Source of the DNA: Clostridiales bacterium
Lineage (GTDB): Bacteria; Bacillota; Clostridia; DUOD01
Assembly (NCBI GenBank): GCA_012838995.1
Contig: DUOD01000018.1
Location: 1-22,205 of the forward strand
Direction: 5' to 3'
DNA length: 22,205 nt
In this document: positions 1 through 22,205 of the stretch, piece after piece
Layout of the letters: each line of letters opens with the position of its first letter
How positions within the stretch are numbered: position 1 is the first letter of the stretch
The notes under the pieces: generated by a model
The model's database searches: none
The model's input: the letters and a program-made list of their open reading frames with translations, nothing else
What the model was told of the DNA's origin: nothing
Made by a program: the position numbers and the translations under genes

Positions 1-40
1 GAAGGAATCGAAGTATTAATTGACCTAAGGAAATAGATTA

Positions 41-80
41 TGTGATGTGGTTATAACCTTCAGGTTATAACCACATCACA
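41..80 (+). terminator. Perfect 18-bp stem / 4-nt loop hairpin, probably the terminator of a gene upstream of the window
   Basis: tgtgatgtggttataacc-ttca-ggttataaccacatcaca read directly. No clear U-tract follows, so its function as a terminator is inferred from its position before the first operon. Confidence 0.4.
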
Positions 81-175
81 ATAACTTAGCATATCAACGA
101 ATTCTCGCTAAAATTAGCTGTTAAATCACATCGCGAGTTCGCTGATAAATATAAAATTAGGAGGATGATATTCAC

Positions 176-1168
176 ATGAGCAAAATTAAGTACAGCGCCA
201 TTCTCGGTTCGCTAGGACAAACCTATGATCGTTTTATGAGATGCGGCTATAAAGATCCGGCCGTAGACAAGGTAGAATTCCCCGATATCGTAAAGAACTT
301 GGAAAAAATAGGAGTTTTACAAGGTGTGGACTTGTACCAGGCACCAACCGGTCCCCTTTCTGATCCGGATACAGTAAATGAAATATTGACCAAATCCGGC
401 TTTGTTTGTTCATCAGTTCTACCTTTAGTATTCGGTGAAAGAAGATGGGCAAAAGGATCCATTTCCGCAGCCGATCCTGAAACACGTAAGCAGGCTATGG
501 AACTTTTAAAACAGAACATCGATTTTAATGCTAAGTTAGTGGGCAATCCCAGTGTTAACCTCTGGCTGGGCCAGGACGGTTTCGACTATCCCTTGCAGAC
601 AGACTATGCAAAACAATGGGATTACCTCATTAAAGGCGTAAGGGAATTGGCAGACTACAATCCTAACGTTAAATTGACGCTGGAAGGAAAAATCCGCGAG
701 CCCAGAAATCGTTGTCTGGTAGACACTACATACACAGCACTGCTTATGTGCATGGAAATAGACAGACCCAACGTAGGTGTGGCTATAGATACCGGACACG
801 TGTTCCAGTCTCAACAAAACGTTGCACAGGATATAGAAGTTGCCGCACGATACGGAAAGTTATTTATGGTACATGCCAATGACAACTACAACATGTGGGA
901 CGACGACCTCATCGTAGGATCCTTGAGGATAACAGAATATATTGAAATGTTCTACTCCTTGAGAAAAGTCGGATATGACGGCTTCATTTCAGTAGATATC
1001 TTCCCCTATCGAGAAGATCAATACGAAGCAACCAAGCAGAGCGTACTTAACATGAAGAAATTCGACGAAGCAGTTGACTTGATAGGATTCGAAAAACTTG
1101 GGGAACTGATAGAAGAAGGCGATCCGTGCAAGATTACGGAAGCAATCCGCGAAGCAGTATACAAATAA
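176..1168 (+). CDS. Xylose-isomerase-fold (AP endonuclease 2 / XI-like TIM barrel) sugar isomerase/epimerase, substrate unknown
   Basis: 330-aa ORF with ATG about 10 nt after AGGAGG. The segments LEGKIREP, AIDTGH, HANDNY..WDDDLIVGS and VDIFP resemble the metal-binding strands of XI-fold sugar isomerases. Confidence 0.75.
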   Translation: MSKIKYSAILGSLGQTYDRFMRCGYKDPAVDKVEFPDIVKNLEKIGVLQGVDLYQAPTGPLSDPDTVNEILTKSGFVCSSVLPLVFGERRWAKGSISAADPETRKQAMELLKQNIDFNAKLVGNPSVNLWLGQDGFDYPLQTDYAKQWDYLIKGVRELADYNPNVKLTLEGKIREPRNRCLVDTTYTALLMCMEIDRPNVGVAIDTGHVFQSQQNVAQDIEVAARYGKLFMVHANDNYNMWDDDLIVGSLRITEYIEMFYSLRKVGYDGFISVDIFPYREDQYEATKQSVLNMKKFDEAVDLIGFEKLGELIEEGDPCKITEAIREAVYK

Positions 1169-1206
1169 ACGTTGACCGAAATATCCTTTAAAAAGGAGGA
1201 ATAGCT

Positions 1207-1566
1207 GTGATCAAGAGGAAAAACAGATATTGCTTTGTAATCGAACTCAACGAAGATCAAGTGGACGACTACGTAGAACTTCACAAAAATCCCTGGAGGG
1301 AAACCCTTGAAGGCTTAAAGGCAGCAGGGGCCGACGAACTGTTGATATACAGGTATAAAAACTTTTCCATTCTCTTCTATGAGTGCGATGATATAAACGA
1401 AGTGTATAGAAAATGGGGTGCAACCGAAACTTGTAAGAAGTGGAATGCAAGGCTTGCAAAGGCTTACAAAGTTACGCCCAGCATCGACGGCTCCGATGAT
1501 GTAGAAACCCTTGAAAAGATCTTCGACTTAAATCAACAATTAGCGGGCAAACTGGAACAATACTAA
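1207..1566 (+). CDS. rhaM: L-rhamnose mutarotase (RhaM/YiiL) family protein
   Basis: 119 aa with a GTG start 7 nt after AAGGAGG. The pattern HKNPWRE..L..AG...LIYR......LFYE......W.....CKKW matches my recollection of E. coli RhaM (HNPIWPE...AIYL...LF...E..W...C.RWW). Confidence 0.7.
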   Translation: MIKRKNRYCFVIELNEDQVDDYVELHKNPWRETLEGLKAAGADELLIYRYKNFSILFYECDDINEVYRKWGATETCKKWNARLAKAYKVTPSIDGSDDVETLEKIFDLNQQLAGKLEQY

Positions 1567-1680
1567 AGACGCTGCCAAAGGATTCCCTTTGCGCTTAAAG
1601 ACGGGCATAGCCCTATGCTCAAACCGGTTTTGAACATTGTAAATCTTTTAATAAAAAAATAAAAAAACGGAGGGAATGAA

Positions 1681-2826
1681 ATGAGTAGTAAGGTCTATGT
1701 AGAAGACACTTCCATTAAGGGAAGGGTAGAAGAGATTAACATTAAGGTTGAGAGGGTTAAAAAATTACTAGAAGAAGAAAACCTGGATGCCCTTTATCTC
1801 ACCAGAATTCCTAACTTCTTCTGGATCACTGCAGGCGCCGACCCGGTAGTTACCATCTGTACTGAAGATGCTGTTGCACACGCTTTGATCACAAAGGATG
1901 GTAAGAAATACGTTATAACAAACGCAATTGAAGATGACCGAATGGTAGAAGAACAGAAGCTTGAAGAGCTGGGCTTCGAAGTTCTAACACAAAACTGGTT
2001 CGAAAATAAAAATGCTGAATACATCAAGAAAATAGTGGGCAGCTTGAGCAAAGTTGGCTGTGACATGCACTTTGAAGACACCAAGATGATTGCCGACAAG
2101 ATAGCTCCATTGCGCTGGTCATTAACTTACAACGAAATTTGCCGATACCAGTATCTGGGAGACTATATGTCTGAAGCATTGGAAAAATGTCTGGCCACAG
2201 TAAAACCCGGCATGACCGAATTTGAGGTTACCGGTATAGTAGCAAGGGCATTATGGCCGCTGCAAATAGGACAGACGTTGTTCCTAGTTGCATCCGATGA
2301 GCGATTAACATATCGTCATCCTGTTCCCAGTACCAAGAAAATAGAAAAATGCTTTATGGTATCCTGCAACGGTAGGTACAAAGGCCTTATCACAACAGTA
2401 ACAAGAATGGTTTACTTCGGCAAACCTCCTGCAGAACTGCTTGAAAAATACGACAAGAACATTGATCTGGAAAACAAGATAATAGCTGCTACCAAGCCCG
2501 GAGTAGACGAAATTGTACCTTTCAATGTGTGCAAGAAAGGATACGAAGAAGCAGGTTATCCGGAAATGTTCTACAAGCATGCTCAGGGCGGTCCCATGTG
2601 CTACTACAACAGAGAATACTGCACATCCGAAGCAATTCACAATGTAACACAAGTGAACACCTGCTACTGCTACAACCCTGTACTGAACGGAACAAAGACA
2701 GAGGACGCATTTATCGCAACAGAAGACGGACCATTGTTTGTAACAAAGCCATTCAGCTTCCCCAAGATAGTGAAGACTGTAGATGGCATTACCATGGAAC
2801 GTCCTGGAATGCTGGTAATAGACTAA
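1681..2826 (+). CDS. M24 'pita-bread' fold protein (creatinase/prolidase-like) with a non-canonical active site
   Basis: 381 aa with a GGAGGG RBS. It has a creatinase/prolidase-type N-domain plus a C-terminal M24-like core. By-eye alignment to the prolidase motif D.G..Y..Y.SDiTRT gives SCNGRYKGLITTVTR, so both Asp ligands are replaced. Confidence 0.7.
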   Translation: MSSKVYVEDTSIKGRVEEINIKVERVKKLLEEENLDALYLTRIPNFFWITAGADPVVTICTEDAVAHALITKDGKKYVITNAIEDDRMVEEQKLEELGFEVLTQNWFENKNAEYIKKIVGSLSKVGCDMHFEDTKMIADKIAPLRWSLTYNEICRYQYLGDYMSEALEKCLATVKPGMTEFEVTGIVARALWPLQIGQTLFLVASDERLTYRHPVPSTKKIEKCFMVSCNGRYKGLITTVTRMVYFGKPPAELLEKYDKNIDLENKIIAATKPGVDEIVPFNVCKKGYEEAGYPEMFYKHAQGGPMCYYNREYCTSEAIHNVTQVNTCYCYNPVLNGTKTEDAFIATEDGPLFVTKPFSFPKIVKTVDGITMERPGMLVID

Positions 2827-2845
2827 TATCAAATAAGCTTGGTGT

Positions 2846-2875
2846 ATGTGGTGGGGGGAAGGCCTCCCACCACAT
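2846..2875 (+). terminator. GC-rich hairpin after the M24-like gene (terminator or attenuator candidate)
   Basis: atgtggtgggg-ggaaggcc-tcccaccacat gives a stem of about 10 bp. It is followed by ttataaata, a weak T-tract. Confidence 0.4.
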
Positions 2876-3017
2876 TATAAATAGTAGGACTTATCTACAT
2901 GCCTACTTTTCAAAGGCAGGCTAATATTATAAGCCCCGTGGAGGGAATGGGGATATACGCTTGCGACAAGATAATCACCACAAATTCTTAAATACTAATA
3001 ACGATGGGAGATTAGAT

Positions 3018-4178
3018 ATGGTGCAAAAGGATATAGAATATCCCAGGATACATCTTTCATTAGATAACTGTTTTGCTATAAAAAGATGGGTAAGACCAAG
3101 GGATTGGATGGAAGTTGTCAAAGAGATCGGAGGAATAACCAAAATACAGGCAAGTACTGACAATGAGATCGATCCCCTGTTTAATACGCCTGCATATCGA
3201 GATGAATGGGTTAGTGAAGTGCAAGAGTGCGAAAAATCACTGGGGCTTAAGGTAGTTAGCCTATATTCGGGCTATGCTACATACAGGACAACGGGGTTAG
3301 GCCATTGGGACGACAGTTGCCGGGAGGAAATAATAAATCGTTATTTTAATCCCGTAGTTGATGTAGCTAAAAAACTAGGTGCCCAAGTAGGGAACACGTT
3401 GGGTGCGTTTTCTGAGCCGGTGCTTGATGATCCGGAGCAATATTACAGTACCGAAGCCATACTACTTGAAAAGCTTGCAAAAATGACAAAGTATGCCCAT
3501 AACAACGGAGTGGTATTCAGTTATGAACAAATGTACACACCCAACCAAGGTTTCTGGACTATAGAAGGTTGTTTGGGCTACATGAAGAAAGTATATCAGA
3601 CCTCTAAGTGTCCCATGTACATAACCATAGACACTGCCCATCAAGTTGGACAAAGATTTTTCCTACCACCGAACGAACAAGAAATAAAAGAAATGATTTC
3701 TTCTAAAGATGCAGGCAAATTTAGATTGGGCAAAAAGATTGAAACAATGCTTTCGGAGGGAAGGGCTACTTTAACGGACATAAAAAAAGAATTGGAAGCT
3801 CGATCCTATATGTTCAGTCGGCCGGAAGACAGTGATGTATATGCTTGGTTCTCAAAACTAGGCTGTTATTCACCTCTTGTACACTTACAACAGACCGACG
3901 GTACATATTCAGGACATAAGCCCTTTACCGAAGAATACAATGCCACGGGCATAATAAAGCCCAAGGAAGTTTTGAAAGCCATAGCTCAATCATATGAAAC
4001 GGACGATCATCCGGATATGCCTCCAAAGGTAAAGGATATATATTTAAGCTTTGAGATATTCTTTGGAATTACCGACAGTCCTAAGAAAATTATAAAGGAT
4101 TTAAAGGAATCGGTGGCTTTCTGGAGAAAGGACATTCCGGAAGACGGCCTGCCCTTAAATGAGCTGCTGTCTTTATAA
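3018..4178 (+). CDS. Second xylose-isomerase-fold TIM-barrel protein (sugar or sugar-phosphate isomerase/epimerase), substrate unknown
   Basis: I prefer the ATG at 3018 (GGGAG RBS 7 nt upstream) over the TTG at 2961 in the ORF track. IHLSLDNCFAIKRW, ITIDTAHQ and VHLQQTDG resemble XI-fold barrel strands. At 386 aa it is longer than typical family members. Confidence 0.65.
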   Translation: MVQKDIEYPRIHLSLDNCFAIKRWVRPRDWMEVVKEIGGITKIQASTDNEIDPLFNTPAYRDEWVSEVQECEKSLGLKVVSLYSGYATYRTTGLGHWDDSCREEIINRYFNPVVDVAKKLGAQVGNTLGAFSEPVLDDPEQYYSTEAILLEKLAKMTKYAHNNGVVFSYEQMYTPNQGFWTIEGCLGYMKKVYQTSKCPMYITIDTAHQVGQRFFLPPNEQEIKEMISSKDAGKFRLGKKIETMLSEGRATLTDIKKELEARSYMFSRPEDSDVYAWFSKLGCYSPLVHLQQTDGTYSGHKPFTEEYNATGIIKPKEVLKAIAQSYETDDHPDMPPKVKDIYLSFEIFFGITDSPKKIIKDLKESVAFWRKDIPEDGLPLNELLSL

Positions 4179-4223
4179 GATAAAAAGACAACATTTGTTG
4201 TTGGACAAAAATAATTTAGCCGG

Positions 4224-4315
4224 AAAAAATAAAAATTTAAATAAAAGAAGGAATTTTAAAATTTGTGTAGAATATAAATAGACAAATGATATTATAGTTA
4301 GAACATATGTAAACA
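4224..4315 (+). promoter_or_regulatory. Repeated promoter-like module, copy A (orphan: no ORF of 60 aa or more follows on this strand for ~940 nt)
   Basis: An A-rich upstream tract is followed by GAAGGAATT (4247-4255), an 11-nt spacer and GTAGAATAT (4267-4275). The conserved inverted repeat ACAAATGAT-N11-AACATATGT lies at 4282-4310. The module is near-identical to copies at 10199-10267 and 10330-10400. Confidence 0.5.
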
Positions 4316-4886
4316 GAACAGTGCGCCACAAGTTAAGTTTTGGAGAATACCGGCGCGCTAAAAAGCCTATTACCAATGGTATATCGCTCTTTGAAAACTG
4401 AATATTTTGCATAAAGCCTTTAAGCTGAAAAAATTTGTGCTTCATCAAATTGTATGCGCCAAAATTAGCCGTAGTTGCCTTAGTATATGCCCTTTTAAGA
4501 ATTTTAGCAGAATATATACCGGATGAAGTGCTTAATATTTTAGATGCTAAAAAAGCTTATAAACATCATGCGGAAATTGATTTTGAATAGCTGTAAGTAG
4601 CATGCATACTGAATAGCAAAATCCACAGTAACTGTAAAGCATTTTAGGAGCACGTTTATATCACTTTTACAATAAAAACAGTTCAACCCCTTATTACATG
4701 ATAAGTTACAGAGTAACATTTAAACCAAATAAATATAACACAAGTACCTAAGTCGACCCTAAAGTATTAGCTATGCTCTATTTACAGCTCTTCTCATTAA
4801 TTAAAGTATTTTAAGTTAGCTGTAGACATAAAATGCAAAATAGTATACTTTATTAATGAAATTTTTAAAGAAGACGGTAGCAGAAA

Positions 4887-4915
4887 GAAGGATTTTTGAA
4901 ACTTATGTAGAATAA
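4887..4915 (+). promoter_or_regulatory. Repeated promoter-like module, copy D (candidate promoter of the ABC-transporter operon)
   Basis: GAAGGATTT (4887-4895), an 11-nt spacer, then GTAGAATAA (4907-4915). It lacks the downstream inverted repeat seen in copies A-C and lies ~340 nt upstream of the SBP start codon. Confidence 0.45.
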
Positions 4916-5116
4916 TAATTAATCGTCAAGCTAACTTTTGCTGAGTAAATATAGGATGGTCTTAAGGAGATTACGGCTGGTTGTGATAAGTGTCAGTAAA
5001 TGTTAAAATATCTATGACTCTGGCATCTCAGCCAAAAAGTGCAAAACCTATAAAGTCCTTCCTCGAAGAGTAATCTTAAATAATCTATACAATTATAGAA
5101 TTAACGACGGTATCAT

Positions 5117-5179
5117 GCAGGATAGCTTCACCGTTGGCGAGACGGCACGACGCTATACTTAGAAAGAAGTATATCCTGC
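5117..5179 (+). promoter_or_regulatory. Structured element in the 5' leader of the ABC operon (12-bp bulged stem enclosing a small hairpin)
   Basis: GCAGGATA-g-CTTC (5117-5129) pairs with GAAG-ta-TATCCTGC (5166-5179). The inner hairpin is ccgt-tggcgag-acgg. I recognise no known riboswitch core. Confidence 0.3.
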
Positions 5180-5256
5180 TGATATATAAGGTAAAGCCCC
5201 AAATTAAAAAGCAAACAGGGGGTTTTACACAAAAAAAAATAAGGAGGAAGTAGTTT

Positions 5257-6360
5257 ATGAACAAGAAAAAAATCTTTGCAGTGCTGATGTGTCTTGTCTT
5301 GGTAGCAGTTTTTGCGCTGACAGCATGTGGAACACCTGCTGAAGAGACACCATCCGAGACACCGGCTCAAGAAGAACCGGCTCAAGAAACTCCGGCTCAA
5401 GAAGAACCGGCAGAAGAGGCACCTACAGCTGAAAGCGACGAACAATTCGAAATAGTTATGATAGCTAAGACCGAAGGTCTGGCTTGGTTCGACGCTATGA
5501 AACGAGGTGTCGCAGAATTTAACGACGATTTTGCTGATGTAAATGCTTACCAGCATTCGCCGGAAGGAGCCGACGCTGCAAAGCAGGCCGCAATGATTGA
5601 AGACTACATTGCAAAGGGCGTTGACGCAATATGCTGCGTACCTAACGATCCCAAGGCTTTGATACCTGTTGTTCAGAAGGCTAAAGAAGCCGGCATAGTA
5701 GTCGTAATCCATGAAGGCGAAGACCTTGCAGGCATAGCTGACTGGGACGTTGAAGTATTTGACAACTATGAATTCGGTCGAGTTATGGGTCAGAAGTTGG
5801 GTGAAGCAATGGGCGGCAAAGGCAAATACGCTGCTAACGTTGGCGGTCTTACCATGCAGACCCATATGCAATGGTGGCAAGGCGGTACAGACTATATCAA
5901 GGAAAACTTCCCTGATATAGAACTGGTTAATGAACAGCCTTACGAAGACCAAGACGACGCTGCAATTGCCTACGACATCTGCAAAGAAATCCTCAGGGCT
6001 CATCCCGACCTGAACGGGTTCCTCGGATGTACTGTTGAATCAGGTTCATCCATGTGCCGTCTCTTGAAGGAAACTAACAACAAGAACGTTAAGGTTTCCT
6101 GCTTGGCAGTACCGTCCGCTCTTGGCGAATACATCAAAGAAGGCTGGTGCGCTAACGGCCAGGGTAACTCACCTATCGATGCCGGTTATGCAACTGTAAT
6201 GTGTGCATACAAGGTGCTCAAGGGTGAAACCATCGAAGAAGGCAGCACCGTTGACCTTGGCAAGCCAGGAATGGATAACTGCAACGTCAAAGATGGAGTT
6301 ATCAAAGGAGATGCAACAATTATATTCACTCCGGAAAATGTAGACCAATACGATTTCTAA
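5257..6360 (+). CDS. Sugar ABC transporter substrate-binding lipoprotein (type I periplasmic-binding fold, CUT2 / RhaS-LsrB-RbsB-like)
   Basis: AAGGAGG RBS. The signal peptide carries lipobox LTAC (Cys24) and is followed by a PAQEE-type low-complexity linker. The PBP core includes IVMIAKTEGLAWFDAMKRGV and GVDAICCVPNDP. Confidence 0.85.
   Translation: MNKKKIFAVLMCLVLVAVFALTACGTPAEETPSETPAQEEPAQETPAQEEPAEEAPTAESDEQFEIVMIAKTEGLAWFDAMKRGVAEFNDDFADVNAYQHSPEGADAAKQAAMIEDYIAKGVDAICCVPNDPKALIPVVQKAKEAGIVVVIHEGEDLAGIADWDVEVFDNYEFGRVMGQKLGEAMGGKGKYAANVGGLTMQTHMQWWQGGTDYIKENFPDIELVNEQPYEDQDDAAIAYDICKEILRAHPDLNGFLGCTVESGSSMCRLLKETNNKNVKVSCLAVPSALGEYIKEGWCANGQGNSPIDAGYATVMCAYKVLKGETIEEGSTVDLGKPGMDNCNVKDGVIKGDATIIFTPENVDQYDF
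5362..5421 (+). repeat. Four copies of a 15-nt imperfect tandem repeat encoding the (P-A-Q-E-E/T) lipoprotein tether
   Basis: ccggctcaagaagaa / ccggctcaagaaact / ccggctcaagaagaa / ccggcagaagaggca read directly. Confidence 0.8.
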
Positions 6361-6377
6361 AAATATGAAGAAGACAT

Positions 6378-6417
6378 CGGGGTTGAATAAATCTTTATTC
6401 AACCCCGAAGTATTTTT
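6378..6417 (+). terminator. Intercistronic stem-loop plus T-tract between the SBP and ATPase genes (partial terminator/attenuator)
   Basis: Perfect 13-bp stem cggggttgaataa-atct-ttattcaaccccg (6378-6407), followed by aagtattttt. This arrangement is common in ABC operons to raise SBP stoichiometry. Confidence 0.65.
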
Positions 6418-6440
6418 AAACTGGGGGCGATGTTGTCGAT

Positions 6441-7943
6441 ATGGGTTCTTTAATATTAGAGGCAAAAAATTTGTATAAATCTTTTGGTGCTGTGCAGGCT
6501 CTAAAAAACGTAAGTTTTGAGGTGGCGCCTGCCGAAATACATTGTCTAGTTGGTGAAAACGGCTCAGGAAAGTCTACATTTGTAAAGACCGTTGCCGGTG
6601 TACATCCACCGGATTCGGGTGAAATAATACTAAACGGCAACTCCTATCCTAAGGTTAACGTTAGAGAGGCCATAAAGGAAGGTATTCAGGTAATTTACCA
6701 GGACTTGTCACTGTTTCCTTCCATGACCGTGGCGGAGAATATTGCAACCAATAGGATGATAGCCGAAAACAGGCGTTTTATTAATTGGAAAGAAATAAGG
6801 GAGATTGCTGCGAAGCAGCTAGAAAGAATAGGCGTTTCTTTGGATTTGGACGAAGCCGTAGAAAATTTATCCGTTGCCAATAGGCAACTTGTAGCCATTT
6901 GTAGGGCACTAAGTCTGGATGCAAAGCTGATTTTCATGGACGAACCTACAACGGCATTAACCAAAACCGAAGTTGACAGGCTCTTGAATATAGTTTTGGA
7001 TCTAAAGAGCAAGGGCATTTCGGTTGTCTTTATAAGTCATAAACTTGATGAAGTTATGGAAGTAGCCGATTTGGTTTCCATCTTTAGAGACGGTGAAAAA
7101 GTTGGTGACTTCCCAAGCTCTGAAGTAAACGAAAAAATGCTGGTTTACCACATGACCGGACGAAAGGTCGAATATCCGAGATATAACAGAACCTATAAGG
7201 ATGACACACCGGTACTGGAAGTGAAAAATCTTACCAGCAACGGTAAATATGAGGATGTAAGCTTTACGGTAAGAAAAGGGGATATATTGGGATTGACCGG
7301 ACTTCTGGGAGCCGGAAGGACGGAACTGGCCTTAACCCTTTTTGGTCTGAATCCACAAGATTCAGGAAAGATTATATTGGAAGGAAAGGAACGAAAGTTC
7401 ACTACACCCTATCAAGCAATTAAATCCGGAATATCCCTGGTTCCGGAAAACAGACAAACTCAGGGCTGTTATATGAACAAGAGTATAACCGATAATGTTG
7501 CGGCCCCGATATTGGATAGGATGGCAAATGGTGGGGGCGTATTGAATGTCAATAAGATGAAGGAGCATGCAGAGGATACCGTAAAGACACTTAGGGTGGT
7601 TACAGCGGGTATATCCACTGAACTCCAGAATTTATCCGGTGGTAATCAACAGAAGGTAGTATTGGGCAAATGGATTGGAACCAATCCCAAAGTATTGATT
7701 CTTGACTCTCCTACGGTAGGTGTTGACGTAGGATCGAAGGAAGAAATTTACCAGCATATACAGAAATTCGCAGCACAGGGAACTGCGGTAATCCTGATTT
7801 CTGACGAAATACCGGAAATACTTGCTAACTGTAACAAACTAATCGTTATGAAAAAAGGAAAAGTCGTTGGTCGTTTAGAAAGTGACGATCTAAATGTTGC
7901 TGACGTTAGAGACAGAATTCACGCATTAATGGATTCAAATTAA
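6441..7943 (+). CDS. Sugar ABC transporter ATP-binding protein with tandem ABC domains (RbsA/RhaT-like, CUT2)
   Basis: 500 aa. Walker A is GENGSGKST, the second domain has GLLGAGRTE, the signature is LSGGNQQK, and Walker B sites are IFMDEPT and LILDSPT. Confidence 0.9.
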   Translation: MGSLILEAKNLYKSFGAVQALKNVSFEVAPAEIHCLVGENGSGKSTFVKTVAGVHPPDSGEIILNGNSYPKVNVREAIKEGIQVIYQDLSLFPSMTVAENIATNRMIAENRRFINWKEIREIAAKQLERIGVSLDLDEAVENLSVANRQLVAICRALSLDAKLIFMDEPTTALTKTEVDRLLNIVLDLKSKGISVVFISHKLDEVMEVADLVSIFRDGEKVGDFPSSEVNEKMLVYHMTGRKVEYPRYNRTYKDDTPVLEVKNLTSNGKYEDVSFTVRKGDILGLTGLLGAGRTELALTLFGLNPQDSGKIILEGKERKFTTPYQAIKSGISLVPENRQTQGCYMNKSITDNVAAPILDRMANGGGVLNVNKMKEHAEDTVKTLRVVTAGISTELQNLSGGNQQKVVLGKWIGTNPKVLILDSPTVGVDVGSKEEIYQHIQKFAAQGTAVILISDEIPEILANCNKLIVMKKGKVVGRLESDDLNVADVRDRIHALMDSN

Positions 7944-7960
7944 AAAGGGGAGACAGAAAA

Positions 7961-8986
7961 ATGAAATCTAATGCTATCAAGAAATTTTTCAGTAAAACAG
8001 AAGGCTATATTCTGTTGATAGTAATAGTGTACTGTATTATCGTAGCCGCTGTAAACCCCAACTTTATGACCCCAGGCAACTTCCTTGACCTAATCCGTTC
8101 GTCATCCTGGTATTGGATATTGGGATTTGGTGTGTTGCTGGTGTTACTTTCGGGGGGGATAGATGTTTCATATACGGCTATAGCTATTTGTAGTGGATAT
8201 GTATCTGCTTGTGTTATTCAGCGTACGGGAATAGAGAACCTGGCCTTTGCCTTCTTTATTGCAATTTTAATAGGCCTTTGGTTCGGCGCTATTAACGGAT
8301 TTTTAATACACTACTTTAGGCTGCCTACCCTTATTGCAACTTTAGGTACAAAGACAATTTTTATCGGTATTATGGCGGCGCTTGTAGGTGTAGAAGCTAT
8401 AAATACAGACCACTTACCCGCTGTATTTAAGGATTTCGGTTTGGCAAAACTATTCACTGTACCAACTGAAACGGGTGCGGAATACGGCCTTTCGGTATTC
8501 TTTATTCCACTGGTGATCTTAGGTATATTAACGTGGTTTATACTGTATCGCACTCAAATCGGTAGGAGCGTCGTTGCCCTTGGCAATTCGGAAGTATCGG
8601 CCGAGCGTGCGGGCTACAACCTGTTTAAGACTCGTATGTTTATATATATGTACGTAGGAGCCTTAGCCGCCGTGGCAGGTGTAATTGCCATTTCAGACGT
8701 TGCTTGGATTGCACCTCTCTCAAGTACAATGATACGAGGAACCGAGCTGACCATTATTGCAGCATTAATTATAGGCGGTGTAAAGCTGACAGGTGGAGAA
8801 GGTACGGTATTTGCTTCGATTATTGGATTGTTACTTGTAAGACTGTTTGAAACAACACTCATATTCCTCGGATTAACTTCATCATGGCAGAACTTCTTTA
8901 CCGGATTGGTATTCGTAGCCAGCTTGTCGGTGACATCGCTACAGAGGGCAAGAAAGAGACGTCGTATGCTCTTATTTGAAGAATAA
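7961..8986 (+). CDS. Sugar ABC transporter permease (RbsC/RhaP-like)
   Basis: 341 aa, AGGGGAG RBS and a multi-TM hydrophobic profile. The GGIDVS motif is typical of CUT2 permeases. Confidence 0.85.
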   Translation: MKSNAIKKFFSKTEGYILLIVIVYCIIVAAVNPNFMTPGNFLDLIRSSSWYWILGFGVLLVLLSGGIDVSYTAIAICSGYVSACVIQRTGIENLAFAFFIAILIGLWFGAINGFLIHYFRLPTLIATLGTKTIFIGIMAALVGVEAINTDHLPAVFKDFGLAKLFTVPTETGAEYGLSVFFIPLVILGILTWFILYRTQIGRSVVALGNSEVSAERAGYNLFKTRMFIYMYVGALAAVAGVIAISDVAWIAPLSSTMIRGTELTIIAALIIGGVKLTGGEGTVFASIIGLLLVRLFETTLIFLGLTSSWQNFFTGLVFVASLSVTSLQRARKRRRMLLFEE

Positions 8987-9002
8987 TGGGGGTAGACTAG
9001 TT

Positions 9003-10049
9003 ATGAAGAAAGGAATTAATAGTTTTGGAGATAGATTATTACAATCAGAAGATGTTAACGTACTAATATTGACAATTACTTTCGTTGCTGTTTTAGTGGT
9101 TTTGTCCATAGTTTTAGGTGGAACGTTTCTATCTGCCGCAAACTTCCAATCAATGGGCTTTCAGATACCTGAGTTTGGTCTCTTATCCCTTGCAATGTCC
9201 TTGTGCATGCTTGCCGGCGGGATAGATCTTTCTATAGTAGGAAACGCCAATTTATCAAGCGTATTAGCCGCTTATACACTACTGGCCCTGTCGGAAAACG
9301 GCGGTAACCCGATTATTGCAATAATTGTTGCAATCGTTGTCGGGTTGGTGGTTGGTGTAGGATGCGGCCTGCTGAACGGCTTACTGATTGCTAAGGTATC
9401 AATCCTTCCCATACTGGCTACGCTGTCGACTATGATTTTATACGACGGTATTGCCATGGCTCTAACGGACGGAAAAACCGTTTTGGGCTTCCCCTTGGAG
9501 TTTTCCAAGATGGCCATAGCCAAGGCGGGCGGTATACCCGGTGTTTTCATAGTATTTGTGGTAGTAGCGATAATAATCTCTTTAGTACTGACCCGTACGT
9601 TCTTTGGTAAGAATATTTACCTGTACGGTGCCAACAAAACAGTATCACTGTTTTCAGGAATAAGGGTAAATTCCCTCATACTGAAAACCTATGCGATATC
9701 CGGGTTGTTTGCCGGTATTGCCGGGTTGATGTTAATGGCCCGTGTTAACTCAGCCAAGGTTGGATATGGTGATACCTACCTACTCCAAACCATGTTGGTT
9801 AGTATCCTCGGCGGGGTAAGTCCTACCGGTGGTAAGGGTAAAGTTTTAGGCGTATTCTTGGGAATTCTTGTTCTGCAAATGCTGCAGAGCGGCTTTACGT
9901 TGCTGGGTGTCGAGCCGTACTTTAGGAACTTCATCTGGGGCGTTGTCCTAATCGGTGTAATGATTGCAAACTTCTACATCGAAAGAAGCAAGAAGAAGAT
10001 CAAAAGGCCAAAAGCTACAGCCAAGGAAGCCCAACAACCAGTAGCATAA
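9003..10049 (+). CDS. Second sugar ABC transporter permease (RbsC/RhaQ-like)
   Basis: I prefer the ATG at 9003 to the overlapping TTG at 8976. It is multi-TM, has the GGIDLS motif and ends in a basic C-terminal tail. Confidence 0.85.
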   Translation: MKKGINSFGDRLLQSEDVNVLILTITFVAVLVVLSIVLGGTFLSAANFQSMGFQIPEFGLLSLAMSLCMLAGGIDLSIVGNANLSSVLAAYTLLALSENGGNPIIAIIVAIVVGLVVGVGCGLLNGLLIAKVSILPILATLSTMILYDGIAMALTDGKTVLGFPLEFSKMAIAKAGGIPGVFIVFVVVAIIISLVLTRTFFGKNIYLYGANKTVSLFSGIRVNSLILKTYAISGLFAGIAGLMLMARVNSAKVGYGDTYLLQTMLVSILGGVSPTGGKGKVLGVFLGILVLQMLQSGFTLLGVEPYFRNFIWGVVLIGVMIANFYIERSKKKIKRPKATAKEAQQPVA

Positions 10050-10097
10050 TAACCACCTATATGCTAAAAAGCAAAGAAAAGACATGTACTGTAGATT

Positions 10098-10152
10098 CCA
10101 TCACTTTGTGATATATACAACTGAATATCACAAAGTGATGGCTTATTTCGTT
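10098..10152 (+). terminator. Rho-independent terminator of the ABC operon
   Basis: Perfect 17-bp stem ccatcactttgtgatat / atatcacaaagtgatgg (10098-10141) with a 10-nt loop, followed by cttatttcgtt. Confidence 0.7.
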
Positions 10153-10169
10153 ATAGGAAAAAGTTAAGC

Positions 10170-10270
10170 AAAAAAATTATAAAAACTTGCTAAAAAAAGA
10201 AGGATTATTGAAGTTTGTGTAGAATAACTTATAGAAGCACAAATGTTAATGCGGCATGAACATATGATAC
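10170..10270 (+). promoter_or_regulatory. Repeated promoter-like module, copy B (distal of two tandem copies upstream of sorC)
   Basis: GAAGGATTA (10199-10207), an 11-nt spacer, then GTAGAATAA (10219-10227). The inverted repeat ACAAATGTT-N11-AACATATGA lies at 10239-10267. Confidence 0.5.
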
Positions 10271-10301
10271 AAAGCTCGATGCCGTAACCCGGTTTTAACC
10301 A

Positions 10302-10405
10302 TAAAAAAATAAAAAATTAGCTTCTAAAAGAAGGATTTTTTGAATTTGTGTAGAATAGTACTTTTAAGGTGACAAATGTTAATGACGTTAGAACATATGT
10401 AAACA
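10302..10405 (+). promoter_or_regulatory. Repeated promoter-like module, copy C (proximal, 64 nt before the sorC ATG)
   Basis: GAAGGATTT (10330-10338), an 11-nt spacer, then GTAGAATAG (10350-10358). The inverted repeat ACAAATGTT-N11-AACATATGT lies at 10372-10400. Confidence 0.55.
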
Positions 10406-10421
10406 AGGGAATGTAAATTAT

Positions 10422-11381
10422 ATGGAAAATATTGATAGGGTTAATATGCTGGTTAACATATCGAGGTTATATTATGAACATGATTATAGCCAGCAGCAAA
10501 TAGCGGAAAAACTGGGTTTATCACGGCCTTATGTATCAAAATTGATAAAAGAAGCCAGAAATGCAGGTATTGTTAATATAGTCATCAATGATCCTAATGA
10601 AGCTGAAACCGAAATAGAGGCCAAAATAAGAAAGAAATTCGGTCTTGAAAAAGTCATAGCAGTGCCTCTTAATAAGCCTAGCAGACAAAATATTTTGGAC
10701 AAGTTAGGGGTCGCTGCATCTAAATTTTTAAATTCTATAGTAAAAGACGGAGATATTATAGGCGTTACCTGGGGTGCTACCTTATATGCTTGTTCCCGCA
10801 ATTTAATCCCCAGAGAGGATATAAAGGACATAACAGTTGTCCAGATATGCGGGGGCGTAAGCAAGTTGGACAAAAATATATATGCTACTGAAATACCTAA
10901 GAAGTTTTCTGAAGTTTATCATGGGGTTCCCTATATTTTACCCCTACCGGCCATCCTCGACGATATAAAGGTAAAAAATGCAGTACTCCATGACAAAAAC
11001 ATCAATGACGTATTGAACATAGCAAGGCAGGCCAACATCAACATCTTTACCATGGGCACCTTCGGTTATGAGAGTGCCCTGACCAAGGCAGGCTATATTA
11101 GCAAGGAAGAGGTGGACCGACTGCATCTTAAGGGGGCAGTGGGGGACATTTGCGCAAGAATCATAGATATCAATGGAAACATATGCGACGAAAAGCTTAA
11201 CGAAAGGACCGTTGCCATAGACCTGGATGAACTAAAACTCAAAGATTGGAGAATAGCAGTAGCTACAGGTAGCAACAAGGTAAAATGCATCATCGGTGCT
11301 CTACGGGGAGGGTACGTAAACGTACTCATTACCGATGAGGAGACAGCTCTAGAAATATTAAGTATTATAGATAAGGAGTAA
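10422..11381 (+). CDS. SorC/DeoR(Bsu)-family transcriptional regulator (N-terminal HTH plus sugar-phosphate-binding domain)
   Basis: 319 aa. The HTH is YSQQQIAEKLGLSRPYVSKLIKEAR. GVTWGATL, VQICGG and the C-terminal ITDE are typical of the SorC sugar-binding domain. Its stop codon is 2 nt before the pduL start. Confidence 0.85.
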   Translation: MENIDRVNMLVNISRLYYEHDYSQQQIAEKLGLSRPYVSKLIKEARNAGIVNIVINDPNEAETEIEAKIRKKFGLEKVIAVPLNKPSRQNILDKLGVAASKFLNSIVKDGDIIGVTWGATLYACSRNLIPREDIKDITVVQICGGVSKLDKNIYATEIPKKFSEVYHGVPYILPLPAILDDIKVKNAVLHDKNINDVLNIARQANINIFTMGTFGYESALTKAGYISKEEVDRLHLKGAVGDICARIIDINGNICDEKLNERTVAIDLDELKLKDWRIAVATGSNKVKCIIGALRGGYVNVLITDEETALEILSIIDKE

Positions 11382-11383
11382 CA

Positions 11384-12022
11384 ATGATTAAGGATGCAAT
11401 AAAGAGAATCATAACAAATGAAATACTAAAGGCAACCATAAAAAAATATGGATTATACTTCTTACCGGCTGCTGTTTCCAATAGGCATATTCATCTCTCC
11501 AAGGAAGATAAAGAGAAACTTTTCGGAAGAGGGTATCAATTAAGGCCAATAAAGGAGCTTTCCCAACCCGGGCAATATGCCTGTGAGGAAAGGGTCACCA
11601 TAATAGGCAAAAAGGGTACCATCGAAAATGTAAGAGTATTGGGCCCCGAGAGAAAGGAAACCCAGCTTGAGGTATCCGTAAGTGACTGTTACACATTAGG
11701 GATAAAGCCGGTAATAAGGATGTCGGGGGATTTGGATAACACCCCGGGCATAACCATAGAAGGCCCTAAGGGTCGGGTAGAACTTCAAAAAGGTGTAGTA
11801 GTTGCAGCCCGCCATCTTCACATTTCCGAAGAGGAAGCAAAACTTTACGGTCTTAAAGACGGCGATGTGATAAGGGTGAAGAAATCGGGAATAAGGGAGA
11901 CGATTTTTGGAAACGTGCTGGTTAGATCAGGTTCCGGTCACAGGTTGGAATTGCATTTTGACATTGAAGAAGCCAATGCAGCGGGTATTAAAAACGGAGA
12001 CCTGCTATTAATAGAAAAATAA
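11384..12022 (+). CDS. pduL: Phosphotransacylase PduL (BMC-associated PTAC) with an N-terminal amphipathic helix
   Basis: 212 aa. It has the two diagnostic repeats SNRHIHLS and ARHLHIS. The N-terminus KDAIKRIITNEILKATIKK resembles an encapsulation peptide. Confidence 0.85.
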   Translation: MIKDAIKRIITNEILKATIKKYGLYFLPAAVSNRHIHLSKEDKEKLFGRGYQLRPIKELSQPGQYACEERVTIIGKKGTIENVRVLGPERKETQLEVSVSDCYTLGIKPVIRMSGDLDNTPGITIEGPKGRVELQKGVVVAARHLHISEEEAKLYGLKDGDVIRVKKSGIRETIFGNVLVRSGSGHRLELHFDIEEANAAGIKNGDLLLIEK

Positions 12023-12041
12023 GTTTAACAGGAGAGCGTAA

Positions 12042-12764
12042 ATGGACGTAGATCTGTTAATTGATGAAATTACAAAAAATGTTGTTTCACGACTTAAGGA
12101 CGAAATGTGCATAAGGGCTTTTGATGAAAGCAAAAGCGAAAACCGAATACTGGTTCTGCTGCCCGAGAATGTTTTAAGTATTGGGAAATTTCTCAACTAT
12201 GTTAAGGGTAAGTATGAAGATGGAGAACTTCTGGTAGCAGGTAATGTAGAAACCTTGGACGGAGTTTTAAAACCCGAACTGAGCAACAGCATAACATGCG
12301 TTAATATACAGGACAAGCATATACGGCATAAAGTGGGCAGCATTTTTGATAGTTATAAGGAGGTATGCTGTATAGCTCCCGGCATAAAACTTCTGGAGAA
12401 TATTGCCAAGGGAGACGATTCCCAATTTATCGAATACCTTTTGCTGCAAGGCATACTTCATAAAAAGCCCACGACAATTTATGTCGACTACATGCCCAAC
12501 GGCATTTCGTCCGATGGTTTGATGGGTAAGGTATCAACCTTGTTCAGAGAAATAGAAGCATCGGGCATTAAAGTGGAAAACATAGACAGGCAAACCGATG
12601 CAGTTATCAGTGCTGAAAAAGTATACCAAGACGGCCTGATAACCGAGCAGGATATCGACGAAATGTGGGCAAACGGGGTTACCGAGGTGGATTGCTCAAG
12701 ATGCATAGTAACGCCCCTTGCCAAGGACAGGGCCAAGGAACTGTCCATAACACTGAAGTATTAA
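12042..12764 (+). CDS. BMC-associated protein of unknown function with an encapsulation-peptide-like N-terminus
   Basis: 240 aa with an AGGAGA RBS. The N-terminus is MDVDLLIDEITKNVVSRLKDE. The C-terminal segment LITEQDIDEMWANGV...CIVTPLAKDRAKELSI is a short module I recall recurring in BMC loci. No catalytic motif recognised. Confidence 0.6.
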   Translation: MDVDLLIDEITKNVVSRLKDEMCIRAFDESKSENRILVLLPENVLSIGKFLNYVKGKYEDGELLVAGNVETLDGVLKPELSNSITCVNIQDKHIRHKVGSIFDSYKEVCCIAPGIKLLENIAKGDDSQFIEYLLLQGILHKKPTTIYVDYMPNGISSDGLMGKVSTLFREIEASGIKVENIDRQTDAVISAEKVYQDGLITEQDIDEMWANGVTEVDCSRCIVTPLAKDRAKELSITLKY

Positions 12765-12983
12765 CCAATGAAGCATGGATATAGGATGGTTAGCCTTAAA
12801 GAAGTAAGGAGTATGGCATAAAACCATGGACATGCCGAAAAATCGGCAATTAACAAGCGGTGTTAAACATTAAGTTAAAATTTATGTATTATCTATAAAG
12901 TATGGCATGAAAGCATTACACCAACAGACGAAAACAAATAAAAGCAATATCCTATTTAGCAAATAGACAGGGTGGTGTTAAAA

Positions 12984-14429
12984 ATGGCGATAACGAAGGA
13001 AAGAATTGAAGAAATAATTAGGGAGATGAACATGCACTTTGGCTCCAGTGTGGGGAGTACTACAACAGGTGTAAGAAGCAGTTCAATCTCGAGCCAGCCA
13101 AGAGGTCAGCTGGGGATCTTTTCAGATGTGGAGGATGCAATAGCGGCAGCAAAGGCCTCCCAAATAGAGCTAATTGCATTGGGTCTGGAAAAGAGACGCA
13201 AGATAGTAGAGGCCATGCGAAAAGCGGCTATTGATAATGCAGAGCATCTTGCGATAATGGCAGTTGAAGAAACAGGCTTTGGCAAAGTGGAACACAAAAT
13301 CGCAAAAAACTTGCTGGCCGCTGAAAAAACTCCGGGTATTGAGGATTTGGTTTCAACCACATATACCGGCGATGACGGGCTAACCCTTATTGAGGGAGCA
13401 CCCTTTGGTGTGATAGGTGCCATAACACCGTCGACAAATCCAGCAGCTACTATAATAAACAACGGTATAAGCATGGTAGCGGCTGGAAATTCTGTAGTTT
13501 TTAACCCCCATCCCGGTGCAAAAGAGGTTACCAATGAAGCCATTAGAATACTAAACAAAGCAATTATGAGTGCCGGTGGGCCTAGCAATGTGTTATGCAG
13601 TACCGAAAACCCTACAATAGAGTCCAGTAATACGATAATGAAACATAAAGATATTGCCATCCTTGTGGTAACCGGAGGAGAAGGCGTGGTAAGGGCGGCC
13701 ATGAACAGCGGCAAGAAGGTTATAGCTGCAGGACCGGGCAACCCGCCGGTGATAGTTGACGATACCGCAGATATAAAGAAGGCTGCAAAGGATATTGTGG
13801 ACGGAGCAAGCTTTGACAATAATATTCTCTGTATAGCCGAGAAGGAAGTTTTCGTATTTAGAAATGTTGCAGACCGGCTAATAGAAGAGATGATAAAAAA
13901 CGGGGCTTACCTTGCAAACAAGTCCACAGGAGAAATAGAAAAGATCAAGAACACCGTTTTTGAAACCAAAGGCGGCAAGACTGTGTTAAATAAAAAATTT
14001 GTCGGTAAAAGTGCCAATTATATCTTAAGCAAGAGTAATATAGATGTAAACGGCGAATACAAGCTGATCATTGCTGAAGTAGATGCAACCCATCCCTTTG
14101 TACTTACTGAAATGTTAATGCCCGTTTTACCCATTGTAAGGGTAGACAGCATAGACGAAGCAATACAGAAGGCGCTGGATGCTGAGCAAGCCAATAGACA
14201 TACAGCTCTCATGCACTCGCAAAATGTAACTAACCTTACAAAGGCTGCCAGGGCTCTTAACACTACAATCTTTGTAAAGAATGCACCGTCTTATGCCGGA
14301 TTGGGATATCAAGGTGAAGGATACACAACACTGACCATAGCAACGCCTACAGGGGAAGGGTTAACCTCTGCACGCACTTTTACCAGACAGAGAAGATGTA
14401 CATTGTATGGTTCCTTTAGGATTATTTAA
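12984..14429 (+). CDS. CoA-acylating aldehyde dehydrogenase (PduP/EutE-like) with N-terminal encapsulation peptide and Ser/Thr/Gly linker
   Basis: I prefer the ATG at 12984 (AGGGTGGTG RBS) to the GTG at 12972. The catalytic Cys lies in FDNNILCIAEKE and the C-terminus reads TFTRQRRC. The N-terminus KERIEEIIREMNMHF plus ..QPRGQLGIFSDVEDAIAAA parallels Salmonella PduP (..QPQGKGIFQSVSEAIDAA) as I recall it. Confidence 0.85.
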   Translation: MAITKERIEEIIREMNMHFGSSVGSTTTGVRSSSISSQPRGQLGIFSDVEDAIAAAKASQIELIALGLEKRRKIVEAMRKAAIDNAEHLAIMAVEETGFGKVEHKIAKNLLAAEKTPGIEDLVSTTYTGDDGLTLIEGAPFGVIGAITPSTNPAATIINNGISMVAAGNSVVFNPHPGAKEVTNEAIRILNKAIMSAGGPSNVLCSTENPTIESSNTIMKHKDIAILVVTGGEGVVRAAMNSGKKVIAAGPGNPPVIVDDTADIKKAAKDIVDGASFDNNILCIAEKEVFVFRNVADRLIEEMIKNGAYLANKSTGEIEKIKNTVFETKGGKTVLNKKFVGKSANYILSKSNIDVNGEYKLIIAEVDATHPFVLTEMLMPVLPIVRVDSIDEAIQKALDAEQANRHTALMHSQNVTNLTKAARALNTTIFVKNAPSYAGLGYQGEGYTTLTIATPTGEGLTSARTFTRQRRCTLYGSFRII

Positions 14430-14460
14430 TCAGCTGAGTATAAGCTAAGGAGTTGTAGTC

Positions 14461-15792
14461 ATGGCAAAAAGTTTTTATGATAGGATTTTTGATGCAGGAG
14501 TCATAGGAGCAGGCGGCGCCGGGTTTCCTACCCACATAAAAGTAAATGCTAAAGCCGATGTGGTATTGGCCAACGGTGCAGAATGCGAGCCCTTACTAAG
14601 GGTTGACCGTCGCATAATGGAGCACTACCCTGATAAGGTGGTAGAGGGTCTCCAAGTGGCGATGAGGGTAAGCGGTGCGGCCAAGGGATATATATGCTTG
14701 AAAGCTAAGTATAAATTGGCAGTGGAACGACTACAGAATGCCATAGGCAATAAAAAGAAAATTGAGTTGTTTTTGCTGGATAACTATTATCCAGCGGGTG
14801 ACGAACAGCAGATTGTACATGAGGTTACCGGCAAAGTAGTACCTCCCGGCGGGATACCGCTGGATGTAGGAGCGGTGGTGTGCAACGTAGGTACCTTGGT
14901 CAATATAGCAGATGCAGTTGAAGACATCCCGGTGACCCATAAATTAGTTACAGTTACCGGTGAGGTAAAAAACCCCATTACAATAAAGGTGCCGGTGGGA
15001 ACGCCCATGAAGCTACTGATAAAGGAAGCCGGCGGTCCCGATGAAGGCCAAGGATATGCATTAATAGAAGGCGGGCCGGCCATGGGCAAGGTCCAGGAGG
15101 ACTGGTCATCACCCGTTAAAAAGACTACCGGGGGACTGATAGTACTTCCGTCCAACCATTTGGTTATAAGGAAGAAAGAGGGACCCTCGGAATCGGATTA
15201 CAGACTGACCAAATCGGTATGCTGCCAATGTAGTTATTGCACTCAACTGTGTCCAAGGAACAACATAGGATTGGGTGTACAACCCCATAAGGTAATGAGG
15301 GGTATAGGATACGGCAGAGGTGATGCAATAGGCAATATAAATGACGTATTTTCATGCTGTGACTGCGGATTATGTACCTATTATGCCTGCTACATGGGCC
15401 TCAAACCGGGTACCATGGTTACCACCATTAAGAATGCCCTTCTCAAGAAGGGAATAAGACCGCAGAAAGAAAGAGTAAAAGAAGTTAATCCGGCATGGGA
15501 ATACAAAAAGGTGCCAACCGAAAGATTTATTCAGAGACTTGGGTTGAGCAAGTATGACGTCGATGCTCCTATGGTGGACAAAGAAATCGCTGTAGATAAG
15601 GTAAGGATCCCTCTCAAACAGCATATTGGTGTACCGGCTACACCGGTGGTTGAAGTGGGAGCGGATGTCCAGGTCGGTGATCTAATCGGTGCGGTTGAAA
15701 AAGACAAGGTAGGGGCTAATGTCCATGCCAGCATAGATGGCAAAGTCACCTTTGTTTCCAAAGAATTAATTGAAATTTCTGCAAGAGGGTAG
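14461..15792 (+). CDS. pduS: PduS-like / RnfC-family flavo-iron-sulfur oxidoreductase
   Basis: 443 aa with an AAGGAG RBS. The nucleotide-binding region is GAGGAGFPTHIK...ANGAECEPLL. Two Cys clusters are present, CCQCSYCTQLCP and CCDCGLCTYYAC. The C-terminal segment IPLKQHIGVPATPVV..GD.V.VGDLIG resembles an RnfC barrel-sandwich domain. Confidence 0.8.
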   Translation: MAKSFYDRIFDAGVIGAGGAGFPTHIKVNAKADVVLANGAECEPLLRVDRRIMEHYPDKVVEGLQVAMRVSGAAKGYICLKAKYKLAVERLQNAIGNKKKIELFLLDNYYPAGDEQQIVHEVTGKVVPPGGIPLDVGAVVCNVGTLVNIADAVEDIPVTHKLVTVTGEVKNPITIKVPVGTPMKLLIKEAGGPDEGQGYALIEGGPAMGKVQEDWSSPVKKTTGGLIVLPSNHLVIRKKEGPSESDYRLTKSVCCQCSYCTQLCPRNNIGLGVQPHKVMRGIGYGRGDAIGNINDVFSCCDCGLCTYYACYMGLKPGTMVTTIKNALLKKGIRPQKERVKEVNPAWEYKKVPTERFIQRLGLSKYDVDAPMVDKEIAVDKVRIPLKQHIGVPATPVVEVGADVQVGDLIGAVEKDKVGANVHASIDGKVTFVSKELIEISARG

Positions 15793-15804
15793 GGGGATGG
15801 ATTC

Positions 15805-16350
15805 ATGGATGCATTAGGAATGATTGAAATAAATAGTGTAGCAGCTGGTATAGAAGCCGGAGACGCAATGTTAAAGACTGCAGGGGTTACTTTGGTTAAC
15901 GCGCAGCCGGTATGCGCGGGCAAATATATTGTGACCGTTCAAGGTGCTGTTGCGGAGGTTACCAGTTCTGTCAACGCAGGAAAGGAGAGCGCCGGAGATT
16001 CTCTGGTAGACAGCTTCATTATACCCAACGTACACCCCCAAGTGTTTTCAGCATTAGCCTGTGCTTCGGATATAGATGTCGACAATGCCGTAGGAGTAAT
16101 AGAGACATTCTCATTGTCTGCCTGTGTTGTAGCTGCTGATGCTGCCGTTAAAGCAGCTGAGGTTGATCTGCTGGAAATAAGACTTGGGATGGGGCTCGGC
16201 GGCAAATCCTTCGTAATACTAAGTGGAGACGTAAGCGCAGTTAGACATTCCGTTGAATCAGCCGAAAGCAGTATCGGAATAGAGGGGTTGGTAGTACGTA
16301 CTGTTGTTATACCTTCACCCCACAAAGATATTGTTAAGGCTTTGATATAG
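15805..16350 (+). CDS. pduT: Tandem-domain BMC shell protein (BMC-T), PduT-like, with the candidate Fe-S-ligating Cys
   Basis: 181 aa with two BMC domains, [22 protein letters not shown] and [22 protein letters not shown]. Cys37 in PVCAGKY aligns with TICPGKF (Cys38) of Salmonella PduT as I recall it. Confidence 0.8.
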
Positions 16351-16387
16351 ATACCCAATATTAATGCGTGAGGTGATGAAGCAGGTT

Positions 16388-16669
16388 ATGATCAAAGAAG
16401 CATTAGGTATGGTTGAAACAAGAGGTTTAGTAGGAGCTATAGAGGCTGCCGACGCCATGGTTAAAGCGGCAAGTGTCAAACTAATAGGCAAAGAAAAGGT
16501 AGGCGGTGGACTGGTTACCGTAATGGTAAGAGGTGATGTTGGAGCGGTAAAGGCAGCCACCGAAGCCGGAGCAGCAGCTGCAAAAAGGGTTGGCGAGCTT
16601 GTATCCATGCACGTTATTCCAAGGCCTCATAGCGATGTGGATGGCATTTTACCAAAGGCATCTGTGTAA
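16388..16669 (+). CDS. BMC-H hexameric shell protein (PduA/EutM-like), pore motif KVGGGL
   Basis: [25 protein letters not shown]...[21 protein letters not shown]...VHVIPRPH. I chose the start at 16388 by analogy with the PduA N-terminus. In-frame ATGs at 16364 and 16376 cannot be excluded. Confidence 0.85.
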
Positions 16670-16802
16670 GCCGGCAAGGCGAATAGCTAAACATTTTTCC
16701 AGGTAGGGGCCATTCTAAAATTAAAGAATTTATAAAGTTTTGCAACAATGGTTTAAGCACAGGACATATCCATGTCTTAATTTTTGAAAATGTTGATAAT
16801 TA

Positions 16803-16823
16803 CAATGTATTAAATATACATTG
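16803..16823. promoter_or_regulatory. 8-bp inverted repeat CAATGTAT-taaat-ATACATTG in the spacer between the two BMC-H genes (operator candidate)
   Basis: Read directly. It overlaps a possible sigma-A-like promoter, TTGATA-N16-TATACA. Confidence 0.3.
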
Positions 16824-16889
16824 GATTAAATGCAACCCAAAATAAAAACAAAAATTATTACAACAAAAATTGAAAGGAGAAAGTGGTCA

Positions 16890-17186
16890 ATGATTGATAA
16901 GGAAGCATTAGGTATGGTTGAAACAAGAGGTTTAGTAGGAGCAATTGAGGCTGCTGACGCTATGGTAAAAGCAGCAAACGTAAGATTGATAGGAAAGGAA
17001 AAAATAGGCAGCGGTCTCGTAACCGTTATGGTAAGAGGCGACGTTGGAGCAGTTAAGGCATCCACCGAAGCCGGTGCTGCAGCTGCAAAAAGGGTTGGAG
17101 AACTTGTATCCGTACACGTCATCCCAAGACCTCATACAGATGTTGAGCAGATTCTGCCCAAGGCAACTTGCAGCGATAGCGAATAA
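16890..17186 (+). CDS. Second BMC-H hexameric shell protein (PduA-like), pore motif KIGSGL
   Basis: I prefer the ATG at 16890 (AAAGGAGA RBS at 16873-16880) to the track start at 16830. It is about 80% identical by eye to the upstream paralog and shares an identical 41-nt DNA block with it. Confidence 0.9.
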
Positions 17187-17369
17187 GTTTGTATATAGTC
17201 AGTATAGTTGGCAATACAGTGTTTACAATTAAAAATGCAACCTATCTGGGCTTTGAATCTTTAACAGTCCGGCAGTTGGATTGTAAATTTTTACCGCGCA
17301 CTGACGGTTTTAAAACAGCTGACAATATATGTGTGGGACAAAGTGGTTATATAGAGACATTTAGTTAGA

Positions 17370-17443
17370 GGACGCCAGCAGGATGGCGATAAACATTACC
17401 CGAGCAGCTATAGGTGCCGTGATTGTTGGTGTCCTTTTTATTT
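17370..17443 (+). terminator. Long imperfect hairpin followed by T5AT3 between the shell genes and deoC (terminator/attenuator candidate)
   Basis: ggacgccagcag (17370-17381) pairs with ttgttggtgtcc (17423-17434), giving 12 bp with 4 G-U pairs and a 41-nt loop. tttttattt follows. An alternative local hairpin, cgcca-gcagga-tggcg, competes for the 5' arm. Confidence 0.4.
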
Positions 17444-17496
17444 CAAACTCGATAAAGTAGATACAATCTATATACAAAAGGGTGATTGATTTGGAA

Positions 17497-18279
17497 ATGG
17501 ACAAACTTATAGAAAAACTAACCGAAGAGATATACAAAAAAGTATTGGGTGAAATTCAAAAAACCGGAAGTTTTGACAGTATTCCTGTTAGCACTCCCAG
17601 TGGCGGGGATCGTGGTCTAGCCAGCATGATAGATCATACCCTTTTAAAGCCCGACGCAACCGTGGAAGATGTTAAAAAAGTATGCGAGGAAGCAAAACAA
17701 TACGGATTCGCGTCCGTGTGCATAAACCCCGGATATGTACCCTTGGCAGTACAAACACTGAGGGGAAGTAATGTAAAAACTTGTACGGTAATAGGTTTTC
17801 CCTTGGGAGCTACAACCACAAAGACAAAGGTTGAAGAAACAAAAGAGGCATTAGAAAACGGTGCCAAGGAAATTGACATGGTAATAAATGTGGGTGCTTT
17901 AAAATCCGGCGATATAGATCTCGTAAAAAATGATATAGAAGAGGTAGTAATAGCAGCCAAAGGTAGAGGAATTGTTAAAGTTATCATAGAAACTTGCTTG
18001 TTAACCGATGACGAAAAGGTAAAGGCTTGTACAATAGCCAAGGCAGCTGGAGCGGATTTCGTAAAGACTTCTACAGGCTTTAGCACCGGCGGCGCAACGG
18101 TAGAAGACATTAAATTAATGAGGGAAGTAGTAGGGCCGGACATGGGAGTTAAAGCCTCTGGAGGTATCCGTGATTACGAGACTGCTATGGCGATGATAAA
18201 TGCAGGGGCCAATAGAATCGGAGCCAGCGCTTCAGTGGCTATAGTAAACAAACAAAAAACATCTAAAAAAGGTTACTAG
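17497..18279 (+). CDS. deoC: Deoxyribose-phosphate aldolase family class I aldolase (DeoC/DERA) with a ~40-aa N-terminal extension
   Basis: I prefer the ATG at 17497 (AAGGGTGA RBS) to the GTG at 17482. The core starts at [12 protein letters not shown]. The Schiff-base region DFVKTSTGF and VKVIIET are present. The extension reads [40 protein letters not shown]. Confidence 0.85.
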
Positions 18280-18302
18280 CATTAAGATTTGGAGGGATTG
18301 TT

Positions 18303-19364
18303 GTGGCTCAAAAAATGAGAGCAGTTAGGTTGTTTGCCCCTGGCGACGTAAGGTGTGTAGAAGTTGATATTCCAAAAATCGAACAGCCTGATGATGTAAT
18401 AGTAAAGGTAAAGTCCTGCGGAGTATGCGGGTCTGATATAGCACGAGTTATGGAAAAAGGTGCCTATCGATATCCTATTACCATAGGTCATGAATTTGCA
18501 GGCGAAGTAGCGGAAGTAGGCAGTGACGAATATGGCATAGAAGTGGGAGACAGGGTAGCTGTAATGCCCCTTATACCCTGTGGCAAGTGTAAGTACTGCG
18601 CCATCGGCGAGTTTGTGTTGTGTGACGAGTATCAGTACTACGGTTCTCGAATTGACGGTGCCATGGCCGAGTACATCAGGGTAAAGGCCCACAACATTTT
18701 GAAAATGCCCTTAGGCGTGGACTATGAGGCCGGATCCATGGTTGATCCCACATCTGTAGGGCTCCATGCAGTGAGAAAGACCAAAATAGAGCCCGGCCAA
18801 AGCGGCGTGGTTTTTGGTTTGGGACCCATCGGTCTCATCACCATGCAGTGGTTAAAGGCTTTAGGCTGTGATAAGGTATTTGCCGTTGATATTTTCGATG
18901 ATAAATTGGATTTAGCTGACCGACTGGGTGCAGATTATTGCATTAACGGCAAGAAACAGGATGCAGTAGAAGCAATAATGGAATTAACCTCAGGCGAAGG
19001 TGTGGATATATCTATCGAACTGGCAGGAAGTATAATTACCCAGGATCAAGCTATACGAGCAACTAAAAAGATGGGTACAGTAGTTTACTGTGGTATTTCT
19101 TATGACGACCTTGTTTTATCCAACGCTACAGTAAACAGGATTTTAAGGGGAGAGCTGACAATTAAGGGTTCTTGGAATTCTTCCATTGCACCGCTACCCA
19201 TCAATGAATGGGAAAGCTCACTTAAATTTATGAAAAACGGTAAGGTGAAAGTAAACCCGCTGATATCACATAGATTTAGGCTGGAAGAATGCCAAGAGTG
19301 TTTCAACATGATGTACCATAAAACCGAAGTGTTTAACAAGGTACTGTTTAAACCCGAGGACTAA
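18303..19364 (+). CDS. Zn-dependent MDR-family dehydrogenase (sorbitol / threonine / galactitol-1-P dehydrogenase-like)
   Basis: GTG start 6 nt after GGAGGG. Catalytic motifs are CGVCGSD and GHEFAG, the structural Zn site is CGKCKYCAIGEFVLC, and the Rossmann motif is VFGLGPIGL. Confidence 0.8.
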   Translation: MAQKMRAVRLFAPGDVRCVEVDIPKIEQPDDVIVKVKSCGVCGSDIARVMEKGAYRYPITIGHEFAGEVAEVGSDEYGIEVGDRVAVMPLIPCGKCKYCAIGEFVLCDEYQYYGSRIDGAMAEYIRVKAHNILKMPLGVDYEAGSMVDPTSVGLHAVRKTKIEPGQSGVVFGLGPIGLITMQWLKALGCDKVFAVDIFDDKLDLADRLGADYCINGKKQDAVEAIMELTSGEGVDISIELAGSIITQDQAIRATKKMGTVVYCGISYDDLVLSNATVNRILRGELTIKGSWNSSIAPLPINEWESSLKFMKNGKVKVNPLISHRFRLEECQECFNMMYHKTEVFNKVLFKPED

Positions 19365-19418
19365 ACTCAAAACAGCGGGAAAAATTAATATAATTCGAGT
19401 AATGGAGTTGTATATAAT

Positions 19419-20456
19419 ATGTTAGCTTATGTATATGACGAGCAAGGAAAATTGTCGCTAAAGGATATGCCCCGTCCTACTGCTAAAAATAATACAGCCG
19501 TAATAAAGGTTGGGGCCTGCTCCATATGCGGTACGGATTTTAGAACATATATGCACGGTAGCAGTAAAATTACACCGCCTAGGATCATTGGCCATGAAGC
19601 CGTAGGAACGATAGTTGAAGTAGGCAGGGATGTTATCGGATTCAGTAAAGGCGAAAGGGTTGCCGTTGCCCCCGCTATTGGATGCGGGGAATGTTACCCT
19701 TGCCAAAGCGGTTATCCCAATATGTGCGATGACCTTCAAACGATAGGCTTTCAATTTGACGGCGGCTTTGCGGAATATATGGAAATCCCCGAAATAGCCT
19801 TTAAGATGGGTAATGTAAATAAACTAGGCAGCTTAATCAGCGATGAAGAAGCCAGCCTTGCAGAACCCACGGCTTGTGTGGTAAATGCCCAGGAGTTTCT
19901 GAATATTAAGAAGGGCGATTACGTGGCCGTATTCGGATCAGGATTTATTGGCTGCATGCATGCCGAACTTGCATTTAGGAGCGGGGCTTCCAAGGTGATT
20001 ATAATCGAGGTTTCCGAAAAGAGAATAAAGCAGGCCGAGGAACTTGTTCCCGGAATTATTACTATAAATTCGACGGAAAAGGATCTTATGACCGAAATAA
20101 TGGACATAACCGAGGGAAGAGGAGTAAATGTTGCAATAACGGCATGTTCAGTCGGCAAGGTCCAGGAAGATGCACTGAATATCGCTTCTAAAAGGGGAAG
20201 GATAAGCCTGTTTGGAGGAATCCCCGGCAGTGGCAAGGGATATATCGACAGTAACGTTATACACTACAAAGAACTGTCGGTGTACGGCGTTCATGCATCA
20301 ACACCTCTCCAGAACAAGAAAGTATTGGACTGGATATCCACGGGCAGTTTGAAGGTGGACAAATATGCAAAAAATATTTATCCCCTAAGGGATATTGAAA
20401 AGGCCTTTGAAGCAATTAAAGGCGGGGACGTTTTAAAGGCAATCATCAAGCCATAA
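19419..20456 (+). CDS. Second Zn-dependent MDR-family dehydrogenase (polyol or sugar-phosphate dehydrogenase-like)
   Basis: Motifs CSICGTD, GHEAVG, CGECYPCQSGYPNMC and VFGSGFIGC. Confidence 0.8.
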   Translation: MLAYVYDEQGKLSLKDMPRPTAKNNTAVIKVGACSICGTDFRTYMHGSSKITPPRIIGHEAVGTIVEVGRDVIGFSKGERVAVAPAIGCGECYPCQSGYPNMCDDLQTIGFQFDGGFAEYMEIPEIAFKMGNVNKLGSLISDEEASLAEPTACVVNAQEFLNIKKGDYVAVFGSGFIGCMHAELAFRSGASKVIIIEVSEKRIKQAEELVPGIITINSTEKDLMTEIMDITEGRGVNVAITACSVGKVQEDALNIASKRGRISLFGGIPGSGKGYIDSNVIHYKELSVYGVHASTPLQNKKVLDWISTGSLKVDKYAKNIYPLRDIEKAFEAIKGGDVLKAIIKP

Positions 20457-20510
20457 AATAAACAGGTGTAAAGGCATTATAATTATGATTAAATGGGGGT
20501 TTGTTAATCA

Positions 20511-21992
20511 ATGGAAAAATTTCTAATATTTGACCTTGGGGCCGGTAGCGGCAGGGCAATAGTTGGGGATTTTGATGATAACAAAATTTCCTTCGAAGAA
20601 ATTCATCGTTTTGACAACCGCCCGGTTTATGCTGCGGGAGAATTATTCTGGGATATACTACGCCTTTACTCGGAAATTAAGAGAGGAATAGAAATTTGCA
20701 GCAAGAAATACGATAATGTACGTTCACTGGCAATCGATACCTGGGGATGCGATTTCGGGCTAATAGACAAAAACGGCAGGCTAATTTGCAATCCTGTAAA
20801 TTATAGGGACAGGAAGAGACATGAACGTGCCGAAAAGCTTCATGAAATAATACCAGAAAAGGAATTATTCCAACTATCCGGCGGACCGCTGGATAGGATA
20901 ATGGGTATTTACCAGTTGTTTTCACTGAAATATGAAAATGCCGTTGAATATCAAAACGCCCATAGACTCCTCATGATACCCGATATTTTCAACTATTTCT
21001 TGACTGGAGAGGCAGTTAACGAATTTACCAATGCTACAATGACCCTCATGTGTAACCAGAATGAAAGAAAGTGGGAAGATAAGATAATATCCAAATTGGG
21101 CTTTACAAGGGAAATTTTCTCAGACCTTAATGAGCCCGGAGTTGTTATTGGGAAATTAACTAAATCCGTATGCGATGAGCTGAGCACCCAAGCTATTCCG
21201 GTTGTCTTACCTCCCACCCACGATACCGCATCTGCTGTAGCAGGCATTCCCGTGGCCGACTACAATAAACCTTGGGCCTTCATAATTCTGGGCACCTGGT
21301 GTATAGGCGGAATAGAAACTTCTGCTCCGGTAATTAATGACAAGGTACTGGAATCAGGATTTGGAAACGAGGGCGGAGTAGAAGGAAAGAACATGCTGCT
21401 TAAGAATACAACGGGTATGTGGCTCAAGCAGCAGTGTAGAGCATCCTGGATGAAGTCTGCCCAGAGGGAGATTTCCTGGGAGGAAATTAACCAGGCAGCA
21501 AACAGCGCCCAGTCTACAGATTCCTATATAGATGTGGACGAAGAGCGTTTCGGCAAGGTTCAGCCTGATATGCCGGGCGTAATTGCCGAGTATTGCAGAG
21601 AAACGGGCCAGAAAGTTCCCTCAACCATGGGTGAAATTACCCGATGTCTCAATGAAAGCCTTGCACTGAAGTTTAGACATAATCTAACCATGCTTCAGGA
21701 ATTTAGCGGCCAGAAACTTGAAGTCCTACATCTGGTTGGTGGAGGAATTAGGGATGAGCTATTATGCCAGCACATAGCCGATGCTCTGGGCATAACAGCC
21801 ATTGCCGGACCTACAGAAACTTCATCTGCAGGCAACCTAATATTCCAACTCAAGGCCGGTGGATACATTAAGGGCGTACAAGAGGGAAGAAAGATATGCA
21901 GGAATTCCTTTGAAATTAAGGAATACGAGCCCCATGACACCGATGTGTGGGACGAGAAGTACGAGAAGTATTTGAAGCTGTTGGAAAGGTAA
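20511..21992 (+). CDS. FGGY-family carbohydrate kinase, rhamnulokinase-like
   Basis: 493 aa. The N-terminus FDLGAGSGRAIVG...EIHRFDNRPV...LFWDILRLYSEIKRGI resembles RhaB-type kinases. The C-terminal motif is GGGIRDELLCQHIADALG. Confidence 0.75.
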   Translation: MEKFLIFDLGAGSGRAIVGDFDDNKISFEEIHRFDNRPVYAAGELFWDILRLYSEIKRGIEICSKKYDNVRSLAIDTWGCDFGLIDKNGRLICNPVNYRDRKRHERAEKLHEIIPEKELFQLSGGPLDRIMGIYQLFSLKYENAVEYQNAHRLLMIPDIFNYFLTGEAVNEFTNATMTLMCNQNERKWEDKIISKLGFTREIFSDLNEPGVVIGKLTKSVCDELSTQAIPVVLPPTHDTASAVAGIPVADYNKPWAFIILGTWCIGGIETSAPVINDKVLESGFGNEGGVEGKNMLLKNTTGMWLKQQCRASWMKSAQREISWEEINQAANSAQSTDSYIDVDEERFGKVQPDMPGVIAEYCRETGQKVPSTMGEITRCLNESLALKFRHNLTMLQEFSGQKLEVLHLVGGGIRDELLCQHIADALGITAIAGPTETSSAGNLIFQLKAGGYIKGVQEGRKICRNSFEIKEYEPHDTDVWDEKYEKYLKLLER

Positions 21993-22088
21993 TAAACGTT
22001 GTATAAAAGTCCCGACGAAGCTTCCATAGTATAAATGTTTGCATGGGTTTTAAAATAATTAAAATATTATGCGGAGGTGCTTAGTATT

Positions 22089-22205
22089 ATGAAGGACAAA
22101 ATGAAAGCTGCAGTGTTTGAGGGCGAAGGAGTATTGAAGATTAAAGAAGTCGATGTCCCCAAGATCGAGAAAGCCGACGAACTGATCGTAGAGGTAGAAA
22201 TGTGC
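22089..22205 (+). CDS. Third Zn-dependent MDR dehydrogenase, 5' fragment truncated by the window end
   Basis: ATG 9 nt after GGAGGTG. The 39 codons read MKDKMKAAVFEGEGVLKIKEVDVPKIEKADELIVEVEMC, a typical MDR N-terminus ending at the catalytic-Zn Cys. Confidence 0.7.
   Translation, partial: MKDKMKAAVFEGEGVLKIKEVDVPKIEKADELIVEVEMC

Follow-up and report, generated by a model that had tools for sequence, protein, structure and literature searches.

The enclosure of a deoxyribose-phosphate aldolase (DERA) in a shell defines the SPU (sugar-phosphate-utilising) type of bacterial microcompartment (BMC) (Axen 2014, PMC4207490; Sutter 2021, PMC8217296; Dwyer 2024, PMC11585597). The published model, which covers all SPU subtypes, derives dR5P from DNA or nucleoside turnover (PMC8217296, PMC11585597, and PMC8156839), and kinase, isomerase, Zn-ADH, and transporter genes are not discussed in it. 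A C-terminally tagged class II aldolase has been reported for SPU5 and, infrequently, elsewhere (Dwyer 2024, PMC11585597). A TIM with a targeting-like helix was noted in the same study (PMC11585597). Fucose and rhamnose are handled by the class II aldolase metabolosomes of the PVM and PVM-like types, as relayed from Erbilgin 2014 in PMC8217296 and PMC8156839.

The window encodes the main locus of a predicted SPU-type metabolosome

The window, 22,205 nucleotides long, is the whole of contig C68 (22.2 kb) from a fragmented Clostridiales MAG that is 98% complete, with a bin contamination of 0.05%. Every gene is on the + strand, and all the components listed in an initial annotation of this DNA (importer, RhaM, kinase, XI-fold proteins, DERA, and BMC genes) are present there. 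The core operon encodes a PduL phosphotransacylase with an N-terminal amphipathic helix (11384–12022; PF06130, 247.6 bits), a 240-aa BMC-associated protein (12042–12764; weak TIGR02536 match, 28.7 bits), a CoA-acylating aldehyde dehydrogenase (AldDH) with an N-terminal helix and linker (12972–14429; NF011927, 667 bits vs a cut-off of 403), a PduS-like flavoprotein/Fe-S oxidoreductase (14461–15792; PF01512, PF13375, PF13534, and PF10531), a PduT-like BMC-T protein with tandem BMC domains (15805–16350; two PF00936 matches), and two BMC-H proteins (16364–16669, and 16830 or 16890 to 17186; PF00936, 102 bits each), for which the gene calls in loci L095 and L096 give lengths of 93–101 and 98 aa, respectively. 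Gene content marks the window as the main locus of an SPU-type metabolosome, most similar to SPU4, because a deoC equivalog shares a shell-gene locus with AldDH, PduL, PduS, BMC-T, and BMC-H. The gene order agrees with that of the SPU loci L016 and L017. DERA, AldDH, and PduL each carry an amphipathic extension at the N terminus and are the predicted encapsulated cargo.

With SPU4 the system shares a tagged DERA as the aldehyde source, N-terminal extensions on AldDH and PduL, PduS, BMC-H, a single-layer BMC-T, a BMC-P triplet, the lack of BMC-Tdp, and, within the locus, XI1, a FucK/RhaB-like kinase, ZnADH1, ZnADH2, CUT2 importers, and SorC regulators. It differs in that the locus contains neither TIM (TPI) nor RpiB (RPI) and in that its BMC-P triplet is found in a satellite locus instead, alongside a C-terminally extended class II aldolase and acetate kinase. 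The PVM/PVM-like loci L191 and L177 carry a similar set, namely a C-terminally extended FucA-like aldolase, AldDH, PduL, acetate kinase, a BMC-P triplet, and DeoR. Both have core genes in common with the window, with the aldolase upstream, and the L191 core (PduL, hypothetical protein, AldDH, PduS, BMC-T, BMC-H) is in the same order except for one intervening BMC-P. The core proteins are 53–85% identical to those of L191, apart from the hypothetical protein, the 240-aa protein of the window, whose weakly similar counterpart directly after PduL in L191 reaches 28%; another weak counterpart (22%) immediately precedes AldDH in L017. Unlike in the PVM-like loci, the aldolase here is outside the main locus and DERA is inside; the stretches of L191 and L177 that were fetched show no DERA.

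The initial annotation had proposed an undescribed route with encapsulated C-C cleavage, but DERA in a shell is precisely what defines the known SPU type. It had also stated that known deoxyhexose-linked BMCs act on 1,2-propanediol made outside the shell. In the known PVM, PVM-like, and GRM5 organelles, the C-C cleavage of fucose and rhamnose breakdown takes place inside the shell.

An orthodox DERA followed by two Zn-ADHs and a sugar kinase

DERA (17482–18279; TIGR00126, 297 bits vs a cut-off of 117) has an N-terminal helix and linker of ~40 aa, its true start probably being the ATG at 17497. The match to PDB entry 8QPS (294 bits) runs from residue 45 onward, and the lysine motifs VKVIxET and VKTSTGF are kept. 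It is the sole PF01791 (DeoC-family) gene in the 98% complete genome, which also encodes a deoB-PNP-Pdp operon devoid of its own deoC. An untagged DERA from a Mahellales MAG, a relative, is 85% identical, and untagged DERAs of loci without shell genes, presumably housekeeping enzymes, are 60–72% identical. Given this 85% identity and its position as the only DeoC-family gene beside deoB, PNP, and Pdp, the enzyme needs no novel substrate, contrary to what had been proposed.

ZnADH1 (18303–19364) is a polyol or polyol-phosphate dehydrogenase-like MDR (GatD model, 275 vs a cut-off of 550). Its homologues adjoin DERA in L023 (67%), L186 (64%), L143, and L074, and one lies within the same locus as DERA in L142 (54%). 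ZnADH2 (19419–20456) is a Tdh/IolM-like MDR, whose homologue in L186 (53%) bears an N-terminal helix-like, targeting-like extension. The order DERA-ZnADH1-ZnADH2 is also kept in L023, from Halanaerobiales, where the 12.7 kb examined contain no shell genes. The FGGY kinase (20511–21992) belongs to the fuculokinase/rhamnulokinase clade (TIGR02627, 394 vs a cut-off of 528), and its top PDB matches are FcsK (4C23, 273 bits) and RhaB (2CGJ, 247 bits).

A sugar front end of rhamnose-like parts

The upstream half of the window encodes XI1, an XI-fold TIM-barrel protein (176–1168; PF01261, 84.8 bits) with PDB entry 3KTC as the top match, which is a probable free-sugar aldose-ketose isomerase. Its homologues, at 75–88% identity in many Clostridia, adjoin RbsD/FucU or RhaM, ABC importers, and an Fe-ADH. 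Outside BMCs, the Fe-ADH adjoins XI1 in L183 and L192, an adjacency that fits an aldehyde-yielding pathway. XI1 is followed by a RhaM-family mutarotase-like protein (1207–1566; PF05336, 59.8 bits) that falls below the TIGR02625 cut-off (35.3 vs 99.6) and by an M24 (creatinase/prolidase-fold) protein (1681–2826; PF00557 and PF01321), which is kept together with XI1, RhaM, and ZnADH3 in L183, L188, and L192. Next comes the second XI-fold protein, XI2 (~3018–4178, the start being chosen per the gene calls in L099; PF01261, 37.7 bits), a candidate EryC-like ketose-1-phosphate 3-epimerase: it matches PDB entry 4K3Z with 64.8 bits, and JGI annotates homologues at 41–44% identity as D-erythrulose 1-phosphate 3-epimerase.

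The importer genes (5257–10049) run in the RhaS-T-P-Q order and comprise a CUT2 substrate-binding protein (SBP, 5257–6360; PF13407, 178.5 bits; top PDB match 5BRA), an ABC ATPase (6441–7943; PF00005), and two permeases (7961–8986 and 8976–10049; PF02653). The SBP scores below the RhaS model cut-off (133.8 vs 342). As none of the rhamnose-like parts reaches its own equivalog cut-off, the sequence does not fix the imported sugar. The locus has no associated isomerase of the FucI or RhaA type, and the sole FucI-family gene of the genome adjoins AraB.

The Brucella/Mycobacterium tetritol pathway also combines a SorC regulator (EryD), a CUT2 importer (EryEFG), an FGGY kinase (EryA), and an XI-fold enzyme (EryC) related to XI2. 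However, the EryC similarity of XI2 is remote (64.8 bits), the window kinase is of the FucK/RhaB clade, and equivalents of EryB, EryH, and EryI are absent from the locus.

Island-unique cis-elements connect the front end to the microcompartment

A promoter-like module, AGAAGGA..TGTAGAATA, combined with a palindromic box, ACAAATG-N12-GAACATATG, is found on the + strand at 4246–4309, where none is expected by chance. A second module, without the box, lies at 4886–4914 (+), 343 nt upstream of the SBP gene, and a tandem pair, both with the box, occupies 10198–10266 and 10329–10399 (+), the latter immediately upstream of sorC. Genome-wide, the six module copies, with or without the box, are found in this island alone, and the module heads all three operons (XI/RhaM, ABC, and SorC-BMC), which probably form one regulon under SorC-type repressors. 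The SorC-family regulator (10422–11381; PF04198, 228 bits) is closest to the Bacillus subtilis DeoR (NF053881). The likeness to the B. subtilis DeoR/dra-nupC-pdp regulon extends to DERA, a deoC equivalog, but the regulator scores below the cut-off of the DeoR model (354 vs 420 bits), and DERA is inside the BMC operon with deoB, PNP, and Pdp elsewhere.

The same association recurs at a distance. In a Blautia-like SPU4 locus (L186/L189/L190), homologues of XI1 (78%), the kinase (53%), ZnADH1 (64%), and ZnADH2 (53%) are interleaved with DERA, TIM, BMC-H, and AldDH; no class II aldolase occurs within ~40 kb of it. The common island-unique modules and these interleaved homologues tie the sugar front end to the DERA microcompartment, in agreement with the initial annotation. 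They also bear on the canonical explanation, in which the organelle degrades dR5P from DNA or nucleosides and has no connection with the sugar genes on its flanks. Such an arrangement would conform to what has been published for every SPU subtype (PMC8217296, PMC11585597, and PMC8156839), to the orthodox DERA, sole one in a genome with deoB, PNP, and Pdp, and to the DeoR-like regulator. We nevertheless hold it to be decidedly improbable, considering the promoter/operator module ahead of the XI/RhaM, ABC, and BMC operons, the kinase and Zn-ADHs inside the BMC operon, and the reappearance of the same accessory genes inside a distant SPU4 locus.

A satellite locus carries a class II aldolase

The window lacks genes for a class II aldolase, an Fe-ADH, and a diol dehydratase. 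Being one complete contig of a fragmented MAG, it gives no information on gene absences in the genome, and other contigs of the same genome encode a class II aldolase, an Fe-ADH, and a glycyl-radical dehydratase. The previously noted lack of RhaD/FucA and lactaldehyde reductase thus holds within the window but is a contig-boundary artefact, as a FucA-like aldolase and an Fe-ADH are present on contig C9.

The C9 locus consists of DeoR, a 285-aa class II aldolase, three BMC-P proteins, and AckA, with the Fe-ADH upstream, and its proteins are 74–86% identical to those of L177. The C terminus of the aldolase forms a low-complexity linker followed by a targeting-like amphipathic helix. Its top PDB match is the fuculose-phosphate aldolase of Streptococcus pneumoniae (4C24, 111 bits), with which the HAH, NHG, and SSE motifs align; these are taken to be the metal-binding and catalytic motifs. 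The nearest solved relatives of the kinase/aldolase pair are thus FcsK (4C23, 273 bits) and FcsA (4C24), both from S. pneumoniae fucose catabolism, although that system has no BMC and the similarity to the window proteins is moderate. Genome-wide, there are no shell genes beyond C68 and C9, except for one weak stray BMC-domain ORF on C34. The C9 locus may complete the C68 organelle by providing the BMC-P triplet, acetate kinase, and class II aldolase, a proposal that shares the even chance we give below to the model of which it is part. The link between the two contigs consists of their common MAG bin (0.05% contamination) and their common closest relatives only.

A model with two aldolases in one organelle

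Our favoured interpretation, which we judge to have an even chance of being correct, is an SPU4-like organelle with two aldolases, the class II aldolase receiving a ketose-1-phosphate and DERA receiving dR5P. Gene content, targeting-like extensions, common cis-elements, and recurrent synteny are read directly from the sequence; substrates, flux route, and encapsulation are what we infer. The CUT2 transporter would import a 6-deoxyhexose-like sugar, which the RhaM-like protein and XI1 would convert to the ketose and the FucK/RhaB-like kinase to the ketose-1-phosphate; XI2 may epimerise the latter at C3. The encapsulated class II aldolase would then yield DHAP and a lactaldehyde-type aldehyde. 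In a separate branch, the deoB/PNP/Pdp route would supply dR5P, from which the encapsulated DERA would release G3P and acetaldehyde. The acetaldehyde and the lactaldehyde-type product would both be oxidized by the common AldDH, followed by transfer to phosphate by PduL and ATP formation by acetate kinase, NAD being rebalanced by PduS or by alcohol dehydrogenases. Three or four Zn-ADHs, the M24-like protein, and an amidohydrolase are left without a role in this scheme.

Two observations run counter to the two-aldolase model. The Blautia-like locus, with no class II aldolase within ~40 kb, intersperses XI1, the kinase, and both Zn-ADHs with DERA, TIM, and AldDH, and L023 keeps the order DERA-ZnADH1-ZnADH2 in a stretch devoid of shell genes. 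The Blautia-like locus and its tagged ZnADH2 hint that XI1, the kinase, and the Zn-ADHs serve the DERA branch. Taken further, the XI-fold enzymes, the Zn-ADHs, and the FGGY kinase would turn an imported sugar or polyol into dR5P or an analogous 2-deoxy-aldose phosphate for the encapsulated DERA, with the class II aldolase acting on another substrate or being minor. Besides the SPU4 interleaving and the targeting-like N terminus of ZnADH2, this possibility draws on the position of ZnADH1, ZnADH2, and the kinase directly after DERA (gaps of 23–54 nt), on the recurrence of DERA with both Zn-ADHs in the Halanaerobiales locus L023, along with SorC, an ABC importer, and GlpK, and with ZnADH1 in L142, L143, and L074, and on the promoter/operator modules common to the front-end and BMC operons. 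The chemistry is less favourable: FucK/RhaB-clade kinases yield ketose-1-phosphates, which are not DERA substrates, an aldose-ketose isomerase cannot produce a 2-deoxy-aldose, and the window has no dehydratase. Moreover, DERA is 60–72% identical to untagged DERAs of shell-less loci and 85% to one untagged DERA, a tagged class II aldolase matching the kinase is present, and the front-end module also occurs in L183, L188, and L192, where no DERA is seen. We therefore regard this route as possible but unlikely.

The two-aldolase model predicts both aldolases in one shell, an arrangement in which DERA could instead condense acetaldehyde with G3P derived from the DHAP of the class II aldolase, so that the organelle would convert aldehydes to sugar phosphate instead of degrading dR5P. 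A similar idea has reportedly been proposed for SPU-type loci of Atribacteria. In line with it, the TIM of the related SPU4 locus bears a targeting-like helix (as also noted in PMC11585597), but AldDH, PduL, and acetate kinase make up a complete oxidative, ATP-yielding aldehyde branch, the locus has no TIM or RpiB, and no fate is encoded for the dR5P product, so that we find condensation highly improbable.

Contig ends

The first 36 nt of the window (1–36, +) are the final 11 codons and stop of ZnADH3a, a Zn-ADH of 342 aa, as seen in Logan contig L101, where the order is amidohydrolase, ZnADH3, XI1, with 100% identity to rc(C50) and C68. A hairpin with an 18-bp stem follows at 41–80 (+), with a terminator-like score on the − strand only. 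At the other end, the contig breaks in the 5′ end of a second ZnADH3 copy, ZnADH3b (22089–22205, +), within a 127-nt suffix common to C68 and rc(C50).

A sugar-phosphate-utilizing microcompartment locus with a sugar front end

The window carries a real and well-delimited locus of the sugar-phosphate-utilizing (SPU) type, the metabolosome defined by an encapsulated deoxyribose-phosphate aldolase (DERA, DeoC), in a variant with two aldolases, a split into a main and a satellite locus, and a co-regulated sugar front end. It is the entire contig C68 of a MAG of 1.92 Mb (98% complete, 70 contigs), and all its real genes lie on the + strand. Pfam and NCBIfam searches identify an XI-fold protein (XI1, 176–1168), a RhaM-family protein (1207–1566), an M24-like protein (1681–2826), a second XI-fold protein (XI2, about 3018–4178), the substrate-binding protein (SBP), ATPase and two permeases of a CUT2 importer (5257–10049) and a SorC regulator (10422–11381). 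These are followed, in this order, by PduL, a 240-aa protein, a CoA-acylating aldehyde dehydrogenase (AldDH), PduS, BMC-T and two BMC-H, and then by DERA (17482–18279), two Zn-dependent MDR dehydrogenases (ZnADH1 and ZnADH2), an FGGY kinase (20511–21992) and a third Zn-ADH that is cut off by the contig end after 39 codons. The gene inventory of the initial annotation is therefore correct. An Rfam scan of the window gave zero matches at gathering thresholds.

The final 127 nt of C68 are shared with the reverse complement of contig C50 and correspond to the 5′ end of a 342-aa Zn-ADH gene (ZnADH3), while the initial 127 nt are shared with contig C42 and correspond to the 3′ end of a Zn-ADH gene plus a hairpin. 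Copies of this gene appear to lie at either end of the 22-kb contig (window 1–127 and 22079–22205), and the fetched public assemblies of the species all likewise break right after the kinase. Recombination between the copies of such a direct repeat (about 1.2 kb) on either side of the whole BMC island could delete it. Contig-end overlaps and an independent Logan contig establish the order C6 (carrying a second SorC gene), C50 (carrying an amidohydrolase), ZnADH3 and C68.

Microcompartment type and its DERA

The presence of a deoC equivalog among shell genes, together with AldDH, PduL and PduS, identifies the organelle as an SPU metabolosome, a type first named in 2014 (PMC4207490), counted in more than 280 loci by 2021 (PMC8217296) and represented by a characterized DERA since 2024 (PMC11585597). 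The encapsulated class I aldolase had been taken as undescribed; because a DERA among shell genes has defined the SPU type since 2014, this claim is wrong. The same holds for the statement that deoxyhexose-linked BMCs act only on propanediol made outside the shell, as PVM, PVM-like and GRM5 organelles have a class II aldolase inside the shell (PMC8217296, PMC8156839).

The DERA scores 297 bits with TIGR00126 (cut-off 117) and its gene lies 296 nt downstream of a BMC-H gene. Its alignments to DERAs in the PDB begin at residue 45 and retain both lysine motifs; the N-terminal extension consists of a 22-residue helix-like stretch followed by a Ser/Gly/Pro linker and resembles an encapsulation peptide, its targeting role being predicted only. 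The AldDH (pfam00171; NF011927, 667 bits) also has an N-terminal helix, and an amphipathic N-terminal helix with a linker is common to DERA, AldDH and PduL. The shell set comprises the two BMC-H and the BMC-T of the window and three BMC-P encoded on contig C9 (22256–23194). With PTAC and PduS present, a single-layer BMC-T and no BMC-Tdp, the pattern fits SPU1, SPU4 and SPU7, of which SPU4 is favoured by the Firmicutes context and by the relatives that were found. An RpiB-type isomerase (pfam02502), a feature of SPU loci (Sutter 2021, PMC8217296), is absent from the locus; the sole genome copy, on contig C7, has an open frame of 154 aa against a model of 138 positions and so carries no long extension. 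Among the 206 SPU loci curated by Dwyer et al. in 2024 (PMC11585597), this isomerase is missing in 11 of 29 SPU4 loci and in all SPU5 loci, so its absence here is compatible with SPU membership.

Many untagged DERAs, presumably housekeeping enzymes of loci that have no shell genes, are 60–72% identical to the window DERA, and identity rises to 85% with an extension-less DERA of a Mahellales MAG (L015 1500–2465), which follows an apparently decayed SorC gene; this comparison suggests that the window DERA may have gained its targeting-like helix recently. It is also the only DeoC/LacD-family gene of the genome: the operon on contig C70 (about 40978–45258; L176 4979–9259), which encodes XerD, phosphopentomutase (deoB) and purine and pyrimidine nucleoside phosphorylases, contains no deoC, and the BMC-tagged enzyme is thus the sole DERA. 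The regulator beside the BMC genes is closest to DeoR of B. subtilis. The likeness to untagged copies, the single DERA, the deoC-less operon and the DeoR-like regulator argue that this DERA is not special and that deoxyribose 5-phosphate (dR5P) would be a sufficient substrate. As a physiological substrate, dR5P is consistent with the sole DERA and with the deoB and nucleoside phosphorylase genes.

A class II aldolase in a satellite locus

The initial annotation had started from the premise that no class II aldolase was present, which fails beyond the contig boundary. The genome-wide search located the three BMC-P genes on C9, outside the window, with a class II aldolase of 285 aa (PF00596, 181 bits) immediately upstream, in the order Fe-ADH, DeoR, aldolase, three BMC-P and acetate kinase. 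The C terminus of the aldolase consists of a low-complexity linker and a helix, VEDAVKRLVMEEIKK, similar to the C-terminal extension reported for class II aldolases of BMCs. In an alignment of the C9 aldolase with its best solved relative, the fuculose-phosphate aldolase of S. pneumoniae (4C24), the HAH, NHG and SSE motifs coincide; we interpret these as the motifs for metal binding and catalysis. Thus, as in the PVM and PVM-like metabolosomes for fucose and rhamnose, a class II aldolase with a C-terminal extension is encoded with shell genes, and AldDH, PduL and acetate kinase complete the lactaldehyde branch. Only one shell-gene set is encoded in the genome if a weak stray BMC-domain ORF is left aside, and on this ground the two different aldolases are both predicted to be cargo of one organelle and appear to occupy a common shell. 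The stray ORF (130 aa, 35 bits; C34 6452–6844, L014) lies beside a GltD-like NADPH oxidoreductase, far from other shell genes. A bifunctional aldolase/SDR encoded on C9 (3199–5169) was set aside, as it scores 308 against a cut-off of 568 and stands outside any sugar operon.

The nearest relative of the C9 aldolase (74% identity) is found in a contiguous aldolase-type BMC locus of a Mahellales MAG (L177), which also matches the C9 Fe-ADH (83%), DeoR (81%) and one BMC-P (86%). In a second aldolase-type locus (L191), PduL, a hypothetical protein, a BMC-P, AldDH, PduS, BMC-T and BMC-H follow nearly the order of the window, with 53–85% identity to the window core (28% for the hypothetical protein), values about equal to those of DERA-type loci. 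From this shared order and identity, the DERA-type and aldolase-type BMCs of Firmicutes would thus be one chassis, and the present genome combines both signature enzymes. This suggests that SPU and PVM-like organelles of Firmicutes represent a single modular system with exchangeable or combined aldolases. An E1α/E1β/E2 set resembling acetoin or pyruvate dehydrogenase is encoded beside the aldolase BMC genes in all three genomes (C9 10970–14251, L177 6806–9986 and L191 3822–8435), accompanied in L177 and L191 by a RuBisCO-like protein; the fucose/rhamnose BMC model offers no evident role for this conserved association.

How close the front end is to rhamnose catabolism

When compared with the equivalogs of the L-rhamnose system (RhaSTPQ, RhaM, RhaA/RhaI, RhaB, RhaD), every tested part falls below the curated cut-off: 133.8 against 342 for RhaS, 35.3 against 99.6 for RhaM, 394 against 528 for the rhamnulokinase RhaB, 53.5 against 531 for RhaI and, for the C9 aldolase, 67.9 against 170 for RhaD. 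The best solved relatives of the kinase are the L-fuculokinase FcsK of S. pneumoniae (4C23, 273 bits) and E. coli RhaB (2CGJ, 247 bits), which mark it as a member of the ketose-1-kinase clade; its homologues among 400 genomes of the phylum reach at most 44% identity. XI2 shows remote kinship to Brucella EryC, and its relatives at 41–44% identity are annotated as D-erythrulose 1-phosphate 3-epimerase, which points to a probable ketose-1-phosphate as its type of substrate.

An analogy with the Lsr system for AI-2, which likewise combines a SorC regulator, an FGGY kinase, a CUT2 importer, a DeoC-family protein and a small α+β protein, was rejected: all Lsr models score far under their cut-offs (LsrB 62.6 against 384, LsrK 90.8 against 528, LsrR 157.7 against 486), and the window aldolase is a true deoC equivalog, not LsrF.

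The initial annotation had named a canonical rhamnose pathway with a PDU or GRM locus elsewhere in the genome as the finding that would speak against it. PF06134 (RhaA) has no match in the whole genome, and the sole FucI-family gene, on contig C17, adjoins a ribulokinase gene and, with AraD on contig C4, is read here as part of an arabinose route. The PduC family (PF02286) has no match in the genome, which is weak evidence as the control genomes gave none either. There is no GRM organelle: the sole glycyl-radical dehydratase, on contig C46, lacks a long N-terminal extension and has no shell genes nearby. The annotation is therefore not refuted in the way that it had proposed.

The front end is tied to the organelle by cis-elements and synteny

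Two independent lines of evidence, shared cis-elements and recurrent synteny, uphold the proposed link between the front end and the DERA organelle. A module of the form AGAAGGA-N14-TGTAGAATA occurs four times in the window (4246, 4886, 10198 and 10329), with none expected by chance, and three of the four copies are followed by a palindromic box, ACAAATG-N12-GAACATATG. The only other copies genome-wide form a tandem pair across the overlapping ends of the small contigs C6 and C50; outside the C6–C50–C68 island the module is absent from the genome, and a looser pattern gave scattered weak matches only. Judging by the positions of the modules and the order of the contigs, three units thus begin with tandem modules, namely amidohydrolase-ZnADH3-XI1-RhaM-M24-XI2, that of the ABC importer, and SorC-BMC-DERA-ZnADH-kinase.

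Between XI2 and the SBP gene, about 1 kb (4180–5256) contains no convincing ORF and no Rfam match; it carries two of the promoter-like modules, 640 nt apart, with the palindromic box after the first only, and may be a leader, a small RNA or a decayed gene. Between the end of the second permease gene and the tandem promoter modules, close to the former, lies a perfect 17-nt inverted repeat, CCATCACTTTGTGATAT / ATATCACAAAGTGATGG (10098–10141), which could be a terminator or a second operator. The amidohydrolase-fold protein of C50 (414–1706; L106) scores 245 bits with a Xaa-Pro dipeptidase model, and the same sugar operon thereby holds two prolidase-like proteins of different folds, the other being the M24 pita-bread protein (1681–2826). 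The pair gives a hint that an amide or some other non-sugar group may be part of the imported compound.

Synteny comes from a Blautia-like contig (L186), whose proteins cluster with chicken-gut Candidatus Blautia MAGs. It encodes, in order, SorC, an FGGY kinase, an ABC importer, a triose-phosphate isomerase (TIM) and a DERA (61%), each with an N-terminal helix, ZnADH1 (64%), BMC-H, a GFO-family oxidoreductase, XI1 (78%), a PHP-domain protein, a FucK/RhaB-like kinase (53%), ZnADH2 with an N-terminal extension (53%), AldDH, a second ABC importer and SorC. The locus has the hallmarks of SPU4, including the tagged isomerase noted by Dwyer et al. (PMC11585597), who do not mention kinases, transporters or Zn-ADHs. 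The tagged TIM is a paralogue (L186 5541–6329). The ZnADH2 homologue (L186 13904–15031) has an extra N terminus of about 28 aa (MEMTRTELENLVRTAVQKYM...), on account of which a polyol-type dehydrogenase may be BMC cargo in this organism; ZnADH2 of the window has no such extension. The Blautia-like locus contains neither BMC-P nor BMC-T, so it must have a satellite. No reference genome with such a locus was found in the family searched. XI1 itself is 75–88% identical across many Clostridia, and the neighbourhoods of ZnADH1 in 400 genomes of the phylum, mostly SorC-ZnADH-FGGY polyol operons, have little bearing on DERA.

SPU organelles are among the most widespread BMCs; no physiological substrate has been shown for them and the sole published model is dR5P derived from DNA. 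In the window and the Blautia-like SPU4 loci, at least one SPU subtype is seen to be firmly coupled to genes for sugar import, for an aldose-ketose isomerase, for an enzyme resembling ketose-1-kinases and for polyol dehydrogenases. This link to sugar import is not discussed in the SPU literature examined and is experimentally tractable; the SBP ligand, the kinase product and the compound to which the SorC regulators respond are testable candidates for the feed.

Which aldolase is fed

We prefer the reading in which the front end feeds the class II aldolase, and give it an even chance. A mutarotase, an isomerase, a ketose-1-kinase and a ketose-1-phosphate epimerase would act in succession, and the natural end of such a sequence would be a class II aldolase. 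The best solved relatives of the kinase and of the C9 aldolase are both fucose-catabolic enzymes of S. pneumoniae, FcsK and FcsA. In two genomes without a BMC (L183 and L192), an Fe-ADH adjoins XI1 in a module of M24, ZnADH3, XI1 and ABC importer, joined in L183 only by RhaM and the kinase; an Fe-ADH at this place is expected if an aldehyde such as lactaldehyde is produced.

The route proposed by the initial annotation, in which the front end feeds DERA, is a live rival, although we regard it as rather doubtful. In the Blautia-like locus, no class II aldolase is found within about 40 kb and the front-end genes lie among those for DERA and TIM. In Halanaerobiales (L023), DERA, ZnADH1 and ZnADH2 are conserved as a group, alongside SorC, an ABC importer and a true GlpK; the stretch examined there is free of shell genes. 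The satellite that the Blautia-like locus must have could encode an aldolase, as C9 does, or not. These layouts, with either content of the satellite, keep the DERA route alive beside the preferred feeding of the class II aldolase.

A broader proposal, which we consider unlikely, is that SPU4 organelles, rather than being DNA-salvage devices, complete the catabolism of an imported sugar or polyol: DERA would receive a 2-deoxy-aldose phosphate produced by the FucK/RhaB-like kinase together with XI-fold enzymes and the Zn-dependent dehydrogenases, some of them encapsulated. A cluster of a SorC-linked FGGY kinase and a glycyl-radical dehydratase, as on C46, might aid such a route by dehydrating a polyol phosphate. 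If this were true, what is published on the substrate of SPU organelles, one of the most widespread BMC types, would not hold, or not fully, for SPU4.

Further loci of possible polyol metabolism in the genome

The C46 cluster (1024–13431; L175) encodes an ABC SBP, the glycyl-radical dehydratase of 818 aa, a DeoR-like SorC regulator, an FGGY kinase of 535 aa, an activase and an E1α/E1β/E2/E3 complex. The dehydratase scores 749 bits with the B12-independent glycerol dehydratase 1R8W and 674–687 bits with YbiW-type enzymes and diol dehydratase. A kinase beside a radical dehydratase suggests that a phosphorylated polyol may be dehydrated, and such a step could, in principle, supply the genome's only DERA with a 2-deoxy-aldose phosphate.

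On C42 (6743–8239; L105), the second ZnADH3 copy and a second CUT2 importer are followed by a glycerol kinase gene that is split into two ORFs of 313 and 157 aa. A tblastn search with an intact GlpK reads through it in one frame throughout (65% identity), so the interruption is an in-frame stop; the GlpK of the Halanaerobiales DERA-ZnADH cluster (L023) is intact.

Follow-up and report, generated by a model that had tools for sequence, protein, structure and literature searches.

The alternative sigma factor SigH of Bacillus subtilis is said, after the 2002 work of Britton et al., to have a regulon centred on sporulation initiation and transition-state functions. Its promoters follow the consensus RNAGGAWWW, a gap of 11 or 12 nt, and RNNGAATWW (quoted in PMC8510167), which is the form that the initial annotation of the locus described below had used. 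For C. difficile, a set of SigH promoters has been published whose transcription start sites (TSSs) were mapped and whose expression is reduced in a sigH mutant (Table 3 of PMC7438776); these promoters show an extended −35 region AAA(G/A)AGGA, a −10 region (A/G)TGTAGAAT(A/T), and 17-18 nt between AGGA and GAAT. The targets of SigH in this bacterium include spoIIAA, spoVS, mreB and a gene for a HIT protein, and also an ABC transporter and metabolic genes (PMC7438776); spoVS is sigma-H-dependent in B. thuringiensis as well (PMC8510167).

The operators of DeoR and CggR are bipartite, and each protein occupies them as a tetramer, a dimer of dimers (PMC11229326). [quoted passage not shown] CggR of B. 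subtilis is a SorC-family repressor encoded by the first gene of the operon that it represses (cggR/gapA), and its operator is situated 3' of the TSS (PMC11229326). Among bacterial microcompartments, the SPU type is defined by a DeoC aldolase (PF01791) and RpiB (PF02502) encoded together with shell genes (Sutter et al. 2021, PMC8217296), and it has been proposed that these organelles use detritus-derived sugars (PMC8217296). Here we analyze a locus of an uncultured Clostridia bacterium, represented by metagenome contigs, in which a sugar transporter operon and an SPU-like microcompartment operon are preceded by four copies of a promoter-like element, and we consider it probable, from the arrangement of their sequences, that these copies are sigma-H promoters, combined with a DeoR-type repressor so that expression would be gated by sigma-H and by an inducer.

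The window, i.e. the whole stretch of 22,205 nt that was analysed, has a G+C content of 42%, and the genes listed are all on the + strand (Table 1). Like the SPU loci, it encodes a PF01791 aldolase (17482-18279), an aldehyde dehydrogenase, PduL, a PduS-like protein, and both BMC-H and tandem-domain shell proteins, with a regulator and a transporter in the same locus. It differs from them in carrying two Zn alcohol dehydrogenases and an FGGY kinase, which suggest a polyol or a deoxy-sugar as the substrate. Neither RpiB (PF02502) nor BMC-P was found among the 20 ORFs of the window that were scanned, and the RpiB gene could lie outside of it; by the published definition the locus is thus SPU-like only, with PF01791 present and PF02502 absent from the scanned ORFs. 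The 240-aa product of 12042-12764 had no Pfam match. Two single-domain BMC-H genes (16389-16638 and 16895-17143) are 84% identical at the DNA level, and are therefore regarded as recent paralogues. In the binding-protein gene of the transporter operon, three 15-nt tandem repeats (5356-5400) encode a linker rich in Pro, Glu, Ala, Thr and Gln (ETPAQEEPAQ...) that follows the lipoprotein signal. The hairpin between the two operons probably insulates the ABC operon from the elements downstream and from the microcompartment operon; its loop exceeds 8 nt, which explains why a simple terminator scan overlooked it.

Table 1. Features of the 22,205-nt window. Predicted TSSs lie 9-10 nt past GAAT, an offset borrowed from the mapped C. 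difficile promoters.
Feature	Position	Strand	Evidence or detail
Sugar isomerase-like, mutarotase and M24-like genes	176-4178	+	
A/T-rich tract, UP-element-like, 5' of module A	4218..4243	+	Sequence; aligned with the tracts of C and D
Module A, predicted sigma-H-type −35 box AAAGAAGGA	4244..4252	+	Whole-site PWM score 27.8 bits
Module A, predicted −10 box GTAGAATA	4267..4274	+	Predicted TSS ~4282-4283
Module A, putative operator, dyads ACAAATGA and ACATATGT	4282..4310	+	Pair pattern; alignment with 8 other loci
Decayed partial module copy	4410..4516	+	Direct-repeat families D1 and D4; blastn 4254-4276 vs 4493-4516
Module B, predicted promoter only	4884..4914	+	−35 4884-4892, −10 4907-4914; 27.1 bits; predicted TSS ~4922-4923
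Sugar ABC transporter operon (binding protein, ATPase, two permeases)	5257..10049	+	Pfam; 3' of A and B
Probable terminator, perfect 17-bp inverted repeat with 10-nt loop	10098..10141	+	−24 to −26 kcal/mol, z = −5.6
Module C, predicted promoter	10196..10226	+	−35 10196-10204, −10 10219-10226; 23.4 bits; predicted TSS ~10234-10235
Module C, putative operator, dyads ACAAATGT and ACATATGA	10239..10267	+	Pair pattern; locus alignment
Module D, predicted promoter	10327..10357	+	−35 10327-10335, −10 10350-10357; 24.2 bits; predicted TSS ~10365-10366
Module D, putative operator, dyads ACAAATGT and ACATATGT	10372..10400	+	Contains GAACATATGTAAA
DeoR-subclass SorC-family regulator, first gene of the microcompartment operon	10422..11381	+	Pfam Sugar-bind and N-terminal HTH
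Microcompartment operon, first part: PduL, 240-aa protein, aldehyde dehydrogenase, PduS-like flavoprotein	11384..21992	+	Pfam
Microcompartment operon, rest: three BMC shell proteins, DeoC/LacD aldolase, two Zn alcohol dehydrogenases, FGGY kinase	11384..21992	+	Pfam

The initial annotation had pointed out four sites sharing one core with an identical internal spacing, and the scan agreed with this: GAAGGAWTW-N11-GTAGAATA has exactly four matches in the window, all of them on the + strand and intergenic. The pattern GAAGGAWTWNNNNNNNNNNNGTAGAATA occurs without mismatches at 4247-4274, 4887-4914, 10199-10226 and 10330-10357, against 0.04 sites expected from shuffles, and no extra site appears in the window when up to two mismatches are allowed. 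According to their positions the copies were named A (4247), B (4887), C (10199) and D (10330). Copies C and D are a tandem pair in front of the regulator gene, with 131 nt from start to start, the distance first reported for their −10 boxes (10219 and 10350), and they align over 113 nt at about 75% identity; A aligns with both over approximately 100 nt at 70-76%, and B has in common with the other three only a core of about 37-57 nt. The A-rich tract described 5' of three of the copies is likewise present. Six independent metagenome assemblies, obtained from different samples, agree at 100% over the 372-nt intergenic region that contains C and D, which excludes an assembly artefact; the near-identical strains L001-L006 show zero polymorphism across it, so no signal of selection within the species can be obtained there.

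The 1.08 kb between 4179 and 5256, which contains A, the decayed copy and B, has no credible ORF (the longest on the + strand is of 51 aa). The decayed copy retains a −10-like TTTAAGAATTTTAGCAGAATATA and has lost the AGGA box, and the region as a whole looks as if a promoter cassette had been duplicated in tandem repeatedly and had then decayed. As a separate observation, the 335-nt leader that would extend from promoter B to the binding-protein gene (4922-5256) has a folding energy of −88.9 kcal/mol (z = −4.8 against shuffles) and matches nothing in Rfam, and may represent a cis-regulatory RNA not yet characterised.

Each of the four copies carries GAAGGA(A/T)T(T/A), in agreement with the −35 consensus RNAGGAWWW, and exactly 11 nt further GTAGAATA(T/A/A/G), in agreement with RNNGAATWW. 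Three copies have no mismatch to the complete consensus with an N11 spacer and the fourth has one, a G at the last W of copy D, so the nearly perfect fit noted at first holds. The copies also agree with one another at positions where the B. subtilis consensus is free (AAAGAAGGA, TGTAGAATA). The distance of 17 nt between AGGA and GAAT is one of the two spacing classes of C. difficile (GAAT at index 26).

A position weight matrix (PWM) with two boxes and a spacing term was built from 34 SigH promoters of C. difficile that fall in two main spacing classes (PMC7438776). When the window was scanned on both strands with this matrix, A, B, D and C, in this order, obtained the four highest scores, from 27.8 to 23.4 bits, and the fifth-ranked site scored 13.4 bits. 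The training promoters themselves, scored by leave-one-out, reach at most 27.5 bits, with 19.5 bits as their median; all four sites therefore equal or exceed the top quartile of this set, and score like the best of its members, for example CD0142, CD1264, cwp27, spoIIAA and spoVS. Both boxes of CD0142 (AAAAGAGGATTATGAGAGTTCGTGTAGAATATA) and of CD1264 are nearly identical to those of the window. In 100 mononucleotide shuffles of the window the best score averaged 13.5 bits (sd 2.5); the single highest value was 23.1 bits, and since one shuffle in 100 reached it, one site by itself is not conclusive. The C. difficile promoters differ from those predicted in the window in being backed by mapped TSSs and mutant data; besides, none in the published set is reported before a microcompartment or joined to a SorC/DeoR operator (PMC7438776).

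The same sites could be read as sigma-A promoters of the type '−10 plus UP element', in which TAGAAT would be the −10 box, the A-tracts would offset the missing −35 box, and the GAAGGA block would either be there by chance or bind an activator. TAGAAT does match TATAAT at 5/6 positions, and the A-rich tracts 5' of three copies suit this reading. However, the absence of a TTGACA-like hexamer, already remarked on before this analysis, was borne out, as at most 2/6 positions match at 16, 17 or 18 nt 5' of TAGAAT in the four sites; the TG of a possible TGn extended −10 is one position out of register, and a generic sigma-70 scan of the window listed none of the four sites. In addition, the block treated as dispensable, AAAGAAGGA, is the most conserved one over the nine loci described below, and the two-box motif is also found ahead of spoIIA and spoVS operons. 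A sigma-A identity is hence unlikely, and the proposal that the sites fit sigma-H better than sigma-A is supported by the scores obtained with the C. difficile matrix, by the occurrence of the motif at operons of the SigH regulon, and by the conservation of the two boxes in the nine loci; the four sites are thus best described, on these comparisons, as putative sigma-H-type promoters.

Loci with a gene for a relative of the regulator, 585 kb in all, were scanned with the C. difficile matrix; counting the window, nine independent loci carry the cassette formed by the predicted promoter and a pair of downstream dyads: the window, L007 (a Christensenellaceae MAG), L010 (Negativicutes), L012 (Veillonellaceae), L013, L027 (a Clostridiales MAG), L052, L183/L184 (regulator 74% identical) and L186/L187 (66% identical). 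The window, L007 and L027 are microcompartment loci, and the remainder are ABC-transporter or polyol loci; every one of them encodes an orthologue of the regulator. Over the nine loci AAAgAAGGA and GTAGAA(T) have a high information content and the spacer a low one; in L012 the gap is the alternative one of 18 nt, and the distance from the promoter to the first dyad ranges over 12 nt. Conserved boxes, a free spacer and a variable distance to the operator indicate that selection acts on a two-box promoter and on an operator distinct from it, as opposed to one rigid binding site. A second, independent tandem pair was found in L183/L184, with copies 171 nt apart that are identical over at least 53 nt. 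In these contigs both cassettes lie 3' of the regulator gene (L183, 1511-1734; L184, 1495-1717), and each contig stops within the second copy. Canonical sigma-A promoters of the TTGACA-17-TATACT type, accompanied by related palindromes of the TGTCATATGACA type, precede the regulator genes of the orthologous loci L051 (~5850-5950) and L011 (~5880-5990); as judged from these motifs, the operator family persists in both loci and the promoter class is different, so the sigma-H type would be a specific choice and not the default promoter look of the group.

The possibility that the motif is specific to this locus was addressed by an exact scan of a metagenome collection with the pattern GAAGGAWWWWW-N5-TT-N-TGTAGAATA, for which the chance expectation is a rough estimate. 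At least 119 stretches carry the pattern. In 63 non-redundant matches, conservation extends to positions left free by it, with AA before GAAGGA and T before TG, which indicates a real motif class and not chance. Among the matches listed, the strict motif lies ahead of a complete spoIIAA-spoIIAB-sigF operon in L114 (NCBIfam equivalogs), of spoVS in L063, L109 and L116, of the hibernation factor gene hpf/yvyD in L087, and also of mreB, zapA and the gene of a HIT-family protein; among the same matches there are transporters, binding proteins, a ribose-type sugar-binding protein and a polyol dehydrogenase. This use of the motif at operons of the SigH regulon was seen in metagenomic Firmicutes other than the source genome. 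Being abundant in unrelated contigs, and standing before hallmark SigH operons, the strict motif behaves as a general clostridial SigH-type promoter, and the candidate of a motif dedicated to the locus was discarded for this reason. Some of the matches stand before housekeeping-type genes (HU, pta, panB), so a strict link of this promoter type to the stationary phase may not hold in some lineages. The strict motif was also observed before the gene of a conserved membrane protein whose C terminus bears a SPOR domain in L058, L068, L069, L074, L089, L102, L120, L122 and L124; the contigs with this protein form a large family of sediment and subsurface origin.

These results bear as well on the suggestion, made when the repeats were first noticed, that a dedicated sigma factor could read them. 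Another alternative sigma factor with SigH-like specificity, either a SigH paralogue or one dedicated to the regulon, might be envisaged given that about 12 of the 19 PWM matches of at least 17 bits in the 585 kb are directly followed by the same dyads with a 21-bp spacing, a proportion that could reflect a dedicated system. Nonetheless, neither the window nor the related loci examined encode a sigma factor, and at every base the motif agrees with the general clostridial SigH consensus, and it precedes classical targets in many contigs. We therefore regard a sigma factor other than SigH as improbable.

A further reading takes the copies not as promoters but as a repeated protein-binding site, or as what remains of a small element, mobile or repetitive, that multiplied within the locus. 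In favor of this reading, the four copies and the decayed one occur within 6 kb and in tandem, and contigs of the relatives break at the repeats. Against it, the copies are intergenic, are oriented to the downstream operons and lie 56-335 nt ahead of the start codons; the two boxes alone are conserved, with a free spacer; neither terminal inverted repeats nor target duplications are present; and the motif precedes unrelated genes in many genomes. This reading seems to us highly improbable. A mini-ORF with GAAGGA as its Shine-Dalgarno sequence was also rejected by eye, as the frames differ between the copies and stop after 4-10 codons.

The predicted sigma-H promoters A, C and D are accompanied by a second element that had been overlooked at first. 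In these three modules the −10 box is followed by two ACAWWTGW dyads exactly 21 bp apart, which start at 4282 and 4303 (A), 10239 and 10260 (C), and 10372 and 10393 (D). The pattern ACAWWTG-N14-ACAWWTG occurs in the window at A, C and D only, where 0.32 sites are expected, and no such pair is present 3' of module B. The period of 21 bp is invariant in 11 instances. With the offset taken from C. difficile, the dyads would occupy positions from about +1 to +35 relative to the predicted TSS. Two dyad half-operators separated by approximately two helical turns are what a dimer of dimers is expected to bind. Moreover, GAACATATGTAAA, in the second dyad of A and D, is identical to 13 contiguous nucleotides of the right half-operator of B. 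subtilis DeoR, as seen on the reverse complement of this operator (TTGAACATATGTAAATTGG...). The dyad pairs of A, C and D hence match, in architecture and partly in sequence, bipartite operators of the DeoR/SorC type, and the presence of an operator 3' of the promoter explains why the repeat extends over about 100 nt and not merely 29. A search for cre (CcpA) sites gave none near the modules; two matches with one mismatch elsewhere in the window are at the level expected by chance.

The sequence 3' of the −10 box could act, instead of as a DNA operator, as an RNA hairpin in the 5' leader, i.e. as an attenuator or a stability element. The two dyads can pair with each other, and 73.9% of the cells form standard pairs; yet 71.4% are paired after shuffling of the partners, and 160 of 500 shuffles reach the observed value, so that there is no excess covariation. 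Rfam finds nothing in the window at a permissive E-value, and each dyad keeps one consensus and the 21-bp period of SorC operators, which is difficult to reconcile with an RNA element. A structured RNA leader formed by the two dyads was discarded given the missing covariation support, and we give the hairpin reading very little credence.

The DNA operators that we favor are presumed to be bound by the 319-aa product of the regulator gene at 10422-11381. Its best match in the PDB is B. subtilis DeoR (8r7y; E = 2.3e-73, residues 8-313, with the DNA-binding domain included), which is its closest solved relative. Further likenesses to the DeoR system are the organization in two half-operators, the common 13 nt, and a DeoC-family aldolase in the window. 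The two systems differ in the position of the operator, which lies at −60 to −21 in B. subtilis whereas those of the window would be at about +1 to +35, 3' of a sigma-H-type promoter; in contrast to the B. subtilis arrangement, the regulator gene of the window is inside the operon that it would regulate. In these two respects the locus resembles cggR/gapA, where the repressor gene is also the first of the operon and the tetramer-bound bipartite operator is also 3' of the TSS, repression being a proposal in the case of the window. CggR has, however, a winged-helix DNA-binding domain and recognizes another operator sequence, and its match to the regulator of the window is weak (E = 4e-8) and restricted to the effector domain.

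From this architecture we infer that RNA polymerase with the SigH (Spo0H) orthologue of the organism would use all four promoters, through the extended −35 AAAGAAGGA, the −10 GTAGAATA, the 17 nt between AGGA and GAAT, and the A/T-rich tract upstream, and that transcription would begin about 9-10 nt past GAAT. A DeoR-like tetramer, as a dimer of dimers, would prevent initiation when bound to the start regions of A, C and D; transcripts arriving from C would likewise be stopped by the tetramer at module D. A sugar-phosphate effector would release the repressor. The microcompartment operon, including the repressor gene, would in this manner depend on two tandem repressible sigma-H promoters (C and D), and the regulator, as the product of the first gene, would be autoregulated as is cggR. 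The ABC transporter would have one repressible promoter (A) and one that lacks the operator (B). The latter could provide a basal uptake that is SigH-dependent and independent of the repressor, letting the inducer enter the cell; since a terminator scan detected none between A and B, promoter A may add an inducible contribution to the expression of the transporter. An operator-less module B followed by a long structured leader hints at a further layer of control. The net logic would be that of sigma-H activity, in post-exponential growth or under nutrient limitation, AND the presence of the substrate. Dependence on a transition-state or stationary-phase sigma factor was initially judged unusual for a sugar catabolic organelle. 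The dependence itself stands as the favored reading, but the word 'unusual' is somewhat overstated given the SigH-dependent ABC transporter and metabolic genes documented in C. difficile (PMC7438776). Together with the use of detritus sugars proposed for SPU microcompartments, those genes make transition-phase gating plausible.

SigH-type promoters and SorC/DeoR operators are both of known kinds, and the finding reveals no new type of mechanism; we found in the literature no description of a sigma-H promoter joined to a SorC/DeoR operator in the control of a microcompartment, and in this sense the combination and its context appear to be new. If confirmed, the expression of an SPU-like microcompartment and of its transporter would be under a transition-phase and not a housekeeping sigma factor, with a DeoR-like repressor giving the substrate specificity. 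This would supply a testable regulatory logic for a widespread and uncharacterised class of microcompartments thought to scavenge sugars derived from detritus, and it would tell when to seek these organelles in cultures and metatranscriptomes, namely in the post-exponential phase and with the inducer present. It would also offer a compact promoter-operator cassette and a predicted operator consensus for the DeoR subclade, usable for expressing and studying such loci in Clostridia. More tentatively, and at somewhat less than an even chance, we propose that 'sigma-H AND DeoR' is a portable cassette kept by selection in several lineages of Clostridia and Negativicutes, repeatedly amplified in tandem, which controls aldolase-type microcompartment loci and loci for the scavenging of polyols and sugars. 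Were this so, the organelles would be built only in nutrient-limited, post-exponential cells that sense the substrate, and the formation of microcompartments would be subject to a growth-phase gate that has so far not been described.

Follow-up and report, generated by a model that had tools for sequence, protein, structure and literature searches.

Sugar-phosphate-utilising (SPU) loci are a published class of bacterial microcompartment (BMC) operons (Axen 2014; Sutter 2021); the idea dates from 2014, and more than 280 loci were counted by 2021. Their core consists of the aldolase DERA (DeoC), the declared signature enzyme, and an aldehyde dehydrogenase (AldDH), and the DERA of subtype SPU6 has been purified and cleaves 2-deoxy-D-ribose-5-phosphate (dR5P) (Dwyer, Sutter and Kerfeld 2024, PMC11585597). 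Subtype SPU4 is described from Firmicutes as having a PF06130 phosphotransacylase (PTAC), a typical eut_hyp protein with an N-terminal encapsulation peptide (EP), two similar BMC-H proteins and an optional PduS/PduT pair (Sutter 2021, Supplementary Data 2). Dorea sp. D27, an SPU4 carrier in the literature (PMC8156839), was recovered here as locus L027 with the ZnDH1 query. The initial annotation of the present DNA held that neither substrate nor organelle was established for the class. As to substrate this is partly outdated by the SPU6 work of 2024; as to the organelle it stands, as no native SPU organelle or growth phenotype was found in the literature searched, in which a 2025 archaeal preprint deals with shell self-assembly only.

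Gene content and class of the operon

The window is an entire contig of 22.2 kb, and the genome is seen through these 22 kb. The source is an uncultured Clostridiales bacterium known from anaerobic digesters. The following features were located.

176–4178, plus strand: two xylose-isomerase-like TIM-barrel proteins, RhaM-like mutarotase and M24/creatinase-like protein
5257–10049, plus strand: CUT2 (ribose-type) sugar ABC importer, directly upstream of the operon
10422–11381, plus strand: SorC-family (Bacillus DeoR-like) sugar-phosphate-responsive regulator (Pfam Sugar-bind, 228 bits, plus HTH)
11384–12022, plus strand: PduL-type phosphotransacylase (PTAC PF06130, 248 bits; NF011652, 257 bits, cutoff 209)
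12042–12764, plus strand: eut_hyp (TIGR02536-like) protein, 240 aa (TIGR02536, 28.7 bits, weak)
12765–12983, no strand: empty AT-rich intergenic gap at a BMC-P position of L011 and L018 (tblastn and synteny)
12984–14429, plus strand: acylating AldDH (PRK15398, 667 bits, cutoff 403)
14461–15792, plus strand: PduS-like FMN/Fe-S oxidoreductase (Complex1_51K, 165 bits; SLBB, Fer4_17, RnfC_N)
15805–16350, plus strand: PduT-type tandem-domain BMC-T (two BMC domains, 158 bits)
16364–16669, plus strand: BMC-H paralogue 1 (PF00936, 102 bits; EutM model, 134 bits)
16670–16889, no strand: empty intergenic gap between the BMC-H genes, a BMC-P position in L011 and L018 (synteny and tblastn)
16890–17186, plus strand: BMC-H paralogue 2 (PF00936, 103 bits; ORF opening 16830)
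17189–17460, plus strand: BMC-P (EutN/CcmL) pseudogene (tblastn with the L010 BMC-P, E 9e-7)
17497–18279, plus strand: DERA (TIGR00126, 297 bits; ORF opening GTG 17482)
18303–19364, plus strand: MDR zinc dehydrogenase ZnDH1 (ADH_N and ADH_zinc_N)
19419–20456, plus strand: second MDR zinc dehydrogenase ZnDH2 (64–74% identity, same position in L009, L010, L011 and L018)
20511–21992, plus strand: FGGY kinase of rhamnulokinase/fuculokinase type (TIGR02627, 394 bits, cutoff 528)

The regulator is the first gene of the operon, its stop lying 2 nt upstream of pduL. It scores 354 bits against NCBIfam Bacillus DeoR (cutoff 420) and 158 bits against LsrR, and orthologues with 50–64% identity occupy the same position in L011, L012 and L018. 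The AldDH ORF opens with GTG at 12972, with ATG 12984 as the likely start; the protein shares 62–67% identity with the AldDHs of L011 and L018 in full-length pairwise alignment, and 70–71% with L011 and L013 over the best tblastn segment. The best PDB matches of the BMC-T are 3nwg (192 bits) and PduT 3n79 (148 bits), and the pore cysteine of PVC(A/P)GKY is retained, with PVCAGKY aligned. The two BMC-H genes are 84% identical in DNA (blastn self-match). The operon almost certainly extends beyond 18279 to at least 21992, judging from the short gaps after DERA, ZnDH1 and ZnDH2 (23, 54 and 54 nt) and from a scan of the sequence after 10422 that found no strong terminator (stem with more than three G-C pairs); in total, terminator-like sites are no commoner than in shuffled sequence.

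Profile searches found all of the metabolosome core genes that had been proposed, at the same coordinates and on the same strand. The 240-aa ORF at 12042–12764 is absent from the initial annotation. No diol dehydratase, ethanolamine ammonia-lyase or glycyl-radical enzyme was detected in a scan of all window ORFs of at least 119 aa. Nor does another signature enzyme lie downstream in the syntenic loci L011, L018 and L010, which reach 8–10 kb further and contain there only MDR dehydrogenases, FGGY kinases and a sugar ABC transporter; the reported lack of such enzymes is thus borne out in the window and in syntenic loci. L011 and L018 share the order SorC-(TIM)-PduL-eut_hyp-P-AldDH-PduS-T-H-P-H-P-DERA-ZnDH1-ZnDH2-ABC.

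HMM typing and comparison with the published BMC catalogues returned SPU4, in agreement with the SPU resemblance noted at the outset. By gene content the locus is classed as an SPU4-subtype operon that closely fits the published description, with DERA, AldDH, PF06130 PTAC, eut_hyp, two BMC-H and PduS/PduT. Unlike published SPU4, this copy lacks RpiB and TIM, and two MDR dehydrogenase genes and one for an FGGY kinase come after its DERA gene. The designation of a C-C lyase (DeoC) as signature enzyme likewise matches the SPU definition (PMC11585597). The initial interpretation is therefore supported as right, but it is not new.

DERA and N-terminal extensions

The DeoC protein scores far above the TIGR00126 equivalog cutoff (297 versus 117 bits) and matches the solved DERA 8qps with 294 bits. 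The catalytic Asp (DMVIN), the Schiff-base Lys (VKTSTG) and the second Lys (GVKASGG) are kept, and the core and phosphate-site motifs are the same as in housekeeping DERAs. On sequence criteria, the protein is a bona fide DERA. Its N-terminal extension of approximately 44 aa consists of a helix and a linker. The motif (I/L)EKLIEKITEEVY(K/R)K is kept in seven related loci (L009–L014 among them), while the linker that follows is Gly/Ser-rich and unconserved; in the AlphaFold (AF2) model (pLDDT 89), a helix (2–22) is followed by disorder (21–37) and the TIM barrel from residue 39 (39–250). These features bear out the targeting-like character first ascribed to the extension and support its prediction as an encapsulation-type targeting extension.

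The PF06130 match of PduL begins at residue 30 and is preceded by an amphipathic extension of approximately 27 aa, a putative EP (N-terminus MIKDAIKRIITNEILK); the AldDH N-terminus reads MAITKERIEEIIREMNMHF, then GSSVGSTTTGVRSSSISSQPRG. The hydrophobic moments of the N-terminal helices are 0.67 for DERA, 0.59 for AldDH, 0.56 for eut_hyp and 0.48 for PduL. As judged from their sequences, all four proteins carry a predicted N-terminal amphipathic helix and linker of the encapsulation-peptide kind. In the eut_hyp model (AF2, pLDDT 89), a long N-terminal helix precedes a Rossmann domain of flavoprotein-like type, and the C-terminal domain is small; the best Foldseek matches are UbiX/EpiD/DmrB flavoproteins (E 1e-4, TM 0.45–0.6). 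The family has 135 representatives in 1.84 billion proteins. The eut_hyp of the window is under strong purifying selection, with dN/dS of 0.09 against the 84%-identical relative L104.

Missing BMC-P genes

According to the literature, every SPU locus has at least three BMC-P genes, whereas no intact BMC-P (PF03319) was found anywhere in the 22.2-kb window, and the shell gene set is therefore incomplete. Nothing is left at two of the three syntenic positions: tblastn with five BMC-P proteins gave no match in the gap 12765–12983, and tblastn found no BMC-P remnant in 16670–16889. The third (17189–17460) holds a frameshifted pseudogene, with the N-terminal part in the 17189 frame up to a stop at approximately 17366, and the C-terminal part in the 17188 frame. 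The window, L001 (ENA) and L002 (JGI), as independent assemblies, show exactly the same pseudogene sequence, which is only 28–36% identical over its full length to intact orthologues, while these share 43–67% among themselves. This copy has lost all three BMC-P genes: two were deleted and one decayed into a pseudogene. The first loss is evidently old, since the closest relative, L104 (dS approximately 0.87), likewise has no gene at this position. The locus still looks functional, because its other genes diverge from L011 and L018 about as much as these two do from each other, and because of the low dN/dS of eut_hyp; the genes that remain are under continued purifying selection. The shell would therefore either take its capping pentamers from genes at another place in the genome or be open or tubular.

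Dehydrogenases, kinase and sugar-handling genes

DeoC had been named the only enzyme able to generate an aldehyde. This overstates the case, as three MDR dehydrogenase genes follow shortly downstream of deoC, within or beside the operon. ZnDH1 belongs to the GatD/threonine-DH/polyol-DH branch (GatD, 275 bits, cutoff 550; PDB 4a2c, 227 bits). ZnDH1 orthologues (at least 60% identity) occur in 37 genomes, and 33 of these, from Bacillota, Spirochaetota, Atribacterota, Actinomycetota and Halanaerobiales, encode DERA no more than 10 kb away; among 37 loci whose MDR homologues are more distant (at most 42%), DERA lies nearby in none. Shell genes are absent from eight of the 33 loci, most of which, such as L042 of Ruminiclostridium hungatei, have the order DERA-ZnDH1-ZnDH2-GlpK-AraA-like-SorC; L042 also has an SDR and adjoins an ABC importer and a GH51 arabinofuranosidase. 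By this genomic association, ZnDH1 is a conserved partner of DERA.

The FGGY kinase matches FucK 4c23 (273 bits) and RhaB (247 bits) in the PDB. The GlpK-like kinases of L009, L010 and L014, which score as true glycerol kinases (681–708 bits, cutoff 590), are not its orthologues; those (44–54% identity) adjoin DERA-ZnDH1 in L029, L032, L046 and L060. The upstream importer comprises a weakly RhaS-like substrate-binding protein, a double ATPase and two permeases, and the same kind of transporter flanks the DERA-ZnDH loci L010, L011, L012 and L018. The genes in 176–4178 are probable accessory sugar-conversion genes; an orthologue of the isomerase-like XI1 (79–82% identical) adjoins DERA-ZnDH1-BMC-H in three Blautia genomes. 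Deoxynucleoside-salvage genes (nucleoside phosphorylase, phosphopentomutase, PfkB deoxyribokinase) are missing from the window, and the source of dR5P is therefore not encoded within it. Nucleoside-salvage genes were likewise not found in the other Pfam-annotated or ORF-scanned loci (L009–L014, L018 and L042); for all other loci, coverage came from tblastn with a predefined panel of proteins from the window and the loci, of which salvage enzymes were not part.

Proposed function and alternatives

The window very probably carries an SPU4-type metabolosome operon with DERA as its signature enzyme, working as follows. A 2-deoxy-aldose phosphate, most likely dR5P, would enter the shell interior, where DERA would cleave it into glyceraldehyde-3-phosphate, which would exit to glycolysis, and acetaldehyde. 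AldDH would trap the acetaldehyde as acetyl-CoA with formation of NADH, and PduL would convert acetyl-CoA to acetyl-phosphate, yielding ATP outside the shell and recycling CoA. NADH could be re-oxidised via PduS and the Fe-S pore of PduT, possibly together with the flavoprotein-like eut_hyp, or alternatively by the two MDR dehydrogenases whose genes directly follow that of DERA. We infer these steps, and with them encapsulation, the in vivo substrate and the NAD+ recycling route, from established metabolosome and DERA biochemistry. Counting against the SPU4 reading are the lack of an intact BMC-P, the lack of salvage genes and the regulator score below the DeoR equivalog cutoff.

It is possible, though the weight lies on the other side, that the same organelle has a different feedstock, such that ZnDH1/ZnDH2, an FGGY kinase and isomerases or epimerases produce the substrate of DERA from an imported sugar or polyol rather than from DNA deoxynucleosides. 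In one variant, DERA cleaves unphosphorylated 2-deoxyribose into acetaldehyde and glyceraldehyde, ZnDH1 converts glyceraldehyde to glycerol and GlpK phosphorylates it; in another, ZnDH1 reduces acetaldehyde and supplies the alcohol dehydrogenase that the metabolosome core lacks. The 33/37 versus 0/37 association, its persistence in shell-less loci, the true glycerol kinases of L009, L010 and L014, the recurrence of XI1 and the window's RhaB-like kinase beside DERA-ZnDH1-BMC-H in Blautia and the missing salvage genes all favour such a source. However, the kinase is unconserved (GlpK-like, AraB-like and RhaB-like types interchange, and L018 has only a decayed remnant), the housekeeping-type phosphate-site motifs of DERA are kept, EP-tagged TIM in sister loci implies lumenal triose phosphates, the canonical SPU4 locus L013 has neither ZnDH nor kinase, and literature searches gave no known pathway joining these enzymes. 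A different feedstock would refine the proposed mechanism, not replace it.

Encapsulation itself is open to a further, rather unlikely, alternative, in which the shell is open, tubular, sheet-like or absent with scaffolded or cytosolic DERA-AldDH-PduL, or receives pentamers in trans from a second BMC locus. Pdu compartments without PduN are elongated tubes. The old first loss and the diverged remnant, in a locus whose sisters have three BMC-P genes at exactly these positions, agree with an open shell, as do 12 of 25 shell-containing DERA-ZnDH1 loci that lack BMC-P within 10 kb, often with one BMC-H only; pentamers in trans would accord with SPU4 being the only SPU subtype for which co-occurrence with EUT2, GRM1 and BUF3 loci is reported. 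On the other hand, the EPs, both BMC-H, the BMC-T and PduS are intact, with rates as in pentamer-bearing loci, and eut_hyp is strongly constrained. That an MDR dehydrogenase makes the aldehyde, in an ETU-type or polyol-oxidising compartment with an accessory or cytosolic DERA, is highly improbable. Three MDR genes are present in or beside the operon, and alcohol dehydrogenases can form aldehydes, a point overlooked initially, but these MDR proteins lack N- or C-terminal extensions while DERA has a conserved EP, ZnDH1 accompanies DERA even in shell-less loci and falls in the Cys-His-Glu polyol/threonine-DH branch rather than with ethanol-type ADHs, and the published SPU definition is built on DERA.

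With SPU4 already published, the DERA-signature metabolosome locus is largely ordinary, and the conserved sugar-handling gene set around it is not discussed in the literature. Because the operon sits in an importer-dehydrogenase-kinase-isomerase set that accompanies DERA in many genomes, the gene neighbourhood suggests that the DERA substrate probably derives from an imported sugar or polyol, either alongside DNA breakdown or in its place.

Locus layout and source

The window corresponds to essentially the entire 22,207-bp contig of an NCBI 'MAG TPA: Clostridiales bacterium' record. Independent ENA and JGI assemblies carry the same sequence at an identity of at least 99.9%, and one contig sharing the left flank of the window is labelled as biogas-fermenter metagenome. 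Pfam and NCBIfam scans were run on every sizeable ORF. All genes are on the + strand and are arranged as follows (MDR, the zinc dehydrogenase family to which ZnDH1 and ZnDH2 belong).

176–4178, + strand: two xylose-isomerase-like TIM-barrel proteins (the first, XI1, at 176–1168), a RhaM-like mutarotase and an M24/creatinase-like protein (Pfam/NCBIfam)
4179–5256: AT-rich gap of 1.08 kb separating the second TIM-barrel gene from the ABC transporter
5257–10049, + strand: ribose-type ABC importer (Pfam/NCBIfam)
From 10422 to at least 21992, + strand: tightly packed operon (Pfam/NCBIfam) in the order SorC/DeoR-type regulator, PduL, eut_hyp, acylating aldehyde dehydrogenase (AldDH), PduS, PduT-type BMC-T, two BMC-H, deoxyribose-5-phosphate aldolase (DERA), ZnDH1, ZnDH2 and a rhamnulokinase-like FGGY kinase (20511–21992)
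End of window, + strand: start of a third MDR gene (116 nt), truncated where the contig ends

The genes named in the initial annotation, which described a bacterial microcompartment (BMC) operon lacking a PDU, EUT or GRM signature enzyme, were all found, and no diol dehydratase, ethanolamine ammonia-lyase or glycyl-radical enzyme was detected in any sizeable ORF of the window. Predicted promoters and terminators were no commoner in the window than in shuffled sequence, and none was usable to delimit the operon. An Rfam search of the window gave zero matches, including no riboswitch. The gap at 4179–5256 contains no + strand ORF of at least 70 residues and no Rfam match; the block at 4001–5000 has 32% G+C, compared with 41–45% in the neighbouring kilobases, and the ORFs overlapping the gap (4173–4448 and 5128–6003) are on the - strand only.

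Positions 1–36 encode the C-terminus (…EGIEVLIDLRK-stop) of an MDR dehydrogenase. A 97.9%-identical copy of this gene begins in the final 142 nt (22064–22205), which hold its ribosome-binding region and initial 38 codons; the comparison included positions 1218–2271 of the related locus L007, where an amidohydrolase-like gene, and not an FGGY kinase, precedes the upstream MDR copy. The 22-kb island thus seems to be flanked by two near-identical MDR gene copies, which are probably the reason why the contig breaks at both ends, and it may be circular or arranged in tandem. Directly 3' of the stop codon of the upstream MDR gene is a 47-nt near-perfect palindrome (TGTGATGTGGTTATAACC…GGTTATAACCACATCACA, window 38–84), probably an intrinsic terminator or protein-binding site.

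Signature enzyme and predicted targeting extensions

The aldolase gene (17497–18279) starts 311 nt past the second BMC-H gene. Its product reaches 297 bits with the TIGR00126 equivalog model (cutoff 117) and 294 bits with the solved DERA structure 8qps. Aligned to 8qps and 5dbu, it keeps the catalytic Asp, Schiff-base Lys and second Lys (DMVIN, VKTSTGF and GVKASGG). From these matches the protein is assigned as a DERA equivalog, beyond mere membership of the DeoC family. Its proposed role as signature enzyme is supported by the published core of the sugar-phosphate-utilising (SPU) class of BMCs, which consists of DERA and AldDH according to Dwyer, Sutter and Kerfeld 2024 (PMC11585597). The probable start at ATG 17497, preceded by AAAGGGTG, yields 260 residues and matches the NCBI record.

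The N-terminal ~44 residues fall outside the DERA fold. A 15-residue motif in this extension is kept in seven related loci, and the Gly/Ser-rich stretch after it is not. The AlphaFold model of DERA, calculated with a 52-sequence alignment (pLDDT 89), displays a helix at residues 2–22, disorder at 21–37 and the TIM barrel from residue 39. Amphipathic N-terminal helices, each followed by a linker, are found in DERA, AldDH, PduL and eut_hyp. Judged by sequence, these N-termini have the architecture of encapsulation peptides (EPs), from which targeting would follow; the targeting-like extension noted initially for DERA is upheld to this extent.

The phosphate-site variant of the window DERA, RIGASAS, is the common one in short housekeeping DERAs. 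A module-specific change at this site, which would favour an unphosphorylated substrate, was therefore rejected, and a phosphorylated substrate is favoured because these motifs match those of housekeeping DERAs and because triosephosphate isomerase (TIM) is EP-tagged in sister loci. [quoted passage not shown]

Many BMC-type DERAs carry a C-terminal tail of ~30 residues with the sequence CX2CX2CX3CP, a single ferredoxin-like [4Fe-4S] motif (Pfam PF12838). Carriers include the genes at L011 10001–10897, L013 10001–10879 and L014 10001–10831 in related loci, and proteins P0003, P0008, P0020, P0040 and P0047. Among the 120 best homologues, the tail is present in 39 of 68 DERAs with an N-terminal extension versus none of 52 without; it is absent from the DERAs of the window and of the related loci L009, L010, L012 and L018. 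The main text of Dwyer 2024 (PMC11585597) makes no mention of the tail. Its confinement to EP-bearing DERAs of sister loci may indicate that the signature enzyme has a redox property.

Of the other operon proteins, AldDH (12984–14429) scores 667 bits against PRK15398, and a metagenome scan with it returned five loci, none a new close relative. The 240-residue eut_hyp (12042–12764) has no Pfam match and matches TIGR02536 weakly. A full HMMER scan of 1.84 billion representatives found 135 relatives, a word-indexed protein search only two proteins, and a genome-contig scan by exact-peptide seeding with eut_hyp as sole query none; such seeding missed the relatives because eut_hyp evolves too fast. 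In its AlphaFold model (pLDDT 89), a long helix at the N-terminus precedes a Rossmann-like domain, and the C-terminal domain is small; the core is nearest to the UbiX/EpiD/DmrB flavoproteins (Foldseek, E 1e-4, TM 0.45–0.6). This agrees with Sutter 2021 (PMC8217296), where the protein is described as related to PF02441 flavoproteins and typical of the subtype SPU4.

Comparison with published BMC classes

The SPU class was named in 2014 (PMC4207490), was widened in 2021 to more than 280 loci from 26 phyla in seven subtypes (PMC8217296), and was extended to Asgard archaea by a 2025 preprint. In the 2024 study, an SPU6 DERA was purified and cleaved dR5P, and the associated RPI was inactive (PMC11585597). 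The initial remark that the class has no experimentally established substrate was thus partly overtaken. No report of a native SPU organelle or growth phenotype was found in the SPU literature consulted.

The window contains DERA together with shell genes, a CoA-acylating AldDH and, by sequence, EP-like extensions on DERA, AldDH, PduL and eut_hyp. An RpiB-type isomerase (PF02502) has no match in any window ORF; this absence is within known variation because 11 of 29 curated SPU4 loci also lack RpiB (18 of 29 contain it), and the enzyme is absent from SPU5 as well. The TIM of SPU4 (PF00121, often with an EP) likewise has no match in the window; it is found in the related loci L012, L013 and L018 and is absent from L011. 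The triplet of pentameric shell-vertex proteins (BMC-P) is represented by zero intact genes.

The remaining SPU4 features are present: a Firmicutes host, a PF06130 phosphotransacylase (PTAC), eut_hyp with an N-terminal helix and EP, two similar BMC-H genes (84% identical in DNA), no BMC-T(dp), and the optional PduS/PduT pair, which is reported for 14 of 33 SPU4 loci. DERA, AldDH and PTAC each carry an N-terminal EP in SPU4, as predicted here (Sutter 2021, Supplementary Data 2; Dwyer 2024). The shell proteins were scored with general models only (EutM, 134 and 137 bits; PduT, 145 bits). The window differs from SPU4 in having no intact BMC-P, although the triplet is described as universal, in lacking TIM and RpiB, and in the co-transcription of DERA with two MDR dehydrogenase genes and an FGGY kinase gene downstream of it. 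These last genes are not mentioned in the SPU literature found, although catalogued carriers, for instance Dorea sp. D27 (locus L027), possess them. Overall, the gene content supports a fit to the SPU4 description almost point for point. The initial finding is therefore real and its interpretation was right, but the class had already been published; as first stated it is a rediscovery and has little weight by itself.

The only SPU system with purified enzymes, SPU6 of Chloroflexi bacterium GWB2_54_36 (PMC11585597), shares an N-terminally extended DERA as signature enzyme, the Asp/Lys/Lys triad and the AldDH partner. Unlike the window, it is regulated by a GntR protein, carries the EP of AldDH at the C-terminus, and encodes BMC-T(dp), a BMC-P triplet and an inactive RPI that binds to DERA; PduL, PduS and PduT, all present in the window, are missing from it. 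The Firmicutes ethanolamine compartment EUT2 has the same acetaldehyde-handling core (acylating AldDH and PduL-type PTAC), an eut_hyp family protein and EutM-like BMC-H. In contrast to the window, its signature is EutBC with EutA, it has no DERA, and it is regulated by EutVW and a B12 riboswitch. In the cytosolic deoxynucleoside catabolism of Bacillus subtilis (dra-nupC-pdp under DeoR), a SorC-family, DeoR-like repressor also adjoins a DERA, of the same short Firmicutes type as in the window and ~70% identical to solved DERAs; however, that operon has no shell, AldDH or PTAC genes and contains a nucleoside transporter and phosphorylase instead of a sugar ABC importer, MDR dehydrogenases and FGGY kinase.

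Two other pathways were considered and rejected. The PVM, PVM-like and GRM5 compartments for fuculose- or rhamnulose-1-phosphate resemble the window in that a sugar-phosphate aldolase is or feeds the aldehyde-forming step, and their rhamnose- or fucose-type uptake, isomerase and kinase genes resemble the window flanks. Their PF00596 class II aldolase produces lactaldehyde, whereas the class I DERA of the window would produce acetaldehyde; no PF00596 gene was found in the window, and a rhamnose/fucose pathway feeding lactaldehyde was rejected on this ground. An lsr (autoinducer-2)-like system was suggested by the combination of SorC regulator, FGGY kinase, ribose-type ABC importer and DeoC/LsrF-family aldolase. 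The aldolase is classified as a DERA equivalog and not LsrF, and the window proteins match the DeoR, RhaB and RhaS models with far higher scores than those for LsrK, LsrR and LsrB.

Loss of the pentamer genes

Two related loci, L011 (from JGI) and L018 (recovered from an ENA sample that also yielded a copy of the window), have the exact gene order of the window and contain three BMC-P genes each, located between eut_hyp and AldDH, between the two BMC-H genes, and between the second BMC-H gene and DERA. The first two of these positions are empty AT-rich gaps in the window. The third (17189–17460) contains a full-length but broken BMC-P, with an N-terminal part that ends in a stop and a C-terminal part in another frame. 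The remnant is 28–36% identical to intact orthologues, which share 43–67% identity among themselves. The break is unlikely to be an assembly error because the sequence is identical in three independent assemblies.

All other operon proteins diverge from L011 and L018 about as much as L011 diverges from L018; by this measure the rest of the operon does not appear to be decaying. The closer relative L104, with 80.5% DNA identity across PduL, eut_hyp and AldDH, already lacks the first BMC-P, and the comparison of eut_hyp between the window and L104 gave a dN/dS of 0.09 at a dS of ~0.87. Therefore, selection maintained the locus after at least part of the pentamer loss.

Within the 22 kb of genome visible, these data are compatible with two arrangements: pentamers may be supplied by another BMC locus, or the shell may be an open or tubular assembly. 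Among the SPU subtypes, SPU4 is the one for which co-occurrence with EUT2, GRM1 and BUF3 is reported (PMC8217296, PMC11585597). Twelve of the 25 shell-containing loci in the neighbour survey described below have no BMC-P within 10 kb, often with a single BMC-H. Separately, three mini-loci (L014 7292–11130, L025 8405–12562 and L029 8414–11422) consist of an extended DERA, a single BMC-H and SorC, with variously a kinase, TIM or ZnDH1. None has BMC-P within 10 kb, and L014 and L025 also lack AldDH within that distance, which suggests that they are satellites loading their DERA into a compartment whose genes lie at another site. A natural locus that has lost all three pentamer genes, with the rest under purifying selection, makes it possible to ask whether compartments can dispense with vertex proteins or share them with one another.

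Dehydrogenase partners of DERA

ZnDH1 (18303–19364) and ZnDH2 (19419–20456) follow DERA in L009, L010, L011 and L018 at 64–74% identity, conserved as strongly as DERA itself. For the neighbour survey, one genome per GTDB species was scanned with a ZnDH1 alignment, followed by tblastn with the window proteins. Of 37 loci whose ZnDH1 is at least 60% identical, 33 have DERA within 10 kb, usually immediately upstream; more distant MDR homologues (at most 42%) were found at 37 loci, with DERA nearby in none. Carriers include Dorea sp. D27, itself cited as an SPU4 carrier (PMC8156839), Robinsoniella peoriensis, Blautia species, one complete Lachnospiraceae genome, an Atribacteria SPU2 locus with RpiB, and MAGs of Spirochaetota, Actinomycetota and Halanaerobiales.

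Shell genes are absent from 8 of the 33 DERA-ZnDH1 loci. Most of these have the order DERA-ZnDH1-ZnDH2-GlpK-like-AraA-like-SorC, including that of Ruminiclostridium hungatei DSM 14427 (L042 4765–17545), which encodes, in this order, a CUT1 ABC importer, DERA without extension, ZnDH1, ZnDH2, a GlpK-like kinase, an SDR, an AraA-like isomerase, SorC, a glyoxalase-family protein and a GH51 arabinofuranosidase. In the others, seen by tblastn only (L039, L041, L044, L048, L050, L052 and L022), the DERA-ZnDH1-ZnDH2-GlpK-like core is mostly accompanied by AraA-like and SorC genes; L022 has no AraA-like match and its SorC gene is upstream. The shell-less operons look like an undescribed DERA-centred catabolic pathway. 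The linkage includes cultured species, both shell-less (R. hungatei DSM 14427) and shell-bearing (R. peoriensis and Dorea sp. D27).

ZnDH1 is nearest to galactitol-1-phosphate 5-dehydrogenase (227 bits for PDB 4a2c; 275 bits for the NCBIfam model, about half of its cutoff of 550) and is placed, by sequence, in the polyol/threonine dehydrogenase branch. It could be the alcohol dehydrogenase missing from the metabolosome core and would then recycle NAD+ by reducing acetaldehyde; it could instead reduce glyceraldehyde or triose phosphate in connection with the glycerol kinases, or act upstream as a polyol(-phosphate) dehydrogenase.

Kinases, flanking genes and source of the substrate

The kinase type is not conserved across loci: glycerol-kinase-like in L009, L010 and L014 (TIGR01311, 681–708 bits, cutoff 590), ribulokinase-like in L012 and several Lachnospiraceae, and rhamnulokinase/fuculokinase-like in the window. 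The window FGGY kinase shares 21–23% identity with the GlpK-like kinases of sister loci and was rejected as the conserved kinase of the module. L018 has decayed FGGY remnants only. There, 1.8 kb without a called gene between ZnDH2 and an ABC transporter (L018 12951–14786) contains FGGY-like fragments (e.g. …GGAKSAV…) broken by stops; this is probably the pseudogene of a kinase, and the rest of this sister locus is intact.

Orthologues of XI1 are 79–82% identical in three Blautia loci (L029 11754–12734, L033 11772–12752 and L060 12828–13808), where they lie beside DERA, ZnDH1 and BMC-H, as does the RhaB-like kinase (53–54% identity) in L029 and L060. Because XI1 and this kinase recur beside DERA, the window flanks belong to the same functional island. 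The neighbouring Blautia DERA, ZnDH1 and AldDH are 52–65% identical, versus 79–82% for XI1, which suggests recent transfer or unusually strong constraint.

No nucleoside-salvage enzymes were found in any locus with annotated gene content, and no mention of MDR dehydrogenase or FGGY kinase partners of DERA was found in the SPU literature. Both observations weaken DNA detritus as the sole substrate source and point to an imported sugar or polyol. A literature search for a pathway of DERA with an FGGY or glycerol kinase found nothing relevant. The Brucella erythritol pathway, with its FGGY kinase, polyol-phosphate dehydrogenase, XI-like TIM barrel, and TIM and RpiB paralogues, is suggestive for SPU generally, but it cannot produce a 2-deoxy-aldose and was set aside as an analogy.

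Proposed mechanism and implications

In the following scheme, gene identities, extensions and synteny are observed facts, and encapsulation, substrate, flux and shell closure are inferred. Accumulation of a sugar phosphate would cause the SorC/DeoR-type repressor to release the operon. A 2-deoxy-aldose phosphate, most likely dR5P, would enter through the BMC-H pores and be cleaved by EP-tagged DERA to G3P and acetaldehyde. EP-tagged AldDH would convert acetaldehyde to acetyl-CoA with formation of NADH, and EP-tagged PduL would convert acetyl-CoA to acetyl-phosphate, freeing CoA. Electrons would exit through PduS, the Fe-S pore of PduT and perhaps the flavoprotein-like eut_hyp; alternatively, the MDR dehydrogenases would consume the NADH.

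The interest of this locus itself lies in the total loss of pentamer genes under continued selection and in a DERA-dehydrogenase-kinase module that is not discussed in the SPU literature found. The tie of DERA, across phyla, to one MDR dehydrogenase, FGGY kinases, importers and isomerases provides concrete candidate enzymes and strains for work on the substrate source of SPU compartments and on NAD+ recycling. A possible, though on balance doubtful, reading is that, in Firmicutes and in several further phyla, an old undescribed catabolic unit is formed by DERA, the adjacent GatD-like MDR dehydrogenase, FGGY kinase and SorC. This unit would act on an imported sugar or polyol and occur both naked and wrapped in an SPU shell, and in the lineage of the window it would still work under selection after the loss of every pentamer gene from its locus. 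If this tentative reading is true, DNA salvage would not be the primary role of the most widespread metabolosome that is still uncharacterised.

Follow-up and report, generated by a model that had tools for sequence, protein, structure and literature searches.

Introduction

The deoxyribose-5-phosphate aldolase DeoC (DERA) defines the Sugar Phosphate Utilizing (SPU) microcompartment, a system that has been known since 2014 (PMC4207490), and an amphipathic extension at the N-terminus has been reported for all of the SPU DERAs, those outside of microcompartments being devoid of it (Dwyer, Sutter & Kerfeld 2024; PMC11585597). According to the same study, this extension is often missed by gene callers, and its removal results in a soluble enzyme, the relief of insolubility being the only effect of the deletion shown; SPU loci, moreover, normally have three BMC-P genes. 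Satellite DeoC genes with extensions resembling encapsulation peptides have also been documented in genomes with microcompartment loci elsewhere (PMC8217296), and, of the SPU types, it is SPU4 that has been reported from gut Clostridia (PMC8156839).

An encapsulation peptide, as defined by Kinney 2012 and Aussignargues 2015 (PMC4594438), is an amphipathic helix of 15-20 aa accompanied by a poorly conserved linker. Such peptides form bundles and bring about the condensation of cargo (PMC12339742), and they are reported to bind between shell tiles (PMC11157265). The N-termini of PduD, PduP, EutC and PduL (PMC4594438, PMC12339742) follow the same order of elements as the DeoC described here, i.e., an amphipathic helix of about 18-21 residues, a poorly conserved linker and the catalytic domain. 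The class II aldolases of the PVM/GRM5 systems (PMC4594438, PMC4207490) are also aldehyde-generating signature aldolases with an encapsulation peptide, although they are metal-dependent and have the peptide at the C-terminus, whereas DeoC is a Schiff-base class I aldolase with an N-terminal one. An aldolase is, contrary to what a previous sequence-only reading of the DNA analyzed here had supposed, not an unusual class of metabolosome cargo, DERA being the signature enzyme of SPU compartments and class II aldolases being those of other types.

The microcompartment locus

The window, i.e., the whole stretch of 22,205 nt analyzed (the entire contig DUOD01000018.1 of a Clostridiales bacterium), encodes the following features on its forward strand between 10422 and 21992. 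A SorC-family regulator (10422..11381; Pfam Sugar-bind), which is closest to the Bacillus-type DeoR with an NF053881 score of 354 bits that is below the cutoff of 420, is followed by a PduL-type phosphotransacylase (11384..12022; Pfam PTAC, residues 30-203), a 240-aa microcompartment-associated protein (12042..12764; a weak TIGR02536 match and no Pfam family match), an acylating aldehyde dehydrogenase (12972..14429; NF011927 at 667 bits, Pfam Aldedh from residue 51) and a PduS-like flavoprotein/Fe-S protein (14461..15792; Pfam Complex1_51K, SLBB, Fer4_17 and RnfC_N). Three PF00936 shell proteins are encoded at 15805-17186, namely a tandem BMC-domain BMC-T (15805..16350; Pfam BMC in two stretches, E=3.9e-47), a BMC-H hexamer protein (16364..16669; E=1.3e-29) and a second BMC-H (16830..17186; E=9.6e-30), the domain of which begins at residue 26 and the start of which is likely an internal ATG near 16890. 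Translation of deoC (17497-18279) gives a 260-aa product, and the module downstream of it (18303..21992) consists of two Zn-dependent dehydrogenases (18303-19364 and 19419-20456) and a rhamnulokinase-like FGGY kinase (20511-21992). A ribose-type ABC importer is encoded further upstream of DeoC in the window, and sugar-isomerase-like TIM barrels and a mutarotase are also present in the locus.

The window shares with SPU loci a DeoC-family (PF01791) DERA with an N-terminal extension, the acylating aldehyde dehydrogenase, the BMC-H and the tandem-domain BMC-T, as well as the PTAC and the PduS homologue that are accessory genes of most subtypes. It differs from them in being without RpiB, TIM and an intact BMC-P triplet, and in having two Zn-dehydrogenases and a rhamnulokinase-like kinase after DeoC. 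No credible tblastn match to RpiB (PF02502), the ribose-5-phosphate isomerase frequently encoded next to DERA in SPU loci, was found in the window, the sole weak one (E=0.004, 31 residues) falling on the antisense strand of the aldehyde dehydrogenase gene, and no TIM gene was found in it either; RpiB is present in the loci L001, L002, L028, L045, L052, L069, L070 and L072 of our comparison. As RPI is absent in SPU5 and in 11 of the 29 SPU4 loci (PMC11585597), its absence does not exclude an SPU identity, and a guess based on the features present would make the locus SPU1/4/7-like, probably SPU4. The AI-2 system, in which a SorC regulator, an FGGY kinase and an ABC transporter accompany the DeoC-family protein LsrF, was considered and rejected because the window DeoC passes the DERA equivalog model, and so were the LsrR and LsrK identities, as the regulator and the kinase score better as DeoR-like and rhamnulokinase-like, respectively.

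The N-terminal extension of DeoC

The catalytic TIM barrel of DERA (residues 41-260 and the stop codon) is encoded at 17617..18279, as delimited by TIGR00126, PDB matches and AlphaFold2. The whole protein scores 297 bits with the TIGR00126 deoC equivalog model (cutoff of 117), profile positions 2-210 of 211 of which correspond to residues 41-250, while the Pfam DeoC match begins at residue 44. The solved DERAs 8qps and 5dbu match it at E about 1e-86, and these two and 6d33 (220-230 aa) align with their own residues 3-11 from query residues 39-41, the range over the crystallised DERAs, which are about 70% identical, being 39-43. D127, K161, K190 and K219 are invariant in the DeoC alignment (A1), and the protein is, going by its sequence, a genuine deoxyribose-5-phosphate aldolase that is predicted to be catalytically intact. 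Housekeeping DERAs (TIGR00126; 8qps, 5dbu, 6d33) have a catalytic domain of the same length that is roughly 65-70% identical, as judged by eye from the printed alignments; they, however, start 6-9 residues before the IDHT motif and are without the helix and the linker, both of which the window DeoC has.

Ahead of this domain, 17497-17616 encodes 40 residues that are extra relative to Pfam DeoC, TIGR00126 and the solved DERAs, and the alignment check thus bears out the extension of about 40 residues that the sequence-only reading had proposed, the text of which it had given correctly except for two missing residues (TG). Residues 1-22 (17497..17562) were delimited as an encapsulation-peptide helix by AlphaFold2, hydrophobic moment and conservation, and residues 23-40 (17563..17616) as a flexible linker by low pLDDT, composition and low conservation. 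The AlphaFold prediction, which had been suggested as a check, has residues 2-22 helical (pLDDT of about 80-84), residues 24-37 disordered (pLDDT < 50) and the barrel confidently folded (pLDDT > 90). The best 18-residue helical hydrophobic moment of the whole DeoC (0.511) starts at residue 5, i.e., within the extension, in agreement with the amphipathic helix claimed before. As 746 of 20000 shuffles of residues 2-21 had a moment at least equal to the observed one (fraction of 0.037), the amphipathicity statistic taken alone is real but only moderately unusual. The Pro/Ser/Gly character ascribed to the linker is likewise seen in its composition, 10 of the 18 residues being Ser, Gly or Pro.

Column identity over the 65 long homologues is 0.73 for the DeoC domain, 0.49 for the helix and 0.12 for the linker, and the helix positions 3-13 are at 66-97%. 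The total length of the extension in homologues ranges from 35 to 58 residues, i.e., the linker is not fixed in length. Nucleotide mismatches within the helix codons against seven loci are distributed as 71/44/102 by codon position, and, as it is the third positions that change most, the extension region is translated.

Set against the definition of an encapsulation peptide, the DeoC helix (residues 2-22) is, at 21 residues, slightly long, which has likewise been noted for the SPU DERAs (PMC11585597), and residues 23-40 form a poorly conserved linker rich in small and hydrophilic residues. The position is terminal on an enzyme of a microcompartment locus (the genes for BMC-T and the two BMC-H are found 0.3-1.7 kb ahead of it), and the extension is absent from non-microcompartment homologues, with the loci L010, L023 and L044, discussed below, as a caveat. 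The published SPU DERAs (PMC11585597; loci in PMC4207490 and PMC8217296) likewise have an amphipathic helix before a genuine DERA domain, although the extension of the SPU6 DERA comprises about 70 residues and includes two beta strands of low confidence (PMC11585597), unlike the helix and disordered linker of about 40 residues seen here. Common to the DeoC helix and the classical metabolosome peptides are hydrophobic residues at i, i+1, i+4, i+8 and i+9 and i/i+4 acidic-basic pairs; the DeoC peptide, however, resides on another enzyme family, has no demonstrable sequence homology to the Pdu/Eut peptides, and targeting is putative for the DERA peptides. In our view, residues 1-40 of DeoC (1-42 in the case of a TTG start) are very probably an encapsulation peptide, consisting of a helix of ~21 residues and a disordered linker of ~16-18 residues on an otherwise normal DERA.

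N-terminal amphipathic helices are also found on three further proteins of the locus. The aldehyde dehydrogenase has its own helix (ITKERIEEIIREM; hydrophobic moment of 0.59) and a Ser-rich linker, PduL has a helix (MIKDAIKRIITNEILK) with a moment of 0.48, and the 240-aa protein has the N-terminus MDVDLLIDEITKNVVSRL, which is similar to the DeoC helix, and is modeled by AlphaFold2 as helical over residues 3-29. Relatives of the latter protein numbered one in a word-based search and 135 representative clusters in a full HMMER search, and the family consensus N-terminus, ExLIxxITxEV, is a motif common to the DeoC helix. An HMM of the DeoC helix matches 21 of the 136 members of this family, every match being N-terminal; when run against the window ORFs, it ranks the 240-aa protein, again at the N-terminus, first after DeoC itself, although the E-value of 0.47 carries no significance by itself. 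The folds retrieved by Foldseek with the AlphaFold2 model of the 240-aa protein are EpiD/UbiX-type flavoprotein ones, the matches being weak (TM of about 0.45).

The frameshifted pentamer gene

Immediately upstream of deoC, tblastn revealed a frameshifted remnant of a BMC-P gene (EutN/CcmL pentamer, PF03319; 17189..17460), which is matched by the BMC-P proteins preceding DeoC in L084 and L081 at E=9e-7 and 1e-4, respectively. Its N-terminal part lies in frame 17189 and runs into a stop at 17366, while the C-terminal part occupies 17365-17457 in frame 17188. The 310-nt gap ahead of deoC was also considered as a regulatory RNA, which was rejected, as the gap is this BMC-P pseudogene and Rfam gave no match in the whole window; promoter and terminator scans were at the background level.

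Searched by tblastn with eight SPU BMC-P proteins as well as EutN and CcmL, the 22-kb window yielded no intact BMC-P gene; in L001 and L002, three such genes are found beside DeoC. The compartment may, therefore, be defective here, unless the pentamer genes lie elsewhere. The statement of the sequence-only reading that the extension directly supports the aldolase as lumen cargo was too strong: encapsulation is what we infer, and the shell set at 15805-17186 includes no pentamer gene, the sole BMC-P of the window being frameshifted.

It might then be argued that the extension is an encapsulation peptide by descent in a decaying locus, in which the compartment no longer closes and the helix persists as a relic with hardly any function left. 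Apart from the frameshift, the remnant is only 27-34% identical to its syntenic counterparts, as opposed to about 70% for DeoC and its own, there is no other BMC-P in 22 kb despite the SPU norm of three (PMC11585597), and a close relative, L082/L083, has the whole shell block deleted already. The frameshift could, however, be a single-base assembly error, the pentamer genes may lie outside of the window, and PduL, the 240-aa protein, the aldehyde dehydrogenase, PduS, BMC-T, both BMC-H and DeoC are all intact ORFs with good family scores, so that we consider a relic of this kind unlikely.

Extension and shell genes across homologues

Among the best 120 database homologues, the N-terminal length before IDHT is bimodal, with 53 having no more than 24 residues and 66 having 25-59 (all but one of the latter 35-59). 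A strict helix pattern is present in 54 of the 66 long forms and in none of the 53 short ones, and the helix can be seen by eye in 11 of the other 12 long forms, P0044 being the exception. The extension also tracks shell genes: among 80 genome loci, a helical DeoC extension was found in all eight of those with BMC shell genes within 10 kb, while most shell-less loci offer no ATG more than 6-9 codons ahead of IDHT, with the reading frame upstream usually closed within about 10-30 codons. An extension-bearing deoC with no shell gene within 10 kb is nonetheless seen in L010 (Faecalicatena contorta), L023 (Christensenellaceae; gene order SorC-ADH-ADH-DeoC) and L044, and, on short contigs, one without a shell gene also occurs in L003 and L062, which means that the helix does not always come with a shell locus next to it.

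In the nearest extension-bearing relatives, L081, L084 and L085, a BMC-P is located immediately upstream of DeoC, and the order of Zn-dehydrogenases followed by the FGGY kinase after DeoC is that of the window; L084 and L085 have the same Zn-ADH/FGGY/ABC-transporter module, while the L081 stretch has no transporter. The closest relative by the catalytic domain (P0002, 85% identical) has no helix, and it lies between a SorC gene fragment and a fragment of the first Zn-ADH gene, so that the helix was lost along with the shell block. With the pentamer gene frameshifted here and the shell block and helix deleted in a close relative, the compartment may be undergoing loss in this lineage.

The exceptional loci lend themselves to another explanation, whereby the helix is translated yet shell-independent, acting as an oligomerisation/condensation, partner-binding or membrane tag of a cytosolic sugar-catabolic complex, and encapsulation peptides do condense in vitro without shells (PMC12339742). 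This is at odds with the co-occurrence of extension and shell genes in eight of eight loci and the short start in most shell-less ones, as well as with the simultaneous loss of the helix and the shell block in the closest relative; satellite DeoC genes bearing such peptides have, moreover, already been documented (PMC8217296), and we regard a shell-independent tag as quite improbable. The encapsulation-peptide architecture put forward by the sequence-only reading, in contrast, is upheld by the structure prediction, the conserved helix next to an unconserved linker, the shell-gene neighbourhoods and the relative with a natural deletion.

With regard to a single origin of the extension, a neighbour-joining tree of the catalytic domains requires 12 or more switches from the long to the short form or back. 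These could be repeated gains and losses or miscalled starts, and, as the short forms may be miscalled, the state changes of the tree are not interpretable.

The start codon of deoC

A Shine-Dalgarno-like GGGTGAT, read from the sequence at 17480..17486, resembles GGAGGTG, which the next Zn-ADH gene (at 22090) has 9 nt ahead of its ATG, and its spacing fits the TTG at 17491 as well as the ATG at 17497. The TTG, followed by GAA (17491..17496), lies in frame two codons upstream of the ATG and was suggested by the homologue consensus: the N-terminus beginning with it matches the family consensus MEIEKLIEKI, so the true start of deoC may be there, with the finding of the extension being unaffected either way. 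The notion that the extension is an annotation artefact, with translation starting at the internal Met44 (17626) and the preceding 43 codons being an untranslated leader, draws on an in-frame ATG right before the IDHT motif and on the short starts that gene callers often pick for such genes (PMC11585597), but it is highly improbable and was discarded, since 65 homologues show the helix to be conserved as protein, with mismatches distributed over the codon positions as in coding sequence, most shell-less loci have their upstream frame closing within about 10-30 codons, no site comparable to GGGTGAT lies at a suitable spacing before 17626, and a start there would truncate the fold, the conserved L-A-x-M (residues 41-44 here) being part of canonical DERAs, which begin 6-9 residues before IDHT. 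For annotation purposes, the deoC start should stay at 17491 or 17497, not at Met44, and the locus should be labeled as SPU-type.

Discussion

By analogy with work on other encapsulation peptides, the apolar face of the DeoC helix (L4, I5, L8, I12, Y13, V16, L17 and I20) would bundle with the N-terminal helices of the aldehyde dehydrogenase, PduL and the 240-aa protein, and would also dock on the BMC-H/BMC-T shell from the inside, whereby the enzymes would condense and become enclosed. Acetaldehyde trapped inside would then be converted to acetyl-CoA by the aldehyde dehydrogenase and on to acetyl-phosphate by PduL. The targeting itself, the partners of the helix and the substrate processed by this particular organism are what we infer, and all of these steps are putative.

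Since the extension has already been published for the whole SPU class, the case of the window DeoC is an ordinary one, and it adds little in the way of new biology: what has been met again, on one metagenomic contig, is a feature of the SPU signature enzyme that was already in print. The helix tracking the shell genes across 80 genomes does lend modest, independent weight to the view that the SPU DERA extensions are encapsulation peptides, to which the joint loss of the helix and the shell in a relative and the occurrence of the same motif on a second, unrelated cargo family add modestly. It is possible, though less likely than not, that the locus is an SPU variant without RpiB and TIM, in which a DERA with its peptide is hard-wired to two polyol-type Zn-dehydrogenases, a rhamnulokinase-like FGGY kinase, sugar-isomerase-like barrels, a mutarotase and a ribose-type importer under a DeoR-like SorC regulator, a combination not singled out in the main texts of the SPU papers. 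If this were true, the compartment would process an imported (deoxy)sugar or polyol, not DNA-derived deoxyribose-5-phosphate. Such a sugar-importing variant without RpiB, together with the pentamer gene and its frameshift, bears on the substrates of SPU compartments and on the decay of their loci, and could be of interest in both respects.

An Intact Aldolase with an Amphipathic N-Terminal Extension

The deoC gene (17497–18279, + strand) translates to 260 residues, the N-terminal 40 of which (17497–17616) are additional to canonical deoxyribose-phosphate aldolases (DERAs), exactly as the sequence-only reading had described them, and this extension is very probably an encapsulation peptide of the kind found in Sugar Phosphate Utilizing (SPU) microcompartments. 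Comparisons with canonical DERAs all begin at about residues 39–44: the Pfam DeoC match starts at residue 44, the NCBIfam equivalog TIGR00126 covers residues 41–250 (profile positions 2–210 of 211; 297 bits versus a cutoff of 117), and three crystallised DERAs of 220–230 residues (8qps, 5dbu and 6d33; roughly 65–70% identical to the query, judging from the printed alignments) align from query residues 39–41 with their own residues 3–11. Given the score and coverage of TIGR00126 and the alignments to the crystallised enzymes, the catalytic domain is predicted to be that of an ordinary, intact DERA; D127, K161, K190 and K219 do not vary across the alignment of DeoC homologues (A1).

AlphaFold2, run on DeoC with a 35-sequence alignment (mean pLDDT 90.6), predicted a helix at residues 2–22 (pLDDT about 80–84), a low-confidence stretch (pLDDT below 50) at residues 24–37 and a TIM barrel modelled with confidence, which agrees with the helix-plus-linker architecture proposed earlier. 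The strongest 18-residue helical hydrophobic moment of the entire protein begins at residue 5, with L4, I5, L8, I12, Y13, V16, L17 and I20 forming the apolar face and K7–E11, E10–K14 and E11–K15 forming i/i+4 acid–base pairs; the observed moment was reached by 3.7% of the shuffles of residues 2–21.

A Sugar Phosphate Utilizing Locus

The + strand from 10422 to the window end reads as a single catabolic microcompartment locus, in which a SorC-family regulator closest to Bacillus DeoR (10422–11381) is followed, all on the same strand, by a PduL phosphotransacylase (11384–12022), a 240-aa protein without a Pfam family (12042–12764), an acylating aldehyde dehydrogenase (12972–14429), a PduS-like flavo/Fe-S protein (14461–15792), a tandem-domain shell protein (BMC-T; 15805–16350), two hexamer shell proteins (BMC-H; 16364–16669 and, for the ORF as listed, 16830–17186), DeoC, two Zn-dependent dehydrogenases (18303–19364 and 19419–20456), a rhamnulokinase-like FGGY kinase (20511–21992) and the 5' part only of a third Zn-dependent dehydrogenase (22090 to the window end at 22205), whose gene is preceded by a strong ribosome-binding site, GGAGGTG. 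The second BMC-H ORF opens with a basic 20-residue stretch (16830–16889) that is absent from the first, and an internal ATG near 16890 is the likelier start, the gap between the two BMC-H genes then being about 220 nt. A ribose-type ABC importer (5257–10049) lies upstream of the SorC gene and, upstream of the importer in turn, two xylose-isomerase-like TIM-barrel proteins and an M24/creatinase-like protein (176–4178) are encoded around a RhaM-type mutarotase ORF (1207–1566; Pfam rhaM, E=3.5e-16), a neighbourhood suggestive of uptake of a rhamnose-like deoxy-sugar.

The locus is an SPU microcompartment, a type named in 2014 from loci containing a DeoC-like aldolase, RpiB, aldehyde dehydrogenase, PduL and PduS (PMC4207490), widened in 2021, when it came to include over 280 loci, 26 phyla and seven subtypes (PMC8217296), and characterised in 2024, with an N-terminal amphipathic-helix extension on all SPU-associated DERAs and a recombinant SPU DERA that became soluble on deletion of the extension (PMC11585597). 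The suggestion that an aldolase would be unusual metabolosome cargo was incorrect, because a DeoC-like aldolase belongs to this known type and its extension is already in print (PMC11585597); the encapsulation-peptide interpretation is well supported by sequence comparison and modelling but, for this class of enzyme, is not new to the literature. Compared with the characterised SPU6 DERA, the differences are minor: its extension is about 70 residues long, whereas that of the DeoC studied here is about 40 and is without predicted beta strands.

The phosphotransacylase (PTAC), PduS and tandem BMC-T of the window would fit SPU1, 4 or 7. Of these, SPU4 is the one that has been reported from gut Clostridia (PMC8156839), and it often has no RPI (PMC11585597). 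When 80 genome loci of close DeoC relatives (10-kb flanks) were searched with the window's own proteins, BMC shell genes were found in eight (L001, L002, L028, L045, L052, L069, L070 and L072), each with RpiB close to DeoC, whereas neither RpiB nor triosephosphate isomerase was found in the window. The DeoC–Zn-ADH–Zn-ADH–rhamnulokinase-like FGGY module is found again in L081, L084 and L085, three extension-bearing loci from an exact-protein look-up in which a gene for a pentamer shell protein (BMC-P) lies directly upstream of DeoC; L084 and L085 have the Zn-ADH/FGGY/ABC-transporter arrangement after DeoC as in the window, ribose-type importer included, and the L081 stretch has Zn-ADH and FGGY, with the transporter not seen. 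The dehydrogenase part also occurs in L005 and L023 without shell genes, the FGGY match being weaker in L005.

Possible Signs of Decay

An intact BMC-P gene was found nowhere in the window; SPU loci are reported with at least three. What looks like 310 nt of intergenic DNA separating the second BMC-H gene from deoC is a frameshifted BMC-P (EutN/CcmL pentamer) remnant (17189–17460). Reading from 17189 gives LYIVSIVGNTVFTIKNATYLGFESLTVRQLDCKFLPRTDGFKTADNICVGQSGYIETFS before a stop is reached, and the C-terminal portion, LEDASRMAINITRAAIGAVIVGVLFISNSIK, follows in a different frame as far as 17457. This remnant is syntenic with the intact BMC-P genes preceding DeoC in L081 and L084, and is only 27–34% identical to them; either it is a genuine pseudogene, or the gene is divergent and the assembly is wrong by a single base.

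The closest catalytic-domain relative, P0002 (85% identical), is without the helix as called (N-terminus MNTTKNTTKKTGIGEK...), and in its contigs, L082 and L083, two out-of-frame SorC gene fragments lie directly upstream of DeoC and a fragment of the first Zn-dehydrogenase directly downstream (flanking fragments at 220–352 and 1173–1262 in L082, and at 793–925 and 1746–1835 in L083). In this relative, everything from PduL through the shell genes seems to have been lost together with the helix, between the regulator and the catalytic domain, which is consistent with a helix that needs a shell to be of use.

It is possible, if somewhat doubtful, that the locus is a decaying RpiB-less SPU variant whose substrate is an imported sugar or polyol. 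That the peptide is a relic in such a decaying locus, as the frameshifted BMC-P next to deoC and the deletion in P0002 might suggest, is an unlikely reading, and one that overlaps with its being an encapsulation peptide.

Association with Shell Genes

A helical N-terminal extension was present on DeoC in all eight shell-containing loci (e.g., MELDKLIEKIAEEVYRKI and MQMEALVEQITNQIMEQL), and a short canonical start in most of the shell-less loci of the 80-locus set; Elusimicrobia DeoC extensions are longer, at about 115 residues, and the L003 and L062 stretches are too short for their neighbours to be judged. The exceptions, L010 (9977–10756; Faecalicatena contorta), L023 (9962–10732; a Christensenellaceae genome with SorC–ADH–ADH–DeoC) and L044 (9791–10669), have an extended DeoC with no shell gene within 10 kb and would speak for a shell-independent role of the helix, which the eight-of-eight association nevertheless makes improbable; satellite DeoC genes with similar extensions have been described earlier (PMC8217296). 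The L010 DeoC has LDDT in place of IDHT, the catalytic motif near the start of canonical DERAs, and two RpiB genes come after it.

Two further peculiarities were seen among the homologues. The called N-terminus of P0044, MTKEASSMVETKGFVGSVEAAD, resembles a BMC-H domain start joined to the DeoC catalytic domain, which may reflect a fusion, a deletion junction or an error in gene calling. Many extension-bearing homologues (P0003, P0008, P0019, P0029, P0033, P0037–P0039 and P0047) have at their C-terminus a tail, C(I/V)xCGxCSQxCPTGNVxIIKNxY (A1 columns 285–311), with a CxxCxxCxxxCP 4Fe-4S-type motif and Pfam Fer4 matches; the DeoC of the window is without it, the terminal GY being common to both.

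Translation of the Extension

The number of residues before IDHT is bimodal among the 120 best database homologues (53 with ≤24, mostly 5–9, and 66 with 25–59), and all but one of the 66 long forms have 35–59. Across the 65 long forms aligned, mean pairwise identity is 0.49 in the helix columns, 0.12 in the linker and 0.73 in the catalytic domain, helix positions 3–13 show 66–97% consensus, and the linker columns are gapped, with extensions of 35 to 58 residues. Nucleotide mismatches of the 24 helix codons against seven homologous loci number 71/44/102 at codon positions 1/2/3, which is the pattern that purifying selection leaves on translated sequence. In most shell-less genome loci, the reading frame ahead of the short start runs into a stop within some 10–30 codons, and the short starts of most lie 6–9 residues before IDHT, L-A-x-M (residues 41–44 here) included.

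On these four lines of evidence (length bimodality, conservation, codon positions and shell-less starts), the extension is judged to be translated, and the internal start near IDHT that had been entertained earlier, which would turn it into an annotation artefact, is hardly credible, as a start at Met44, directly before IDHT, would cut L-A-x-M out of the conserved fold. An SD-like GGGTGAT (17480–17486) lies upstream of deoC, and the real start may be an in-frame TTG at 17491, two codons before the ATG, since the resulting N-terminus matches the family consensus MEIEKLIEKI; the extension is kept with either start (17491 or 17497).

Similar Helices on Other Cargo and Implications

An amphipathic helix also precedes the catalytic domain in PduL, the aldehyde dehydrogenase and the 240-aa protein. 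The family of the latter (135 representative clusters; homologues present in the SPU loci L002 and L085) has the N-terminal consensus ExLIxxITxEV, closely resembling the DeoC helix consensus EKLIEKITEEV, and when an HMM built from the DeoC helix was run on the family, 21 of 136 members gave a match, each lying in the first 25 residues; for the window's own 240-aa protein the value was E=0.47, not significant alone. The match of this protein to TIGR02536 ("eut_hyp") is weak, and the AlphaFold2 model (pLDDT 87.5) has a helix at 3–29, a domain of Rossmann/flavodoxin type whose fold matches EpiD/UbiX weakly and, at the C-terminus, the motif ITPLAxD. Encapsulation peptides are reported to bind between shell tiles (PMC11157265) and to bundle mutually, driving cargo co-condensation (PMC12339742), and an N-terminal motif shared by unrelated enzymes fits the latter view.

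The helix and linker proposed from the sequence are thus borne out comparatively and structurally, while encapsulation in this organism is what we infer. Because of the BMC-P remnant and the deletion in the relative that encodes P0002, the organism's lineage may be losing its compartment, which would lower confidence in the use of the peptide here and leave its identity unchanged.
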